Of a stretch of 64,000 nt of DNA, positions 1-64,000 are shown one piece after another; within the stretch, counting starts at the first letter, position 1, and every line of letters begins with the position of its first letter. The stretch is from NCBI GenBank assembly GCA_963740085.1, contig CAVUCU010000004.1:256001-320000 (forward strand), written 5' to 3'. The position numbers were made by a program, and so were the translations under genes. A model generated the notes under the pieces. The model ran no database searches and had not been told where the DNA came from. It was given only the letters and a program-made list of their open reading frames with translations. This DNA is from Nitrospirota bacterium (GTDB lineage: Bacteria; Nitrospirota; UBA9217).

Positions 1-2
1 TC

Positions 3-809
3 ATGATGTTTGCAGCAATTACGTTTCTGTTCGCAGCCTGCGGCCGTGATCATGGGGACAACGGAACGCCGGTCGATCTGACTAAAGCCTCAACAGTAAC
101 CGTTACCTCGGACAAGAGGATCGCCCTGGCGAACGGCAGTGAAAATATAACCCTGACCGCGCTGGTGACCAACGCGAGCGGCAGTGCGCTGTCTGGAACA
201 GCGATATCATTTGGGATCACGGCGGGAACAGGCACGTTACAAAACGCGGCTGCTACGACGGACGCATTGGGTAACGCTACGGTGCAAGTGAACAGGGGTC
301 CCATTGCCGCCCCGCTGACAAAAGAGGATGTGGTCATCACTGCTACGGCCGATGGCGTTTCGGGTTCTAAAACGGTCAGGTTCATCAATCTGCCCGCCTC
401 TGCAGCGATTGAAGTCGCGCTCACTAAAACGGTCTCGGACCTGGCGTGGTTGACATTCGACATCATCAGCGCTCCAACGCAAACGCCGCCAATATTCTTG
501 CAATTGGCTGCCATAGGCTCCGCGAATACTCCGCCGTATGTTAATGGGGTAAATACCTTGACGTGGCAGGCTGACCCTACCGCTCCCACGTATGCGATCA
601 TTACCTCTCTGATCCCGGGTTTCACTGCAACCGCTAATAGTGCTATCGTGGGAATTACGTATAACATCGATTCGACCATAAAAGAGCTGCCGGTCTTTTC
701 AGTGGGGCCGAATCATATCACCGCCAATAATTCGGGCGGATTTCCCATACTCCCGACACTGAACCAGGTAGATATTTCTGCAACGACGGTCTTTGACACA
801 GAATTATAG
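3..809 (+). CDS. Lipoprotein with bacterial Ig-like (Big-1) domain and C-terminal beta-sandwich (possibly cohesin-like); start may lie at or just beyond the window edge
   Basis: Lipobox LFAA-C; Big-1-like ALANG..ITLTALVTNASG..TTDALGNATV; paralog of 14552-15382 (both end TTVFDT). Confidence 0.7.
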   Translation: MMFAAITFLFAACGRDHGDNGTPVDLTKASTVTVTSDKRIALANGSENITLTALVTNASGSALSGTAISFGITAGTGTLQNAAATTDALGNATVQVNRGPIAAPLTKEDVVITATADGVSGSKTVRFINLPASAAIEVALTKTVSDLAWLTFDIISAPTQTPPIFLQLAAIGSANTPPYVNGVNTLTWQADPTAPTYAIITSLIPGFTATANSAIVGITYNIDSTIKELPVFSVGPNHITANNSGGFPILPTLNQVDISATTVFDTEL

Positions 810-911
810 TTACTCCCGGGTCGCGTACGCCGTCGCATGATCGGTCGACGGTGTGCGCTTCTCAGGGTTTTATTGCCATGTATTTTTTGTCCGGCTATTG
901 GAGGTAGTATC

Positions 912-2195
912 TTGAAAATTAAGTCACTGTTCTTCGTTGTTTGCTTCTCGTTGTTTTTATCGTGCTGGCTGTCTCCGGAGGCTGTCGCGTCGCCCAGCGT
1001 GACCATTGCCCCCGCGTCCGACAGTGTTTATGCGGTTATGGGGAACGATTTTTCAGACGCCTCGGGCATGGATATCACCATTCGCTACGATCCCTCTGCG
1101 CTGGCCGCTCCCCAGGTCGTGCAAGGAGGTCTTATCGGCGGGGCCCTCATGGCTATCAATGCCTCAACACCGGGAATGATCCGCCTGGCGCTCGTCCGTG
1201 TTACGGCGATCAAAGGGTCTGGAGCGATCGCAACGATAACCTTTACCCGTTTGAAGAGCACCGGTGCGGACATCCTGTCCCTCGTTTCCTCGGCAATAAA
1301 CACTGCGGGCCAAAGCATCCCGGTAACGTCACAGGTGGTGAATTCCGTGAAGACAGCGGACAGCGGCGCATCAACAACGGACCAAAAAACCGGGCAATCG
1401 ACAGCAGGGACCTCTCCGTCGTCGGAGTCCGGAACTCCCGGTACAACGGCAACAGCGCCGACGGGAATAGCAGGGATAGTGGTTCCCTTGCCGGGCGCAC
1501 CCGCCTCCGAGGTCCAGAGCGCAAGTTCTTCAACGGGTCAGCCCGCTCCTGATGAACAGCAGCCCGCCACTGATGAGATCGTTTCCCCTGAAGCAGCCAA
1601 AGAATCACCAGGTGAAAAGGCCGGCAAACCGGAGCTCAAGAAAGTCAAGATGTTTCCCAGTGTTCTGGAAAAATTCAGGGATTTTAAGGGCGCGAAGACA
1701 CCTGAGGCACTTATGGCTTTGTTCGATGTGCGGGATAACAATCCGCAACAAGACCCGCCTATCGTCCTTTCGAACGGCAAGGCTACGGTTAAAATCGTCC
1801 TTGAACTCGATTCCCAGGGAAAGAATAACAATTTTCTGCTTGATGGCGCAAGCCTGGTTTCTCTGAAAAAAAAGGAGAAGCATTTCTGGACCGTGGAACT
1901 TTTGCCGGATTCGAGGACCTATGAAGCGACAGTCAGCGTGCCCCGGAACGATCAGTGGTCCGTTATCCCCTTGACCGTTGCCCCGCCCATGGATGTCAAC
2001 ATAGACCCATCCTCCAGCAGACTGACCGAAGCGGATTTTAAAATGTATCTCAAGGAAAAGGGGACCGCCAAGACCCCCCGTTTTGACCTGAACAAAGACG
2101 GACGGCGCGATTACATTGATGATTATATTTTTACGGCCAATTATATCGTTCAACGTGACAGTCATTCGAAGAAGGAGATGAAGGTCCGAAAGTAA
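912..2195 (+). CDS. Secreted cohesin-domain protein with Ser/Thr/Pro linker and C-terminal EF-hand/dockerin-like Ca loop
   Basis: GGAGG then TTG at 912; signal peptide; cohesin-like SGMDITIRYDPSAL..GMIRLAL..GSGAIATITF; DLNKDGRRDYIDD loop. Confidence 0.75.
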   Translation: MKIKSLFFVVCFSLFLSCWLSPEAVASPSVTIAPASDSVYAVMGNDFSDASGMDITIRYDPSALAAPQVVQGGLIGGALMAINASTPGMIRLALVRVTAIKGSGAIATITFTRLKSTGADILSLVSSAINTAGQSIPVTSQVVNSVKTADSGASTTDQKTGQSTAGTSPSSESGTPGTTATAPTGIAGIVVPLPGAPASEVQSASSSTGQPAPDEQQPATDEIVSPEAAKESPGEKAGKPELKKVKMFPSVLEKFRDFKGAKTPEALMALFDVRDNNPQQDPPIVLSNGKATVKIVLELDSQGKNNNFLLDGASLVSLKKKEKHFWTVELLPDSRTYEATVSVPRNDQWSVIPLTVAPPMDVNIDPSSSRLTEADFKMYLKEKGTAKTPRFDLNKDGRRDYIDDYIFTANYIVQRDSHSKKEMKVRK

Positions 2196-2523
2196 CATTT
2201 GTCCCGCGTGCCGAAAACCGTAACGAGGGGGTGGGACATCATGGGAATTGAACTACTCTGGAGCCTGTTATGCTCACCCTGTCGAATTTCGGCAGGGTCA
2301 CGAGTGGTTCCCATAATCTTTTGCAGAGAAGGGGTCTGTTGAGGTCATATTTTATCATGGAGTTGCTTCCGATCTGCTTTGTTGCCCCTCATGCTATTTC
2401 CATAGATTGCGATCTGATATTTCTTCCAAAATTCACGGGCAGCATCACGGTATTATTTATAAAGAAGATCATCGATCAGGACGCAATTCCTGGTCCAGGT
2501 CTTCTTGCCTGTCGGGGTGGCTC

Positions 2524-3111
2524 ATGATAATAAAAACGGTCCGGATCTTTGTCTGCATGGTCGCGATACTGTTCATGCCATTGACCGGGGCCCTGAATCG
2601 TGCGCTGGCTGATGAACAGGGTTATCAGCGAAGCGTAGAGCAATACACAGTACCCGATGTCGTTCTCGTGAACCAGAACGGAGCGAAGGTCCGTCTTAAG
2701 GACCTTCTGCAAACCGACACGCCGGTGGTCCTGGATTTCATATTCGGGACCTGTACGACCATCTGTCCCATCCTTTCGGCCGGGTACGTCAACTTGCAGC
2801 ATAAGCTCGGCCCGGATTCCCGGGCGATCCGGCTCGTTTCGATCTCCATCGATCCGGAACATGATACACCGAAGGTCATGAACGCGTATCTGAAACGGTT
2901 TCGTGCGAAGCCGGGATGGGATTTTCTGACCGGCTCCCGTGAAGATATCGACAAGGTGATGACGGCGTTCGGCGCTTACATTCAGAACAAGATGTCGCAT
3001 TACCCGTTGACGCTGATCCGCTCCCCTGAGGACGGCTCATGGATCAGGCTCTTCGGCCTCATGAGCACCGCGGAATTTATGAACGAGGTCCAGAAGGTAA
3101 AGAAGAAATGA
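2524..3111 (+). CDS. SCO1/SenC family copper chaperone
   Basis: FIFGTCTTICP (CxxxC), SISIDPEHDTP, conserved His in MSHYP; signal peptide. Confidence 0.9.
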   Translation: MIIKTVRIFVCMVAILFMPLTGALNRALADEQGYQRSVEQYTVPDVVLVNQNGAKVRLKDLLQTDTPVVLDFIFGTCTTICPILSAGYVNLQHKLGPDSRAIRLVSISIDPEHDTPKVMNAYLKRFRAKPGWDFLTGSREDIDKVMTAFGAYIQNKMSHYPLTLIRSPEDGSWIRLFGLMSTAEFMNEVQKVKKK

Positions 3112-4815
3112 TCGGTGAACGGGGGAAAAAGAAGCATCGCGGTGAGCAGATCGTCCTGCACGCAGGGGTCCTTTGCCTGACACTTCTTTTCTGTGCAGCC
3201 TTCGCTCTTGCAGCCGAAAAACCAGGTGCTGATGCCGCCCATTCGCAGCGCGAGATCCTTCAACTGGGGGAGCGGATGTATCGCGAGGGGCTTCTGCCCT
3301 CCGGAGAGCCGATGCAGGCATTTGTAAAAGGAGACCTCCCCGTTTCGGGGACGACCTTTACCTGTGTAACCTGTCATCAGCGCAGCGGGCTTGGATCGAC
3401 CGAAGGGGGTGTTGATACGCCTGCCACGAACGGCCCCGAACTCTTGAAGCCATTTCAGATGCGCTATGCACGTTACGGTATGAACAAATCAACCTATTTC
3501 CAAATACCCATCGAGCGGCCGGCATATACCGATGAAACACTGGCAGAAGCGATCCGGGGCGGCGTCGATTCCCGGGGGCGGGTCCTCGATTATGTCATGC
3601 CTCGTTACCTGCTTGATGATGAGGACATGGCGATCATGATCTTCTACCTGAAGTCACTTTCAACGCATATTTCACCCGGCATTTCAGACACGACCTTCAA
3701 GTTTGCGACCGTCATGACGGATGACGTCAGCCAGGAAGACCGCGATGCGGAGCTCGCCCCTTTGGTAAATTTTATCAATATCAGGAACAATCATTCAGCA
3801 TTTTTAAAAAAACTATCCAACAGCGGAAAACTGCGTATGGCTGGAAATTTGATGCCTCCCCCCACACAGGCGATATCGTTATCGATATGGTTGTTGAAAG
3901 GTCCACCGGAAACGTGGCGCAGCCAGTTGGAGGAGTACAATCGCAAGGAGCCGGTATTCGCCCTGATCGGCGGAATAACAAAAGGGGAATGGAAGCCGAT
4001 CCACCAGTTCAGTGAGGACAACCACATCCCGTGTCTTTTTCCCAACACCGATTTTCCGGTGATTTCACGGACCGACTGGTACACCTATGTACCTGTCAAA
4101 AGGGTACTACCAGGAGGGCGAGGCTGCTGCCCACTATCTCAACAACAAGGGGGAGCTCTTGAAGGGCGGGCCGATCGTCCAGATCGTTCGCGATTCGCGC
4201 GAGGGGCGGGCGCTCTCAATGGGATTTCAGGAGACCTGGCGGAATCTCGGGCATGAAGCGTTGGTGACGCTCATCCTGAAACCGGGGGAAAAACTGACCG
4301 AGGACGTTATACAGAAATTGCTGGCAAAGAAGAAGGCCAGAGCTGTCGTCCTCTGGGATGGCTCCGCGGCGCCGTCGGAGCTGGAAACGCTGGCAACGGT
4401 CAAGAACAGGCCGGAGATGGTTTTCGTTTCTTCAAGCTATCTCGGCAAGGATCTGTGGTCGCTGAAAGAACAGGTCCGCGATTTCACTTACGTAACGTAT
4501 CCTTTCAGGTTGCAGGACAAGCTTGATCAATGGGACTCCTCGCTGGTCCTTTCAGCCAACATAACGAAAGAAGCGAATGCAGCATATTCCATTCAAGAGA
4601 TATTGACCCAGGCACTCATAGATATGAAAGGTAATTATTACCGCGACAATTTTCTGGATGTTATCGGGATGATGGATGATCTGGAGGTCCCCTTGTATGA
4701 ACGCCTCAGTTTCGGCCCGGGACAGCGCTACGCCTCGAAGGGGTGTTACATCGTTCAGCTCTCAAAGGGAGAAAAACCCGAACTCGTCAGGAAAAGTGAC
4801 TGGGTAATTCATTGA
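3108..4815 (+). CDS. Cytochrome c fused to periplasmic-binding-protein-like domain (apparent +1 frameshift at ~4087)
   Basis: CVTCH heme motif; ATGA overlap with SCO; ACACCTATGTACC here versus ACACCTTGTACC in the paralog joins ORFs 3039-4256 and 4087-4815. Confidence 0.8.
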
Positions 4816-4828
4816 AAGGAGGTCAGGA

Positions 4829-5407
4829 GTGATGCGGAGCAAATTCCTGGGCATGGTGCCGGTTCTGGTCTTTTTTACGATGATGCTTATCGGGAGACCG
4901 GCTGTCGCCGCGGGGGAATCCTACGAGCGGACCCTGGAAAGTTATACTGTGCCGGATGTTGTGCTGGTTAATCAGGATGGGGTCAAGGTTCACCTGAGGG
5001 AACTCCTGCAGTCGAAGGATCCGGTCATTCTGGATTTCATCTTCGGCACCTGCACGACCATCTGCCCGATATTGTCGTCAAGTTTCGCCAACCTGCAGAA
5101 TAAGCTGGGCGCCGCTTCCCGGAAAGTTCATCTGGTATCCATAACCATTGATCCGGAGCACGACTCACCAAGGGTCATGAAGGAGTACCTGAAGCGATAT
5201 CGCGCAAAACCCGGATGGGATTTTTTGACCGGATCGCGCTCGGATATTGACAAGGTGATGGCTGCATTCAACGCCTCTATTCCCAGCAAGATGTCCCATT
5301 ATCCGCTGACACTGATCCATTCTCCGGGAGACGGCAAATGGATCAGGATCTTCGGGCTGATGGGGAGCGCTGAATTCATGAGCGAGTGCCGGAAGGTGGG
5401 GATATGA
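4829..5407 (+). CDS. SCO1/SenC family copper chaperone (copy 2)
   Basis: FIFGTCTTICP, ITIDPEHDSP; AGGAGG RBS. Confidence 0.9.
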   Translation: MMRSKFLGMVPVLVFFTMMLIGRPAVAAGESYERTLESYTVPDVVLVNQDGVKVHLRELLQSKDPVILDFIFGTCTTICPILSSSFANLQNKLGAASRKVHLVSITIDPEHDSPRVMKEYLKRYRAKPGWDFLTGSRSDIDKVMAAFNASIPSKMSHYPLTLIHSPGDGKWIRIFGLMGSAEFMSECRKVGI

Positions 5408-7086
5408 TGAAAGGTCCGAACAGTAACCGGCTGGGCAATTGTATTATACTGTTCGCAGTTCTCTGCGTGGCGGCCCTTCAGCTTTTCGTAGTGCTGCCAA
5501 ACTCGTTCGGCGAACCGCTTAAGCCTTCTCTTTCGCCGGAAGAGAAGCTTCGGTTGGGAGAACGGATGTATCGAGAAGGTGTCCTGCCATCGGGTGAACC
5601 GATGCAGGCATTCGTAAAAGGAGACGTCCCTGTTCCTGGGACTGCTTTTACCTGTGTAAGTTGTCATCTGCGGAGCGGGCTCGGATCTTTTGAAGGGGGC
5701 GTTTACACGCCTGCCACGAACGGGGCTAAACTCTTCAATCCGCTCCAACTGACCTATGTACGATTCGACCGGCCGGCGTACACCGATAAAACACTGGCTG
5801 ACGCGATCCGGGGTGGCGTCGATCCCCGGGGACGGGTCCTCGATTATGTCATGCCTCGTTACCTGCTGGATGATGAGGACATGGCGATCATGATATTCTA
5901 CCTGAAGTCGCTCTCGTCACAATTTTCACCCGGGATCTCGGAGACGAACCTTCATTTGGCAACGGTCATGACCGATGATGTGAGCCAGAAAGATCGTGAT
6001 GCGATGTTTGTGTCTTTGCTGGGTATCATTGGTTCCAGGAACCAATATGCAAGGTTGAAAAGCCGGCAGAGCGTCCTCGGCAAAGGGCAATTAGTCCTGA
6101 TGTCGGATGACATGATGAACTCATTTGACCAAATTATATCGCTCTCGCCCTGGCTCCTGAAAGGTCCACCGGAGACGTGGCGCAGCCAGTTGGAGGAGTA
6201 CAATCGCAAGGAGCCGGTATTCGCCCTGATCGGCGGAATAACAAAAGGGGAATGGAAACCGATCCACCAGTTCAGTGAGGACAACCACATCCCGTGTCTT
6301 TTTCCCAACACCGATTTTCCGGTAATTTCACGGACCGACTGGTACACCTTGTACCTTTCAAAAGGGTACTACCAGGAGGGCGAGGCTGCTGCCCACTATC
6401 TCAACAACAAGGGGGAGCTCTTGAAGGGCGGGCCGATCGTCCAGATCGTTCGCGATTCGCGCGAGGGGCGGGCGCTCTCAATGGGATTTCAGGAGACCTG
6501 GCGGGATCTCGGGCATGAAGCGTTGGTGACGCTCATCCTGAAGCCGGGGGAAAAACTGACCAAGGATGTCAAACAGCTGCTGGCAAAGGACAAGCCTGGA
6601 GCTGTCGTCCTCTGGGATGGCTCCGCGGCGCCGTCGGAGCTGGAAACGCTGGCAACGGTCAAGAACAGGCCGGAGATGGTTTTCGTTTCTTCGAGCTATC
6701 TCGGCAAGGATCTGTGGTCGCTGAAAGAACAGGTCCGCGACTTCACTTACATAACGTATCCTTTCAGATTGCCGCCGTCGCCCACGGAGATGATAAATCC
6801 CTCTGACCCGTGGTACTATTTAAAAGGAAATACAACGAAAGAAGCTAATCAGGCGTATATCATCTCTCAAGTATTCAACATGGCGATCATGGATATGAGA
6901 AGGAATTATTACCGCGACAATTTTCTCGACGTTATCGGGATGATACCGGATACGGAGGTCCCCTTGTATGAACACATCAGTTTCGGTCCTGGACAGCGCT
7001 ACGTCTCGAAGGGATGTTATATCGTTCAGCTCTCAAAGGGAGAAAAACCCGTACTCATCAGAAAAAGTGACTGGGTAATTCAGTAG
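5404..7086 (+). CDS. Cytochrome c / periplasmic-binding-protein-like fusion (copy 2)
   Basis: CVSCH; shared C-terminal SFGPGQRY.SKGCYIVQL; overlaps SCO stop. Confidence 0.85.
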   Translation: MMKGPNSNRLGNCIILFAVLCVAALQLFVVLPNSFGEPLKPSLSPEEKLRLGERMYREGVLPSGEPMQAFVKGDVPVPGTAFTCVSCHLRSGLGSFEGGVYTPATNGAKLFNPLQLTYVRFDRPAYTDKTLADAIRGGVDPRGRVLDYVMPRYLLDDEDMAIMIFYLKSLSSQFSPGISETNLHLATVMTDDVSQKDRDAMFVSLLGIIGSRNQYARLKSRQSVLGKGQLVLMSDDMMNSFDQIISLSPWLLKGPPETWRSQLEEYNRKEPVFALIGGITKGEWKPIHQFSEDNHIPCLFPNTDFPVISRTDWYTLYLSKGYYQEGEAAAHYLNNKGELLKGGPIVQIVRDSREGRALSMGFQETWRDLGHEALVTLILKPGEKLTKDVKQLLAKDKPGAVVLWDGSAAPSELETLATVKNRPEMVFVSSSYLGKDLWSLKEQVRDFTYITYPFRLPPSPTEMINPSDPWYYLKGNTTKEANQAYIISQVFNMAIMDMRRNYYRDNFLDVIGMIPDTEVPLYEHISFGPGQRYVSKGCYIVQLSKGEKPVLIRKSDWVIQ

Positions 7087-7136
7087 TAAAGAAACTGCCC
7101 ACCGCTCGTCCGGACAAACAATTTTGGAGAGAAAGA

Positions 7137-7867
7137 TGAACAGGGTTGTCTTAATGGTAATGATCTTTTTAGCAATCGCATCTGCGGCGCAGGCTAAAAA
7201 CCAGTTTTACGGTGATCAAGAGCTTAGTATGCTGAGTGAAGGGTACAAGCTGTTCATTAGCGACAACATTATTAATACCGTTGATAAAATAGAGCGCGGC
7301 GCAGACGCTCGCACCGCTTACTGTACCGGCGCTGATGAAAAAACTGCAAAGCATATCGGCGATATAAGCGTGGTGCGCTCGGATAACCGTTTGCGGATCA
7401 GTGGGAATACAAAGATATCCTACTCTGCTGCTTGCAACACGTATTACTCTGTTGTTGAACGTTTAAAGACTGCTGATGATATCAGGAGGCTCTGGTTGTT
7501 ATTTGCCGATTCTGGAACGGACGGTTATGCGGCAGAAACCATTAAAAAACACGGTGTAAATGAAGACCCCAGTGCTTTAATTGAGTTGAGGCGGTTGGAA
7601 GTTGTTTCCAAGTATATCGAATTTTTTACAAACAATAAAGACTGGAAACTTACGGAGTATACCTTTCTGTCGCAAGCCTTTAAGGCACGGAAAGATAAAC
7701 CGTTATCTCCTGTCTTTGCACAATTCATCTCGGCGTTGTTAACAGGTGATGCGGAGAAGGCGTTCCGAGTCCTAAAATCGATTGATCTTGATGATCTTGG
7801 CAGCCGTTTTATTCCACCGGTTTCAAGTGACGGCCTGAAGCCCAGCGGGGCAGACCCGCACGAGTAG
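7137..7867 (+). CDS. Secreted hypothetical protein
   Basis: GGAGA RBS, signal peptide ending AQA; AT-richer than neighbours. Confidence 0.6.
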
Positions 7868-7931
7868 CATGCCGGGAGTGCAACCTATAGTTCACCTCTC
7901 CGACAACCCGCATCTCCTCATGAAAGGATAT

Positions 7932-8336
7932 ATGTCGATTTTTCGCAGCTCTGTCAGATTTCTTATATTGTCGGTGGTTGTTTCGGCCCTTGCCCTGAGC
8001 CTTGCTTCAGGAGCTGGGGTGGCACAGGTCGCGTCACAATACGACGCGACGCTCAAGCAAATGCTTGATGCGGTCCAGGAGAAATCATACGAGCCGTTCG
8101 TGGCCAGAGGAGACCTGAGATTCAAAAACGGTTTTACCACGACGATGTTCGATGAACTGTCCCGGCAGCTCGCGCCGAGGCTTCGGCAGGGTTATTCCAT
8201 GACATTCCTTACCACCCTGCGCCAGCGGGACTACCTGGTCTATGTCTGGAAACTTGCGTTTAAGGACGGCAAGGATGACTTTCTTGTCAACATGGCTATT
8301 AAAGACGGAAAAATCACCGGCTTTATTACCCGGTGA
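7932..8336 (+). CDS. Secreted hypothetical protein
   Basis: AAAGGA RBS before ATG; signal peptide; alpha/beta mature part. Confidence 0.6.
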   Translation: MSIFRSSVRFLILSVVVSALALSLASGAGVAQVASQYDATLKQMLDAVQEKSYEPFVARGDLRFKNGFTTTMFDELSRQLAPRLRQGYSMTFLTTLRQRDYLVYVWKLAFKDGKDDFLVNMAIKDGKITGFITR

Positions 8337-8572
8337 TGGTGATTAAGTACCGGTCCCATCCGATATTCGTCCGCTCCGCTGGATGTCTGGAACTTCAAAA
8401 GGTCGGAATTTGAAGGTATCCTGACGCTCAGTTCATCTAAAAAATGAGATGCATTGGGTTTAAATGCATACCTGGTTAAAAAAGACCATTCAAAATGGAC
8501 CTGTTCCCTTTCCTCATCTCTTTCCTTCCGTATAACGCATTGTAATCATAAATGTCTTGAATAGGCTTTAGT

Positions 8573-8589
8573 TGGGCATTACTCTTGCA
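8573..8589 (+). promoter_or_regulatory. Putative sigma-54 (-24/-12) promoter
   Basis: TGGGCATTACTCTTGCA has GG-N10-GC spacing, about 95 bp upstream of the ATG at 8684. Confidence 0.55.
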
Positions 8590-8683
8590 AACAATAAGCC
8601 GGATAAAAGAAGATTAAAGGTCCGCCGATGCCAATAACCTTCAACCAAGTCTCAGGTGTGACGGCTTGAGAAAGGAAATTCCT

Positions 8684-9301
8684 ATGAAACTGAGATTGAT
8701 GATCGTCCTGGGCATTGTACTCCTGGCCTGTCAGGCTGTCGCCGGAGAGAAGATTGCTCTTAAGACGCAAAAGGATATTGAGAACTACAATGCCGGGATA
8801 AGGATCGCAAGGTCCTTAAGGCAGCAGGGGGGCGAGATCAACCTGGATATCGTGATCCAGGGAATGAAGGACGAGTTAACAGGCGAAGGGCACATTTTGA
8901 CGGAAGACAATGTCTCGGAAACCCTGGTCGCGTCGCATAACGAAATGAAGCAGGTGTGCCGGGTTATCGAAGATTCGGAACTCTACGAGGCAATATGTAA
9001 CAGAACTGATCCGCAGGCACCAGCATCATCTCAAGCCCAGGTGCAGAAGCAGAGATCTGATGAGGAACAAACTTTTGCCGCCCTGTTTGCCTCTACTCCA
9101 GCAGCTCCCCGGAGAATTGCTTCGCAAACGGGCGTATTATCTCAGGCGCTTATGCAGAGACAGGCGCCTGTTCAGTACCAAACCTTTGCAGACCTGCAAG
9201 CTGCACAGGCGCAAGTGAACGATGAGCCGGTTAAGATCGAGAGGAGCGACCTTGCCAGAAGATTTGGCGAGGCGTGGGTCAAAACGCAACCGCATCAGTG
9301 A
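8684..9301 (+). CDS. Secreted protein with FKBP N-terminal (Mip/FkpA dimerisation) domain; no PPIase domain evident
   Basis: Signal peptide; LKTQKDIENYNAGIRIARSL..INLDIVIQGMKD resembles FKBP_N; Gln/Ala-rich tail. Confidence 0.65.
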   Translation: MKLRLMIVLGIVLLACQAVAGEKIALKTQKDIENYNAGIRIARSLRQQGGEINLDIVIQGMKDELTGEGHILTEDNVSETLVASHNEMKQVCRVIEDSELYEAICNRTDPQAPASSQAQVQKQRSDEEQTFAALFASTPAAPRRIASQTGVLSQALMQRQAPVQYQTFADLQAAQAQVNDEPVKIERSDLARRFGEAWVKTQPHQ

Positions 9302-9365
9302 AACACCGAAAATATATTATAAATCAGAAAAAAGAGACGAAAGATGATACCGGCAGACTAAAATG

Positions 9366-9500
9366 TTGAGAATCTCCTAAAAAGTCGAATTTAACCGCAG
9401 AGCCGCAGAGTGGCGCCGAGGAAACCTCTTAATCTTTAAGATCTATTTCTCCGCGTCTCAGAGTCTCGGCGGTAGATTTTTCTTTTTACGACTTCATCAA
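9366..9500. repeat. REP/MITE-like palindromic element
   Basis: Inner arms ACCGCAGAGCCGCAGAG / CTCAGAGTCTCGGCGGT; outer arms TAAAAAGTC / CTTTTTACGACTTCATCAA. Confidence 0.6.
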
Positions 9501-9605
9501 ATATTTGACGATAAACAGACGGAACATTCGAAGAAGAGTGACGCGCATGCACATGACCGCGGGTTTGGCAGCGCAGGCAAACAGATATGAAAGGAGAAGT
9601 AAAAT

Positions 9606-9927
9606 ATGAGCGGACTCAAATTTAAGTTGAGAAACAGCTGTAAGCCTTTATTGTTGCTGCCATTCATATTGGCAGTAGCCGCCCTTTTTTTGGGGAGGGA
9701 TCAATGTAACGAGCGCGGGAGCGGATCAATCGGGGAGACATCCGAAAAATGCCGCTGAATATCACGCGATCCGGGACCCCAAAGTTGACCCGAATTTATC
9801 CCCGGCTCAACGGGCGCGCGTGCAACGGGACGCTGCGATCAAGAATAGAGAAAATACCAGGAAGTTCATTCAGAATATTATGGCAGGGAAAGAATCGGCA
9901 TCTTCCCAGGGAGGGAGTGCAAAATGA
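9606..9927 (+). CDS. Small secreted protein translationally coupled to the multicopper oxidase (one apparent frameshift in the T7G4 run at ~9690); not in ORF track
   Basis: AAAGGAG RBS; MSGLKFKLRNSCKPLLLLPFILAVAALF then, after removing 1 nt, ..LSPAQRARVQRDAAIKNRENTRKFIQNIM..GGSAK*; TGA overlaps the MCO ATG. Confidence 0.55.
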
Positions 9928-12900
9928 ATAAGCGAAATTTGTCTTTATGCGCAATAGTGATCTTTGCGATAGCCCTGCTGGGCGCACCCGCGGCCATGGC
10001 CGCCTGCAATTACACGGCGGCGGAGGCAGCACTGTATCCGCCGGGAATAGGATTCAATCCAGCCGTCTGTTACAATGTGCCGAACTTCTCGCAAAGCCCG
10101 AACATCAGGAAGTTCGTTGACAGTCTCCCTGGTCTGGGGGCAGCCAACGCGAACAATCTCGGGCAGTATATCCCGATTGCCGTTCCGGACACGACATCGT
10201 ATCCGGGGTCGGATTATTATGAGATCGGTCTCAAACAGTACACGAAGAAGATGAACACCGACCTCCCGGCCACCACGCTCAGGGGCTATTACCAGAAAGA
10301 CGGCACTGATCATTCCTCGCAGTATCTGGGCGTGGCTATCATCGCCAAGCGCAACCGTCCGGTGCGCGTCAAGTATTTTAACGAGCTCCCCATCAGCTCT
10401 CTTACCGATACAACTGCCGGCAGGCTTTTCCTGCCTGTGGACACCACCTTGATGGGTGCAGGCATTGGGCCAGATGGAGTACATTCTTTCTCGCAAAACC
10501 GTGCAAGCTGGCATCTCCACGGTGGCCGCACCCCGTGGATCAGCGACGGCACGCCGCACCAGTGGCTTACCCCGGCTGGTGATCCGTCAATACCCCCGAA
10601 AGGCGCGAGTTTCCAGAACGTGCCTGACATGGTTAACGGCTCCGGAACCACGTGCATCGGAGGCGCCAAGTGCTTCACCCCTAATGCGGGCGACGGCATC
10701 GGGACGCTCTACTATTCAAACGATCAGAGCGCCCGCCTGATGTTCTACCACGACCATGCCCTTGGAATAACTCGACTGAACGTCTATGCCGGTCTTGCCG
10801 CGCCCTATCTCCTGACCAGCCAGGTCGAGGAAGACCTGATCTCGGGGACGGATGTTTCGGGCGGCAACCCGGCGGCAAAACAGATATTGCCCGACCAGGG
10901 AACTCCAAATGGCGTCTATAGATATGGAATCCCTCTGGTTATCCAGGACAAATCATTCGTGAATGACGCAACCACGCCTCCGGCCCCGGGCTTCCCGGCA
11001 ACGACTTCCGGCTACGTACCTATGCCGACCACCCTTAGTACTGATCCTCTCTGGGCAAAGTATGTTGGGACCGGCGGAGGGAACCTCTGGATGCCCCACG
11101 AGTATATGCCGATCGAGAACATCTTTGATCCGACCGGTAACACACCCAACGGCAGATGGGACTATGCTCCTTTCCTGAATCCGCCTTTGATCCCCACGCA
11201 TCCCATGCTCCCCACTCCGACCACTGTACCGGAATCATTCGGAGACACCGTGACGGTCAACGGCACTGTTTTCCCCTACCTCGAGCTGCCGCCGGATGCC
11301 ATCCGTTTCCGGATACTGAGCGTCGGCAACGACCGCGGGTTCAACCTGATGTGGTTCAAGGCTGATCCCCTGCGGATAAACGTGACGAACGGAGGGTCCA
11401 ATTATACGAATCCAACGGTGTTTATGAGCGGAAATGTAGGCCTCTATTCGACTGCAACCGCAATTGTCTCTCCCGGCACCATATCAGCGATCGATGTTGC
11501 AGGCTCGGCGCATTACATCTTTCCTCCTACGGTTAAGCTCTCGGGCGGAGGAGGAACCTGTGCTTCAGTAATAGCATCAGTTGTCTCCAATTCGAGCGGT
11601 GTAATTACCGTATCGGCCCAGGGGTGCAGCGGTTTCACGTCTGCGCCAAATGTTACGTATCACTGGCGGTGGAGGAGGCACCTATACATCCGCAACAGCG
11701 TCGATAATTCCCAAAGGCGTCATTACGGGAATCGTGGTTACGGGCGCAACGGGCTACCGGTCGGATATGCCTGCTCCGACGGTGACCATTTCGGATTCAA
11801 CCGGCACGGGCGCCACAGCCGTCGCCTTCGTCAACACGGAAGTAAAGATGGTTGATGCACTCCCGAACAATGGGTGGCTGAATGGGCCGTGGGATGGGCG
11901 CGACGGCGGCGTCCCTGATCCGGCCATGTCAGGCCCGTCATGGGTCCAGATCGGCAACGAGTCCGGGTTCCTGGCCCAGGCCGCGGTATGGCCGCCCCAA
12001 CCGATCGTTTACGAACAACTTCGCCAGAGCATTCCCACGCTTGGCGTCACGTACCACTCGCTCCTTCTGCAGCCGGCAATGCGCGCGGACGTGATCGTTG
12101 ACTTCAGCAGTTACAAGGACGGCGACGTGCTCATCCTGTACAACGATGGGCCCGCGCCCATGCCGGGGTACTGGCCGCTCAACGACTACTACACGGACGA
12201 CCCGGACCAGACCGGAATAGGCGCAGCTCCGACGACACCGCCCGGCTTCGGCCCCAACACCCGCACCATCATGCAGGTCCGGATCAAGGGGACCAAGACG
12301 TCGGCCTATACATTCAACCTTGCAGAGCTCCAGGCAGCAGTTGCCGAAGGCCTTCGCAGCGGACCAGGACAAACCCATTGTTCCCCAGTTGGCCTATAAC
12401 GACGCTTACCCGGGATTTGCAACGTTTGACGCATACGCAAGTAATAAAGACACAACCCTGAACCTTACCGGTTCGCCTCAGGGGGTATCAAGGATCCTTA
12501 CCGCAGTAGGCGGCAACGGCTATACGACGCCTCCCACGGTCCAGGTTCTGGCCACGGGCGCTGGCTCGGGTGCAACGGGCACGGCAGGTCTCAATCCTTA
12601 CGGCGGTGCCATTCTCCTCACGGCAGGTGCCGGCTACACCTCGCCTCCTGCGGTTACGATAGGGACTCCGCTCAGTACCTACACCACCCCAACGTTTAAC
12701 CCTCGTCCCGGTGTGATTCAGGTAACCGCCTTGGGCTCTACAACGATCTCGGGCGGTATGGTTACCGCCATCGCGATCGATGAGCCCGGCTCGAACTACA
12801 ACACCAACGTTTTGGACACCGCGGCAACCCCCACATGCATCATTGCGCCACCAACGTGCACGCCGCTCGGTACGGCAATTTGCGATACGGCCACCTGCCA

Positions 12901-14457
12901 GTCGTTCATCTCAGTGGCGGGTTCCGTCGGCTCCATTCAGGTTACCACCGCCGGCTCGGGCTACACGTCTGAACCTACGGTCTTCCTGAATGGCGGAGGA
13001 GGTACGGGCGCCACGGCAGATGCCTTGCTGGCCGGGGCGACGATAATGACCGGCAAGAACATAACAGAGGGTTTTGACCCCGACTACGGGCGGTTGGACA
13101 TCAGGCTCGGCTCCACGCCGAACCCGCTCACGCCCAGCATAGGCAACGGCCAGGTTATCGGCATCGCGCGCTACATCGACCCGCCGACCGAGTTCCTGAA
13201 CGATGGAGAGGTCATCCTGTGGCGTTTCGCGCATCTGGGAGTTGACTCCCATGCCCTGCATTTCCACCTGTTCGACATGCAGGTGGTGAACCATGTTGAC
13301 TATACCAACGTCGTAAAGCCGCCGTACCCGGACGAACTCGGTTGGAGGGAAACCATCAGGACCAACCCGATGGAAGACATCATCGTGGCGATAAGACCGA
13401 GGACGATGGCGCTCCCGTTCCCGGTACCGAACAGCAGCCGGCTTCTGGACGTGACGAACGCCGCTGGATGTCAACACGAACTTCCTTCCCATACCGCCTC
13501 CGCCCGGCATAGCAGCGGTACCGCAGATCATCAATGCGGTGACTGACTTCGGTTGGGAATACGTCTGGCATTGCCACCTCCTGGCGCATGAAGAGAATGA
13601 CATGATGCGGCCGATGTGCTTGTTGCCTCCGTCTGCCGTACCGAATGCGCCTGGTCTCGCGGCCGGAGGTGTAGTCGCGTCGCCGGAGCAAGTCAGCTCT
13701 CACTTGGACGCATTACTGCTCGACACCTGCCAATGCGCCGGCCGCATTTCGTCATCCAACGGTGCACGGGCAATGGTTGCACTCCTGCGACGACCATAGC
13801 AACATTGATTGACAGAAACTTGCGCACCTATATCGACACTACGGTTGCTGCAGGCACGACGTATGGATATCGTATCCATGCGTTCAACAACTCGGGCAGT
13901 TCGGCGATTCGACCACCCGATCCGTAACAACAGCTGACCTATAGCATTCCCACCGTATCCATAACAGCACCGGCAAGCGGGGCAACGTATACCGCTCCAG
14001 CTACGGTCGCGTTGGCCGCTTCCGCGACGTCCGGAGGAACCGGAGACCATCACCAAGGTGGAGTTCTTCAATGGTTCGAATCTGATACAAAGCGTCACAA
14101 CAGCACCCTATAACGCGAGCTGGGCGAGTGTGCCTGCCGGTGTATATGGAGCCGTGACCGCCAAGGTCACCAACAGCCAGGGAGCAACTGCTGTCTCTAC
14201 TCCGATATCGGTCATTGTAGCGCCGATCATAACGACCTGCGGTCGTAGCCCCCACGGGCGACGTCAGCGGCAACGGCTTAATTGACCTGACCGATGTCTT
14301 GCTTGTCCTGCGTGCAGCATTGGGTTTACCGGACACCACCGTTCCTTTGACCACGATCATAGCCAAGGGCGATGTATATCCTCCAGGCGCGCCGGATGGC
14401 GTGATCACCATGGCAGATGCGCTGACGGTTCTGCAAATGTATGTGTCCACACATTAA
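9924..14457 (+). CDS. Large secreted multicopper oxidase (CotA / Geobacter OmpB-like) with inserted GxGY repeats, FN3, Ig-like and C-terminal dockerin domains; about 7 apparent frameshifts
   Basis: All four Cu motifs present: WHLHGG, FYHDH, HALHFH, WHCHLLAHEENDMM; consecutive ORF pieces join by small indels; ends ..ADALTVLQMYVSTH* at TAA 14455-14457. Confidence 0.85.
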
Positions 14458-14483
14458 GGGAGTGCAACACGACAATTAATATC

Positions 14484-14525
14484 TATCAGCATGGCACAGT
14501 GAAAAGATCACGTGCCATGCTGATA
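14484..14525 (+). other. Strong intergenic stem-loop (RNA stabiliser or terminator)
   Basis: TATCAGCATGGCAC-N14-GTGCCATGCTGATA, perfect 14-bp stem, no U-tract. Confidence 0.6.
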
Positions 14526-14551
14526 ACATAACGCGGTTTAAATATGGAGGA

Positions 14552-15382
14552 ATGAAAATGAATACAAGATCAGGTGGTTATATCATATTAGCTGCGGTCA
14601 TCTTTCTTCTGTTCTCTGGCTGCGGCGGTAGCAGCGGGGGTGGGGGGGGTGCTGCAGCCTCAACAACTACCCTGACATCGGACAAGGCGATCGCGCTGGC
14701 GAACGGCAATGATCCCGTCAGCCCGGAACGAGTTACCTTTACCGCAACATCCACGCCGGGGAGTCCGGTATCATTTGTGATCACCGCGGGAACGGGTTCA
14801 CTCGTCAATGCTGATACGGCGACGAATGCCTCCGGTATTGCGACGGTGCAGCTCCAAAGAAACCCAATTACCGGTGTGAACACGAGAGAAGATATAACGG
14901 TCACAGCCACTGCCGCCGGCGCTTCGGCTGCCAAGACTGTCAGATTCATCGACCTGCCGTCTCAGGCCAATATATCGATCGCGCTCAACCGGGTGATAAC
15001 GGACCTGGGCGCCCTGACATTCGACCTTGTAAGTTCGCCGACTCAGTCGGCGCCGCAGTTCATGCTGGCGACACCTTTAGGCGTTGCAATCACGTTTCCG
15101 CGCATAGGTCCTCTTGGCCCTGGCACACAAAATACCTACACCATTGCGGTGGGCACCGGGAAATATTCGCTCGTCACAACAGTGAACCCGGGTATCACCA
15201 CGACAGTGAATGGTCCTCTCGTGGGATTGACCTATAGCATTGATCCGACCATCAAGTCGCTTCCGACCTTTGCCGTAGGAACGACACCGCAGGCAACAAA
15301 TTCTTTAGCCTCAGGCGCACTTCCTATCGCGGTGTCACAAGCAGATTTCGTTGCGACGACGGTTTTCGACACGGATAATTAA
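14552..15382 (+). CDS. Lipoprotein with Big-1 domain and putative cohesin-like C-terminal domain (paralog of 3-809)
   Basis: GGAGG RBS; lipobox LFSG-C plus Gly/Ser linker; TSDKAIALANG, KTVRFIDLP, DLGALTFDL. Confidence 0.75.
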   Translation: MKMNTRSGGYIILAAVIFLLFSGCGGSSGGGGGAAASTTTLTSDKAIALANGNDPVSPERVTFTATSTPGSPVSFVITAGTGSLVNADTATNASGIATVQLQRNPITGVNTREDITVTATAAGASAAKTVRFIDLPSQANISIALNRVITDLGALTFDLVSSPTQSAPQFMLATPLGVAITFPRIGPLGPGTQNTYTIAVGTGKYSLVTTVNPGITTTVNGPLVGLTYSIDPTIKSLPTFAVGTTPQATNSLASGALPIAVSQADFVATTVFDTDN

Positions 15383-15388
15383 CGAGGG

Positions 15389-15505
15389 GTTGCCGTGGCC
15401 CCGTCAATGGATGTCGACATCAACCTCTTTGCCGGCAGGTTGATGGATGCGGATTTCGAGATTTATTTGAAAAACCGGGGACCGTCGAGGTCCCCGGTTT
15501 TTTTC
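15389..15505 (+). pseudogene. Remnant of the 3' part of the cohesin-domain gene
   Basis: Reads VAVAPSMDVDINLFAGRLMDADFEIYLKNRGT versus LTVAPPMDVNIDPSSSRLTEADFKMYLKEKGT in 912-2195. Confidence 0.7.
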
Positions 15506-15837
15506 GGCGGGATTTATCCCGAAAAACAATTGGTCCCGGGTAAACAATGCCGCCTGATGTAATTCACCTGGGGTAGCGCTTCGTGCATGGACTGCATCTC
15601 GAAACACACCGTACGGACAAAAACCGCTGAACAATCCCGCAGCAGACCTCCCTTGCCCCGCTGGAAGCAATGAATATCCATATTGTGAGAAGTCTTCGTT
15701 TTGTGATATAGTGCCCCTAAGGGATAGTTTCCACAAGTCCTTAACATTCTCAATATAATTCAGACTTGAAACGTTCAGAACATCGCTTGCATTACAATGG
15801 GGAATTATTTCTGCAGTTCAGCGGTCGAGGTATTATC

Positions 15838-16425
15838 ATGAGATCAATCATAGCGCGGGTACTTGTCTGCTTGGTCGCTCTATTCTTGTTGCCATTGACC
15901 GGGACCCTGGATCGTGCGCTGGCTGAAGAACAGGGTTATCAGCGAAGCGTAGAGCAATACACGGTGCCCGATGTCGTTCTCGTGAACCAGAACGGAGCGA
16001 AGGTCCGTCTTAAGGACCTTCTGCAAACCGACACGCCGGTGGTCCTGGATTTCATATTCGGGACCTGCACGACCATCTGTCCGATCCTCTCGGCCGGGTA
16101 CGTCAACCTGCAGCATAAGCTCGGCCCGGATTCCCGGGCGATCCGGCTCGTTTCGATCTCCATCGATCCGGAACATGATACCCCGAAGGTCATGAACGCA
16201 TATCTGAAACGGTTTCGTGCGAAGCCGGGATGGGATTTTCTGACCGGCTCCCGTGAAGATATCGACAAGGTGATGACGGCGTTCGGCGCTTACATTCAGA
16301 ACAAGATGTCGCATTACCCGCTGACGCTGATCCGCTCCCCCCAGGACGGCTCATGGATCAGGCTCTTCGGCCTCATGAGCACCGCGGAATTTATGAACGA
16401 GGTCCAGAAGGTAAAGAATAAATGA
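15838..16425 (+). CDS. SCO1/SenC family copper chaperone (copy 3; near-identical to 2524-3111)
   Basis: FIFGTCTTICP; mature region almost identical in DNA to copy 1. Confidence 0.9.
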   Translation: MRSIIARVLVCLVALFLLPLTGTLDRALAEEQGYQRSVEQYTVPDVVLVNQNGAKVRLKDLLQTDTPVVLDFIFGTCTTICPILSAGYVNLQHKLGPDSRAIRLVSISIDPEHDTPKVMNAYLKRFRAKPGWDFLTGSREDIDKVMTAFGAYIQNKMSHYPLTLIRSPQDGSWIRLFGLMSTAEFMNEVQKVKNK

Positions 16426-18155
16426 TCGCAGAACGGGAAACGAAAAGACGGGGTCATTGGAATAGTATGATGCGAGGATACATCCTCGCCCTCATGCTTC
16501 TTTTCTGTTGTGTCGCAACCGCTCCCGCAGAAGAAAATCAAGGAACCGATACCGCCCTTTCGCAGCGCGAGATCCTTCAACGGGGAGAGAACATCTACCG
16601 CGAGGGCATCCTGCCCTCGGGAGAGCCGCTTCAGGCCGTCGTGAAGGGCGACATCCCGGTGGTCGGGACGGCTTTTAGCTGTGTGAGCTGTCATCTTCGC
16701 AGCGGTCTCGGATCACTGGAAGGGGGCGTCATTACGCCCCCGACCACGGGGAAGAAGCTGTACCAGCCGCTTTACACCGGTACTGAACTTACCCACTCCG
16801 CGCGAAAACAAGTGCCGACCTATTTTCGGTCAATAGCCCATCGACCGGCGTATACGGACGAAACACTTGCTGTCGCCCTGCGGATGGGTATCGATCCCGA
16901 AGGCCAGGAATTGAATTCCGTCATGCCACGCTATTTTCTTGATGATCGGGACATGGGAATCCTTATATCCTACCTGAAGTCACTTTCCTCGGAGCTTTCT
17001 CCCGGGGTTACGGATACGACCCTTCACTTTGCCACCATCGTTACGGAAGGGGTCGGCGCCGAAGATCGGGAGGCAATGCTGGCGCCTCTGCAGACCTATG
17101 TCGCCGCCCGGAACAGCATGTCAAAAGTTTATGAGACGCGGGCAAAATACGGCGTGTTTGCCGAAGAAATGGACCTTTCCTACAAGAGAATGTCGCTGTC
17201 TGTCTGGGAACTCAAGGGTTCTGCTGAAACGTGGAGAGGACAATTGGAGGAATACTATCGCAAGGAGCCGGTCTTTGCGCTGCTCGGCGGGATAGCCGCG
17301 GGAGAATGGAAACCGATCCATGAATTCAGCGAGGACCATCGCATTCCCTGCATCTTCCCCGTTACCGATTTCCCCGTCATCTCCGAGACCGGCTGGTACA
17401 CGCTCTATTTTTCCAAGGGCATTTATCAGGAGGGTGAGGCCGTGGCCCATCACCTCGCGAGAATGGAGGGGCTTTCGGCGGAGAACACGGTGTTGCAGAT
17501 CGTCCAGAACTCACGCGAGGGCCGGGCCCTTCAAGCGGGATTCGAATCCACCTGGCAGGACCTGGGTCGTCGTCAGCCGATCACCATAGCCCTTCCGGAA
17601 GGCGATGCAATCACAAAGGAGGCCCTTCAGCGGCTCATGGAAAAGAACAAACCGTCCATAATCCTTCTGTGGGCAGGTGCCGGGGTCTTTCCGGCCTTGC
17701 AGGCGATTACGAAGCCGGCGAAGAGGCCGCAGCGTGTATATATGTCATCGAGTCTCCTGAAACAGGGCCTCTGGACCGTGCCGGAAAAGGCGCGTGATGT
17801 TGTGTACATGGCCTATCCCTACAGGCTCCCGCAGGAAGAGGCGATATACTCGAAGTATGCAAGCGGTTTACTGCGGGGCAAGAAGAACATGCCGATCAAC
17901 GACCGGAGAATTTCAACGCGGATGTATTCCGTAGCGAGGCTGATGACCGAAACGTTTCTGCATATACAGAGAAATTACTATCGTGACTATTTCCTCGATG
18001 TCATCGGTATGTTGAGAGACCAGCTATATCCCGATTATGTGCGCCTGAGCTTCGGACCGGGGCAGCGCTACGCCTCGAAGGGGTGTTATATCGTTCAGTT
18101 GACTCGAGGTATCAAACCCGAACTCGTCAGAAGAAGCGAATGGGTGATCTATTGA
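16422..18155 (+). CDS. Cytochrome c / periplasmic-binding-protein-like fusion (copy 3)
   Basis: CVSCH; SFGPGQRYASKGCYIVQL; ATGA overlap with SCO. Confidence 0.85.
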   Translation: MIAERETKRRGHWNSMMRGYILALMLLFCCVATAPAEENQGTDTALSQREILQRGENIYREGILPSGEPLQAVVKGDIPVVGTAFSCVSCHLRSGLGSLEGGVITPPTTGKKLYQPLYTGTELTHSARKQVPTYFRSIAHRPAYTDETLAVALRMGIDPEGQELNSVMPRYFLDDRDMGILISYLKSLSSELSPGVTDTTLHFATIVTEGVGAEDREAMLAPLQTYVAARNSMSKVYETRAKYGVFAEEMDLSYKRMSLSVWELKGSAETWRGQLEEYYRKEPVFALLGGIAAGEWKPIHEFSEDHRIPCIFPVTDFPVISETGWYTLYFSKGIYQEGEAVAHHLARMEGLSAENTVLQIVQNSREGRALQAGFESTWQDLGRRQPITIALPEGDAITKEALQRLMEKNKPSIILLWAGAGVFPALQAITKPAKRPQRVYMSSSLLKQGLWTVPEKARDVVYMAYPYRLPQEEAIYSKYASGLLRGKKNMPINDRRISTRMYSVARLMTETFLHIQRNYYRDYFLDVIGMLRDQLYPDYVRLSFGPGQRYASKGCYIVQLTRGIKPELVRRSEWVIY

Positions 18156-18319
18156 TCCGCTCCTGCGCGGTACCGGTGAGCTGCGCCGGCTGTGGAAAAA
18201 GTTCACTTTGGTTAAGCAATAATCCTCGGCAGGCATCATACCGGCAATGAAGTGAATAGACTGGTTGCAACAGCCGATATCCCTGATTATGCAGATGCTA
18301 TCTGCTAAAAGGAACTGAC

Positions 18320-19219
18320 ATGAGAGCTCATATCATTTTTAATGTTTCGCTGGGAAAGTTTATAGCGGCGTTATTGGTCCTCACCGCATTATTTCATGGC
18401 TCTTCTTCGGCAGAGGTGTCTGATCAATCAGCAAACCAGACTCTGCAGATCAACCAGGGGGGCGTCGAGTTGTCAAAGGATTCGCCGGTCGAACTGAACC
18501 AAGAGTATTTTACAGGCTACTGGACTGATACGAAGAACATCGTAACCGCTCCTGCACGATGGGACTCATCAGACTGGATTGAAGCATCCATCGTTACGGG
18601 CATAGCCATTGGATTGTTCACTCAGGACGAGAACATACAAAGATGGTCGCAAAAGCATAAAAACACTACGACCGGCAATATCTCCGACGATGCCAAAAAA
18701 ATAGGTACTTTTTCAGTACCGGCAGTGGTCGGACTCGGCCTGTACGGCTACATCGCCGGCGATGGGAAAGCCAAAACGACCTTTTTGCTGAGTACGGAAA
18801 GCTTCATCGTCACCGGCGTTTTTGCACAGATTCTTAAACGTGCAACCGGCCGTCATCGGCCTTATACCGGAGATTCGCACGATACGTGGTCGGGTCCCAG
18901 CATTTCCGGCCAGAACGATCACCTGTCGTTACCGTCAGGCGATGCCTCGTCAGCGTTTGCAATAGCATCGGTGGTTGCTTCTGAATACGACAATTGGGTG
19001 GTCCCGCCTCTCGTCTACACCGCATCGGCGCTCATCGGTCTCTCGCGGGTGCATAACAATGCACATTGGTCTTCCGATGTATTTGTGGGTTCCGCGATAG
19101 GATATTTTACCGGGAAGGCGATCGTTGCCTCGCATAGAGATGGTCAAAAAAGCAATCTTTCACTTGCGCCCATGATAGATGGAAAGGACCTGGGCTTTGT
19201 AGTGACATACAGGTATTAG
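18320..19219 (+). CDS. PAP2 superfamily phosphatase
   Basis: K..TGRHRP, PSGD (His replaced by Asp), SRVHNNAHWSSDV motifs; signal peptide. Confidence 0.85.
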   Translation: MRAHIIFNVSLGKFIAALLVLTALFHGSSSAEVSDQSANQTLQINQGGVELSKDSPVELNQEYFTGYWTDTKNIVTAPARWDSSDWIEASIVTGIAIGLFTQDENIQRWSQKHKNTTTGNISDDAKKIGTFSVPAVVGLGLYGYIAGDGKAKTTFLLSTESFIVTGVFAQILKRATGRHRPYTGDSHDTWSGPSISGQNDHLSLPSGDASSAFAIASVVASEYDNWVVPPLVYTASALIGLSRVHNNAHWSSDVFVGSAIGYFTGKAIVASHRDGQKSNLSLAPMIDGKDLGFVVTYRY

Positions 19220-19320
19220 CGAAACAGAGCGAGAAAGAGTCGATCAATTGCACCGCTTCCTTCCTCAATTCGTTTGAAAAGAATTGAGACAAGTATGAAG
19301 AGAATATTTATGAAAATGTG

Positions 19321-19626
19321 ATGACCATGAAAAATCGAGTCGCTAACTATTTAACGGTAACTGGTTTAGTTGTTTTGTTCATATTCTCAGGACACGTTGT
19401 TTCATATTCACAAGATCGCGCAGAATCCAAGGCGATCTTTTATGTTCAATGATACGACGTCGGAAAAACAGCCCTGGAAGGGCTGGCGGGAGTGAAGAGA
19501 GTCGAAAAAGGCTTTCGCTACTTTAAGGAAATAAATACAGTTTATTATGATCCGAAGGTAATTACCATCGAGGAAATGGAACTTGCCCTGAAGAAGGCCG
19601 GAACTTTCATTGAAACGGTAAAATAG
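19321..19626 (+). CDS. Putative exported selenoprotein (HMA/MsrA-like ferredoxin fold) with in-frame UGA at 19450; not in ORF track
   Basis: Signal peptide, then KAIFYVQ-U-YDVGKTALEGLAGVKRVEKGF..EINTVYYDPKVITIEEMELALKKAG; frame stays open after UGA; SECIS-like hairpin follows. Confidence 0.7.
19453..19487 (+). promoter_or_regulatory. Bacterial SECIS-like hairpin
   Basis: CAGCCCT-GGA-AGGGCTG (19469-19485); loop starts with G, about 24 nt after the UGA. Confidence 0.6.
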
Positions 19627-19808
19627 AAAGAACATCACCATTAATTAATACTAAAGTTGAGCATTTTGCCTTTCTCACGGTCTGCGTCGACTTGCAATCG
19701 ATAGAGTGTTTGCTATACTTATCTTAAAAGACATCGTTTATCAGCTTGAAACGATGTTTTTCTATTTTAAAAGAGAAATGCCGTCAATTCGAGGGGGGGA
19801 AAGATGCC

Positions 19809-20873
19809 ATGAAAAATACTCTGAGTAGAAGAGATTTTTTCAGGAGGGCCGGGATCGGAGCCGTTGGATTAGGGTTCGGAGTTTCTCTTTTTGACGGGAT
19901 ATATCAATATGCCGAGGCGGCTTCAGAAGAAGAAAAACATGCCCTCCTCATGAAAGGCTCGGTAAATTTCATGGGATTCATGGCGAAAGAGATCACTCCG
20001 AATGATGAATTCTATATCACGACCTACTCGGATACCGTGCCGGTCATTGACCCCAGGAAATTCAGTTTAAGGATCGAGGGCCTGGTCGAAAAACCGTATA
20101 CGCTCAACCTGAAAGAACTTGAAGAGATGAAGGACAAGACCGAATTCGTCACGCTTGAGTGTATCGGCAACCCTGTCGGAGGAGATTCGATCAGCAACGC
20201 TCTCTGGGACGGCGTGACGCTGAAAAAAATAATAGACAAGGCGGTCCCTCAAAAAGGGATCGTGAAGACGGTCTTTTATGCCGAAGATGGCTACAGTGAC
20301 AGCATCCCGTATTCCCTTTCACTCTCGGAAGACGTATTTCTCGCGTACAAAATGAACGGAGAGCCTCTTCCCGGGAAGCATGGATATCCACTGAGAGCGA
20401 TCGTTCCCGGCATATATGGAATGAAACACGTCAAATGGCTCTCGAAGATAGAACTCGTTAATTTCGATTTCAAGGGATACTGGGAGAAAAAAGGATGGTC
20501 TGATGAGGCAATTATTCCCGATAAGTCGCAAATTTTGATGCCGATGGATGGAAAAACGATACAGCCAGGCAATTACGTTATCGGCGGAGTTGCATTTGCC
20601 GGAAGGTATGGAATAAGCAAGGTACAGGTATCGCTCGATAATAAGAGGACGTGGCATGATGCCGAAATTAAGCCGCCACTTTCGAAGTGGTCATGGACGC
20701 TCTGGAGCTACGACTGGAAACCTTCAAAACAGGGAGAATATACGATAACCGTTCGGGGAATCGACAAAGCGGGAAAAGTCCAGGAGTCCGCATCTCTGCT
20801 GGGAACGTTATTCCGTTCATTTCCTGATGGCGCAAAAGGTCTTCATTCCGTAAACGTGGATATAAGAAAATAA
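19809..20873 (+). CDS. Tat-exported molybdopterin oxidoreductase, sulfite oxidase/MsrP(YedY) family, with C-terminal dimerisation domain
   Basis: SRRDFF Tat motif; ITPNDEFY, TLECIGN (Mo-Cys), HGYPLRAIVPGIYGMKHVKWL. Confidence 0.9.
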   Translation: MKNTLSRRDFFRRAGIGAVGLGFGVSLFDGIYQYAEAASEEEKHALLMKGSVNFMGFMAKEITPNDEFYITTYSDTVPVIDPRKFSLRIEGLVEKPYTLNLKELEEMKDKTEFVTLECIGNPVGGDSISNALWDGVTLKKIIDKAVPQKGIVKTVFYAEDGYSDSIPYSLSLSEDVFLAYKMNGEPLPGKHGYPLRAIVPGIYGMKHVKWLSKIELVNFDFKGYWEKKGWSDEAIIPDKSQILMPMDGKTIQPGNYVIGGVAFAGRYGISKVQVSLDNKRTWHDAEIKPPLSKWSWTLWSYDWKPSKQGEYTITVRGIDKAGKVQESASLLGTLFRSFPDGAKGLHSVNVDIRK

Positions 20874-20927
20874 CGGAATGACAAGGGGTTCTGAGGCAAT
20901 ATCCGCGGTGGGAACCTTTGTCACTCT

Positions 20928-20949
20928 TGGCGGAGCTGAGGGAGAATCT
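20928..20949 (-). repeat. Short degenerate tRNA-Ala 3'-end fragment
   Basis: TGGCGGAGCTGAGGGAGAATC matches the copies at 29901 and 59361. Confidence 0.5.
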
Positions 20950-21039
20950 CGCGCGTGCGCTCGATTCAGCACAGTAGTAGCGCAGTGGGATCGAAGACAT
21001 TCATGTTGACGGCCGTTGCGTAAACTGCTGCGGTTGAAA

Positions 21040-21100
21040 CACACAAGGCGATGGAGTTCGCCGAAACCGCCCCTTTTCTCAGGGCTGATGACTCCTACTC
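21040..21100 (+). ncRNA. Fluoride riboswitch (crcB motif)
   Basis: GGCGATGGAGTTCGCC..AAACCGC..GCTGATGACTCCTAC matches the crcB consensus. Confidence 0.9.
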
Positions 21101-21128
21101 TCAATCTAAATGAGGGCAGGAGTTTTTT
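21091..21128 (+). terminator. Intrinsic terminator of the riboswitch expression platform
   Basis: ACTCCTACTCTCA..TGAGGGCAGGAGT followed by a T-run; overlaps the aptamer 3' strand. Confidence 0.75.
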
Positions 21129-21364
21129 ATGCCCGGAAGGGGACAGAGAATGCAAAGCGAGTATCGAGTGTTGCGCGCCAAAAAAAGAGGTTCGTATGCT
21201 AAACTATATTATAATCATCACAAGTCGACGAGCATCAGGACTTGAAGCGGCCAGGGCGTCCAGGGCGTCCGCCAGGTCCGAACGGCTTTTAAAACAGGAG
21301 GAGTTTGGTTCAAAGGCGACCTTTAGGGGCGGATTACAACTGTTAGTCAGGAGAGGAATTATAC

Positions 21365-21835
21365 ATGCTTGAGATCGATATTCCCGGATTCGGCCTGGTG
21401 AAATTGGAGTACCTGGTGTCGGACTTTTCCGGCACCTTGTCCGTGAATGGGCAACTTATACCGAAGGTGGACTTGATGTTGAATAAAATCTCGAAGTTTA
21501 TGAAAATCCACATTCTCACGGCGGATACCTTCGGCAAGGCGCGGGGTGAATTGACAGGCATCAACTGCGAAATACATATTCTGAACGGGGGTGGCCACGA
21601 CGTGCAAAAAGAAGAGTTTGCAGCAAAACTCGGCGCGGAGAATGTCGTCGCTTTCGGGAACGGGAACAATGACCGGAGGATGCTTAAATCTTCGCGGATC
21701 GGCATTGCGGTGTCAGAGGGAGAAGGATGCGCTGTCGACGCGATCACGGCGGCGAATATCCACGTGCGAAGCGCAATCGACGGTCTCGACTTATTGCTTA
21801 ATCCGAAGAGGCTTAAGGCGACATTGCGGTTTTGA
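21365..21835 (+). CDS. HAD-superfamily hydrolase (soluble P-type-ATPase-like)
   Basis: SDFSGTL, LTADTFG, AFGNGNND motifs. Confidence 0.85.
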   Translation: MLEIDIPGFGLVKLEYLVSDFSGTLSVNGQLIPKVDLMLNKISKFMKIHILTADTFGKARGELTGINCEIHILNGGGHDVQKEEFAAKLGAENVVAFGNGNNDRRMLKSSRIGIAVSEGEGCAVDAITAANIHVRSAIDGLDLLLNPKRLKATLRF

Positions 21836-21850
21836 CCAGAGAACGGCGCT

Positions 21851-22231
21851 ATGACCACATGCCCTTTTTGCACGATAGTTCCTGAAAAGATCATTGCTCA
21901 GAATGACCATACGTTTACCGTCAGGGACACACTGCCGGTTTCACCGGGTCACACGTTGATCGTGCCGAAGCGCCATATTGCATCAATCTTCGAAGCGACA
22001 AAGGATGAAGTAGCCGCTTTGTGGGAGTCCTTGCAACAGGCACGCACACAGTTACTCAAGGAATTCTCTCCCGACGGTTTCAACCTCGGCATCAACGATG
22101 GATTGGCAGGGGGTCAGACCATCCTGCACCTGCATATTCACATTATCCCGCGCTATAAGGGCGATATGCCGGACCCACGAGGCGGCATCCGCTGGATCTT
22201 CCCGGACAAGGCGGTTTATTGGAAAGATTGA
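21851..22231 (+). CDS. HIT family hydrolase
   Basis: CPFC, PGHTLIVPKRH, HLHIHIIPR. Confidence 0.92.
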   Translation: MTTCPFCTIVPEKIIAQNDHTFTVRDTLPVSPGHTLIVPKRHIASIFEATKDEVAALWESLQQARTQLLKEFSPDGFNLGINDGLAGGQTILHLHIHIIPRYKGDMPDPRGGIRWIFPDKAVYWKD

Positions 22232-22253
22232 GCGCCGAACGTTTATCACCCAT

Positions 22254-22781
22254 TTATGCAGCTCTCGATTTTTGCGCCACGCTGCGAATCATCTTCATGA
22301 TTTCCCGCATGAATGCGGGCAGGTCCGAGGGCTGCCGCGAAGTCACGAGATTGCCGTCCACAACCACTTCTTTGTCCTCGTAGATAGCTCCGGCAGCCTT
22401 CAATTCGTCCACAACAGTCCGGTAACAGGTGGCGTGCCTGCCTTTCAACAGCCCCGCGGTGATCAGTGTCTGCGGTCCGTGGCAGATGGCGGCAACAGGC
22501 TTGCCCTTCAGGAAAAAGTCCCGAGCGATCTCCACTGCCTTCGGCTCCTTTCGCACCGCTTCGGGCGCCTTGCCTCCGGGAAGCACCAGAATGTCGTAGT
22601 CCTCAGGTCTGACCTCCATCAAGGTCTTGGTCACTTCTACTTCGTAGCCGTGCTTGCCCTTGATTGGCTGATTCTTCATTGACGCAACGTCCACTTCGAT
22701 CCCTTCTTCAAGCAACCGATAGTAGGGAACGAGAAGTTCCGAGTCCTCATATGTGTCCGCGCTGATGAACAATGCTTTCAT
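22254..22781 (-). CDS. pfpI: PfpI/DJ-1 family protein (type 1 glutamine amidotransferase-like)
   Basis: YEDSEL, LPGG, AAICHGP, NLVTSR; GGAGG RBS. Confidence 0.9.
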   Translation of the reverse strand: MKALFISADTYEDSELLVPYYRLLEEGIEVDVASMKNQPIKGKHGYEVEVTKTLMEVRPEDYDILVLPGGKAPEAVRKEPKAVEIARDFFLKGKPVAAICHGPQTLITAGLLKGRHATCYRTVVDELKAAGAIYEDKEVVVDGNLVTSRQPSDLPAFMREIMKMIRSVAQKSRAA

Positions 22782-23058
22782 GGGATAACCTCCTCTGTTA
22801 GAATTATAACTGTCGTGAAGACCTGCAGCCGTCATTTTTTCATGAACCTCTGCGGTGCGATATTTTATTTTACCGCATTCTTGAAAATATTTCTCTGTTG
22901 CAATTGACTTAAGCATATATTTCGATTACGATTTAAGTATACCGTCATTCTGATCGTGGCACCCCATGATTTGAATTCTGGGGAAATGCCATCAGAGAAA
23001 CAGTGCGATGCTGAAAAACCGAGGGTTTTTCTTTCCTTATGAGAAGGAGGGTCAACAT

Positions 23059-24114
23059 TTGCCGGAAGAGATCGTAGAAACTTTTCAAGTGAAGCGCCTG
23101 ACTGTTCTCGATGAAAAGGGAAATAGCAGCGGTAGGCCTGTGCCTTCGCTGACTGATGAAGAATTAAAGCGGATGTACGAGCTTCTCGTTCTTGCGAGGA
23201 CCTTTGATCAACGCGCCTTGAGCCTCCAGCGTGAGGGACGGCTCGGTACCTATCCCTCCATCCTGGGACAGGAGGCATCGCAGCTCGGAAGCGCTCTGGC
23301 GGTGGAAAAAGGAGACTGGCAGTTTCCGTCCTTTCGGGAAAGCGGCGTTTATATCGCCCTTGGTTTTCCAATGCACCTGCTTTTTCAGTATTGGGCCGGC
23401 GATGAGCGGGGCATGAGTATCCCAGAGGGGATGAACATCTTTCCCCCGTCTATTCCTGTGGGCACTCAGATTCCCCATGCCGTAGGCGCTGCGATGGCGG
23501 CAAAGTACCGGAAAGATCGCGCTGCCGCGCTCGTTTATTTCGGCGACGGCGGCAGTTCGCGCGGTGATTTCCATGAGGGAATGAACATGGCTGGCGTGTT
23601 CAAGCTCCCTGTGGTCTTTCTATGCCAGAACAATCAATGGGCCATATCCCTTCCCCGGGAGCGTCAGACCGCGTCAAAGACCATTGCGCAGAAGGCGGTT
23701 GCCTACGGCTTCGAAGGCATCCAGGTAGACGGAAACGACTTCCTTGCTGTATTCAAAGCGACAACGGACGCCCTGGCAAAGGCGAAAGACGGCGGCGGCC
23801 CGACCCTGATCGAGAGCGTTACCTACCGGATGTCGGACCATACGACATCAGATGACGCGAGCCGCTACCGGTCGAAGGAAGAAATCGAGCAGTGGAAGGC
23901 ACGAGACCCGCTTTTGCGGATGCGGTTGTACCTGGAGAAAAAAGGCCTTGTGACCGACGCATCCCAGAAGGAAATCGAAGCCAGGGCAAAGACCATGGTC
24001 GACGAGGCCCAGAAAAAGGCCGAGTCCGCGGCCCCGCCTGGTCCCAAGGACATGTTCACCTATACTTACACGAGCCTCACGCAGAGGCAGGCTCGCGAGA
24101 TAAAGGATTTCTGA
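23059..24114 (+). CDS. pdhA: Pyruvate (2-oxoacid) dehydrogenase E1 alpha
   Basis: TPP motif [22 protein letters not shown]; [11 protein letters not shown]. Confidence 0.85.
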
Positions 24115-24115
24115 T

Positions 24116-25080
24116 ATGGCGATAATGAATATGGTCCAGGCCCTGAACCTGGCTTTGAAGGAAGAAATGGAGCGGGACAAGGACGTCGTCATACTCGGCG
24201 AGGACGTGGGAAAGGACGGAGGCGTGTTCCGGGTGACCGAAGGCCTCTACAACCGCTTCGGCCCGAGCGCGTTATCGATACGCCTCTTGCCGAGACAGGC
24301 ATCGTTGGTGCTGCTATTGGCATGGCCGTTTACGGATTGAAGCCCGTGGTTGAGATCCAATTCATGGGATTCATTTACTCCGCCATTGACCAGATATTTT
24401 CGCACGCGGCGAGAATCCGTTCGCGCTCGCGCGGGAGGTTCACGGCATCCCTTGTCATCCGCACGCCCTACGGGGCGGGCGTAAAAGCTCTCGAGCACCA
24501 CTCCGAAAGCACGGAGGCCATTTTTTGCCAGATGCCGGGCGTAAAAGTGGTCGTCCCGTCGTCGCCGCTAATCGCAAAAGGTCTGCTTCTATCGGCCATC
24601 AGGGATCCGGACCCCGTGCTCTTTCTTGAACCTACAAGGCTCTACCGCATGATCAAAGATGAGGTTCCGGAGATCGATTACACGGTCCCCCTGGGAAAGG
24701 CCCGAATCGTTCAGGAAGGGACGGATGTCACTGTGATCGCCTGGGGCAGCATGCTCCAGCGGACGATGAAGGCAGTGGAGGGATTCAATGCCGAGGTGAT
24801 AGACCTCGTGACACTTTCTCCCTTTGATGAAGAGGCGGTGCTTGAATCCGCAAAAAAAACGGGCAGGGTCGTGATCGTGCACGAAGCGCCATCCATGTGC
24901 GGTCTGGGCGCCGAACTCTCTGCAACGATCGCCGAGTTTGCCATGCTTCATCTGAAGGCCCCTATCGTCCGAGTTACGGCATACAACGTCGTCCTCCCCC
25001 TACCGAAGCTTGAGGACCAGTACCTGCCGTCCATCGATAAAATACGAAAAGCCATAGAGACGGTGCTGCAGTACAAATAA
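24116..25080 (+). CDS. pdhB: Pyruvate (2-oxoacid) dehydrogenase E1 beta (apparent 1-nt deletion at ~24265)
   Basis: [14 protein letters not shown], then DTPLAE..VEIQF..HHSES in the shifted frame. Confidence 0.85.
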
Positions 25081-25097
25081 AGAATGGAGAACTTCTC

Positions 25098-25343
25098 CTT
25101 CTCGCAAAGCACGCAAATTTCGCAAAGAAGGGCTTGAAACGTGATCTCCGGTTTTTAAAAAAGTCTTGCGTCATTGCCGTGCTTAGAGAGAGGCGCATTG
25201 CTTTTGGATGAATTTTGAAAAATTCGTAAGAAGTCAAGATTTGGCACACAGAGAGCACATAAGTAAGACCTTTACACAATAAAGATTATTTCTGTGCCTT
25301 ATGCGCATTTTGCGGCTAAAAAACTTTTTTCGAATTTATCAAT
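25098..25343. repeat. Two adjacent REP/MITE-like palindromic elements
   Basis: CTCGCAAAGCACGCAAA..TTGCCGTGCTTAGAGAG; second element with outer arms TTCGTAAGAAGTC / ACTTTTTTCGAATTTATCAA. Confidence 0.55.
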
Positions 25344-25362
25344 TTTATAACCAAGGGAGAAG

Positions 25363-26631
25363 ATGATCATGGCTTTCGATTTTATACTACCCGACCTGGG
25401 CGAGGGGATTACCGAGGCTGAGATCAGGAAATGGCTTATCAAAGAGGGCGATGTCGTAGAAGAGCACCAGTCCGTCGTGGAGATCGAAACGGACAAGGCC
25501 GTCGTGGAAGTGCCGTCGCCCGTGGGCGGAACGATCCTCAAGATCGCCCGGGAAGAAGGGGAGACCGTCAAGGTCGGCGAAGTGCTCCTGGTCATCGGCG
25601 GAGCAGACGAGAAGGCCGAAGCGCCGCGGCCGCCGGAGAAGCCGAAGACCACTGAACGACCGAAGTCGGTTTCCGTCGTTGGTGAGCTTCCGGAAGAAGA
25701 GGAGGAAGTAAAGCCCGCTGTGGGGGGCCGTCCCAAGCCGGCGCCTGCCCCCCTGGTTCAGGTTGAGAAACAAGGGGCCGTAATCCTCGCTGCGCCTGCG
25801 GTGCGGGCCCTTGCAAGGGAGAAGGGAGTTAATCTGGAAAAGGTCACGGGCTCGGGGCCAGGCGGGAGCATTACGAGCGAGGACGTGCAGAAGGCCATGA
25901 GGCAGCCTGCGAAGGCCGAAGAAGAGGCCGCTGTAGAGCGCATTGCCATAAGGGGAGTCAGAAAGACCATCGCAAGAAACCTCGTGATCGCCCAAAAGAC
26001 CACGGCCTTTGTAACGGAAATGGACGATGCCGACGTTACCGACCTCTCGAACCTCCTGGCGAGGGAGAAGAAGAGACTCGAGGGAGAAGGGGTCCATCTA
26101 ACTTTCATGCCTTTTATCATGAAGGCCGTGCAACATTCGCTCATGGACTTCAGCACCTTTAATGCCTCGGTCGACGAACAAAAAGAAGAGATCATGGTAA
26201 AAAAGTTTTATAACATCGGCGTTGCCGTGGACACACCCGATGGTTTGATCGTCCCCGTGGTCAGGGATGTCGAAAACAAGACCATACGTGAGCTTGCTGC
26301 AGAACTCAAGGATTTAAGCGAAAAGGCGCGGAAGCGCACGATTAAGCTCGAGGACCTGAAGGGGAGTAGCTTTACGATCACCAACTACGGCACCTACGGA
26401 GCTAGGTTCGCAACACCTATCATCAACTATCCTGATGTGGCGATCCTGGGGACCGGAAAAATATCTGACAAGCCCTGGGTCAAGGATGGTCAGGTTATTA
26501 TCCGGAAGATTTTGCCGCTTTCGCTTACCTTCGATCACCGTGTAAATGACGGGGCAGAAGCGGCAAAATTCCTGACGCGGCTCATCGCTTACCTCGAAGA
26601 CCCGGCGGCGATCTTCATCGAAAGTGCATAA
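25363..26631 (+). CDS. pdhC: Dihydrolipoamide acyltransferase E2
   Basis: Lipoyl domain ETDKAVVEVPSP, E3-binding APAVRALARE, catalytic FDHRVNDG. Confidence 0.9.
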   Translation: MIMAFDFILPDLGEGITEAEIRKWLIKEGDVVEEHQSVVEIETDKAVVEVPSPVGGTILKIAREEGETVKVGEVLLVIGGADEKAEAPRPPEKPKTTERPKSVSVVGELPEEEEEVKPAVGGRPKPAPAPLVQVEKQGAVILAAPAVRALAREKGVNLEKVTGSGPGGSITSEDVQKAMRQPAKAEEEAAVERIAIRGVRKTIARNLVIAQKTTAFVTEMDDADVTDLSNLLAREKKRLEGEGVHLTFMPFIMKAVQHSLMDFSTFNASVDEQKEEIMVKKFYNIGVAVDTPDGLIVPVVRDVENKTIRELAAELKDLSEKARKRTIKLEDLKGSSFTITNYGTYGARFATPIINYPDVAILGTGKISDKPWVKDGQVIIRKILPLSLTFDHRVNDGAEAAKFLTRLIAYLEDPAAIFIESA

Positions 26632-26856
26632 AGGCGTGGATTATTGAGCAATAGCTCCTTCCTGAATGCTGCAAATAGTCATCATCATAAGCGTTCCTGC
26701 TGCACCGCCACACGAACTCGCGCGTGGCTTGTTTATGAAATTTAATGTTGAAAACCCCATGCCTTCCGGCCTCCATAACATCGGGCGACAGGCAGCCTGA
26801 ATGAACGGCGAGTCTCCTGCATCCTCCGATCCAGACAGCAGCATGAGTGTACGACC

Positions 26857-29762
26857 ATGACGATGGACAAAGACATCGATATCGAGGTGATGATACGCAG
26901 AATAGGCCAAGAGCTTTTTTCTGCGATAAGGGAAACACCTCCGGCATTCGATAGGAAGACATGGACCGGCAGGATCATGAATTGGTCCATGAAGCAGGAA
27001 GATCTCAAGATCAGGCTCTTCAGGTTCATCGATGTGCTGCCATCGCTTCGGTCCGACGAGCAGGTGACCCGGCTGTTGCAGGAGTATTTCTCCGGTGATG
27101 CCGATCTGCCCAAGCTCATCAGCGGAGGCATCGGATTGCTCTCAGGGACGGGGTTCGTTGCGGGGCCGGTGATCAGAAAAAGCGTCGAGTCCATGGCCCG
27201 GCAGTTCATAGCGGGAAAAGACGCCAATGATGCCAAGAACACCCTCAATGAACTGCGAAAAGACGGCAGTGGGTTCAGCATCGACCTGTTAGGCGAGGCT
27301 GTTGTGAGCGACAAGGAGGCTTTGGAGTATGCCGGGCGCTATCTGGCGCTTCTCGATTTCATCCATGAGAGCCTTCCTGACGAGGCAGGAACTGATGTGT
27401 CGTTCAAGGTTTCTTCTCTGTATTCACAACTTGACCCCCGTGATTGGGATGGCTCCATCGCCAGGACCAAGGAGAATTTGCGCCCGATCCTCCGGCAAGC
27501 AAAAGCGCTTAGAATATAGTTACCTTTGACATGGAACAGTATTATTATAAGGACCTCACCATTGCAATTTTCAAAAGCATTCTCGAGGAAGAGGAGTTCA
27601 GAGAGCTTCCGACTGCATGTATAGCACTTCAAGCATATCTGAAGGATACGGAACAGGATATCTCAGCCCTGACAGCGTGGGCCAGGGAACAATCGAGAAA
27701 GTTCACTATCCGTCTCGTGAAAGGCGCCTACTGGGACTATGAGATCGTGATGAACCGTCAGAAGGGGTGGCCCGTGCCTGTCTTTTTGAGCAAGGAGGAA
27801 ACGGACCTTAACTTCGAGCGGCTCACCCTGCTCCTCTTCAAACACCATGACGCAGTTCGCCCCGCGATCGCCACGCACAATCTGAGGAGCATCAGCCATG
27901 CAATTGCCGCAGCAGATGCATTGAATATCCCGAAACAGGACTACGAATTTCAGATGCTCTACGGCATGGCTGATCCTATCCGGAAAGCGCTTCGCGAGCG
28001 CGGGCTCAACGTACGGACGTATACTCCGGTTGGAGAGTTGATTCCGGGCATGGCCTACCTGGTCAGGAGGCTTCTCGAAAATACATCCAATGAGTCTTTC
28101 CTCAGAAAATCCTTCAACAAGGAGACCTCTTTTGATGAACTGATACGGCCTCCCCAATCGCAGGAGACCTCTGAAGAGGAGATGCCGGATGATGCCTTTC
28201 GGAACGAAGCTCCCTGTGATTTTTCCATCAGCCTGAACAGAACGATGATGGCCGATGCGCTCCGGAGTATCAAAAAGCACGGAGACAGGGAGTATCCGCT
28301 CCTCATCGGCAAACACGAGGTCAGAACGGATCGGAAAATTCCATCATACAATCCGGCAAGCCCCCACGAGGTCGTCGGAACGGTATCATTCGCAGGCATC
28401 CCGGAAGCCGATGCGGCGATCGATGAAGCCCGCAAGGAAGCCGCATCATGGCGAATGATTGCTCCTGAAATGAGAGCGGGATATCTTTTTCAGGCAGCCG
28501 AGATTATGCGAAAGCAGCGTTTTGAGCTTGCGGCACTGGAGGTCGTAGAGGTCGGGAAAACATGGGCGGATGCGGACGGCGACGTGTGTGAAGCGATCGA
28601 TTATCTCGAATATTACGGCAGGGAGATGAAGCGGCTCGCCAGGCCGAGGGTCCTCCTGCAGTATCAGGGCGAGGACAATGAATATCGATATCAACCAAAA
28701 GGGATCGGCGTCGTGATAGCTCCCTGGAATTTCCCCCTGGCAATTGCGACGGGAATGGCCTCTGCGGCCATTGTGGCCGGGAACTGCGTACTGTTCAAAC
28801 CTTCAGGCCTGTCGCCGGTACTAGGGTACCGGCTGGTTGATACGTTCAGGTCCGTGGGCCTCCCGGCGGGCGTGCTTCAGTTCCTTCCCGGGCCGGGGAG
28901 CGAAGTTGGAGAATATCTCGTTTCTCATCCTGCTGTTGATTTCATCGCGTTTACCGGGTCAATGGACGTTGGCCTCAGGATCGTACAACGAGCGGGGGAG
29001 ACGAAGCCCGGCCAGCGGAACGTCAAGAAGGTTGTAGCTGAAATGGGAGGGAAAAATGCGGTCATCGTGGACGAAACCGCCGATCTTGACGAGGCGGTGA
29101 AAGGCATCGTTGAATCGGCCTTCGGGTATCAGGGGCAAAAGTGTTCCGCCTGTTCGCGGGTGATCGTCATCGGCGGAATATTCGATGAGCTCTGCGGTCG
29201 CCTCGTGGATGCAGCCGATAGCCTGCGGATCGGCCCGCCTGAAGACCCGGCCAATCTTCTCGGCCCCGTTATTGATGAAGCGGCGCTGAAAAAAATAAAG
29301 GCATACATAGAGACCGGAAAGACGGAGGGAAGGGTCGTTCTCGAAAAAAAAGTTTCCCCAACCGGTCATTTTGTCGGCCCCGTTATATTCACTGACGCGC
29401 CTCCTTTGTCCCGCATTGCGACAGAGGAGATTTTCGGGCCCGTGCTTACGATTCTGAGGGCAAAGAACCTGGATGAGGCTATCGGAATGGCAAATGAAAG
29501 CTTCTATGCGCTCACGGGCGGTCTCTATTCCCGCAGTCCCGCAGCAGTACAAAAAGTGAAAGAGGAATTCCGCGTCGGGAATCTTTATATCAACAGGAAA
29601 ATTACCGGCGCTCTCGTGGGCAGACAGCCGTTCGGTGGATTCGGCATGTCCGGGGTCGGTTCAAAATCCGGTGGGCCGGACTATCTTCTTCAGTTCATGA
29701 ATCCAGTCAGCATAAGTGAAAATACTCTCAGAAGGGGGTTTGCGCCGTTTCAAAAAGAGTGA
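26857..29762 (+). CDS. putA: Bifunctional proline dehydrogenase / P5C dehydrogenase (apparent frameshift at ~27518)
   Basis: LFRFIDVLP, DLLGE, RLVKGAYWDYE, AYLVRRLLENTSN, EMGGKN, GQKCSACSR. Confidence 0.92.
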
Positions 29763-29860
29763 TCAGATTTGCGTATTTCTTTGCAACACATGAAATGACA
29801 ACCCGCATTTGCTGAAAATTTTGCAACGCTCTCTCTTGGGATGATCTTCTAACGGAAGCG

Positions 29861-30108
29861 AAAAACAGGTTGACCTTTCGGTCAACCCATTTCTTTTTTT
29901 TGTGGAGCTGAGGGGGAATCTCTAGCGCTTCGCTTCCACAGGGGCCTGCCCCCTATGGCGGCCGATTATTCTGTCCTGTGACCCCCGAGGAATGAGGGAA
30001 TTCTTCCCTCATACTATCCTGGTTGGATCCCCCACATCAAAGGGCCGACCTTTCGGTCAATCCTTTGTCTTTTCCTGGTGGAGCGAACCCCTGACCCCAA
30101 GACTGCCA
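29861..30108 (-). repeat. tRNA-Ala(GGC) 3'-fragment repeat unit with terminator hairpins (att-like)
   Basis: GTGGAGCTGAGGGGGAATC at 29902; TGGTGGAGC[11-nt deletion]GAACCCCTGACCCCAAGACTGCCA at 30076-30108; homologous to 59361-59563. Confidence 0.75.
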
Positions 30109-30306
30109 GGGTCGTTTTTGAAGCCTCAACCATCCCCCTCCGTTGTCTTTTTGTGCTTTTTCTTACCCTTCTCTACTCTTAAAATGAAAGTTATAGAGCA
30201 CTAAAGGTGATCTTAATCACGGATTTGTCTATTGACTCGTGCTGTAATAAAGAATAATTGTCTTCATGATTGAAATAAATACAGATGATGTCGTCATTCA
30301 ATAGCC

Positions 30307-30375
30307 ATGAGAAAAAAACGTCACAACTATACACCTGAGGGAAAAGTTGCTATCCTCAAGCGTAACCTGCGAAGG
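30307..30375 (+). pseudogene. IS3-family transposase OrfA N-terminal remnant
   Basis: MRKKRHNYTPEGKVAILKRNL resembles an IS3 OrfA start; similarity ends after ~22 codons. Confidence 0.55.
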
Positions 30376-30436
30376 GGTTCCACCGAACATCTCCGAGGCC
30401 ATTCGGGACTAGAGTCTGGACAGACGGGTGAACTGA

Positions 30437-31309
30437 ATGATCACAATGATCGACAAGCCATCGGGAAACCGTGGCACGAAGCATCGTCGGAAGGGTGGAA
30501 GCAACGCCTATCCGTCCGCCGCGGGAAACGCCGTACCTTCTCAGATATTGATCGTTGACGACGATACCGCTCTCCTCGAGAGATATATTGAGAGTCTTTC
30601 CGACGCCTATCGAGTCGTCACGGTCCAGACCGGCCGGGTTGCGATCGAGCGGGTGAAACGACGCAGCGACATCGATCTCGCAGTCATTGAATACCGGTTG
30701 TCCGACATGTCCGGCATCGATGTCATGAAAGAGATCAAGGACGTTGAGCCCTCCATTCTCGTTCTCATCGCCACGGCATACGGCGACGAGGAGGTTGCGG
30801 TCGAGGCATTCAGAGGCGGCGCCCGCGATTACCTCAAGAAGCCGTTCAGCATATCCGAGCTTTCCACGAAGATCGACTTTTATCTCGCCCTCAAGCATGC
30901 GGATAAACAGCGCAGAAAGAACGTCCTTCACGGGTCCGAGACTCCTGCCCAGCCGGGAATGCCGCATTCCGCCGTCACACTCAGCCAGTATCATAAGATC
31001 CAGCAGGCCGTTCGTTTTATCAACGATAACTACCGAACCGATATTTGCCTCGATGCCGTTGCCTGGGAGGCCAGAATGTCCCCCGCCCACTTTTCCAGGA
31101 TATTCAAGAAGGTGATGGGTTTGTCCTATCAGGATTATCTCAACAAGCGAAGAATCACGAAGGCCAAGAACCTTCTCCGCACCAGCGCAAAGAACGTAAC
31201 CGAAATCGCCGTCTCACTCGGTTTTGCCGACCCAACCGGCTTCGGCAGAATTTTCAAGAAGCTCACCAGCCAAACGCCTTCCGCTTTCAGAAGCCTGCCT
31301 CCAGAGTGA
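30437..31309 (+). CDS. Response regulator with AraC HTH (YesN-like); phosphoacceptor Asp replaced by Glu
   Basis: ILIVDDD..DLAVIEYRLSDMSG..ATAYG..YLKKPF; AraC tail EIAVSLGFADPTGFGRIFKK. Confidence 0.88.
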   Translation: MITMIDKPSGNRGTKHRRKGGSNAYPSAAGNAVPSQILIVDDDTALLERYIESLSDAYRVVTVQTGRVAIERVKRRSDIDLAVIEYRLSDMSGIDVMKEIKDVEPSILVLIATAYGDEEVAVEAFRGGARDYLKKPFSISELSTKIDFYLALKHADKQRRKNVLHGSETPAQPGMPHSAVTLSQYHKIQQAVRFINDNYRTDICLDAVAWEARMSPAHFSRIFKKVMGLSYQDYLNKRRITKAKNLLRTSAKNVTEIAVSLGFADPTGFGRIFKKLTSQTPSAFRSLPPE

Positions 31310-31439
31310 TTTTCTCAGAAAAAAGCATAAAAAGCTGAGTGCATGTCATAAAACGCCGAGACAGGAGCGATTGGTATCTGCTAAGGTTATCCCGTCGCTG
31401 AGTTCTGCCTGCGGATCAAAGTCCATGAGAAGGGAGGAA

Positions 31440-32084
31440 ATGCTCCGGATGTGTTCGAACCGGAAGACCCGGTTGTCCGACCTGTCCGGCATCGATGTCA
31501 TGAAAGAGATCAAAGACATTGAGCCCTCCATTCTCGTTCTCATCGCCGCGGCATACGGCGACGAGGAGGTTGCGGTCGAGGCATTCAGAGGCGGCGCCCG
31601 CGATTACCTCAAGAAGCCGTTCAGCATATCCGAGCTTTCCACGAAGATCGACTTTTATCTCGCCCTCAAGCATGCGGATAAACAGCGCAGAAAGAACATC
31701 CTGCCCGGGTCCGAGACTCCTGTCCAGCCGGGAATGCCGCATTCCACCGTCACACTCAGCCAGTATCATAAGATCCAGCAGGCTGTTCGTTTTATCAACG
31801 AAAACTACCGGACCGACATCTGCCTCGCCGCCGCCGCCCGGGAGGCTGGAATGTCCTCTGCCCACTTTTCCAGAATATTCAAGAAGGCGATGGGCTTGTC
31901 CTATCAGAATTATCTCAACAAGCAAAGAATCACGAAGGCCAAGAACCTTCTCCGCACCAGCGCCCAGAGCGTAACCGAAATCGCCGTCTCACTCGGTTTT
32001 GCCGACCCAACAGGCTTCGGAAGAATTTTCAGGAAGCTCACCGGTCATACGCCTTCCGCTTTCAGAAACCTGCCTCAAGAGTGA
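31440..32084 (+). CDS. Tandem duplicate AraC regulator lacking the N-terminal half of the receiver domain
   Basis: 31469-32140 repeats 30694-31365; GGAGG before ATG 31440. Confidence 0.7.
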   Translation: MLRMCSNRKTRLSDLSGIDVMKEIKDIEPSILVLIAAAYGDEEVAVEAFRGGARDYLKKPFSISELSTKIDFYLALKHADKQRRKNILPGSETPVQPGMPHSTVTLSQYHKIQQAVRFINENYRTDICLAAAAREAGMSSAHFSRIFKKAMGLSYQNYLNKQRITKAKNLLRTSAQSVTEIAVSLGFADPTGFGRIFRKLTGHTPSAFRNLPQE

Positions 32085-32245
32085 TTTTCGCCGAAAAAAG
32101 CATAAAAAGCCGAGTGCATGTCATAAAACGCCGAGACAGGTGCGGCCTGATTCTGTTACCGTTATGACATTGCGGAATATTCCGTTTATTCCGCTATGCC
32201 GGTTTTTCGATAGAGATGATGCCGTTATTCCCATAGCACGACGGA

Positions 32246-35200
32246 GTGGTTAATTCGTTGAAGATTAAATTGTTGTCAAATGTTACGAGGCATCTGGCCC
32301 AACTGGTCGCATCCCTTGCCGTCCTGTTTTTGGCGGCAAACGCGGCGCTGGCCGCCCCCTGTGACATTAAGAACAATGCTCCTCCGTTCATTGACCATGA
32401 CCTGACCGCGAATGTCGTCACCAGCGCCAGTTATTGCGAGCTTTGTGGTTACGGCTATGTCACGACCATCATTTCGAATCCGTATTCCGGGGCGACGATG
32501 TCCACTATGATTGTTACGGAGGACATGGGCGGTTCCGGGCTTACTTACGATCCCACTGCGCCGACGCCCATCAGGTATCGCGTAAACGGAGGTCCCGCAG
32601 TCGCAGGGGCGGCCCCAAGCATCAGCGGCGGCGGATCATTGTTGACCTGGACTGCGACCCAGATACCGGCCCTCGGCAGCCTTGCTTCGGCTCCCGGTCA
32701 GGGAAACAACGCACAGACCATTACCATTACGTTTGCCGTGAGGCGGGTTACCAATCCGGAGGGACTGGTGAGTGCTAATCGCACTATCCAGGCGGTTCTG
32801 ACATTTGGTACGGATTTTGGTTGCGCTGACTCGCCGCAGAGCGTGACGGACACCCTGCCATTGCGTGAGCCGTTACCAGCCGCGGCAAAAAGCGGATGGA
32901 ATTACGACGCGAATCAGCGTGAGGGGAACCACAGCAACCCGATATACGGCAATAACAACGATGATGTGGTCTGGCGTATCGACGTGAACAACACCGGGCT
33001 CGCGGGTCTTCAGGACCTGCGCTTCGACGACGTCATGCAGGCCAACAGCCTCGTCATCAATTACGCCTGCCCAACGGCCGCCAGCGCCAATGCCATCGCT
33101 TCGAACAACGGCGTTCTGCCGGGCGGCTCCCCCTGTGTCGCCGCAACCAACAACATCAACGACTTCATCGTTACGAATCCCTTCGGCGATATGGCCGTTT
33201 CCTTTGACGGCTACGAAGTAGATGTCGTTGCCGGCGGCATTGCCTCCCTCTACCTCGTTGGCAAGATAACGGCTGACGGTTCCTGCATAACCAGTAAGTC
33301 CAACACGGCGAGCGATATTCAGTGGGGTTGTGGAGCGCAGCCGCCCGCCGGGGGCATTACGGTAACGTCTTCCGGCATAAGACCAACGAATGCGATAGCG
33401 AACTTGTACACGCTCTATGGTCAACGATCTTCTCTGACGGTGCAGCGTGCGATCACCGGCATCAACACCGTGCAGCCAGTAGGCAGCAAAGGAATGGTGA
33501 CTATTACTGTCACCAACAACTCGGGAGGCACGGTCAAGAATATAATTTTGACGGACCTTCTTCCGCCTGAGTACGTCATTGACCCCACGTACTGGACAGG
33601 CGGGTTTGTCAAAAACTTACAGGTGCGATCCGCTCTCTTTGGCGTCAACACGATCCAGCCTGACTACGGCAGCTATCCTGGAATGGTTGACCGGATCACC
33701 TGGTCCAATCCGGCGCCGGGCACCCTGACGTCCACCGACCCCGCTGTTCCGCTTTCAAATACTCAGCCAATATTCACGTTAACCAGCACGACGGCCCATC
33801 CCCTGTATCCCGATCAGGTCAACATGCTGCGTGAAGGCGACGTCCTGACGGTGACCTTTCCCATTGTTCTCATTAAATCGTCCTTCTACGACAGAGTCGC
33901 GAATCTGGATGTCCGCACCGAGGCCCCGAATAGCGATCCGCCCGGAACCGATCCGGCCAATCAGGCAACGTTGACGAACAGGCTGACCGTTGAGTTTGAC
34001 ACCTTCTGCGGCACGCAAGGTCATCAGACCCTTGCCTTCACCGACAACAGGCCGGCCTTCCCGGAGGACCTGGATGTCGACATCGTAGGCACAGAGCTCA
34101 TCTTCATTCTCACCAATGATCCGAGCCAGTCGCTACCGCTCACGGTCGCTGTCACAAACAACGGCGGCCACGACGCAAGCAACGGCAACGACAGGAGCCA
34201 GTACCATACCTATGTTTCATTCGGGCAGGGTATGGTCGTATCGGTAGCGCCGGCTGCATGCACAAGAACCACAAACCCACCGCCGCTTCCTGTCTGGACG
34301 CTTCCGGTGTCCATACCGGCCACCGCAACGATTTATGACTGCACCGGGGGGCGGATAGCCCCCGGCGCGACCGTCAATTACGCCTTTCAGGTCATCAAGA
34401 ATGCCGATCCCAATGCGGCCGACGACCTGACGTTCCGTGCGGACACGGTCGGGGAGATCAGGTTATGGGACGGGACGCCTCTTTGGTTCCCGACGCCGAC
34501 CCCACGGCCGGACGGTCTCACTGATCGCGCGAACAACTACACGCTTGACGGCATACGTGCGCGCGTCATTGGCTTTAATCTCCTTAAGTCCGAGTACGGC
34601 AACTGCACGGAGAATCTGCCACCGCCCTCGCTTCCCGACCGCCTTGTACAGATCGGCGAGGACTGCACGTTCCATATCGATACGGGCGGCTGGTTCGGTT
34701 TTAAAACTCCGGGATTTACCTATATTGCGGTCCAGAAGATTCAGGTCGTGGACCAAACGCCCGCAGGACAGGGATACATATCATCTACAGATCCGTTCGC
34801 TAATATCGCTCCTTTTGGCAGCACGACCAGCGCTGTTAAAAGCATCAGTCTGAACAAGGGGAATAGCCTTGTACCGCCCGCGCCGCAACCTCTGGATGAG
34901 GGGTGGTTCAACTGGACATTTAACCAGACCGTTCCCGCGGAGCGCATCACCGTCAAGGACGAATGGTTCCGCGTTAATTACGTTGACCGCATCATGAATA
35001 ACCCTGTCGATGTCGTCGCGGTTCCTAACCTGCATGCAGCGCAAAGCACTAACATTCTTAATTCATATTTCCAGGCCGTGTTCTTCAATACTATTACGAA
35101 TATGGAGGAATTGTATGACCTGGGGCCCAACACCGTGGGCTACCCGCACGAAGCGGTTCGGCGCGTTGATCTGACTATTCAGGAACCCAAGCTCACGGTT

Positions 35201-38200
35201 CTCAAGGAGGTCTGTAACGAGGCGCTGTACGGCGCGGGCCCGGCGTGCAGCCACTTCGTGACGCTGGCCGATGACGGTGACGCCTACAGCTCCTATATCT
35301 ACCGCATCACGCTCACCAACGAAGCAAGCAGCAACGGTGTCCCCCGCGCGCCGGCCTACGATGTCGTCGTTACCGATACTCTCGATCTGAGCGACCTGGC
35401 TTACGTCCTCCCGTTTGGCAGCGACAGCCTGGACAATGACGGCGACGCGCTCATCGACGGTGCCGACACGGACGGCGAGGGCACGATCTCCGACAACGTA
35501 GTCAAGAACGGCGTGCCGGCAACCGTCCAGTTCTCGTATACCCATAGCAATGCCTTAAAGCGGATCGACGCGGGGAAGTCTGTTCCCCTCTATTACCGCG
35601 TAGACTTCGATGACAGCGCCGCACCGCTCCAGCAGTTCGTCAATAAAGCCAAGGCGACGTACGACAGCCTTGAGGGACAGTCCGGCAATCAGAATGCTCC
35701 GCAGCGACCGAATAGCGACAAGGGGGGCGCTCGCGTATATCAAAGCGCCGAAGCTCAGGCGACGGTCAAGATCATACCGGTCCTGACCCAGCCGAAAAAG
35801 ATCGTAGCCGTGTCCAATACCCCGCTGAGTGGATCAAGTCCTCAAGCAGTGTCGGTGGGCGAGGAAGTCAGATATGAACTTACTACGTCAATACCGGTAG
35901 CGCGACTGAGAAGCTTTGTAATCCGCGACGTGCTTCCCATCGGCATTCGGTGCACCGAAGCCCCGGTGGTGAACTTGAACGTAGCGCCCTATTCCGATGC
36001 GGGCTTCGTTCCGGGCGGAATTATCACGCCCACCTGTACAGATAATCTCGTTACCTGGAACTTCGGCGATCAGCAGGTCACCAGGGGGACGACCAACAAC
36101 CGCTACGACCTTAAGGTTAATTTCATCGCACGCGTAGAAAACACGGCCAACACCAATAACGGCGGCATGATCAGAAATGGCGGACTATCGACCAACGTCT
36201 TCGCCGACTACATTGACCAGACTGGACAGCATGTCGTCCTTACATACGGAGAAGCCGCTTTAGTCGTTCAGGAACCGAGGATCACCCTCACCAAGGCATT
36301 CTCGGTCGCAAACGGCGATGCAGGAGACATCGTAACCGTGACTGTCACGGCCACCAACTCGGGCACGGCGGCCGCGTACAACCTGCGGGTGCTGGATGAC
36401 CTTTCGGCCGTTAAGGACCTGACCTACGTGGCGGGCAGCACCGGAGGCACTGATTCGCCCGACATCGTTGATACGACCACGTTCGGAGCCAATCGCCCGG
36501 TCTTCCGCTGGAACCAGTCAAATCCCAAATACGCCATCGCTGCGGGAGCGACCCGAAGCTTCACCTTCAAGGTTAAGGTCGATACAGCGGTACAGCCCCT
36601 TGAGATCCTGAACAACACCATCCAGGCGAGTTGGCAATCTTTGCCGAGCCAGGCTACGGCATTGAACAGCACCGGGAGCATAGGCGCGGATGGCAGCGAC
36701 ATGGGCATGCGCAATGGCGCCTTGCCCAACGGCGGCAACTCCATCAACGATTACGAAACGAGCGCCGGCGCCTCATTCACGGTTTCTGCCGTCCAGATAA
36801 CGAAGACGGACTTGTCGCCGTCCGTCGTTCCCGCCATCGGCGCACAGAAACAGTTCCAGATCGAGTTCCGGCTGCCGGAAGGCACGACCAGGAACCTGGC
36901 AATCACCGACAACCTGGCCGCGACGGGTCTGAGTTACATGCTCGCGAACAATGCCAACTACGACATCACCTACGAGTTCGTGGGTATCGCGAGTATCAAT
37001 GGCCAGGCACCGGGCGAAGCGGCCTTTACATCGTTCCCGGCCGACGACACGTCCGGGAGCGCGATATGGAACATCGGAACGGTGGTCACCGCCACCGAGG
37101 ACGACGTCGTATCCAACACAGTTAACCCGGTCATCCGCATCAAATATTACGCGCGCGCCAATAACGATCTCCAGACCCAGGCAGGCAGTACGCTGCAGAA
37201 CTCCGTCACCGTCACCTATACGAACGGCGCGACTGGTGCGACGCAGACGCTGACCGCCTCCACGTCGCCCGTTACCGTGGTGGAACCGAAACTGACGCTC
37301 ACCAAGACCGCGGCCAATGTGGCGCCGGGCAAGCAACCGGGCGATGTGGCCGTGGGGGGAGACATCCTCGAATATCGCGTTACCGCGACCAACACCGGAA
37401 ACACTACGGCCTATGATGTCAACGTGAAGGACACGCTGCCCCCCGGGCTCGCGTGGTATTCGGGCTTTGCGCCGACGGCGACGATCAATGGTGTTCCCGT
37501 CGTCGCGTTTGTCCAAACACCCGTCGGTCAGCCGAATGGTCCGCTCATCTGGGGGCAGGGCAATGGCGACGGGAGCATCGACATCCCGGCCGGCCAGACC
37601 CTGATACTCACGTATCGTGCCACCGTCGTTATTGCCAATAGCCAGATCCAAAACGGTGTTCTGGCCGACTGGACCTCGCTCGATGGACAAAGCTCATATG
37701 AAAGAACCGGTGTTGGCTGCCCGAATGTTACGCCGCCCAATATCTACTGCGTGGGGCCTGTGACCGCAACCACACTTGGTGTGCAGCCGGTACTGGTATT
37801 CCAGAAGACCTTTATGAACGTAACGCCGGGCAAGCAACCGGGCGCGAACGTGACACCGGGAGATACGCTCAGATACAGCATCCTGGTCAGGAACATCAGC
37901 ACAGCCTCAGTCAATAATTTCTCCATCACTGACGAACTGGACAGGCTTAATGCCCTCCCGATGTTCGTACCCGGCACGCTTGCGCTCGTTACTGCGCCCG
38001 TGGGTGCCTCTACCTCGAACAGCAACCTGACCGGCGGCACCAAGGGGACAGGGCTCGTGGACATTCGTAACCTCAATGTTACGGCCGCAGGCGGGGGTTC
38101 TGACACGATAACAATCGAGTTCGATGCGAGACTTATACCCGTGATCACGAACGGTACAGTTATTTTGGATCAGGCGCAACTAACGGTATCCGGCCTCTAT

Positions 38201-41200
38201 TTCGGCAACAGCGATGATCCCAACGTAAACGGCGCCGACAATCCCGCAATACAGGGCGACGAAGACCCGACACGTACCGTGGTCTTTTCCACACCCGCCT
38301 TCCGGTTCCAGAAGACGGTGCAGGATATTACATCCGGCACTTCCACGGTCATGCCTGGTGATACTCTTCGTTACACCATCACCGTGAAAAACAGCGGCAC
38401 CGAGAACGCATCGGGCGTCTCTTTACGCGACCAGATTCCGGCGAATACGGCATATGTTGCCAATTCCACGAAGATTAATGGAACGGCTGTTCCTGATCCC
38501 GCGACCGGTGTTTCGCCGCTTCAAAACGGCATGCTGGTGCATGCACCCGAAGATGCTACGCCTGGCTCTATGCGGGCAGACAGTACCGCCACCACGACCA
38601 ATGTTGGAACGGTCACGTTTGATGCCGTCGTCAGCCCTGGTCTTTTTAATGGCGCGTCCATTTGTAACCAGGGATTTGTTACCGGTTCCGGTTTGGGCAG
38701 CGGCCCCTTCTCTGAACAGCCGTCTGATAACCCGGCAACACAAGTGATAAATGATCCTACCTGCAAGGTGGTCGGCAACATGCCGCTCCTCTACGCAGAA
38801 AAGACGGTTGCGATCGCCGTGGACAATGGAACGCCAGGGGTCGTTGATCCAGGTGATGTGCTTCGCTACACCATAACAATCAGCAACTCCGGCGCAATTC
38901 CGGCAACGAACGCCGTTCTGGCGGACATTGTGCCGCTGAATACGACGTACGTCGCCAACTCAGTTAAGATAAACGGTATTGCGGTGCCCGATAATGGCGG
39001 CTCTCCGCTCGCCGCAGGGCTTCCTGTCAGTTCCTCGGACCTGACGCCACCTCTTCCCGGCATCGGTGCCGGGACTTTGTCAGCCGGAGCTACAGCGACT
39101 GTCATCTTTGACGTCCAGGTCAACGCAGGCGTACCCTCGGGCACTATTATCAGTAACCAGGGCAGTGTGACGAGCTCGCAACTTCCGACGCTTTTAACCG
39201 ACTCGGATGGAAATCCATCAAACGGTTATCAGCCGACAGTTGTCGTGGTTGGTAACGGGCAACAACTCATAATTACCAAGCAGGTTTCCGTCGTTGGCGG
39301 CGGGACCGCCGATGTCGGCTCCGAGCTTGAGTATGTGGTGCAAGTGACCAATATCGGCGCGGTTCCCGCGACCAACGTGTTGGTCACCGACGCTCTCCCT
39401 GGCCAGCTCTCATACGTTCCAGGATCGGCAGCACTTAATAGTTCAAGTGCCGGGATCACTGTTGCGGCTTTGGTCATCACGGCGGACTACTCGTCGGTAT
39501 ACGGGGGCCTGCTCTCGAACGGGACGTCGGTCCTCAGATTCCATGCAAAGATCGTGTCGGGAGCGCCCGGTACAACGCTGACCAATACCGCACAGGTTAC
39601 ATGGAATACTCCGAGCCAGAGCGCCTCGGCCAGCGCATCTGTGGACATCGGTGGAACTCCCGGAAGCGCCTCTCTGGCCGGCCATCTCTGGCATGACGCG
39701 AACTTCAACAAAATATCAGACAGCGATGAAAAGGTACTGAGCGGATGGACAGTTCAGGTCTATCGGAACAGCCAGCTCTTAGGATACGTGCCGACCGACG
39801 TGAGCGGCGCATACAGGTTAAGCGGCCTCGCACCCACGACAACGGCTGCCGACCAGTACGAAGTCCGCTTTCGCGCGCCCGGCGCCACGACAAGCACGGC
39901 GCTCCTTGGCCGCGCCGACTCGCCATTCACGAACGGCATGCAGCGGATCTCCGGCATCACGGCCCTCTCGGGCAGTAATCTCCAGAACCTGAATCTTCCG
40001 ATCGACCCGAACGGCGTGGTTTACAACTCGGTCCTTCGCATGCCGATCGATGGCACTACCGTAACCATGCTGCGGGCATCGACGAAGAATGCGCTCCCTG
40101 CGGTCTGTTTCGATGACCCGGCTCAGCAAAACCAGATGACGATGGCTTCGGGCTACTATAAGTTCGACCTTAATTTCAGCGATCCGTCCTGCCCGTCGGG
40201 GGCCGACTACCTGATTCAAGTTACTCCTCCGGCGAACGGATACGGCTCCATGCCGTCCAGGATCATTCCGCCTACGACAAGCGACGCAACTGCGGCATTC
40301 TCAGTGCCGGGATGCCCCGGGACGGTTGATGATGCTATTCCGACGACCTTGTCTTACTGCGAAGCGCAGCCTTCCGAGTTTGCCCCGGCAGCAAGCATAG
40401 CCGCTGGATCTGCCGGAACGAAATACTACCTGCACTTTACGCTCAGTAACGACGGAGTTGGCAGCGTTGAACTTTTTGATAACCATATTCCGGTAGACCC
40501 GCCATTAAACACCGCGGTCTCTATCACGAAGACGGCATCGCTTACCAATGTGACCAGGGGTCAGATGGTGCCGTATACGATCACGATCAAAAACACGTTG
40601 GGTGCGCCGTTCCCGAACGTGACCATCGTCGACACCTTCCCGCCCGGCTTCAAGTATGTCTCCGGCTCCGCGCGTTACGACGGCAAGCCGCTCGAACCGG
40701 CGAAGACGACACGCGACCTCCGTTGGGAGAACCTTCTGCTCGCAAGCGCTGACCAGCATGTGATCAAGCTTTTGCTTCTCCCGGGCGCAGGTGTTCATGA
40801 AGGGAACTATGTGAACAGCGCACAGGCACTAAACGGCCCTACGGGCGAAGCAATATCCACCGTGGCTATGGCGACAGTCAGAATCGTCCCCGATCCCACT
40901 ATGGACTGCACGGACATCATCGGCAAGGTCTTTGATGACGCTAACGCCAATGGCAGCCCCGACCAGGGAGAAAAGGGCCTGGGCGGGGTGCGAATCGTCT
41001 CCGCGCGCGGTCTTATTGCGACGACGGACAAGTATGGCCGATTCCATATTACCTGCGCCGCCATACCCAACGAGGACAGGGGCGGCAACTTCATCTTAAA
41101 GCTCGATGACCGCACGCTTCCTACCGGGTACCGCGTCACCACCGAGAACCCGCTTGTGCGACGTGTGACCCGCGGCAAAGCGATTAAATTCAACTTCGGC

Positions 41201-41518
41201 GCGGCTCTCCACAAGGTCGTGCGTCTTGACATCGCTGACGGTGCGTTTGAACCGGAAACATCCGAGATCAGGGAGCAGTGGAAGCCGCGGATCGAGATGC
41301 TGCTCGCCGAACTTCAGAAAGCTCCCGCCATTCTCCGTATCTCGTACCTCGCAGATGTGGAGGACCCGCAGGTTGTGAAGGCGCGCATGGAGGCTGTCAA
41401 GCGCGAGATCGCAGGCAGGTGGGATCGGGAAAACTACCAATTAATGATCGAGACAGAGGTCTTCTGGCGGCGGGGCGGGCCTCCCGACACAAGGACATCA
41501 GTTGGCGCCGGACAATAA
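32246..41518 (+). CDS. Giant (3090 aa) secreted surface protein with multiple DUF11/isopeptide pilin-like repeats, SdrD-B-like domains and a degenerate OmpA-like C-terminus
   Basis: Signal peptide; repeated K...PGD.LRY.I...N.G...A..V...D..P motifs; GHLWHDANFN and GKVFDDANANG..DQGEKGL. Confidence 0.85.
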   Translation: MVNSLKIKLLSNVTRHLAQLVASLAVLFLAANAALAAPCDIKNNAPPFIDHDLTANVVTSASYCELCGYGYVTTIISNPYSGATMSTMIVTEDMGGSGLTYDPTAPTPIRYRVNGGPAVAGAAPSISGGGSLLTWTATQIPALGSLASAPGQGNNAQTITITFAVRRVTNPEGLVSANRTIQAVLTFGTDFGCADSPQSVTDTLPLREPLPAAAKSGWNYDANQREGNHSNPIYGNNNDDVVWRIDVNNTGLAGLQDLRFDDVMQANSLVINYACPTAASANAIASNNGVLPGGSPCVAATNNINDFIVTNPFGDMAVSFDGYEVDVVAGGIASLYLVGKITADGSCITSKSNTASDIQWGCGAQPPAGGITVTSSGIRPTNAIANLYTLYGQRSSLTVQRAITGINTVQPVGSKGMVTITVTNNSGGTVKNIILTDLLPPEYVIDPTYWTGGFVKNLQVRSALFGVNTIQPDYGSYPGMVDRITWSNPAPGTLTSTDPAVPLSNTQPIFTLTSTTAHPLYPDQVNMLREGDVLTVTFPIVLIKSSFYDRVANLDVRTEAPNSDPPGTDPANQATLTNRLTVEFDTFCGTQGHQTLAFTDNRPAFPEDLDVDIVGTELIFILTNDPSQSLPLTVAVTNNGGHDASNGNDRSQYHTYVSFGQGMVVSVAPAACTRTTNPPPLPVWTLPVSIPATATIYDCTGGRIAPGATVNYAFQVIKNADPNAADDLTFRADTVGEIRLWDGTPLWFPTPTPRPDGLTDRANNYTLDGIRARVIGFNLLKSEYGNCTENLPPPSLPDRLVQIGEDCTFHIDTGGWFGFKTPGFTYIAVQKIQVVDQTPAGQGYISSTDPFANIAPFGSTTSAVKSISLNKGNSLVPPAPQPLDEGWFNWTFNQTVPAERITVKDEWFRVNYVDRIMNNPVDVVAVPNLHAAQSTNILNSYFQAVFFNTITNMEELYDLGPNTVGYPHEAVRRVDLTIQEPKLTVLKEVCNEALYGAGPACSHFVTLADDGDAYSSYIYRITLTNEASSNGVPRAPAYDVVVTDTLDLSDLAYVLPFGSDSLDNDGDALIDGADTDGEGTISDNVVKNGVPATVQFSYTHSNALKRIDAGKSVPLYYRVDFDDSAAPLQQFVNKAKATYDSLEGQSGNQNAPQRPNSDKGGARVYQSAEAQATVKIIPVLTQPKKIVAVSNTPLSGSSPQAVSVGEEVRYELTTSIPVARLRSFVIRDVLPIGIRCTEAPVVNLNVAPYSDAGFVPGGIITPTCTDNLVTWNFGDQQVTRGTTNNRYDLKVNFIARVENTANTNNGGMIRNGGLSTNVFADYIDQTGQHVVLTYGEAALVVQEPRITLTKAFSVANGDAGDIVTVTVTATNSGTAAAYNLRVLDDLSAVKDLTYVAGSTGGTDSPDIVDTTTFGANRPVFRWNQSNPKYAIAAGATRSFTFKVKVDTAVQPLEILNNTIQASWQSLPSQATALNSTGSIGADGSDMGMRNGALPNGGNSINDYETSAGASFTVSAVQITKTDLSPSVVPAIGAQKQFQIEFRLPEGTTRNLAITDNLAATGLSYMLANNANYDITYEFVGIASINGQAPGEAAFTSFPADDTSGSAIWNIGTVVTATEDDVVSNTVNPVIRIKYYARANNDLQTQAGSTLQNSVTVTYTNGATGATQTLTASTSPVTVVEPKLTLTKTAANVAPGKQPGDVAVGGDILEYRVTATNTGNTTAYDVNVKDTLPPGLAWYSGFAPTATINGVPVVAFVQTPVGQPNGPLIWGQGNGDGSIDIPAGQTLILTYRATVVIANSQIQNGVLADWTSLDGQSSYERTGVGCPNVTPPNIYCVGPVTATTLGVQPVLVFQKTFMNVTPGKQPGANVTPGDTLRYSILVRNISTASVNNFSITDELDRLNALPMFVPGTLALVTAPVGASTSNSNLTGGTKGTGLVDIRNLNVTAAGGGSDTITIEFDARLIPVITNGTVILDQAQLTVSGLYFGNSDDPNVNGADNPAIQGDEDPTRTVVFSTPAFRFQKTVQDITSGTSTVMPGDTLRYTITVKNSGTENASGVSLRDQIPANTAYVANSTKINGTAVPDPATGVSPLQNGMLVHAPEDATPGSMRADSTATTTNVGTVTFDAVVSPGLFNGASICNQGFVTGSGLGSGPFSEQPSDNPATQVINDPTCKVVGNMPLLYAEKTVAIAVDNGTPGVVDPGDVLRYTITISNSGAIPATNAVLADIVPLNTTYVANSVKINGIAVPDNGGSPLAAGLPVSSSDLTPPLPGIGAGTLSAGATATVIFDVQVNAGVPSGTIISNQGSVTSSQLPTLLTDSDGNPSNGYQPTVVVVGNGQQLIITKQVSVVGGGTADVGSELEYVVQVTNIGAVPATNVLVTDALPGQLSYVPGSAALNSSSAGITVAALVITADYSSVYGGLLSNGTSVLRFHAKIVSGAPGTTLTNTAQVTWNTPSQSASASASVDIGGTPGSASLAGHLWHDANFNKISDSDEKVLSGWTVQVYRNSQLLGYVPTDVSGAYRLSGLAPTTTAADQYEVRFRAPGATTSTALLGRADSPFTNGMQRISGITALSGSNLQNLNLPIDPNGVVYNSVLRMPIDGTTVTMLRASTKNALPAVCFDDPAQQNQMTMASGYYKFDLNFSDPSCPSGADYLIQVTPPANGYGSMPSRIIPPTTSDATAAFSVPGCPGTVDDAIPTTLSYCEAQPSEFAPAASIAAGSAGTKYYLHFTLSNDGVGSVELFDNHIPVDPPLNTAVSITKTASLTNVTRGQMVPYTITIKNTLGAPFPNVTIVDTFPPGFKYVSGSARYDGKPLEPAKTTRDLRWENLLLASADQHVIKLLLLPGAGVHEGNYVNSAQALNGPTGEAISTVAMATVRIVPDPTMDCTDIIGKVFDDANANGSPDQGEKGLGGVRIVSARGLIATTDKYGRFHITCAAIPNEDRGGNFILKLDDRTLPTGYRVTTENPLVRRVTRGKAIKFNFGAALHKVVRLDIADGAFEPETSEIREQWKPRIEMLLAELQKAPAILRISYLADVEDPQVVKARMEAVKREIAGRWDRENYQLMIETEVFWRRGGPPDTRTSVGAGQ

Positions 41519-41519
41519 C

Positions 41520-44500
41520 ATGGTTAAACGAATTTTCATAAGCGTCGTTCTGTGTCTCGGTTCCGTTGTTTCTGTTGCGGGAACTAACACGGCTGCTGTT
41601 CCGGCTATCCCGTTACAATCGGGATCCGGCGTGTCGGATGCGCCCGCGTTAGGCCAGGCTGTTGAAAAACAGTCAGGAGTTGATGAGCCGCGCACCTTAT
41701 GGGGACAGGGTAGTTACGCGAACGGCAAAAAGGGAGATAAGCTCGAAGTGAAAAAGGTCATGGAAAAAGCCGTGAAGACCATTAAACTTCAGAACGTCGT
41801 CCCGCCGATCCACTTTGCGTCCGGAGAAGCGCAAATCCCCGCAGGTTATGTAGAACGTCTGCGCGACATACTTGACAGCATAAAGGAAAAGACCAACGTG
41901 AGGCTTCATTTTGCAGGACACACGGATAATGCGCAGTTATTCGGAGAAGTGAAGGAAAAGTACGGCGACAATCTCACGTTATCGCGGGAACGTGCAGGTG
42001 TGACCGCGGAGCATTTTCAGAGAGCACTTCATCTTCCGCCCGAGTCGATCACGTATGAGGGCATGGGCGAATCCCAGCCAATAGCAAGTAACATCACAGA
42101 GCGTGGTAAGGCGCAGAATCGCCGGGTTGAAGTCGGGGTCTGGTATGACGAGGTCACCGATAAGCTCGTCGATAAAGAAGTAGTGGTCGCCGAGGCGATG
42201 AACCGCGTAAAGGTATGCCGCATCGAAACGGTGTGCAAAATGCGCTACAAGGAGGGGCAATCAAAGCGTGCCCGCATCAAGAACCTGGTGAAGCCGCTCC
42301 GCTTTGACGACGACACGACGGACGTTCCTGATGATTTTGTCCAGAAAGTGAAGCAGGCGCTCGGCAACCTCGCTACAAAGGGGCATGTCGTCGTCAAATT
42401 TATCGGATACACCGACAATCTTCCGCTTACGGGGCGCGCACTGCGTATTTACGGAGACGCAGTGGGGCTATCGAAGGCGCGGGCGCGCAGGGCTGCACTG
42501 GCTGTTCAGGATGCGCTTAAACTCCCCACATCCGGGATCGACGTGGAAGGCAAGGGCCCGGCTAATCCCATCGCTTCGAACGAAACCGATAAAGGCCGGT
42601 CGCTTAACAGGCGCATCGAGGTTGAATTCTGGTATGACGATGCCCTGCAGGAACTGTCGGATGAGCCACAGCTTTGCCCGGAAGCGGCCGGTGCTGAGGC
42701 CGTGACCCGCTATTACGATTCTCCGTCAGGCGGCGTCAAGCCGATACTTTTCGAGAAGGGGAAGCCGGTCATTACTTCAGAACATCTGGAGCGCCTGCGG
42801 AGCAGCATGGACGAAATTCGTGATAAAACAATGGTGCGTTTGCGCTTCATCGGTTATACCAATAATGAACGTCTCGATCGCCGTACCGCGATGGTGTACC
42901 GGGACGATATCGGTCTTTCAACCGCTCGTGCCCGACGTGCCATGAGATGCCGTCAAAGAGCAGTTGAACCTTAAAGATGAACAGGCGGAGTTCGAGGGGC
43001 ATGGTTTTGTGCAGTCGGATGACGTTGTAAATACCGGTTTTGTCGAGTCCGATACGGCAAGGGTCGAAGTTAAGGTCATGTATGACGAACTCATGTCCCT
43101 TGACGATACGGAGAGAATGGATATCACACGCTTAACTCGTGAGGTCGCTCCAAAAGACCCCCTTGCGCTTAACCTCATGCGCATCACCGTCGACGGCAAG
43201 CCGGTTGACGATCCGGGCAAGAGCATCGCCGATATCGAGCGGTGTACCGACGTGGCGCTGGACAGAGCGAATGTGCAGTTGAAGTTCGATAATCTGGAGC
43301 TAAAACCCCGGCTCAATGCGACGGCCTGGCCGAATTCCATTAGCTATCAGGACGACGCGAATACCGAATACCCGGAAAACCTGATGCGGTTCCGCGCGTA
43401 CACGAACTACGCAGGGTTTATCAGGAAATCGGAAATCCGCATCTTCGGCGCGCAAGAGTCGGTCAACGGCGTACCCCTTGCGGTCATCGAGGTCAACAAG
43501 GAAGGCCTCGCAGAGTGGCAGCCGGCCTTCACCGAATACAGGGCCCCGCGTGTCTCATTGAAATACGTGCTGCGTGTTTACGACAACGATAATCATTTCG
43601 ACGAGACGAAGCCGCTGCCGATCTGGATCGTTGACAGACAGCCTGCGGAAATACAGGATCACGACGCAGAAAAGGAACTGCTGGTCGGTTACGGCGAGAA
43701 TCACCTCGCGGCAGACAATATTCCGAAGAAAGGCGGGACAATCAAGGTCAGTGGCAGCGAGGTCCCGGCCGATCATGCGGTGTTCGTTGCCGGCCGCTCA
43801 GTGCCGGTCGGGGAGGATGGCAAGTTCGTCACGGAGGAGATCCTTCCGTCCGGCATGCACACCGTCGAGGTGGCGATACTCGATCAAGCGGGTAACGGCG
43901 ACCTGTTCCTGCGCGACCTGGATCTCCCAAGGAACGACTGGTTTTACGTTGGCATCGCAGATGTCACTCTTGCCCGGGATTCCACGACCGGCCCGGCGCG
44001 GCTCGTCACCAGCGATCAGACACACTACAACAACGAGCTTAGCTACGATGGGCGTCTGGCCTTCTACACCAAGGGCAAGTTCGGCAACGGATGGGAACTG
44101 ACCTCAAGCGCTGACTCGCTCGAAGGACCGATAAAGGACATCTTTAGAAACGGGGGGGCCAATTCGCCTGACTCTTTGTTCCGGAGCATCAACCCGCAGT
44201 ATTTTTATCCTACGTATGGTGATGACGGCACCGTGGAGGAGGGGGCGCCGACCCTGGGCAAGCTCTATTTCAAAATGAAGAAGGACGATAGCTACGGACT
44301 GTGGGGCAACTTCAAGATAGGATACAACGACAACGACCTGGCGCAGGTAGACCGCGGATTGTACGGTGCGAACGTCCATTATCAGCCGCTCGCGACAACA
44401 AGCTTTGGCGAGAAGCGGTTCATGATGGACGGCTTTGCCGCGCAGCCGGGAACGGTCGGGACACGTGAGGAGTTTCTGGGAACCGGCGGGTCGCTCTATT

Positions 44501-46701
44501 ATTTGCATCATCTGGACGTCCTTACCGGCTCCGAGCGCTTGCGCATCGAGGTGCGCGACAAGGATTCGGGCATCGTCACCGCCGTGAAGGATCTGACGCC
44601 GAACCTCGATTACACCGTCGATTACCTGCAGGGGCGCATTTTGCTTTCGCAACCCCTGTCGCCAACAGCAAGCGACAACATGCTGGTGACGAGCGACACC
44701 ACTTCCGGCAATCTGGTCTATCTGGTCGTGCGGTACGAATACGAGCCCTTCGCCGGCGACACCAATAGCATGAGCCTTGGCGGTCGCACCCATGTATGGC
44801 TTTCCGATTACGTGAAACTTGGTGCTATTTTCAGCAAGGAGGGGGATTCGGAGAACCCGAGCGGGCTTCGTGCCGCCGATCTTACCTTAAGGAAGAGCAC
44901 CCTGTCCTGGGTGAAGGTGGAGACGTCCAGGAGCAAAGGCCCTGGCCTTACCTCCCTTTCTTCCGGCGATGGCGGATTCACCTTTTCTTCGACGTGCTCC
45001 AGCTTTACCGGCACCACGGCCAATCCGGCATGTTCCTCCCTGGGAAACTCCACATCCGTCTCTGCCGGCGCTTACCGGGTCGACACCAGCATCGGTTTTA
45101 ACGATTTCATCAATGGCGCGAACGGACAGTTGACGCTCTACACGCAGAGCATTGATTCGGGCTATTCGGCCCCGGGCCTTGAGACGGCCACGGATACCAG
45201 GCAGTACGGCGGTACCTTGCATGCGCCGGTAACGGACAGAATCGATGTGGCTGCCAAGGTTGACAAAACAACACGACAGCAGGGCTTGGATACCGATTCG
45301 TCCGAACTCGATGTCAATTACCGCTTGGCCGAGCATTGGACCATGAGCCCCGGAGTAAGGCAGGACAGCCGTGTTGACCACTCTCCGGTCGTGCCGCCGA
45401 CGCAGACGGAGGGTGATCGCACGGATGCCGCCGTTCGGGCGACCTACGACTCCAGGGAGAGATGGAGCGCATACGGTTTTGTGCAGGACACGGTCAAAAA
45501 GACCGGCGACCGCGAAGACAATGGCCGCGTGGGAACGGGCGGCGAGTACCGCGTCACCGACCGATTCAAGGTTAATGGCGAAGTGTCTTCCGGCGATCTC
45601 GGAGGCGCGGGCAAGGCCGGCACGGAGTATCTTTATTCCGACCGGACCAGCATATACCTGAATTACGTGTACGACAACGAGATTCCGGACAACGGCATCC
45701 GGTCGAACAAAGGGAATATGGTTACCGGGTTCAAGACCCGATATTCGGACACGACGAGCATTTATGCGGAAGAAAAATATACGCACGGGAACGTGCCGAC
45801 GGGGCTTACCCATTCCGCCGGTGTCGACCTCGCGCCCTTTGATCACTGGAACTTCGGCGCCAATGTGGATTTCGGAACGCTCAGAGACCCTCTTACCGCA
45901 GCGCATCTCGACCGCAAGGCGGCAGGTGTCAGGGCAGGTTACAGCGACGGAAGGCTTACCTGGACGACAGCATTCGAGTACCGAATTGACAAGACCGAGA
46001 CCATAAATCCGGACATGAACACGAGCACGGTGGATAGGGACAGCTGGCTGGTCAAGACCGGCTTCAAATACCAGTTAGACCCCTCGTCGCGTCTCCTCGG
46101 GAGACTGAATTACGCCGAGAGCAAGAGCCCGGGCAGTTTCTACGACGGCAAATACACGGAAGCGGTCCTGGGTTACGGCTATCGGCCCGTGATGAACGAT
46201 CGTCTCAACACGTTGTTCAAATATACGTACTTTTACAATCTCCCGAGCACGGGTCAGGTCACCGATACGGTCATCAATACGTCCGCCAATACCGTCACGA
46301 ATACGGCCGCGGACTTCATAGAGAAGAGCCATATCTTGTCGCTGGATGTGATGTATGACCTCACCCAACGCTGGACCATCGGGGGCAAATACGCCTATCG
46401 CCTGGCGCAGGTGAGCCTGGATCGGGTCAATCCCGAGTATTTTGACAGCCGGGCTTCCCTGTATATCGTGCGCGCCGACTGGCAATTCGTCCACAGCTGG
46501 GACTCCCTGATCGAGGGCCGACTGCTCGACCTGCCCGATGCCCAGGACCGGCTCAGCGGGGTATTGGTGGGCATCTATCGACATCTGGGCAATTACATCA
46601 AGCTGGGGGTCGGCTACAACTTCAGCAAATTCTCGGACGATCTGACCCAACTGGATTACAAACATCAGGGTCTGTTCATCAATTTGATTGGGGAAATATA
46701 A
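41520..46701 (+). CDS. Outer-membrane protein with three OmpA-like domains and a very large C-terminal beta-barrel region (apparent +1 frameshift at ~42946)
   Basis: GHTDN..LSRERA..NRRVEV; GYTDN..LSKARA..NRRIEV; GYTNN..LSTARA; amphipathic strands ending GVGYNFSKFSDDL..GLFINLIGEI. Confidence 0.8.
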
Positions 46702-46710
46702 AGGCAAGCA

Positions 46711-46790
46711 CTAACCACAGAGAGCACTGAGGGATCTCTGGCGAAAACCGGAACTAAACTCAAGAAGTTCTCTGTGTTCTCTGTGGTTAA
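46711..46790. repeat. REP-like palindromic element
   Basis: TAACCACAGAGAGCACTGAG..TTCTCTGTGTTCTCTGTGGTTA. Confidence 0.65.
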
Positions 46791-46806
46791 TTTTTAGGAG
46801 GCAGCC

Positions 46807-47319
46807 ATGTTCAACATTTTAAGAGGGTTCATTCTATCCATTGTGATTCTGATGCTGAGCTTCCCCGCCACTGCGGAGGAAGTCTCCAGGGAACAGATCA
46901 AGGGTCTGGATGAACAGGTTCAGGAAATCAAGACCGATGCCCTGAGTATTGCGGCAGAACTGAATCAGCTTGAAGAGAAGCTGCTGTATCCGTCCAATAC
47001 GCAGATCGCGGTATTCGCATCACTGGTCAGCGGCGAAACCTTTCGTCTCGACTCGGTCGAGATCCAGTTGGACGGCAAGCCGGTTGCCCATCACCTTTAC
47101 ACGTTCAAGGAACTCGAAGCCTTGCAAAAAGGAGGGGTGCAGCGCATCTATACCGGCAATGTCCGGTCCGGGGAGCATGAGCTCCAGGTCTTTGTCATAG
47201 GTAAAACCGGGGGAGGCGCCGATTTCCAACAATCGGAGCGCTTCAAGGTCAATAAGGATGCGGGCCCCAAGATCGTGGAAATATCTCTGGCCACCCAAAG
47301 CATTACCCTGAGACAATGA
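46807..47319 (+). CDS. Secreted coiled-coil + beta-sandwich protein of the TPR/Tol cluster
   Basis: AGGAGG RBS, signal peptide, N-terminal heptads, LDGKPVAHHLY..LQKGGVQRIY. Confidence 0.75.
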   Translation: MFNILRGFILSIVILMLSFPATAEEVSREQIKGLDEQVQEIKTDALSIAAELNQLEEKLLYPSNTQIAVFASLVSGETFRLDSVEIQLDGKPVAHHLYTFKELEALQKGGVQRIYTGNVRSGEHELQVFVIGKTGGGADFQQSERFKVNKDAGPKIVEISLATQSITLRQ

Positions 47320-47470
47320 AATTCCTCTCAAAAGGGGAAGAAAATTTTACTGCGAAGTCGCGAAGGACGCTAGGGAAATCCTGTTTAGATATAAACCAAC
47401 GCTTTACTTTTCTTCGCGACCTTAGCGCCTTGGCGGTTCCAATGTTTAGTTTCGGTTTGTCGGGATTAGG
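47316..47470. repeat. REP/MITE-like element (homologous to 53531-53690)
   Basis: ATGAAATTC..GCGAAGTCGCGAAGG..TTCGCGACCTTAGCGCCTTGGCGGTTCCAA.GTTTAG shared by both copies. Confidence 0.7.
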
Positions 47471-47483
47471 TGATAGGTAAACC

Positions 47484-49376
47484 ATGAACAGGCTTTTCAC
47501 AGTATTGACAATTCTGATACTCTCTGCGTCTTCGGCGCCTGCCGCTCCGTCCGCGCCGAAAGAGCTGAAGGACCTCTATTTCGGAGAGGCCCTGTATTAT
47601 GCATTTCAGGGGGAATGGTTCGATGCCATCGCGCGGCTCGACACTGAGCTCATGCAGCACCGTGGGCTCGATGAACCCGAACGCGACACCCTTCATTACC
47701 ATATCAACCAGGCGGAGTTTGACGTGGGCGATTTCGAATTGGCATACCGGATGCACCAGCGCGCCGGGCGCGCCATCAAGGCGGTGATCGAGGGTAATGT
47801 CGAGGAGCCGGTGCGCAACGAGGCCATTTTCCGCCTGGCCCGGATTTACTTCCAGAAAGACCAGCCGCAGAACGCCCTGCAGGCCGTGGAACGCATCAAG
47901 GGCGCCGTTCCCGGGAAAATTCGCGATGATCTTTCTTTCCTGCGGGCGCAAATTTTTATGGCCAACGGCCGCTTCGAGGATGCGGCCCGCATCCTGAAAG
48001 AACTCCAGGGCGCGAAGAGCCTGGAAGGTTTTACCACGTACAACCTCGGGATCGCGCTTCTCAGGGGCGGGAAGGTGAGGGAAGGGCGTGAGTATCTCGA
48101 CCGTACCGGCCGGATCGGGAGCGACAATCCGGCCACGCTGGCGATCAAGGACAAATCGAACCTCGTTCTGGGCGACAAGCTGCTGAGTGAAAATAATTTT
48201 GAGGGCGCCAAGGAGGTGCTCGATAGGGTGCGCTTGAGCGGCCCGTTTTCCAACCGCGCGCTGCTCGGTTCGGGTTGGGCCGACGCCTCCCGGGAAAACT
48301 TCGAAAGTGCCCTGGTGCCGTGGACCATCCTGTCCGAACGCGAGGTCACTGACCAGGCGGTGCAGGAAGGCCTGCTTGCCGTCCCCTATGCCTATGCCAA
48401 GCTCGGTGTGTACAGCCAGGCGGCGCTGAAGTATGGCAGTGCCCTGGAGGCGTTCGGCAAGGAGATCGACAAGCTCGGCGCCTCGATCACCTGCATCCGC
48501 GAAGGCAAATTTCTGAAAGCTCTCGTTCGGGAAGAACTGAAGCAGGATGCCAACTGGGTCGTCAAGCTGCGTGAACTGCCGGAAACGCCCGAGACCTTCT
48601 ACCTGCTCGATTTGATGGCCTCCCATGATTTTCAGGAATCACTGAAAAATTATATTGACCTTGAGCAGCTCCGCAAAAAACTGGAGGTCTGGTCAGAAGA
48701 CCTGGTCGCCTTCGAGGATATCATCGAGCAGCGCCGGGCCTACTACCAGCCGCTGCTGCCCACGATCGACCGGGAATTCAGACAGCTCGACTCGCAGATG
48801 CAGCTGCGGCTGGAGCAGCGAGACCACATAGAACAGCGGTTGCAGGCCATGCTGGTGGCGCCGAGGCCAGACTACCTGGCGACCGCGCCGGAGCGGATTT
48901 TCGGGGAGCACCTTGCACGGTTGGAGAAGGCCATTTCCGCCGGAGGCGGTGCGGCGGCCGGCGACGAAGTCAGGGGCCGCGTCAGGCGTCTGCGGGGAGT
49001 GCTGGACTGGAAGATATATACGGAATATGACCAGCGCTTCACTGCGGCCCATAAAAATCTTCGGGACCTGAATCGAGTCATCGACGTGCTGCACAATCGG
49101 TACACTTCCTTTGTGCGTACACGCCAGGCGGCCACGCAAAGCTATGAAGGTTATGACGAAGTGATCCGCATCCAGCGGGCCCGGATCACGACCGCGCAGG
49201 AAAAAGTGCGGCTCCTATCGGCGCGCCAGGGGCAAATGCTCGAAGTCATGGCCGTGAATGAACTCACCAGGCGGCGCGATCGGCTTGAAGAGATGCAGGT
49301 CAAGGCGCGCTTCGCTCTGGCGGACAGCTATGACCGTGCCACCAGGGCCCAGGCCCAGGAGAAGACAGAGCGATGA
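47484..49376 (+). CDS. Periplasmic TPR protein (GltC-like)
   Basis: Signal peptide, TPR helices, C-terminal coiled coil ending FALADSYD. Confidence 0.75.
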   Translation: MNRLFTVLTILILSASSAPAAPSAPKELKDLYFGEALYYAFQGEWFDAIARLDTELMQHRGLDEPERDTLHYHINQAEFDVGDFELAYRMHQRAGRAIKAVIEGNVEEPVRNEAIFRLARIYFQKDQPQNALQAVERIKGAVPGKIRDDLSFLRAQIFMANGRFEDAARILKELQGAKSLEGFTTYNLGIALLRGGKVREGREYLDRTGRIGSDNPATLAIKDKSNLVLGDKLLSENNFEGAKEVLDRVRLSGPFSNRALLGSGWADASRENFESALVPWTILSEREVTDQAVQEGLLAVPYAYAKLGVYSQAALKYGSALEAFGKEIDKLGASITCIREGKFLKALVREELKQDANWVVKLRELPETPETFYLLDLMASHDFQESLKNYIDLEQLRKKLEVWSEDLVAFEDIIEQRRAYYQPLLPTIDREFRQLDSQMQLRLEQRDHIEQRLQAMLVAPRPDYLATAPERIFGEHLARLEKAISAGGGAAAGDEVRGRVRRLRGVLDWKIYTEYDQRFTAAHKNLRDLNRVIDVLHNRYTSFVRTRQAATQSYEGYDEVIRIQRARITTAQEKVRLLSARQGQMLEVMAVNELTRRRDRLEEMQVKARFALADSYDRATRAQAQEKTER

Positions 49377-52300
49377 ACCGGATTCGGCTTTTCATACTGG
49401 CGGTACCGATGTTGCTGGCTGCCTGTCAATCGATGGGCGACAGGGATACGATTGCCAAGTTGCGTGATATGCATATCGAAATCAAGGAAGAGGAGATCGA
49501 AGGCGGGCTCGACAAAGCGATGGAGAGTTATCAGCACTTTCTGGAGGAGGCGCCGCACTCCGCGTTGACGCCCGAGGCCATTCGTCGTCTGGCCGACCTG
49601 AAGATCGCAAAGGAATACGGCACCCTCACGAGAGGTGCCGAGCCTGCCGGGCGGGCGCCGGCACTGCCTGCCCCGGAACTCGCAACGAGTCCGAAGGTTG
49701 CTTCGATCGCCGGTACACCGTCGGACCGGATATCTGCGATGATCCCGGTTCGCGACGAGTCCGAGGCGGATTTTGAAAAACGGGCGGCCCAGGGCCCGCC
49801 GGCGGGCGGTACGGCAGCGGCTGCGGAAGGAGCGGCCGCAGGCTCGGATGATCTTGAAAGGGCAAGCGCCCGCGAGGCCATTGCGCTTTACGCCAAACTG
49901 CTCAACGATTACCCGCTTTACGAGCGCAACGACCAGGTGCTCTACCAGATGTCCCGCGCGTACGAGGAGTTGGGACAGGTCGAGGAGGCCATGACGGTCA
50001 TGGACCGGATGGTCCGCGAGTTTCCCCGCTCTCGCTATATCGACGAAGTGCAATTCCGTCGCGGCGAATACCTTTTCACCCGCAGGCGATACCTGGATGC
50101 CGAGAATGCTTACGGCAGCATCGTGACCATCGGCGCCTCTTCTTCTTATTATCAGCTCGCCCTGTACAAGCTGGGCTGGACCTTTTACAAACAGGAACTC
50201 TATGACGAGGCTCTGGACCGGTTCATTGCGCTGCTCGATCATAAGGTCAAGGAGAGATACGACTTTGCTCAGACCGGCGACCAGCTGGAACGCAAACGCA
50301 TCGATGACACTTTCCGTGTCATCAGTCTGAGTTTTTCGAACCTTGGCGGCGCCAACTCCGTAGTCGAATACTTCATCCGCAACGGCAAGCGTAGTTACGA
50401 GGACGGCGTTTACAGCAACCTCGGAGAATTCTACTTCGATAAGCGCCGTTACGCCGACGCCGCTGCAACCTACAACGCCTTTGTCAGCCGCAATCCGTTC
50501 CACAAATTATCGCCGCAATTCGCCATGCGGGTGATCGAAATCCATCTTGCCGGGGCGTTCCCAAGCCTGGTCATTGACGCGAAAAAGAAATTTGCCGGCA
50601 TTTACGGGCTCAAGGCCGAATACTGGCGGCATTTCGAACCGGGCGCCCGTCCGGAAGTTCTGGTCTGGCTCAAAACGAACCTCACGGACCTGGCCAAGCA
50701 TTATCACGCGCTTTACCAGAGCCCGCAGCAGATCAAGGATAAAAAGACCAACTTCGAAGAAGCCCTGCATTGGTATCGGGAATTCCTCACTTCCTTCCCG
50801 ACGGACCCCGAGTCGCCGGCCATTAATTATCTGCTGGCGGACCTGTTGCTGGAAAACCGCTCCTTTGATCTGGCGGCGGTGGAATACGAGAAGACCGCTT
50901 ATGAATACCCGCGCCACGAAAGGTCCTCTCAGGCAGGCTACGCGGCAATTTACGCATATCGCCAGCACCTGGCGGCAGTCGCAGCTGCGGCAAAAGATCA
51001 GGTAAAGAGCGAGGTCGTCCGCAGTTCGCTGAAGTTTGCCGACGCCTATCCGGAGCATGAGAAGGCGGCGATTGTTCTCGGAGCGGCTGCGGATGATCTG
51101 TACAACATGAGGGATTATGAACAGGCGCTGGCTACGGCGCAAAAACTCAACAAGGTTTTCCCCGGCGCTGATAAAGAGGTCAAGCGCGGGGCATGGGATG
51201 TCATTGCTCATTCATCCTTCGAACTCCATCGTTACAGCGAGGCCGAAGCCGCGTACGTGAGCCTCCTGGGCTTTGTCCCCGAAGGCGACAAGGAACGCAG
51301 CGCCCTGACTGACAACCTCGCGGTCTCGATCTATAAACAGGGTGAAGAGGCGAACGCTCGTAAGGATTACCGGACCGCGGCCGACCATTTTCTGCGCGTA
51401 GGGGTCATGGCGCCGGCCTCCAAAGTACGGCCGAGCGCCGAATACGATGCCGCAGCGGCCCTGATCGGGCTCAAGGACTGGAAGATGTCGGCCACCGTGC
51501 TGACAGGGTTCCGCGACAAATTCCCCGGCCACGCCTTGCAGCCCGACGTGACCAAAAAGATCGCATACGTCTATAAAGAGGATGGTCAACTGGCGCAGGC
51601 CGCCAATGAGTATGAACGAATAGAAAGAGAGTCACAGGATGATGAAGTAAGGCGGGAGGCGCTGCTGACCGCGGCCGATCTGCATGAAAAGGCGGGCAAC
51701 AGCGACCGTGCACTCGAGGTTTACCGGCGCTATGTGGGGTATTTCCCTCATCCGGTGGAACCCAATCTGGAAACGCGTAACAAAATCGCGGAAACTCTGA
51801 AGAAGAAAAAAGAGAGGGACATCTACCTCGCCGAGCTCAAGCAGATTGTGGCCATTGATGCGGGCGCAGGGGGCGAACGGACTCCCAGGACCCGTTATCT
51901 TGCCGGAAAAGCCGCGTTGGCTTTGGCCGAGCAGACCTTTGACCGGTTCGCTGAAGTCAAACTGGTCAAACCCTTCGAGACCAACCTGCGCAAGAAAAAG
52001 GATCTGATGAAGGTTGCGACCCAGCAGTTTAACAAACTTCTCGATTATGAAGTCGGCGAGGCTACGGCAGCGGCGACATTCTATCTCGCCGAGATCTACG
52101 CCAACTTCAGCAAAGCTCTTCTGGAATCCGAACGTCCGGAGGGTTTGGCGCCCGTGGAGATGGAGCAGTACGAGTTGGCCATCGAAGAGCAGGCCTATCC
52201 CTTCGAAGACAAGGCCATTGCAATGCATAAGAGCAATCTTGAGCTGATCTCCCGTGGGGTATACAATGAGTGGATCGACAAGAGCCTTCAGAAACTGGCC

Positions 52301-52654
52301 AAGTTCGTTCCCGCCCGCTACGATAAGCCGGAAGAGGAGAGTCCGGTCATCACTCAGTTGGATCGTTACCTGTTCGCCATTGAACGTCCGGAGCTGTCCG
52401 TGCAGGCGCCCGAACGGGCGGCGGCCTCCGCCGGCCCTGGGCCGGCGGAGGCAGCCGAACCAGGCGAGGCCCAGAATGCTGAAAGGGCCGTGGAACCGAA
52501 GCCGGGTGAGACCCAGGAAACGGTTAAGAACGTAGAGCCGAAGCATGATGCGAAACCGGCAGAGACCAGAGATGCTGCAAAGGTAGGGGAAACGGCGCAG
52601 GACGTCCAGGACGGAGGCGACAAGGTCACTCCACCTGATGCGGCGGTGGAATAA
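49373..52654 (+). CDS. Large TPR lipoprotein (GltD/AgmU-like)
   Basis: Lipobox LAA-C; many TPRs (EVQFRRGE, ALYKLGW); QAYPFEDKAI near the C-terminus. Confidence 0.8.
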   Translation: MNRIRLFILAVPMLLAACQSMGDRDTIAKLRDMHIEIKEEEIEGGLDKAMESYQHFLEEAPHSALTPEAIRRLADLKIAKEYGTLTRGAEPAGRAPALPAPELATSPKVASIAGTPSDRISAMIPVRDESEADFEKRAAQGPPAGGTAAAAEGAAAGSDDLERASAREAIALYAKLLNDYPLYERNDQVLYQMSRAYEELGQVEEAMTVMDRMVREFPRSRYIDEVQFRRGEYLFTRRRYLDAENAYGSIVTIGASSSYYQLALYKLGWTFYKQELYDEALDRFIALLDHKVKERYDFAQTGDQLERKRIDDTFRVISLSFSNLGGANSVVEYFIRNGKRSYEDGVYSNLGEFYFDKRRYADAAATYNAFVSRNPFHKLSPQFAMRVIEIHLAGAFPSLVIDAKKKFAGIYGLKAEYWRHFEPGARPEVLVWLKTNLTDLAKHYHALYQSPQQIKDKKTNFEEALHWYREFLTSFPTDPESPAINYLLADLLLENRSFDLAAVEYEKTAYEYPRHERSSQAGYAAIYAYRQHLAAVAAAAKDQVKSEVVRSSLKFADAYPEHEKAAIVLGAAADDLYNMRDYEQALATAQKLNKVFPGADKEVKRGAWDVIAHSSFELHRYSEAEAAYVSLLGFVPEGDKERSALTDNLAVSIYKQGEEANARKDYRTAADHFLRVGVMAPASKVRPSAEYDAAAALIGLKDWKMSATVLTGFRDKFPGHALQPDVTKKIAYVYKEDGQLAQAANEYERIERESQDDEVRREALLTAADLHEKAGNSDRALEVYRRYVGYFPHPVEPNLETRNKIAETLKKKKERDIYLAELKQIVAIDAGAGGERTPRTRYLAGKAALALAEQTFDRFAEVKLVKPFETNLRKKKDLMKVATQQFNKLLDYEVGEATAAATFYLAEIYANFSKALLESERPEGLAPVEMEQYELAIEEQAYPFEDKAIAMHKSNLELISRGVYNEWIDKSLQKLAKFVPARYDKPEEESPVITQLDRYLFAIERPELSVQAPERAAASAGPGPAEAAEPGEAQNAERAVEPKPGETQETVKNVEPKHDAKPAETRDAAKVGETAQDVQDGGDKVTPPDAAVE

Positions 52655-52680
52655 GGTTTAACGAGGGAGGTTTAAGCTCT

Positions 52681-53520
52681 ATGAATAAAGAATTCGAAAA
52701 CAAAGGAAGTCTCCGCGTGCCCTGCACTCGCGCTGGCGCACTCGTAAACGCTGGGTACAGGCAGAGCCGCAGAGAACGCAAAGAAAAGCTTTACGTCTTG
52801 GTTCTTTTCTTAATAAAGCAAAACGCTTTAAAGTCTTTCTTTGCGGCTTTGCGTCTCAGCGTGGCCCGCTTGATCGGCCATTGCGCGAAAAACTCTTTTG
52901 TATTTGGACTTGGGTTCGTACTCGCGGTTTTTTTCGGGTGCGCAACCAGCGTCAAGGTCACGCAGCAGCCCGTTACAAATCAGGCACCATCCGTGACAAG
53001 ACTCATGGATGGCCGGGAAGGCTTTATCATCACGGAAGTTCCCAAAATGGATGAGGCGTCGCGCAGAGACTTTGATCGCGCTGTCGCCATGCTGAAGGAC
53101 CAGGACTATGGCCAGGCCATCGATCTTCTGGAAAAGGTCATCAAGCAGTCACCGGGCATCTCCGCTCCTTATATCGACATTGCGATTGCCTATCAGCGAA
53201 TCGGCAAACCGGGGCAGGCCGAGGAGCATCTTAAAACAGCGCTGCAGCTGTTTCCCGATCACCCCGTGGCATGCAATGAATACGGTTTGTTGTATCGCAA
53301 ATCCGGACGATTTACCGAGGCGCGGGCGATTTATGAAAAAGCGATCGCGCGTTTTCCGGATTTTTATCCGTTGCACAGAAATCTCGGGATCCTCTGTGAT
53401 CTGTATCTCGATGACTCCGAATGCGCGCTCAAACAATTCGAAATTTACAGCGAGAAGATGCCTGCGGACGCACAGGTCAAAATCTGGATTGCCGAGCTGC
53501 GCACGCGGCTCGGACGTTAG
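52681..53520 (+). CDS. TPR lipoprotein (GltE/AglT-like); N-terminus contains an in-frame palindromic insert
   Basis: Lipobox FFG-C; TPRs NEYGLLYR, RNLGILCDLY; GGGAGG RBS. Confidence 0.75.
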   Translation: MNKEFENKGSLRVPCTRAGALVNAGYRQSRRERKEKLYVLVLFLIKQNALKSFFAALRLSVARLIGHCAKNSFVFGLGFVLAVFFGCATSVKVTQQPVTNQAPSVTRLMDGREGFIITEVPKMDEASRRDFDRAVAMLKDQDYGQAIDLLEKVIKQSPGISAPYIDIAIAYQRIGKPGQAEEHLKTALQLFPDHPVACNEYGLLYRKSGRFTEARAIYEKAIARFPDFYPLHRNLGILCDLYLDDSECALKQFEIYSEKMPADAQVKIWIAELRTRLGR

Positions 53521-53530
53521 GTACTGAGGA

Positions 53531-53690
53531 ATGAAATTCATTTCAACGGGGGAAAAATATTACCGCAAAGTCGCGAAGGCCGCAAAGGAAATCATGTGTA
53601 GGTTTAAAACCAGAATCTTTATGCTTTTCGTCGCGAGCTTGGCGTCTTGGCGGTTCCAAGGTTTAGATTCCGGCCTGTCCGAATTAAATG
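53531..53690. repeat. REP/MITE-like element
   Basis: ACCGCAAAGTCGCGAAGG..TCGCGAGCTTGGCGTCTTGGCGGT. Confidence 0.7.
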
Positions 53691-53705
53691 AAAAGGAGGA
53701 GGAAT

Positions 53706-53996
53706 ATGTATAAAAGTCTGTTGCTTTGGCTGTGTCTTCTTCTGGCACTGCTCAGCACGGCCATGGCTGAGGACAAAGAACCGGCGGCCAAAGAACAGGC
53801 GGCCAAACAACTTTCCGGCATGTCCATCGTCGGTAACGATGACGCCCCGAAAGCCCTGTATATTGTGCCGTGGAAAAGTTCCGAAATCGGTGTGGAGGCA
53901 AATTTGAGCATGATGTTAACCGACAGTGCCGTGCCGGTGGATCGAGATGTGTTTATGCGGCAATTGGATTTTTACGGGGTCAGCACCAAAAAATAA
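53706..53996 (+). CDS. Small secreted protein (GltF/CglF-like)
   Basis: GGAGGAGG RBS; signal peptide; SIVGNDDAPKALYIVPWK; position between TPR and TolQ-like genes. Confidence 0.65.
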   Translation: MYKSLLLWLCLLLALLSTAMAEDKEPAAKEQAAKQLSGMSIVGNDDAPKALYIVPWKSSEIGVEANLSMMLTDSAVPVDRDVFMRQLDFYGVSTKK

Positions 53997-54029
53997 CTTC
54001 GTTGTCTAGTCAGCGAAAAGGAGGAAGAA

Positions 54030-54725
54030 ATGTTTATCATAAGGTTTTTCCAGAGTGGTGGGTTGTTTATGTTCCCGATTCTACTTACGCTTTTGGTCGG
54101 TCTGGCTATCGCGTTTGAACGCTGGGTTCACTTGAAACGCGTCAGGGACGCGAACAAAAAAATATGGGACTCGCTGTATCCGACGCTGGAAAAGGGAGAG
54201 TTCGATAAAGCCCGGGAAATGGCCAACAAGGACAAATCAACTATGGCGCAAATGCTGGGGATGGGATTAGCGCGCCAGGGGGCGGTTAGGCGACGGGAAG
54301 ACATAGAGATCGCCATGGAAGAGAGCATGATGGAGATAATTCCTCAATTGGAAAAGCGCACGCCGTACCTGGCACTGCTCTCAAATATCGCCACCCTGTT
54401 TGGATTGCTAGGCACCATCATGGGTCTTATCATGGCCTTCGCCGCGGTTGCCACTGCGAGCCCCGCCTCGAAGGCAGCCCTGCTCGCGGCCAGCATTTCG
54501 GAGGCCATGAACTGTACTGCCTTTGGTCTGATGTCCGCGATCCCACTTCTGCTGCTCCATGCCCGCCTGACAACAACTACGGGTCAGATTGTGAACAGCC
54601 TGGAGATGGCATCGGTTAGAGCGCTCAATTCTATCTCAAGTTTTGCCAAGCACCAATTTGACAGATCTCCAATCTTATCAGGCGCCGATTTAACAGGAGC
54701 TGATCATGGCCAGACGATTTCATAG
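54030..54725 (+). CDS. MotA/TolQ/ExbB proton channel (AglR-like)
   Basis: ATLFGLLGTIMGLI..ISEAMNCTAFGL. Confidence 0.92.
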   Translation: MFIIRFFQSGGLFMFPILLTLLVGLAIAFERWVHLKRVRDANKKIWDSLYPTLEKGEFDKAREMANKDKSTMAQMLGMGLARQGAVRRREDIEIAMEESMMEIIPQLEKRTPYLALLSNIATLFGLLGTIMGLIMAFAAVATASPASKAALLAASISEAMNCTAFGLMSAIPLLLLHARLTTTTGQIVNSLEMASVRALNSISSFAKHQFDRSPILSGADLTGADHGQTIS

Positions 54726-55218
54726 CAAAAGGGGACGGGGACAACCATCAGATTTCGATACGGATATCATGCAGGTCATCAACCTGACACCGATGATGGA
54801 TATCCTTACCGTTCTGGTGGTCTTTCTGCTCATCACTGCAGTCTTTATGAGTCTTACGATCGAGGAATTGAGTGTCCCGACCGCCGCAGGCGGATCTTCG
54901 AACCAACCGAATTTCGCCATCGAGGTGATTGTCCGCAAGGCGGGACTGCAGATTGCCAACGGGAGGTCCGTGGAGGCTACGATTCCGAAAAAAGACGATC
55001 AATATGATATTGAGCTACTGTCCAAAATGCTCCTTCGTCTGAAGGCCCAGTACCCGGAGAAGGAGGACGCGACGGTTTTGATGGAGCCGGACATCAAGTA
55101 CGACAATCTGATTGAGATCATGGATGCGGTACGTGAAACAGAAGTGCGGGCGGAAGGGAGCGAAGAGGTCAAAAAAATAGAGCTCTTTCCAAAGATAGCC
55201 ATAGGAGACGCGCCATGA
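54706..55218 (+). CDS. ExbD/TolR family protein (AglQ/S-like)
   Basis: INLTPMMDILTVLVVFLL with conserved TM Asp. Confidence 0.9.
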   Translation: MARRFHSKRGRGQPSDFDTDIMQVINLTPMMDILTVLVVFLLITAVFMSLTIEELSVPTAAGGSSNQPNFAIEVIVRKAGLQIANGRSVEATIPKKDDQYDIELLSKMLLRLKAQYPEKEDATVLMEPDIKYDNLIEIMDAVRETEVRAEGSEEVKKIELFPKIAIGDAP

Positions 55219-55712
55219 GAGACAGCAGACGAATGAAAAGGATGGAGCGCAACAACAGAAAAGGTGATATTAAGGGTCTTGGTATAAACCTGATCCCGAT
55301 GATGGATGTTCTTTGCGTTCTGGTGTTCTTTCTGCTGTTTCACTCATTCAACAGTACTTTGCCGGATGCTCAGATCGCGCTGCCCGCTTCCATTGTCGAG
55401 ACCAGGCCAAGGGAAACAGTGGCGATCGTGGTCAGCCCCGAAGTCGTAATGGTTCAGGGAGAAGCCGTGATCAGCACCGCCAAACTTCTCGATGACAGCA
55501 TTGGGATAGTTTATGAGGTAAGAGAGCGACTGGAACAACTTCGCACTATTATCGAGACCAGCTCTAATGCGGTTGCCGAAAGCAGGGAAATCACCCTCCT
55601 TGCCGATAAATCGATTCCGTTCAAAGTGCTTAAAAAAATAATGTCGACCTGCGCTGCTTCTGGATACGGAAAGCTTTCCCTCGCCGTCATCCAGAAGGAG
55701 GCAAAAAGATAG
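55215..55712 (+). CDS. ExbD/TolR family protein (AglQ/S-like), second copy
   Basis: INLIPMMDVLCVLVFFLL; ADKSIPFKVLKKIM. Confidence 0.9.
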   Translation: MRDSRRMKRMERNNRKGDIKGLGINLIPMMDVLCVLVFFLLFHSFNSTLPDAQIALPASIVETRPRETVAIVVSPEVVMVQGEAVISTAKLLDDSIGIVYEVRERLEQLRTIIETSSNAVAESREITLLADKSIPFKVLKKIMSTCAASGYGKLSLAVIQKEAKR

Positions 55713-55722
55713 TGGGGTTGCC

Positions 55723-57093
55723 GTGAATACATCCATATTAGAAGAGGAATTGGCACACCTGAACGCACAGACCGAGCAAGTCCGGCAAAAGCACGAGGCG
55801 CTGGAAAATGAGTTGCGCGTCGTCGAGGCAGAGCTGGAAACGTTTTCCGCCGATAGACAACGGTTCGATGCATTGCGGGACGTCTGCCATGCGCTCGACA
55901 AGCTAGGGGAACTGAAAGCGGATGAACTCTTTTGGGATGATGTCAAAAATGCCCCCGGACACGTGGAACGGGCGAGGAGCCGGGTTGACCGCTTTGAGGG
56001 GGAGATAAGCGGGATTCTGGAAAAACAGGCATCTTTCAAAGGGCAGATCGACCGATGTCTCGATGAACTGGACATCCTCTATGAAGAAGTACGTGATGCT
56101 TACGCGCGCGAAGCACGGCGCGAGGAAGAATACGTCATAGAGCGGGAGATTTCGTCCATTCCTAATCGCTCGATGCTCATGCCGTGGACCAAAGAGGCTG
56201 AGAGCGAAAGACGTTTCCGCCGAGCCCTGGTTGTCGCTTTCTCATTCTATATCGTTTTTGGCTCTGTGGTTAGCCTGTGGAAACTGCCGCCGCCGGTCCG
56301 CCCGGCCGTGGCTGTGGTTCCGGAACGTCTGGTCTCTATGGTGAGAAAGTTGCCGCCCAAGCCTGAACCGCCGCCTGAACGCCGCAAAGAAGAAAAGAAG
56401 GGAAAAGTGCCGGAGAAAAAGCAGGAAGAACGACCCAAAGCAACCACCGAAGAATCGCAGACTGCGCGCAAAAAAGCGGAGACCACGGGTGTTCTGGCTT
56501 TCAAGGAGGCTTTTAAAGATCTGATGGACGAAACTCCAGCCGCACGGCTCGGCGCCGAGGCGCGTCTGAGCAACCAGTCGGCCGTGGCGTCCGGTCAGGC
56601 CCGGGCAGGCCGGTCAATCATCTCTATGCAGTCGACGGCCGGTTCCAGTGGCGGGATCGGCAATGCCGCAGTCAGCCGCAATGTCGGTAGTGGAAACGGT
56701 AATCGTATTGGCGGCGTCGGGTTAACAAGGGTAGAAAGTACTGTTGCGGGACTGGCTGAAGGGGCGAGGCCGCTGAGCTCCGGACACGGGCCGTCGCGAA
56801 CCGATGAAGAGATCCAGATCGTCTTCGATAAATACAAGGCGACGCTCTATCGGATGTACAATGCCCAATTACGCAAGAACCCCACCCTGCGCGGCAAGAT
56901 TCTCCTGCGCATCACTATCGAGCCGGGTGGCGAAGTCTCCGGATGTACGGTGCAGTCGACCGAGCTGGCCTCGCCGGAGCTTGTGGCCCAGGTTGTGGAG
57001 CGAGTCAAGAAGTTCAATTTTGGACCGAAGGTGGATGTTCCCAAGACCACGATTCTGTACCCGATTGATTTCCTGCCTGGAGGCAGCGCCTGA
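55723..57093 (+). CDS. TonB/TolA-like energy transducer with AgmX/PglI (GltG-like) C-terminal domain
   Basis: N-terminal coiled coil, one TM helix, Pro/Lys-rich linker, YNAQLRKNPTLRGKILLRITIEPGGEV..YPIDF. Confidence 0.85.
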   Translation: MNTSILEEELAHLNAQTEQVRQKHEALENELRVVEAELETFSADRQRFDALRDVCHALDKLGELKADELFWDDVKNAPGHVERARSRVDRFEGEISGILEKQASFKGQIDRCLDELDILYEEVRDAYAREARREEEYVIEREISSIPNRSMLMPWTKEAESERRFRRALVVAFSFYIVFGSVVSLWKLPPPVRPAVAVVPERLVSMVRKLPPKPEPPPERRKEEKKGKVPEKKQEERPKATTEESQTARKKAETTGVLAFKEAFKDLMDETPAARLGAEARLSNQSAVASGQARAGRSIISMQSTAGSSGGIGNAAVSRNVGSGNGNRIGGVGLTRVESTVAGLAEGARPLSSGHGPSRTDEEIQIVFDKYKATLYRMYNAQLRKNPTLRGKILLRITIEPGGEVSGCTVQSTELASPELVAQVVERVKKFNFGPKVDVPKTTILYPIDFLPGGSA

Positions 57094-57369
57094 GGCTGGA
57101 GATGAAAGTCGGATTCCAGAAATAGGAACACACCTTTCCGCGGCAGGGGGTTGCAAAGATCATTATTTTGGGCGGATTGGTTCATGATCAAAGGGACCTT
57201 TGATCACGACCTGCCCGCCGTTGAGCGGGCCCGTAACCGAGAGCGCGGTTGATGCCCATTTCGCCCTCCCTTCACTACTGGTCGCGCTTCGTGCTGTGCA
57301 CACTTACGGAGCTTGCTGGATAATAAAATGAGTTTGAACAGGATCGCTTCCGGGAAAGGGGAATTCGTG

Positions 57370-58251
57370 ATGAAGAAGATCATCAGCATGCTCGCATTTG
57401 CAGCGCTCGTCCTAGTCATGCTCACCGCATGCCTGGGCACGGGAATGGTGAGGAAGGACCGTATAGCCGAGACGGGCAGGATCGCAATAGTCAGCGTCGT
57501 CATGCCCCGCATAGCGGACACTACCGTGGACCATAACAGGACAGCGCTCCAGGCATGCGTACAACGGGCCCTTGGCCGGGTTCGTGCTAAGCTGAAGTCA
57601 GTGCGGAACTGGACTATCGTGGATCCGGCCGAGTACAAAGGGTTTAACTCGGTCCTGTCCATCAGTAAGGTTCCAAACGAAGAGATAAAAGCTCAGTTCG
57701 CCTCGCCCGAAGAACGGAGGAGAGCGAAAGAGGTGATAACGTCGGAACTGTCGCAATGGAAACGCAGCTTTATCGGCGCGAAAGCGCTGCCGGTCGTTCC
57801 CCGCTCCGGACTGATGCCGAATCACGGCGATAACAGCGCCCTTGCCATAATCCCCACGACCTTGATGAAACGTGCCGGGAAACTGTGTCGTGTTCTGAAC
57901 GTCGATGCGGTAGCCTTCGTTGATGTCGTGGCGAGCATAACCCATCAGAAGGCTGACAAATTCCATGTAAAGAACAACCGGACCGATGGCGCCATTCATA
58001 TGGCGCAGACCATCGTGATCGTGGATAAGCGTGGCGAGATCATCGTTGATATGGGTTCGCCGTCCCTCGGCAAGAGTGCAAAAACCAGGGATATGCTTCC
58101 CCTGTATATTGGCTCCGGCGAGGACGCGATAAAAGAGGACAACATTGACCTGACTGATCCTCAAAAAAAGATCCAGAAGGCTATTTTCTCGTTGATCGAT
58201 GAAACAGCCTCCGACATGGTCAAAAATCTCAAAAAGGCCGCAGCATCATAG
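57370..58251 (+). CDS. Hypothetical lipoprotein
   Basis: Lipobox LTA-C after hydrophobic stretch. Confidence 0.65.
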   Translation: MKKIISMLAFAALVLVMLTACLGTGMVRKDRIAETGRIAIVSVVMPRIADTTVDHNRTALQACVQRALGRVRAKLKSVRNWTIVDPAEYKGFNSVLSISKVPNEEIKAQFASPEERRRAKEVITSELSQWKRSFIGAKALPVVPRSGLMPNHGDNSALAIIPTTLMKRAGKLCRVLNVDAVAFVDVVASITHQKADKFHVKNNRTDGAIHMAQTIVIVDKRGEIIVDMGSPSLGKSAKTRDMLPLYIGSGEDAIKEDNIDLTDPQKKIQKAIFSLIDETASDMVKNLKKAAAS

Positions 58252-58361
58252 GGGGCAGCGGGTAGAGGCAGAGATGACTTTACCGTTGTTCCCGACTAAA
58301 TATCCGGAATATGCGTTAATTATTTCGTTTGTATTAGTTGGGGTCGGACAGGGGATGTACA

Positions 58362-59318
58362 GTGGAGAAAATCTGGGTTATAAAAGATCCTGATGAAGAC
58401 CTGAAACCCCGCCGGACGCAGCGGATCACGAAAGAAGCTTCTCCTCCCGCTGAACAGGACCCCGCCCTGGCATATACGCTCTCGCTCTTATGCTGGGGTT
58501 CGGGACAGCTGTACAACGGACAGCGCGCCAAAGGCCTGAGCTATATATGCCTCGCGGTATACGGCAACGCCTTCGCACTCCTTCTCTTTGTGTTTCAGCA
58601 GGAGATCCCTTTCTATCTCCGTTATTACAGCATCTCCCCGGCGCAGGCCGTTCTTGTTGCCGCTTTTCTGGTTTTCTGCGGCCTGTTCTTCTGGGTCTCC
58701 AACGCGAGCGATGCCTACCACGCCGCGATGAAGGTCAGACGAACGACGTTCACCGGCGTGACAGGCCGCGCCTGGCCTGTGTTCTGTTCCCTGCTCTTTC
58801 CTGGCTGGGGCCAGTTCCTGAACGGTCAGCCGGTAAAGGGAGGTCTTTTCGCGGTCAGTGCGACGTTCGGCATCTTCTCCCTTATTTCAGTCCTGGAAAT
58901 CCCTCAGGTCTGGCCTTTCCTGGAGGACTCCTCTTCACGCCTCATCGTTGAAGTAGTGCTCCTGCTGTCCCTGTTCTCCCTGTTGCCCATGCCGTTCCTC
59001 TGGATACTCGGTGTATTCGATGCATGGAAAGTGGTCCAGGACGAAATCAAGAAAGAGCCGCTCCTTGAACGGCTCAAGGCAGCGAACAACCGCCGTCGCG
59101 TGTACGGATGGGTCCGCGGTGTCTTTCCGCAGATCAAGAGAACGCTCACACTCGCACTTTTTCTGATCATCCTGATCATCATCATCGTCCGGTTCTATTT
59201 CCCCTGGAATTATTATCGCGAAAACCTTATGAATGCCCTGAGTTGGTCCTCGAAGCAGGGAATGATGCTCATCCCCGAGCTTATCCGCGGAATCATCACG
59301 GTATTGCCGGCCGGCTAA
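58362..59318 (+). CDS. Multi-pass membrane protein with duplicated SLLxxGxGQxxNGQxxKG motif
   Basis: SLLCWGSGQLYNGQRAKG and SLLFPGWGQFLNGQPVKG; several TM helices. Confidence 0.7.
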   Translation: MEKIWVIKDPDEDLKPRRTQRITKEASPPAEQDPALAYTLSLLCWGSGQLYNGQRAKGLSYICLAVYGNAFALLLFVFQQEIPFYLRYYSISPAQAVLVAAFLVFCGLFFWVSNASDAYHAAMKVRRTTFTGVTGRAWPVFCSLLFPGWGQFLNGQPVKGGLFAVSATFGIFSLISVLEIPQVWPFLEDSSSRLIVEVVLLLSLFSLLPMPFLWILGVFDAWKVVQDEIKKEPLLERLKAANNRRRVYGWVRGVFPQIKRTLTLALFLIILIIIIVRFYFPWNYYRENLMNALSWSSKQGMMLIPELIRGIITVLPAG

Positions 59319-59360
59319 ATCGATTCGTCCGGAGGGGCAAGGTATAGACAGGTTTTGTTT

Positions 59361-59563
59361 TGGTGGAGCTGAGGGGGAATCTTACGCGCTTCACGAAAGG
59401 GCTCGCCCTCTCGTGGACTCACCCGAAGCATGAGGGAATTCTTTCCTCAAACTTTCTCGGTTCAATCCCCCTCATCAAAATAAAAAAAGCCGGTCAGTGA
59501 TGACCAGCTTTGTTTATTTTGGTGGAGCTGAGGGGGATCGAACCCCTGACCCCAAGACTGCCA
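59361..59563 (-). repeat. tRNA-Ala(GGC) 3'-half fragment (59520-59563) plus a downstream repeat of the tRNA 3' end; att-like site
   Basis: Reverse complement TGGCAGTCTTGGGGTCAGGGGTTCGATCCCCCTCAGCTCCACCA (anticodon loop to CCA); no 5' half upstream. Confidence 0.8.
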
Positions 59564-59818
59564 GCAAGAAAGGGCAGAAAAACACAATCCTTGATTTGTC
59601 GCCTGGTTTCCCGTTTTGAGCTTTGAATCAAGGGGTTGACGGCTTTATAATAATTCCATCTGTTACGAGGTTTTTGCCCTTTTTGATAATTTTTAGCACA
59701 ATTTTAGCACAGTCAATTCGGGGTGAGCCCAAGACTCTCTGTATGATACCCTCTGATAGTGACAGAAATGGATCATGGGGGAGGGGGGTGTGACCTTCAC
59801 CTGTCCATCGTTCCGCAT

Positions 59819-60691
59819 TTACCAGACAGCTTGAGATAGACACTCTTTCGCCTTTCTATATCCTAAATCGATCATCTCGGACGCCCGATCATACTCCAGT
59901 GACCGGCATGCGTTCCGGGCAATATCTATGACGATATCTGGTGGATAAGCAGCAAGTTTTTGACGTGCGATGGTGTTCTGCATAGCCTCAAAAGCCTGAA
60001 CGGCGATTTCGTACCCCCCCCAATCTCGGCCTGTGCTGCTTGCCACCGATCGTTGGTGGTTTATAAAGCGATTGATCCTTTCATGCAGCAACGATGAAGG
60101 GGACACGGGCGCAGGACTCTCGCCACTCGGAAATTCCGGACTATCCGCGGGGCCGCCAAGGTTTACCGCAATAGTCACATCGGTACCATCACCGATCGTG
60201 GGGGCAACAGGCACAGGATTTAATACCCCTCCATCGATAAGATCGACTCCTCGGTCATTAAACGGCGTAAAAAAAAGGGGGATTGACATAGAGGCCCTTA
60301 TCGCATCAAAAAGTTTGCCTGACTTCATCCATATTTCCTTCTGGTTCTTAAGGTCAGTAGCAACAGCAGTATATTGAATCGGCAGATCCTCGATCAGTTG
60401 ATCTCCCACGAGACCGACCAAGGTGTTGATAATTTTGTCGCCTTTGACCAGCCCGCTCTTTCCCCAGGAAAGATCCAGCAAGGTGACGATGTCGATCTTC
60501 TTTAAGGCACGCACCCATTGTTCATATTCATCCAGTTTTCCGGCTGCATATATTCCCCCGATAAGCGCACCAATCGAGGAACCGGCTATAGAGCGTATGT
60601 TGCAATCATGTTCTTTAAGCCAGTGAATAACGCCAATGTGTGCTAAACCCCGGGCACCGCCACTTCCAAGAACTAGAGATACGGTTTTCAT
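59819..60691 (-). CDS. Patatin-like phospholipase (RssA/NTE family)
   Basis: GSGGARGLAHIG, GSSIG nucleophile elbow, DGG. Confidence 0.92.
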   Translation of the reverse strand: MKTVSLVLGSGGARGLAHIGVIHWLKEHDCNIRSIAGSSIGALIGGIYAAGKLDEYEQWVRALKKIDIVTLLDLSWGKSGLVKGDKIINTLVGLVGDQLIEDLPIQYTAVATDLKNQKEIWMKSGKLFDAIRASMSIPLFFTPFNDRGVDLIDGGVLNPVPVAPTIGDGTDVTIAVNLGGPADSPEFPSGESPAPVSPSSLLHERINRFINHQRSVASSTGRDWGGYEIAVQAFEAMQNTIARQKLAAYPPDIVIDIARNACRSLEYDRASEMIDLGYRKAKECLSQAVW

Positions 60692-60854
60692 GTTCGTTTT
60701 ATCCCCCCGATTCCGGCAGCCTTGCCTCTGTTTCCGCACTGTAGGTCAACCCGATCAAACTAAACGAATGCATTAGATTGCATACAGCCCAGCCGGTTTA
60801 TTTATCATGAATATAAGCCTGATATGAGAAGATGTCAACGAAATCGGTTGACGT

Positions 60855-62211
60855 TGTCAACCCAAAATAGAAATGTCCTACTCTTGCCAAGATAGAAATG
60901 TCCGCTTTTAGGAAGCAATGGGAAGTTGTACGTTTGCTCTCCGGAGTCTCTTCCATGGATGATCTGGTGGTTGATACCGACTTGTTGGTTTCTTATTGGC
61001 TGCCGGTGCTTTAGGGTTTTCTTTTGCTGGCCGTGTTTTGATCTCCCGGTATGTTAATTCCAAACCCCTGTGAGTGATATGCAGAGATCCATCGAGCCGT
61101 TCTTCGACCGCGACCTTTTGGGTTTTTACGGCATCCTTAATCTGGTAGAGTTTGCCATTATAAGCAATGGTAAAATCGTTCCGTAGCGTACGATCCTCTC
61201 GAATGCAGAAAATCTTGTCGAGTTCCCGTATAGACAGCGCCCTTTGGTGTACATCGACTTCAGAAACGGGCTTTACCTTGAATTTCGCATTGTATATTGG
61301 AAGATATTTTATCAGGAATTCATTTGCCTGCGCGACACTGTTAACTCTGGCAAGCCTCATCTCTTTAACCAGCCGATCCTGGAGCGTGCGAAAACTTCTT
61401 TCTATCCTGCCTTTTGCTTGAGGTGAATTAGCGTGGATGACCGTTACCCCGAGTTCGGTTAGACTCCGTTCAAACTGGCTCATGGGTTTTTTATCTTCCA
61501 ACTCATCCTCGATGCTCTGCTTGGCATTGGATTTATACGTTGAGTGCTTATCCAAATAAACGCTCTGTGGAATGCCGTAGCGCTTAATATACCGCTTGAA
61601 ACTGTCCATAGCTGGCATGGTCCCCTCATAGTCATAAAAGCGCCCATTCACCTTTCCTGTGGCATCATCGATATATCCCATTAATACGCACTCAGGGCCT
61701 CGGCCTTCGAACCAGTCATGATGGGAGCCATCCATCTGGATCATTTCACCGAAATGGTGCTTTCTCTCGCGCCACTGCCGGTGCTTTCGTCCTTTCCGCT
61801 TCTCATAGGGGATGCTTTCCTGATTAAGCCATAGACGAAGGGTCTCGTCGCTTAGCTTGATTTCATGAACATCACGAAGCTTCTCGCAGGCAAAGGTGGG
61901 GCCAAAGTCGCCATACTGCTTCCGATACAGCTTAAGCACTTTGTCTTTGAGGCTCTGGGGGAGGCGACGATTCGAGGCTTTGCCGCGGGAACGGTGGCTG
62001 ATGCCATCGTCGCCCTCCTTCCTTACTCGCTTAATTATCCGCCGAATCTGCCTGCTGCTCAAGCCTACAAGTTCTGCAGCCGCCTTCTGCGTGATCCTTT
62101 TATCCAACGCCTGGTGGAGTCACAATACCCTCCGATTACGTCAGGGTATTGTAACTTAGAATAGGACATTTCTACTTTGGCAGAATAGGACATTATCATT
62201 TTGGGAGTACA
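60855..62211 (-). mobile_element. IS1202-like (ISNCY) insertion sequence, probably internally deleted at the transposase 5' end
   Basis: Ends TGTCAACCCAAAATAGAAATGTCC / TGTACTCCCAAAATGATAATGTCC with repeated AATGTCC sub-sites; DDE transposase inside. Confidence 0.85.
60908..62107 (-). CDS. IS1202/ISNCY DDE transposase (N-terminally truncated)
   Basis: QMDGSHHDWFEGR, IDDATG, YLDKHS, SPQAKGRIERSFRTLQDRL. Confidence 0.88.
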   Translation of the reverse strand: MDKRITQKAAAELVGLSSRQIRRIIKRVRKEGDDGISHRSRGKASNRRLPQSLKDKVLKLYRKQYGDFGPTFACEKLRDVHEIKLSDETLRLWLNQESIPYEKRKGRKHRQWRERKHHFGEMIQMDGSHHDWFEGRGPECVLMGYIDDATGKVNGRFYDYEGTMPAMDSFKRYIKRYGIPQSVYLDKHSTYKSNAKQSIEDELEDKKPMSQFERSLTELGVTVIHANSPQAKGRIERSFRTLQDRLVKEMRLARVNSVAQANEFLIKYLPIYNAKFKVKPVSEVDVHQRALSIRELDKIFCIREDRTLRNDFTIAYNGKLYQIKDAVKTQKVAVEERLDGSLHITHRGLELTYREIKTRPAKENPKAPAANKKPTSRYQPPDHPWKRLRRANVQLPIAS

Positions 62212-62324
62212 TGATAGCGATGGAGTATGGAGTATAGCGATGCAGTAATTTAAAGGCGGTGAGTGAGAAGTAACAATTCTATGGATTGTGGTTGGAAATT
62301 AATGTGTTCATTGAACGTCCTATG

Positions 62325-62753
62325 TTAGTACCTTTTAGCTTTAAGAGAATTGATTAAATCCAATATATTTGTCATGATTTCATCCCGTGCTTTCCTGAAT
62401 GCTCCCAGGATCTCCTCTTCAGCACCTTTGGCTTGAACGGGGTCATCAATTGGCCACTGGATGCGTGCTATATGAGGAGGAGTAGTTGGACAAGATGCTT
62501 CTCCGTTTCCACAAAGTGTGATAATCATGTTCATCAAGTTTAAAATGTCATTGTCAATGTCCTTGGATTTTTGACCTGAAATATCTATTCCCAACTCATT
62601 CATGACACGAATCGCGTTTGGATGCACAATCCCTGCAGGCAGACTGCCTGCACTGAATGGAAATAAGACATCTTTGCCGAGCTTCTTGGCAAAGCCTTCC
62701 GCCATTTGGCTTCTAGAGGTGTTGCCAGTGCAGAGAAACATTATTTTAATCAT
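62325..62753 (-). CDS. arsC: Arsenate reductase, thioredoxin-coupled LMW-PTP family
   Basis: CTGNTSRSQMAEG P-loop; TLCG..SCP redox cysteines; W.IDDP. Confidence 0.85.
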   Translation of the reverse strand: MIKIMFLCTGNTSRSQMAEGFAKKLGKDVLFPFSAGSLPAGIVHPNAIRVMNELGIDISGQKSKDIDNDILNLMNMIITLCGNGEASCPTTPPHIARIQWPIDDPVQAKGAEEEILGAFRKARDEIMTNILDLINSLKAKRY

Positions 62754-62779
62754 GAGCTGTGGTTGCTTTCCAGTTTAAT

Positions 62780-62959
62780 TTATTTGCAGTCTGCACGCCA
62801 CAGGCAATTCATTTGACCGCATGTTTGAGCAGAGAAGGTTGCAAAACATGCGTTGCTCCCTTCTGCTGTTTGAATAGCCCTAACGAGGTCTTGTTTATTC
62901 ATTTTCCCAGCCTTAACACCTTTTTGTTTTGCAATTTCCTTTATGTCCTGAACTCTCAT
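62780..62959 (-). CDS. Small SAP/Rho-N-like protein with C-terminal four-Cys cluster; not in ORF track
   Basis: MRVQDIKEIAKQKGVKAGKMNKQDLVRAIQTAEGSNACFATFSAQTCGQMNCLWRADCK; GGAGG RBS. Confidence 0.75.
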   Translation of the reverse strand: MRVQDIKEIAKQKGVKAGKMNKQDLVRAIQTAEGSNACFATFSAQTCGQMNCLWRADCK

Positions 62960-63207
62960 GCCCTAACCTCCAAACTGAGTCATAATTGATAAAATAGATA
63001 TTATTAGCCAAGCTGTACAGCATGAATGCATGTTACTCGTGTTGAGAAAACAAAATACGGCATGTCGACTCATAGGTCAAGTTAAGATTGTGTTACATGC
63101 GGGGTATTTATAGAGAAGAGAAGAAAGTAACAGTGCTATGGATTTCTTTGAGTGGCTGCCGCGCGGGCAATTCCATCCGGTATTCGGAACGTCGTCGTCA
63201 ATCCAAA

Positions 63208-63237
63208 TGTTACATTTCTGTTAAATCTTTTTACACC
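63208..63237 (+). promoter_or_regulatory. Pho-box-like direct repeats
   Basis: TTACA/TTAAA/TTACA at 63210, 63221, 63231; second pair at 63082/63093. Confidence 0.55.
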
Positions 63238-63276
63238 CCTTGAATTATTGTGAAGATAAATGTTATAAGTACGCTT

Positions 63277-63972
63277 ATGAATAATAAAATATTAATTGTC
63301 GATGATGAACCAGATATCGTTGAGCTTGTATCCTATAATCTAAAAAAAGACGGATTCAGGGTTACGACAGCTTCAGACGGCGAAGAGGCACTCAAGAAAA
63401 TCAGGAAAGACAAGTTTGATCTGGTAGTTCTTGACCTTATGCTTCCCGGTCTCCAGGGCGTGGAACTTTGCCGTATCATCAGGAATGATCCAAAGACGGC
63501 TAATACTCCCATTATCATGCTTACCGCGAAAGGGGAGGAAGTGGACAGGGTAATCGGCCTGGAAAGCGGCGCCGATGATTATATGACAAAACCGTTCGGT
63601 TCGAGAGAACTCATCGCGCGCATCAAAGCAGTTTTAAGAAGAACGGGAGAAAAAATCACAAAGGAAAAGACCATCCATATCGGCAAACTGTCCATCAATC
63701 TGGAAACCCACGGCGTTACAAAAGGCAAAGTTCCTCTGGAACTCAGCGCAACTGAATTTAACCTGCTTGTATATCTTGTCGAAAGAAAAGGAAAGGTATT
63801 TAGTCGAGAACAGCTTGTTGACGCAGTGTGGAAGGGAGAGGCTTTTATCGAGCCGAGGACCGTTGATGTCCATATCCGAAGACTGAGGACCCAGATCGAA
63901 GATAATTCATCCGATCCGACATACATAAAAACCCGTAGAGGTGTGGGGTATTATGTGGATACGGATTTATGA
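63277..63972 (+). CDS. phoB: OmpR-family response regulator, PhoB/PhoP-like
   Basis: ILIVDDE, LDLMLPG, MLTAKGEEVDRVIGLESGADDYMTKPF, RTVDVHIRRLR. Confidence 0.75.
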   Translation: MNNKILIVDDEPDIVELVSYNLKKDGFRVTTASDGEEALKKIRKDKFDLVVLDLMLPGLQGVELCRIIRNDPKTANTPIIMLTAKGEEVDRVIGLESGADDYMTKPFGSRELIARIKAVLRRTGEKITKEKTIHIGKLSINLETHGVTKGKVPLELSATEFNLLVYLVERKGKVFSREQLVDAVWKGEAFIEPRTVDVHIRRLRTQIEDNSSDPTYIKTRRGVGYYVDTDL

Positions 63973-64000
63973 AACGGCGAATCTTCGGTCGGATATTTTT
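63969..64000 (+). CDS. Start of probable cognate sensor kinase (PhoR-like), truncated by the window edge
   Basis: ATGA overlap with the regulator stop; MKRRIFGRIF. Confidence 0.45.
   Translation, partial: MKRRIFGRIF

Follow-up and report, generated by a model that had tools for sequence, protein, structure and literature searches.

The window analyzed here is a stretch of 64,000 nucleotides from a genome that probably belongs to the Nitrospirota, from an uncultured soil anaerobe. Among the matches listed for its rpoB, the best was that of a Thermodesulfovibrionia metagenome-assembled genome at 71%, which is suggestive at most. The region of interest is the right half of an island of about 36 kb encoding exported copper proteins. 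It contains a large multicopper oxidase, two Ig-domain lipoproteins (here called BigA and BigB), a secreted cohesin protein (Coh), three SCO1/SenC genes with cytochrome fusions beside them, and a few smaller exported proteins (Table 1). Inspection of the open reading frames and their Pfam matches recovered every gene that the initial annotation had listed. No NCBIfam name was assigned to Coh, the MofC-like proteins or the lipoproteins. An Rfam search over positions 1-22000 found no riboswitch 5' of the oxidase, and promoter and terminator scans were at chance level (16 versus 14.1 and 23 versus 20.4, respectively).

Table 1. Features of the locus (positions within the window) and the dockerin-ending proteins of the genome
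Feature	Position	Strand	Remarks
BigA lipoprotein	3..809 (start 27 nt left of window)	+	lipobox LFAAC; Big_1 49 bits; C-terminal domain of putative cohesin fold
Coh, secreted	837..2195	+	cohesin ~50-176, low-complexity linker, conserved C-terminal domain, dockerin-like Ca loop DLNKDGRRDYIDDY
SCO1/SenC copy 1	2407..3111	+	CTTIC motif
MofC-like monoheme cytochrome c + periplasmic-binding fusion, copy 1	3108..4815	+	frameshift 4087
SCO1/SenC copy 2	4829..5407	+	CTTIC motif
MofC-like cytochrome c + binding-domain fusion, copy 2	5404..7086	+	intact
Two exported proteins, 247 and 155 aa	7124..8336	+	without Pfam or NCBIfam match
FKBP_N-only protein, MofB-like position	8666..9301	+	29.1 bits
OmpB/MofA-like large multicopper oxidase body	9924..14232	+	signal peptide, four Cu motifs, Big_7 domain
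Oxidase C-terminal dockerin	14233..14457	+	PF00404 22.4 bits; local dockerin HMM 104 bits
BigB lipoprotein	14552..15382	+	lipobox LFSGC; Big_1 domain; putative cohesin-fold domain, residues 134-276
Remnant (38 aa) of second Coh gene, C-terminal domain	15389..15502	+	47% identity, E 8e-10 (small search)
SCO1/SenC copy 3	15766..16425	+	CTTIC motif
MofC-like cytochrome c + binding-domain fusion, copy 3	16422..18155	+
Dockerin cargo 1: OmpB/MofA-like oxidase	9924-14457	+
Dockerin cargo 2: paralogue of window oxidase	contig C1
Dockerin cargo 3: 413-aa cupredoxin/MCO-like protein	two genes further left than S8 subtilase
Dockerin cargo 4: 1712-aa beta-helix protein
Dockerin cargo 5: S8 subtilase	ends just left of window
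Dockerin cargo 6: 1098-aa Ig-repeat protein

From the sequence, a multicopper oxidase with a C-terminal dockerin had been proposed, with an Ig-domain lipoprotein directly behind it. This is what is found, although the oxidase frame is broken and its dockerin lies just below the profile cut-off (22.9 bits for PF00404). The four His-rich copper motifs characteristic of a multicopper oxidase, HCH included, are all kept when read across the frames of the broken gene (HLH, HDH, HALHFH, and HCHLLAHEENDMM), and two Cu-oxidase_2 matches in Pfam score 19.6 and 19.0 bits, just below the cut-off of 20.4. The closest named relatives are proteins from Geobacteraceae and Desulfuromonadaceae metagenome-assembled genomes (MAGs), at 61-67% identity. 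Both dockerin segments are visible in an alignment with six other dockerins, the second loop being atypical (GDVYPPGAPDG); one of the six, that of the 413-aa protein, reaches 29.8 bits. Elsewhere, 80 loci with a member of the oxidase family include two with a dockerin match and none with a cohesin of either type.

The accessory genes form the three pairs of SCO protein and monoheme cytochrome/binding protein that had been described earlier. Each SCO1/SenC gene (71-77 bits) is joined to its cytochrome fusion by an ATGA overlap (n=3), and each fusion has one CxxCH motif and a Peripla_BP_6 match of 29.8-30.3 bits, below the cut-off of 31.7. The DNA of SCO copies 1 and 3 is 95-99% identical over about 500 nt, a sign of recent gene conversion between copies. 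MofC-like copy 3 is 81-85% identical to the gene that follows Coh on two metagenome contigs (L102 and L106), and it is, on sequence grounds, the ancestral copy. The proposal that these pairs are dedicated partners of the oxidase display did not hold up; instead, a MofC-like cytochrome c with a periplasmic binding domain next to SCO1/SenC is described beside ompB and mofA in the available part of one report (He 2017, PMC5566968), both in the Geobacter sulfurreducens OmpB cluster (GSU1394, with MofC-like GSU1397 and SCO1/SenC GSU1398) and for mofABC of Leptothrix discophora. Judged by homology, this set of helpers beside an OmpB/MofA-type oxidase is present here three times over. The protein in the MofB-like position has no catalytic FKBP_C or PPIase domain detectable by Pfam, and a similar gene also stands before the oxidase paralogue on contig C1.

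As far as the same part of that report goes, the locus shares with the ompB/mofA clusters a large secreted multicopper oxidase with Ig- or FN3-type C-terminal domains and, as neighbors, a cytochrome c/periplasmic-binding protein, SCO1/SenC, and an FKBP-related protein. It differs in that the helper pair is threefold, with recent conversion between copies, and in that the FKBP-like protein has the N-domain only. Furthermore, the oxidase here is dockerin ended and is followed by a lipoprotein of probable cohesin fold.

The frame of the oxidase gene is shifted nine times by a single base, at about 11658, 12335, 13470, 13693, 13745, 13895, 13940, 14040, and 14238, eight of which are +1 insertions, and cytochrome c/binding-protein copy 1 has a +1 shift at 4087. 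If the large oxidase were a real pseudogene in this strain, there would be no working oxidase display at the locus. Nine shifts in 4.5 kb is indeed far denser than elsewhere, the window's open reading frames of 3090, 1245, and 1093 aa and rpoB being intact, and the shifts lie outside homopolymers. However, of the 12 breaks counted across the region and its immediate left flank (in the oxidase, cytochrome copy 1, an upstream multicopper oxidase, and an XDH-like gene), 11 are +1, a bias unlikely under natural decay, and the housekeeping genes glmS, uvrD, putA, and E1-beta are split in the same contig. The copper ligand motifs all survive, and the only nonsense codons are those caused by the shifts. 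In public sequencing runs, the extra base at 4087 is absent from the sole covering contigs of runs X3 and X4, and positions 14235-14239 have one base fewer in all of the covering depth of runs X2 and X4; as the covering contigs have little length and a similarity of mostly 88-95%, the comparison bears on these two sites and not on the other seven oxidase shifts. At most 0.19 of the words sampled from the oxidase occur in any one run. Because of the +1 bias, the split housekeeping genes, and the absence of the extra base from soil contigs at two of the sites, we conclude that the frameshifts are probably assembly errors, i.e., consensus insertions, and a true pseudogene is unlikely. A merged pair of synonymous alleles behind each +1 was also considered and set aside; it fits eight of the oxidase sites as placed and is no proof, since where exactly an indel is put in a junction is in part a matter of choice. 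For annotation, the case is a warning that a key gene can appear dead in an assembly, here probably through consensus insertions.

The two lipoproteins are paralogous, as had been suggested, with 46% identity between BigA and BigB, and BigA scores 188 bits against an HMM built for the BigB-type cohesin domain. Pfam finds no cohesin in either protein, and aligning a profile of the BigB domain with the Coh cohesin profile (hhalign) gave a probability of 1.7%, i.e., no sequence-level link. An AlphaFold2 (AF2) model of BigB has a pLDDT of 82.5. For this two-domain model, Foldseek returned tandem-Ig proteins for the most part; a single cohesin dyad came in at rank 20, with a poor TM score. As this was uninformative for the second domain, a wide search of 48,161 PDB chains with VIA was used. 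Of the 50 matches listed, 12 cover residues 134-276 of BigB, and all 12 are cohesins, with Z of 7.8-9.1; for comparison, a best Z of 7-8 is typical of models that have no true match. The top cohesin, 5nrk_A, aligns over 119 of 143 residues with Z 9.1 and rmsd 3.2. The remaining 38 fall on the Big_1 domain, which resembles intimin D00-D0 (Z 12.8, 36% identity). In the ESM Atlas, PF00963 is carried by two of the top three clusters matched by the BigB domain (score 0.88), which we treat as a lead only. The lipoprotein family is rare, with 25 clusters in 5.8 billion. From the modeled structure, we assign a cohesin fold to the C-terminal domain of BigB with moderate confidence, and, at the same moderate strength, what is new here is that the “Ig lipoproteins” BigA and BigB appear to carry a C-terminal cohesin-fold domain missed by Pfam. 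In such a case profile searches undercount cohesins, and cohesin-dockerin tethering beyond cellulose degradation may therefore exceed what is annotated.

Coh, the cohesin protein that had been placed after the paralogous lipoprotein, is where it was said to be. It matches PF00963 with 28.1 bits (cut-off, 24.1), and its AF2 model (pLDDT 79.7) superimposes on 2xdh with Z 16.4 and rmsd 3.0 over 123 aligned residues; the first 20 VIA matches are all cohesins, with Z of 10.8-16.4. Searched by sequence, the PDB chains gave no relevant match to Coh. With a profile match above the cut-off and a nine-stranded jelly-roll fold, Coh qualifies as a true cohesin. It belongs to a large family (1069 representatives at E <= 0.001), and among 66 members, 57 have a Cohesin match and 8 a Dockerin_1 match. 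Several Coh-family loci in Geobacterales stand between ctpA-like and deacetylase genes.

A structure model of the dockerin with a cohesin candidate, proposed earlier as a check, was run for BigB residues 134-276 with the oxidase dockerin and two Ca ions. The median score was 0.70, and the best of three controls reached 0.39. In the calibration set, 116 of the 157 solved complexes and 2 of the 215 mismatched pairs attain that mark; our custom alignments and Ca ions fall outside this calibration. Contact agreement between runs was at least 96%, the partner pLDDT was at least 82, and dockerin helices 19-32 and 59-74 are both predicted to sit on one BigB sheet. The pass may stem from cohesin-dockerin complexes of solved structure that the model has memorized. 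Judging from this model, the C-terminal cohesin-fold domain of BigB, encoded directly 3' of the oxidase, is most likely the socket for the oxidase dockerin. At three places in the genome, the gene of a dockerin-bearing cargo has a lipoprotein gene directly behind it: S8 subtilase/BigA, oxidase/BigB, and the oxidase on contig C1 with a 178-aa lipoprotein. For this 178-aa lipoprotein, 10 of 30 Atlas matches are in a cohesin-named set (0.92), and hhalign against both cohesin profiles gave nothing (probability <=0.3%).

The arrangement recurs elsewhere. Among nine metagenome contigs found by way of the lipoprotein, a dockerin is encoded directly upstream in eight, the ninth beginning inside the gene, and Coh lies directly downstream in eight, the ninth ending 16 nt past the gene. 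A locus in a Nitrospirota MAG (L096) has the same order of cargo, lipoprotein, and Coh. The large oxidase is missing from eight of the nine contigs and from the MAG; outside the host genome, the oxidase-to-BigB pair was found only on a contig of 1.3 kb (L098), which has an oxidase-type dockerin (88% identity) and a BigB orthologue (77%). Conservation of the cassette as a unit, which had been anticipated, is thus seen for the core order of cargo, lipoprotein, and cohesin protein, with the large oxidase outside the conserved unit.

Profile searches identified six dockerin-ending proteins in the genome, and these fall into two classes, one ending in H (the oxidase and the S8 subtilase) and the other in W or Y. 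Next to the window on its left, the initial annotation expected another gene for an oxidase with a dockerin; the immediate neighbor is instead a Peptidase_S8 subtilase with a dockerin, and a cupredoxin/multicopper oxidase-like protein with a dockerin does occur two genes further left. The genome encodes four cohesin proteins with one cohesin each, among them a secretin of the PilQ type whose cohesin is C-terminal. No glycoside-hydrolase domain is present in the Pfam matches of the six dockerin cargos. A cellulosome comprises a multi-cohesin scaffoldin and dockerin-bearing carbohydrate-active enzymes, and this system has neither, so that “cellulosome-like,” the term first applied to it, fits the plug-and-socket principle only. 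Dockerin-tagged copper enzymes do adjoin cohesin-bearing envelope proteins, as was claimed.

From the observed domains, folds, gene order, and conservation, we infer the following about binding, location, and enzymatic role. After export, the oxidase dockerin would bind the cohesin-fold domain of BigB in a Ca-dependent manner, and the subtilase dockerin would likewise bind BigA. The lipid would hold the lipoprotein in a membrane, and the Big_1 Ig spacer would set the socket off from that membrane, so that each enzyme would be tethered to the envelope by a “private anchor,” one per cargo. This reading, in which the oxidase and subtilase dockerins are each tethered by the downstream lipoprotein, is the one we favor as reasonably probable. 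Coh, which combines a true cohesin with a half-dockerin, and the cohesin of the PilQ-type secretin probably take the other dockerin class, although this is speculative. The SCO/MofC-like pairs and the FKBP_N protein presumably serve the copper loading or electron transfer of the oxidases and would not be part of the tether. Duplication of a cargo-lipoprotein-Coh-SCO-MofC cassette gave rise to the BigB unit, in which the Coh copy was afterwards lost.

Coh could instead be the scaffold for both the oxidase and the subtilase dockerins, with the Big_1 lipoproteins serving as adhesins or spacers that have no socket function. Coh is after all the unambiguous cohesin of the locus, comes from a large family, and directly follows the lipoprotein on eight of the nine contigs and in the MAG. 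Nonetheless, it has no membrane anchor besides its signal peptide and so cannot, alone, display anything on the cell; moreover, next to the oxidase-BigB unit a 38-aa remnant is what is left of Coh while BigB was retained, just 8 of 80 Coh-family loci in Geobacterales have a dockerin match to a narrow HMM, and the docking model scores BigB, itself of predicted cohesin fold, above the controls. We consider a scaffolding role of Coh for these two cargos quite unlikely. That the dockerin-like tails are Ca-binding modules with a stabilizing or secretion-related role that bind no cohesin, the lipoproteins being unrelated (e.g., for Big_1 intimin-like adhesion), would agree with the intimin resemblance and with the many non-cellulosomal dockerins lacking an assigned function in the available parts of two reports (PMC5244752, PMC9012536), but it is very unlikely in view of the cargo-then-lipoprotein order found three times in the genome and kept on other contigs, the uniformly cohesin matches of the second lipoprotein domain, and the complex model that passes its controls.

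The available portions of the literature cited here offer no explanation of how oxidases of this type are kept on the cell. A plug-and-socket tether with a lipid-anchored cohesin that is cryptic in sequence provides a concrete hypothesis for the retention of redox enzymes on the envelope. A larger picture, which is doubtful, is that of a bacterium with two membranes that assembles a modular “redox-some” on its envelope, with six cargos of two dockerin classes sorted onto four kinds of socket. These sockets would, equally tentatively, include private lipoprotein anchors whose cohesins escape sequence profiles, Coh as a secreted adaptor of cohesin and half-dockerin, and the PilQ-type secretin, which could catch cargo at the exit pore. 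If the same were true of Geobacter OmpB-type proteins, it would explain the retention of these loosely bound oxidases at the cell surface.

Anaerobic methanotrophic (ANME) archaea and syntrophic sulfate reducers are comparable as non-cellulolytic anaerobes with extracellular electron transfer and many cohesin and dockerin proteins, some of which adjoin S8 proteases and Ig-domain adhesins (PMC9012536, PMC10553843, in the parts available). In those same parts, adhesion or partner recognition is proposed, and a copper oxidase is not paired with a lipoprotein socket. The single-cohesin anchoring scaffoldins OlpA and OlpC of Clostridium thermocellum resemble the arrangement predicted here in having one envelope-anchored cohesin per dockerin-bearing enzyme. 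They differ in their anchor, which here would be an N-terminal lipid and Ig spacer in a probable diderm rather than SLH domains or sortase, and in their cargo, which here consists of copper redox enzymes and a protease rather than glycoside hydrolases. Furthermore, the BigA/BigB domain is unrecognizable by sequence, and the putative socket gene is private and adjacent to its cargo gene. Against OlpA and OlpC (3ul4 and 4dh2) and the non-cellulosomal Archaeoglobus fulgidus cohesin (2xdh), the BigB model gives Z of 8.1, 7.8, and 8.0, respectively, and Coh gives 14.4, 14.7, and 16.4.

The likely socket for the dockerin of the large OmpB/MofA-like multicopper oxidase (MCO) is the lipoprotein encoded directly after it, BigB, to judge from a fold comparison and a docking model. 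Pfam assigned no family to the approximately 140 residues C-terminal to the Big_1 domain in BigB and its paralogue BigA, and the lipoprotein family is rare (25 clusters among 5.8 billion). A 25-sequence alignment yielded an AF2 model of BigB (pLDDT 82.5), which was compared with 48,161 PDB chains by a search independent of Foldseek. Among the best 50 matches listed, 38 cover the Big_1 domain (intimin D00-D0, Z 12.8), and all 12 on residues 134-276 are cohesins: 5nrk_A (Z 9.1, rmsd 3.2, 119 aligned), 5aoz (8.9), 5n5p (8.7), 6kgc (8.5), 3ul4 and 4ums (8.1), 3kcp and 2xdh (8.0), 5lxv and 1ohz (7.9), and 2vn5 and 4dh2 (7.8). In view of the moderate Z values, and since profile comparison gave no link of this domain to cohesins (hhalign 1.7%), we call it, with moderate confidence, a cohesin-fold domain rather than a proven member of the cohesin family. 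For comparison, residues 50-176 of Coh, the cohesin protein visible to Pfam, reach Z 16.4 with 2xdh, and the top 20 matches are all cohesins.

A complex was modelled from BigB 134-276 (25-row alignment), two Ca ions, and the oxidase dockerin (7-row alignment). It scored 0.70, 0.76, and 0.60 (median, 0.70), compared to 0.39 for the best of three controls. Of 157 solved complexes, 116 reach the mark for this score, as do 2 of 215 mismatched pairs, with the caveat that resemblance to a solved complex can by itself produce a pass and that custom alignments and ions lie outside the calibration. Contact agreement between runs was at least 96%, the partner pLDDT was at least 82, and dockerin helices 19-32 and 59-74 both lie on one BigB sheet (153-156, 192-210, 247-256). 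The model lends support to the predicted binding of the oxidase dockerin by the BigB domain.

The initial annotation proposed a cohesin-dockerin display of the multicopper oxidase, with the SCO1/SenC (SCO) copper chaperones and cytochromes as dedicated partners. The principle, a plug-and-socket tether of copper enzymes, appears to be right, while individual parts are wrong or unproven: by the BigB fold and the docking model, the lipoprotein itself is the likely socket, and the three SCO/cytochrome pairs belong to a putative accessory set already known from ompB/mofA clusters. He et al. (2017, PMC5566968) describe such clusters with three accessory genes, among them the SCO1/SenC gene GSU1398 and, in metal oxidisers, a gene for FKBP-type MofB. 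Noncellulosomal cohesins and dockerins are widespread, according to three reports (PMC5244752, PMC9012536, PMC10553843). Among the listed titles and abstracts on cohesins and dockerins, none describes a copper oxidase anchored by a lipoprotein cohesin. The lipoprotein-socket finding opens the long-standing question of how cells retain OmpB-type oxidases to direct testing.

The gene objects listed in the initial annotation, on the + strand of 1-18155, all exist by domain and motif searches, with the caveat of broken frames. Every fusion protein (monohaem cytochrome c plus Peripla_BP_6, MofC-like) has exactly one CxxCH, every SCO has CTTIC, and in all three pairs the two genes are joined by an ATGA overlap.

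Features of the window (C4:256001-320000), its left flank (L008), and other stretches of the same genome (L009, L267, L268; C1 and C4 are contigs), in genomic order where adjoining
Feature	Position	Strand	Remarks
Secretin protein	C4:201529-203943 (L267:7529-9943), about 52 kb left of window		804 aa; C-terminal cohesin 26.2 bits (cut-off 24.1)
Dihaem cytochrome c peroxidase	left of window (L008)
Beta-helix protein	left of window (L008)		1712 aa, C-terminal dockerin
Two MCO genes	left of window (L008)
Cupredoxin/MCO-like protein	left of window (L008)		413 aa, C-terminal dockerin, 29.8 bits
Small exported protein	L008, between 413-aa protein and subtilase
Peptidase_S8 subtilase	directly before BigA		C-terminal dockerin, 58% identical to oxidase's
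BigA	start 27 nt left of window	+	lipoprotein, lipobox LFAAC, Big_1
Coh	837-2195	+	452 aa, secreted, Pfam cohesin 28.1 bits (cut-off 24.1)
SCO copy 1, fusion copy 1	after Coh	+	+1 shift at 4087 in fusion gene
Second SCO + fusion pair	after pair 1	+
Two exported proteins	after pair 2	+	no family
FKBP_N-only protein	before oxidase	+
Large oxidase	9924-14457	+	C-terminal dockerin, PF00404 22.4 bits (cut-off 22.9)
Oxidase +1 shifts	about 11658, 12335, 13470, 13693, 13745, 13940, 14040, 14238
Oxidase -1 shift	about 13895
BigB	14552-15382	+	lipoprotein, lipobox LFSGC, 46% identical to BigA
Coh remnant	15389-15502		38 aa of Coh-type C-terminal domain
Third SCO + fusion pair	after BigB	+
Fluoride riboswitch	21038-21104	+	64.2 bits (gathering score 34)
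Same-strand block	32246-57093	+
Frameshift, E1-beta	about 24250
Frameshift, putA	about 27515
Frameshift, glmS	L267:13313-15209
Frameshift, uvrD	L267:15341-17285
Frameshift, XDH-like gene	L008 about 1050
Frameshift, upstream MCO	L008 about 14065
Sixth dockerin protein	C4:468423-471716 (L268)		1098-aa frame, Ig-like repeats, W-ending dockerin
C1 oxidase paralogue	L009:6528-11146 = C1 about 646.5-651.1 kb	-	1337 aa, intact, C-terminal dockerin

The core order of dockerin cargo, lipoprotein, and Coh is conserved as a unit, since a dockerin upstream and Coh downstream recur on metagenome contigs and at locus L096 in a Nitrospirota MAG, bearing out the earlier proposal of a conserved cassette. Relatives were sought with the lipoprotein alignment as the query, and neighbours were identified by tblastn; genome contigs gave one true locus, L096, and metagenome contigs gave nine. 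The L096 relative points to a Nitrospirota affiliation of the genome studied here, and so, tentatively, does rpoB, for which the best of the matches listed is a Thermodesulfovibrionia MAG at 71%. A dockerin lies directly upstream of the lipoprotein in eight of the nine (the ninth contig begins within the gene), and Coh lies directly downstream in eight (the ninth stops 16 nt past the gene). Seven of the upstream dockerins are S8-type and one, in L098, is oxidase-type (88% identity, next to a BigB orthologue at 77%). The large oxidase falls outside the conserved core. The entire left-hand series (beta-helix-dockerin, MCO, MCO, MCO-like-dockerin, small protein, S8-dockerin) is present on L096, L103, and L106, and SCO plus fusion gene follow Coh in two (L102, L106) of the six loci reaching more than 1 kb past it. 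Among 80 oxidase-family loci in other genomes, SCO was found in 3, the fusion gene in 3, an FKBP_N gene in 5, a dockerin in 2, and either cohesin type in none.

Coh itself belongs to a large family (1069 representatives at E <= 0.001, 314 at <= 1e-30), and Geobacterales account for nearly all of its named genomes, with some Nitrospirota besides. Its general role is probably broader than the copper-protein island, because homologues elsewhere adjoin protease or deacetylase genes. In 80 loci we found a dockerin match in 8 (by a narrow local HMM), SCO in 9, a MofC-like gene in 11, a large oxidase in 9, and a BigB-type domain in 4. In four of eight named genomes or MAGs scanned, the Coh homologue has a ctpA-like S41 protease or a YibQ-like deacetylase beside it, and in L117 both flank it. 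M23 peptidase and ctpA-like S41 protease genes lie upstream of the Coh paralogue in L117 (Geobacter), L122 (Geotalea), and L137 (Geomonas), the next gene after it in L117 and L121 (Geomobilimonas) encodes a YibQ-like polysaccharide deacetylase, and in L122 a 515-aa Big_1 protein sits between the S41 gene and the Coh paralogue.

Inspection of the upstream contig for a further dockerin enzyme, as had been suggested, yielded the subtilase, the 413-aa protein, and the beta-helix protein. The second MCO-dockerin gene expected just left of the window is therefore only partly borne out: the adjoining gene encodes the subtilase, and the MCO-like dockerin protein lies two genes further. The second frame of the small upstream MCO (L008:14064-14492) has the C-terminal copper motif WHSH instead of HCH, so that its type-1 copper cysteine seems to be replaced by serine. 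In the whole genome, a local dockerin HMM found six dockerin ORFs, and cohesin HMMs plus Pfam found four sockets: BigA, BigB, Coh, and the 804-aa protein. The last, with TPR, STN, GspD-N0, Secretin_N, Secretin, and C-terminal cohesin domains, and with a PilO gene on one side and a pseudopilin gene on the other, is a predicted secretin bearing a dockerin socket. The 1098-aa dockerin protein sits after two DUF4082/Big_2 proteins, and no lipoprotein ORF of at least 100 aa was seen just downstream of it in L268.

The oxidase-BigB unit is a duplicated cassette that later lost its Coh, with gene conversion between copies, because a Coh remnant follows BigB and the SCO and fusion copies are nearly identical. 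The remnant, placed before SCO copy 3, is a relic of the duplicated cassette. SCO copies 1 and 3 share 95-99% DNA identity (2586-3086 versus 15900-16400) and fusion copies 1 and 2 share 98-99% over parts (3965-4465 versus 6228-6724), a mosaic near-identity among the three cassettes that points to recent gene conversion. An FKBP_N gene lies before the C1 oxidase paralogue and a 178-aa lipoprotein (LVAC) with no family comes immediately after it, the third cargo-lipoprotein instance in the genome. Cohesin kinship of the 178-aa protein is only a lead, from an Atlas search in which a cohesin-named set made up 10 of 30 matches (score 0.92, PF00963 on 58% of members).

The oxidase coding sequence changes frame, as seen from stop-to-stop frames and from tblastn with the intact C1 paralogue and an intact orthologue in L010 (1619 aa, single ORF, 66% identity). 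Reading the frame junctions gave nine single-base shifts, two of which produce a seeming in-frame stop at 13925. The frameshifts are probably for the most part assembly errors, because 11 of 12 breaks (oxidase, first fusion gene, upstream MCO, XDH-like gene) are +1 insertions, a bias unlikely for natural decay, because this contig also carries split housekeeping genes, because other soil contigs are one base shorter at two sites, and because all four copper motifs of the oxidase are intact. The split housekeeping genes are E1-beta and putA inside the window and glmS and uvrD 50 kb upstream; together with the indels in the XDH-like gene and the upstream MCO (352 aa here versus 489 aa in L096), they show that the assembly carries indel errors. 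At 4087, the only covering short-read contigs of soil metagenome runs X3 and X4 lack the extra base, and at 14235 or 14239 one base fewer is found across all covering depth in X2 (7.76 + 12.8 of 20.6) and X4 (2.9 of 2.9). Counting against assembly error, shifts are far denser in the oxidase than in the rest of the window, which has intact ORFs of 3090, 1245, and 1093 aa; rpoB is intact too.

Further along the window, the fluoride riboswitch lies upstream of small ORFs. The long same-strand block encodes a DUF11/SdrD_B surface protein (3090 aa), an OmpA-domain protein, a 1245-aa protein with no family, three TPR proteins, ExbB, and two ExbD.
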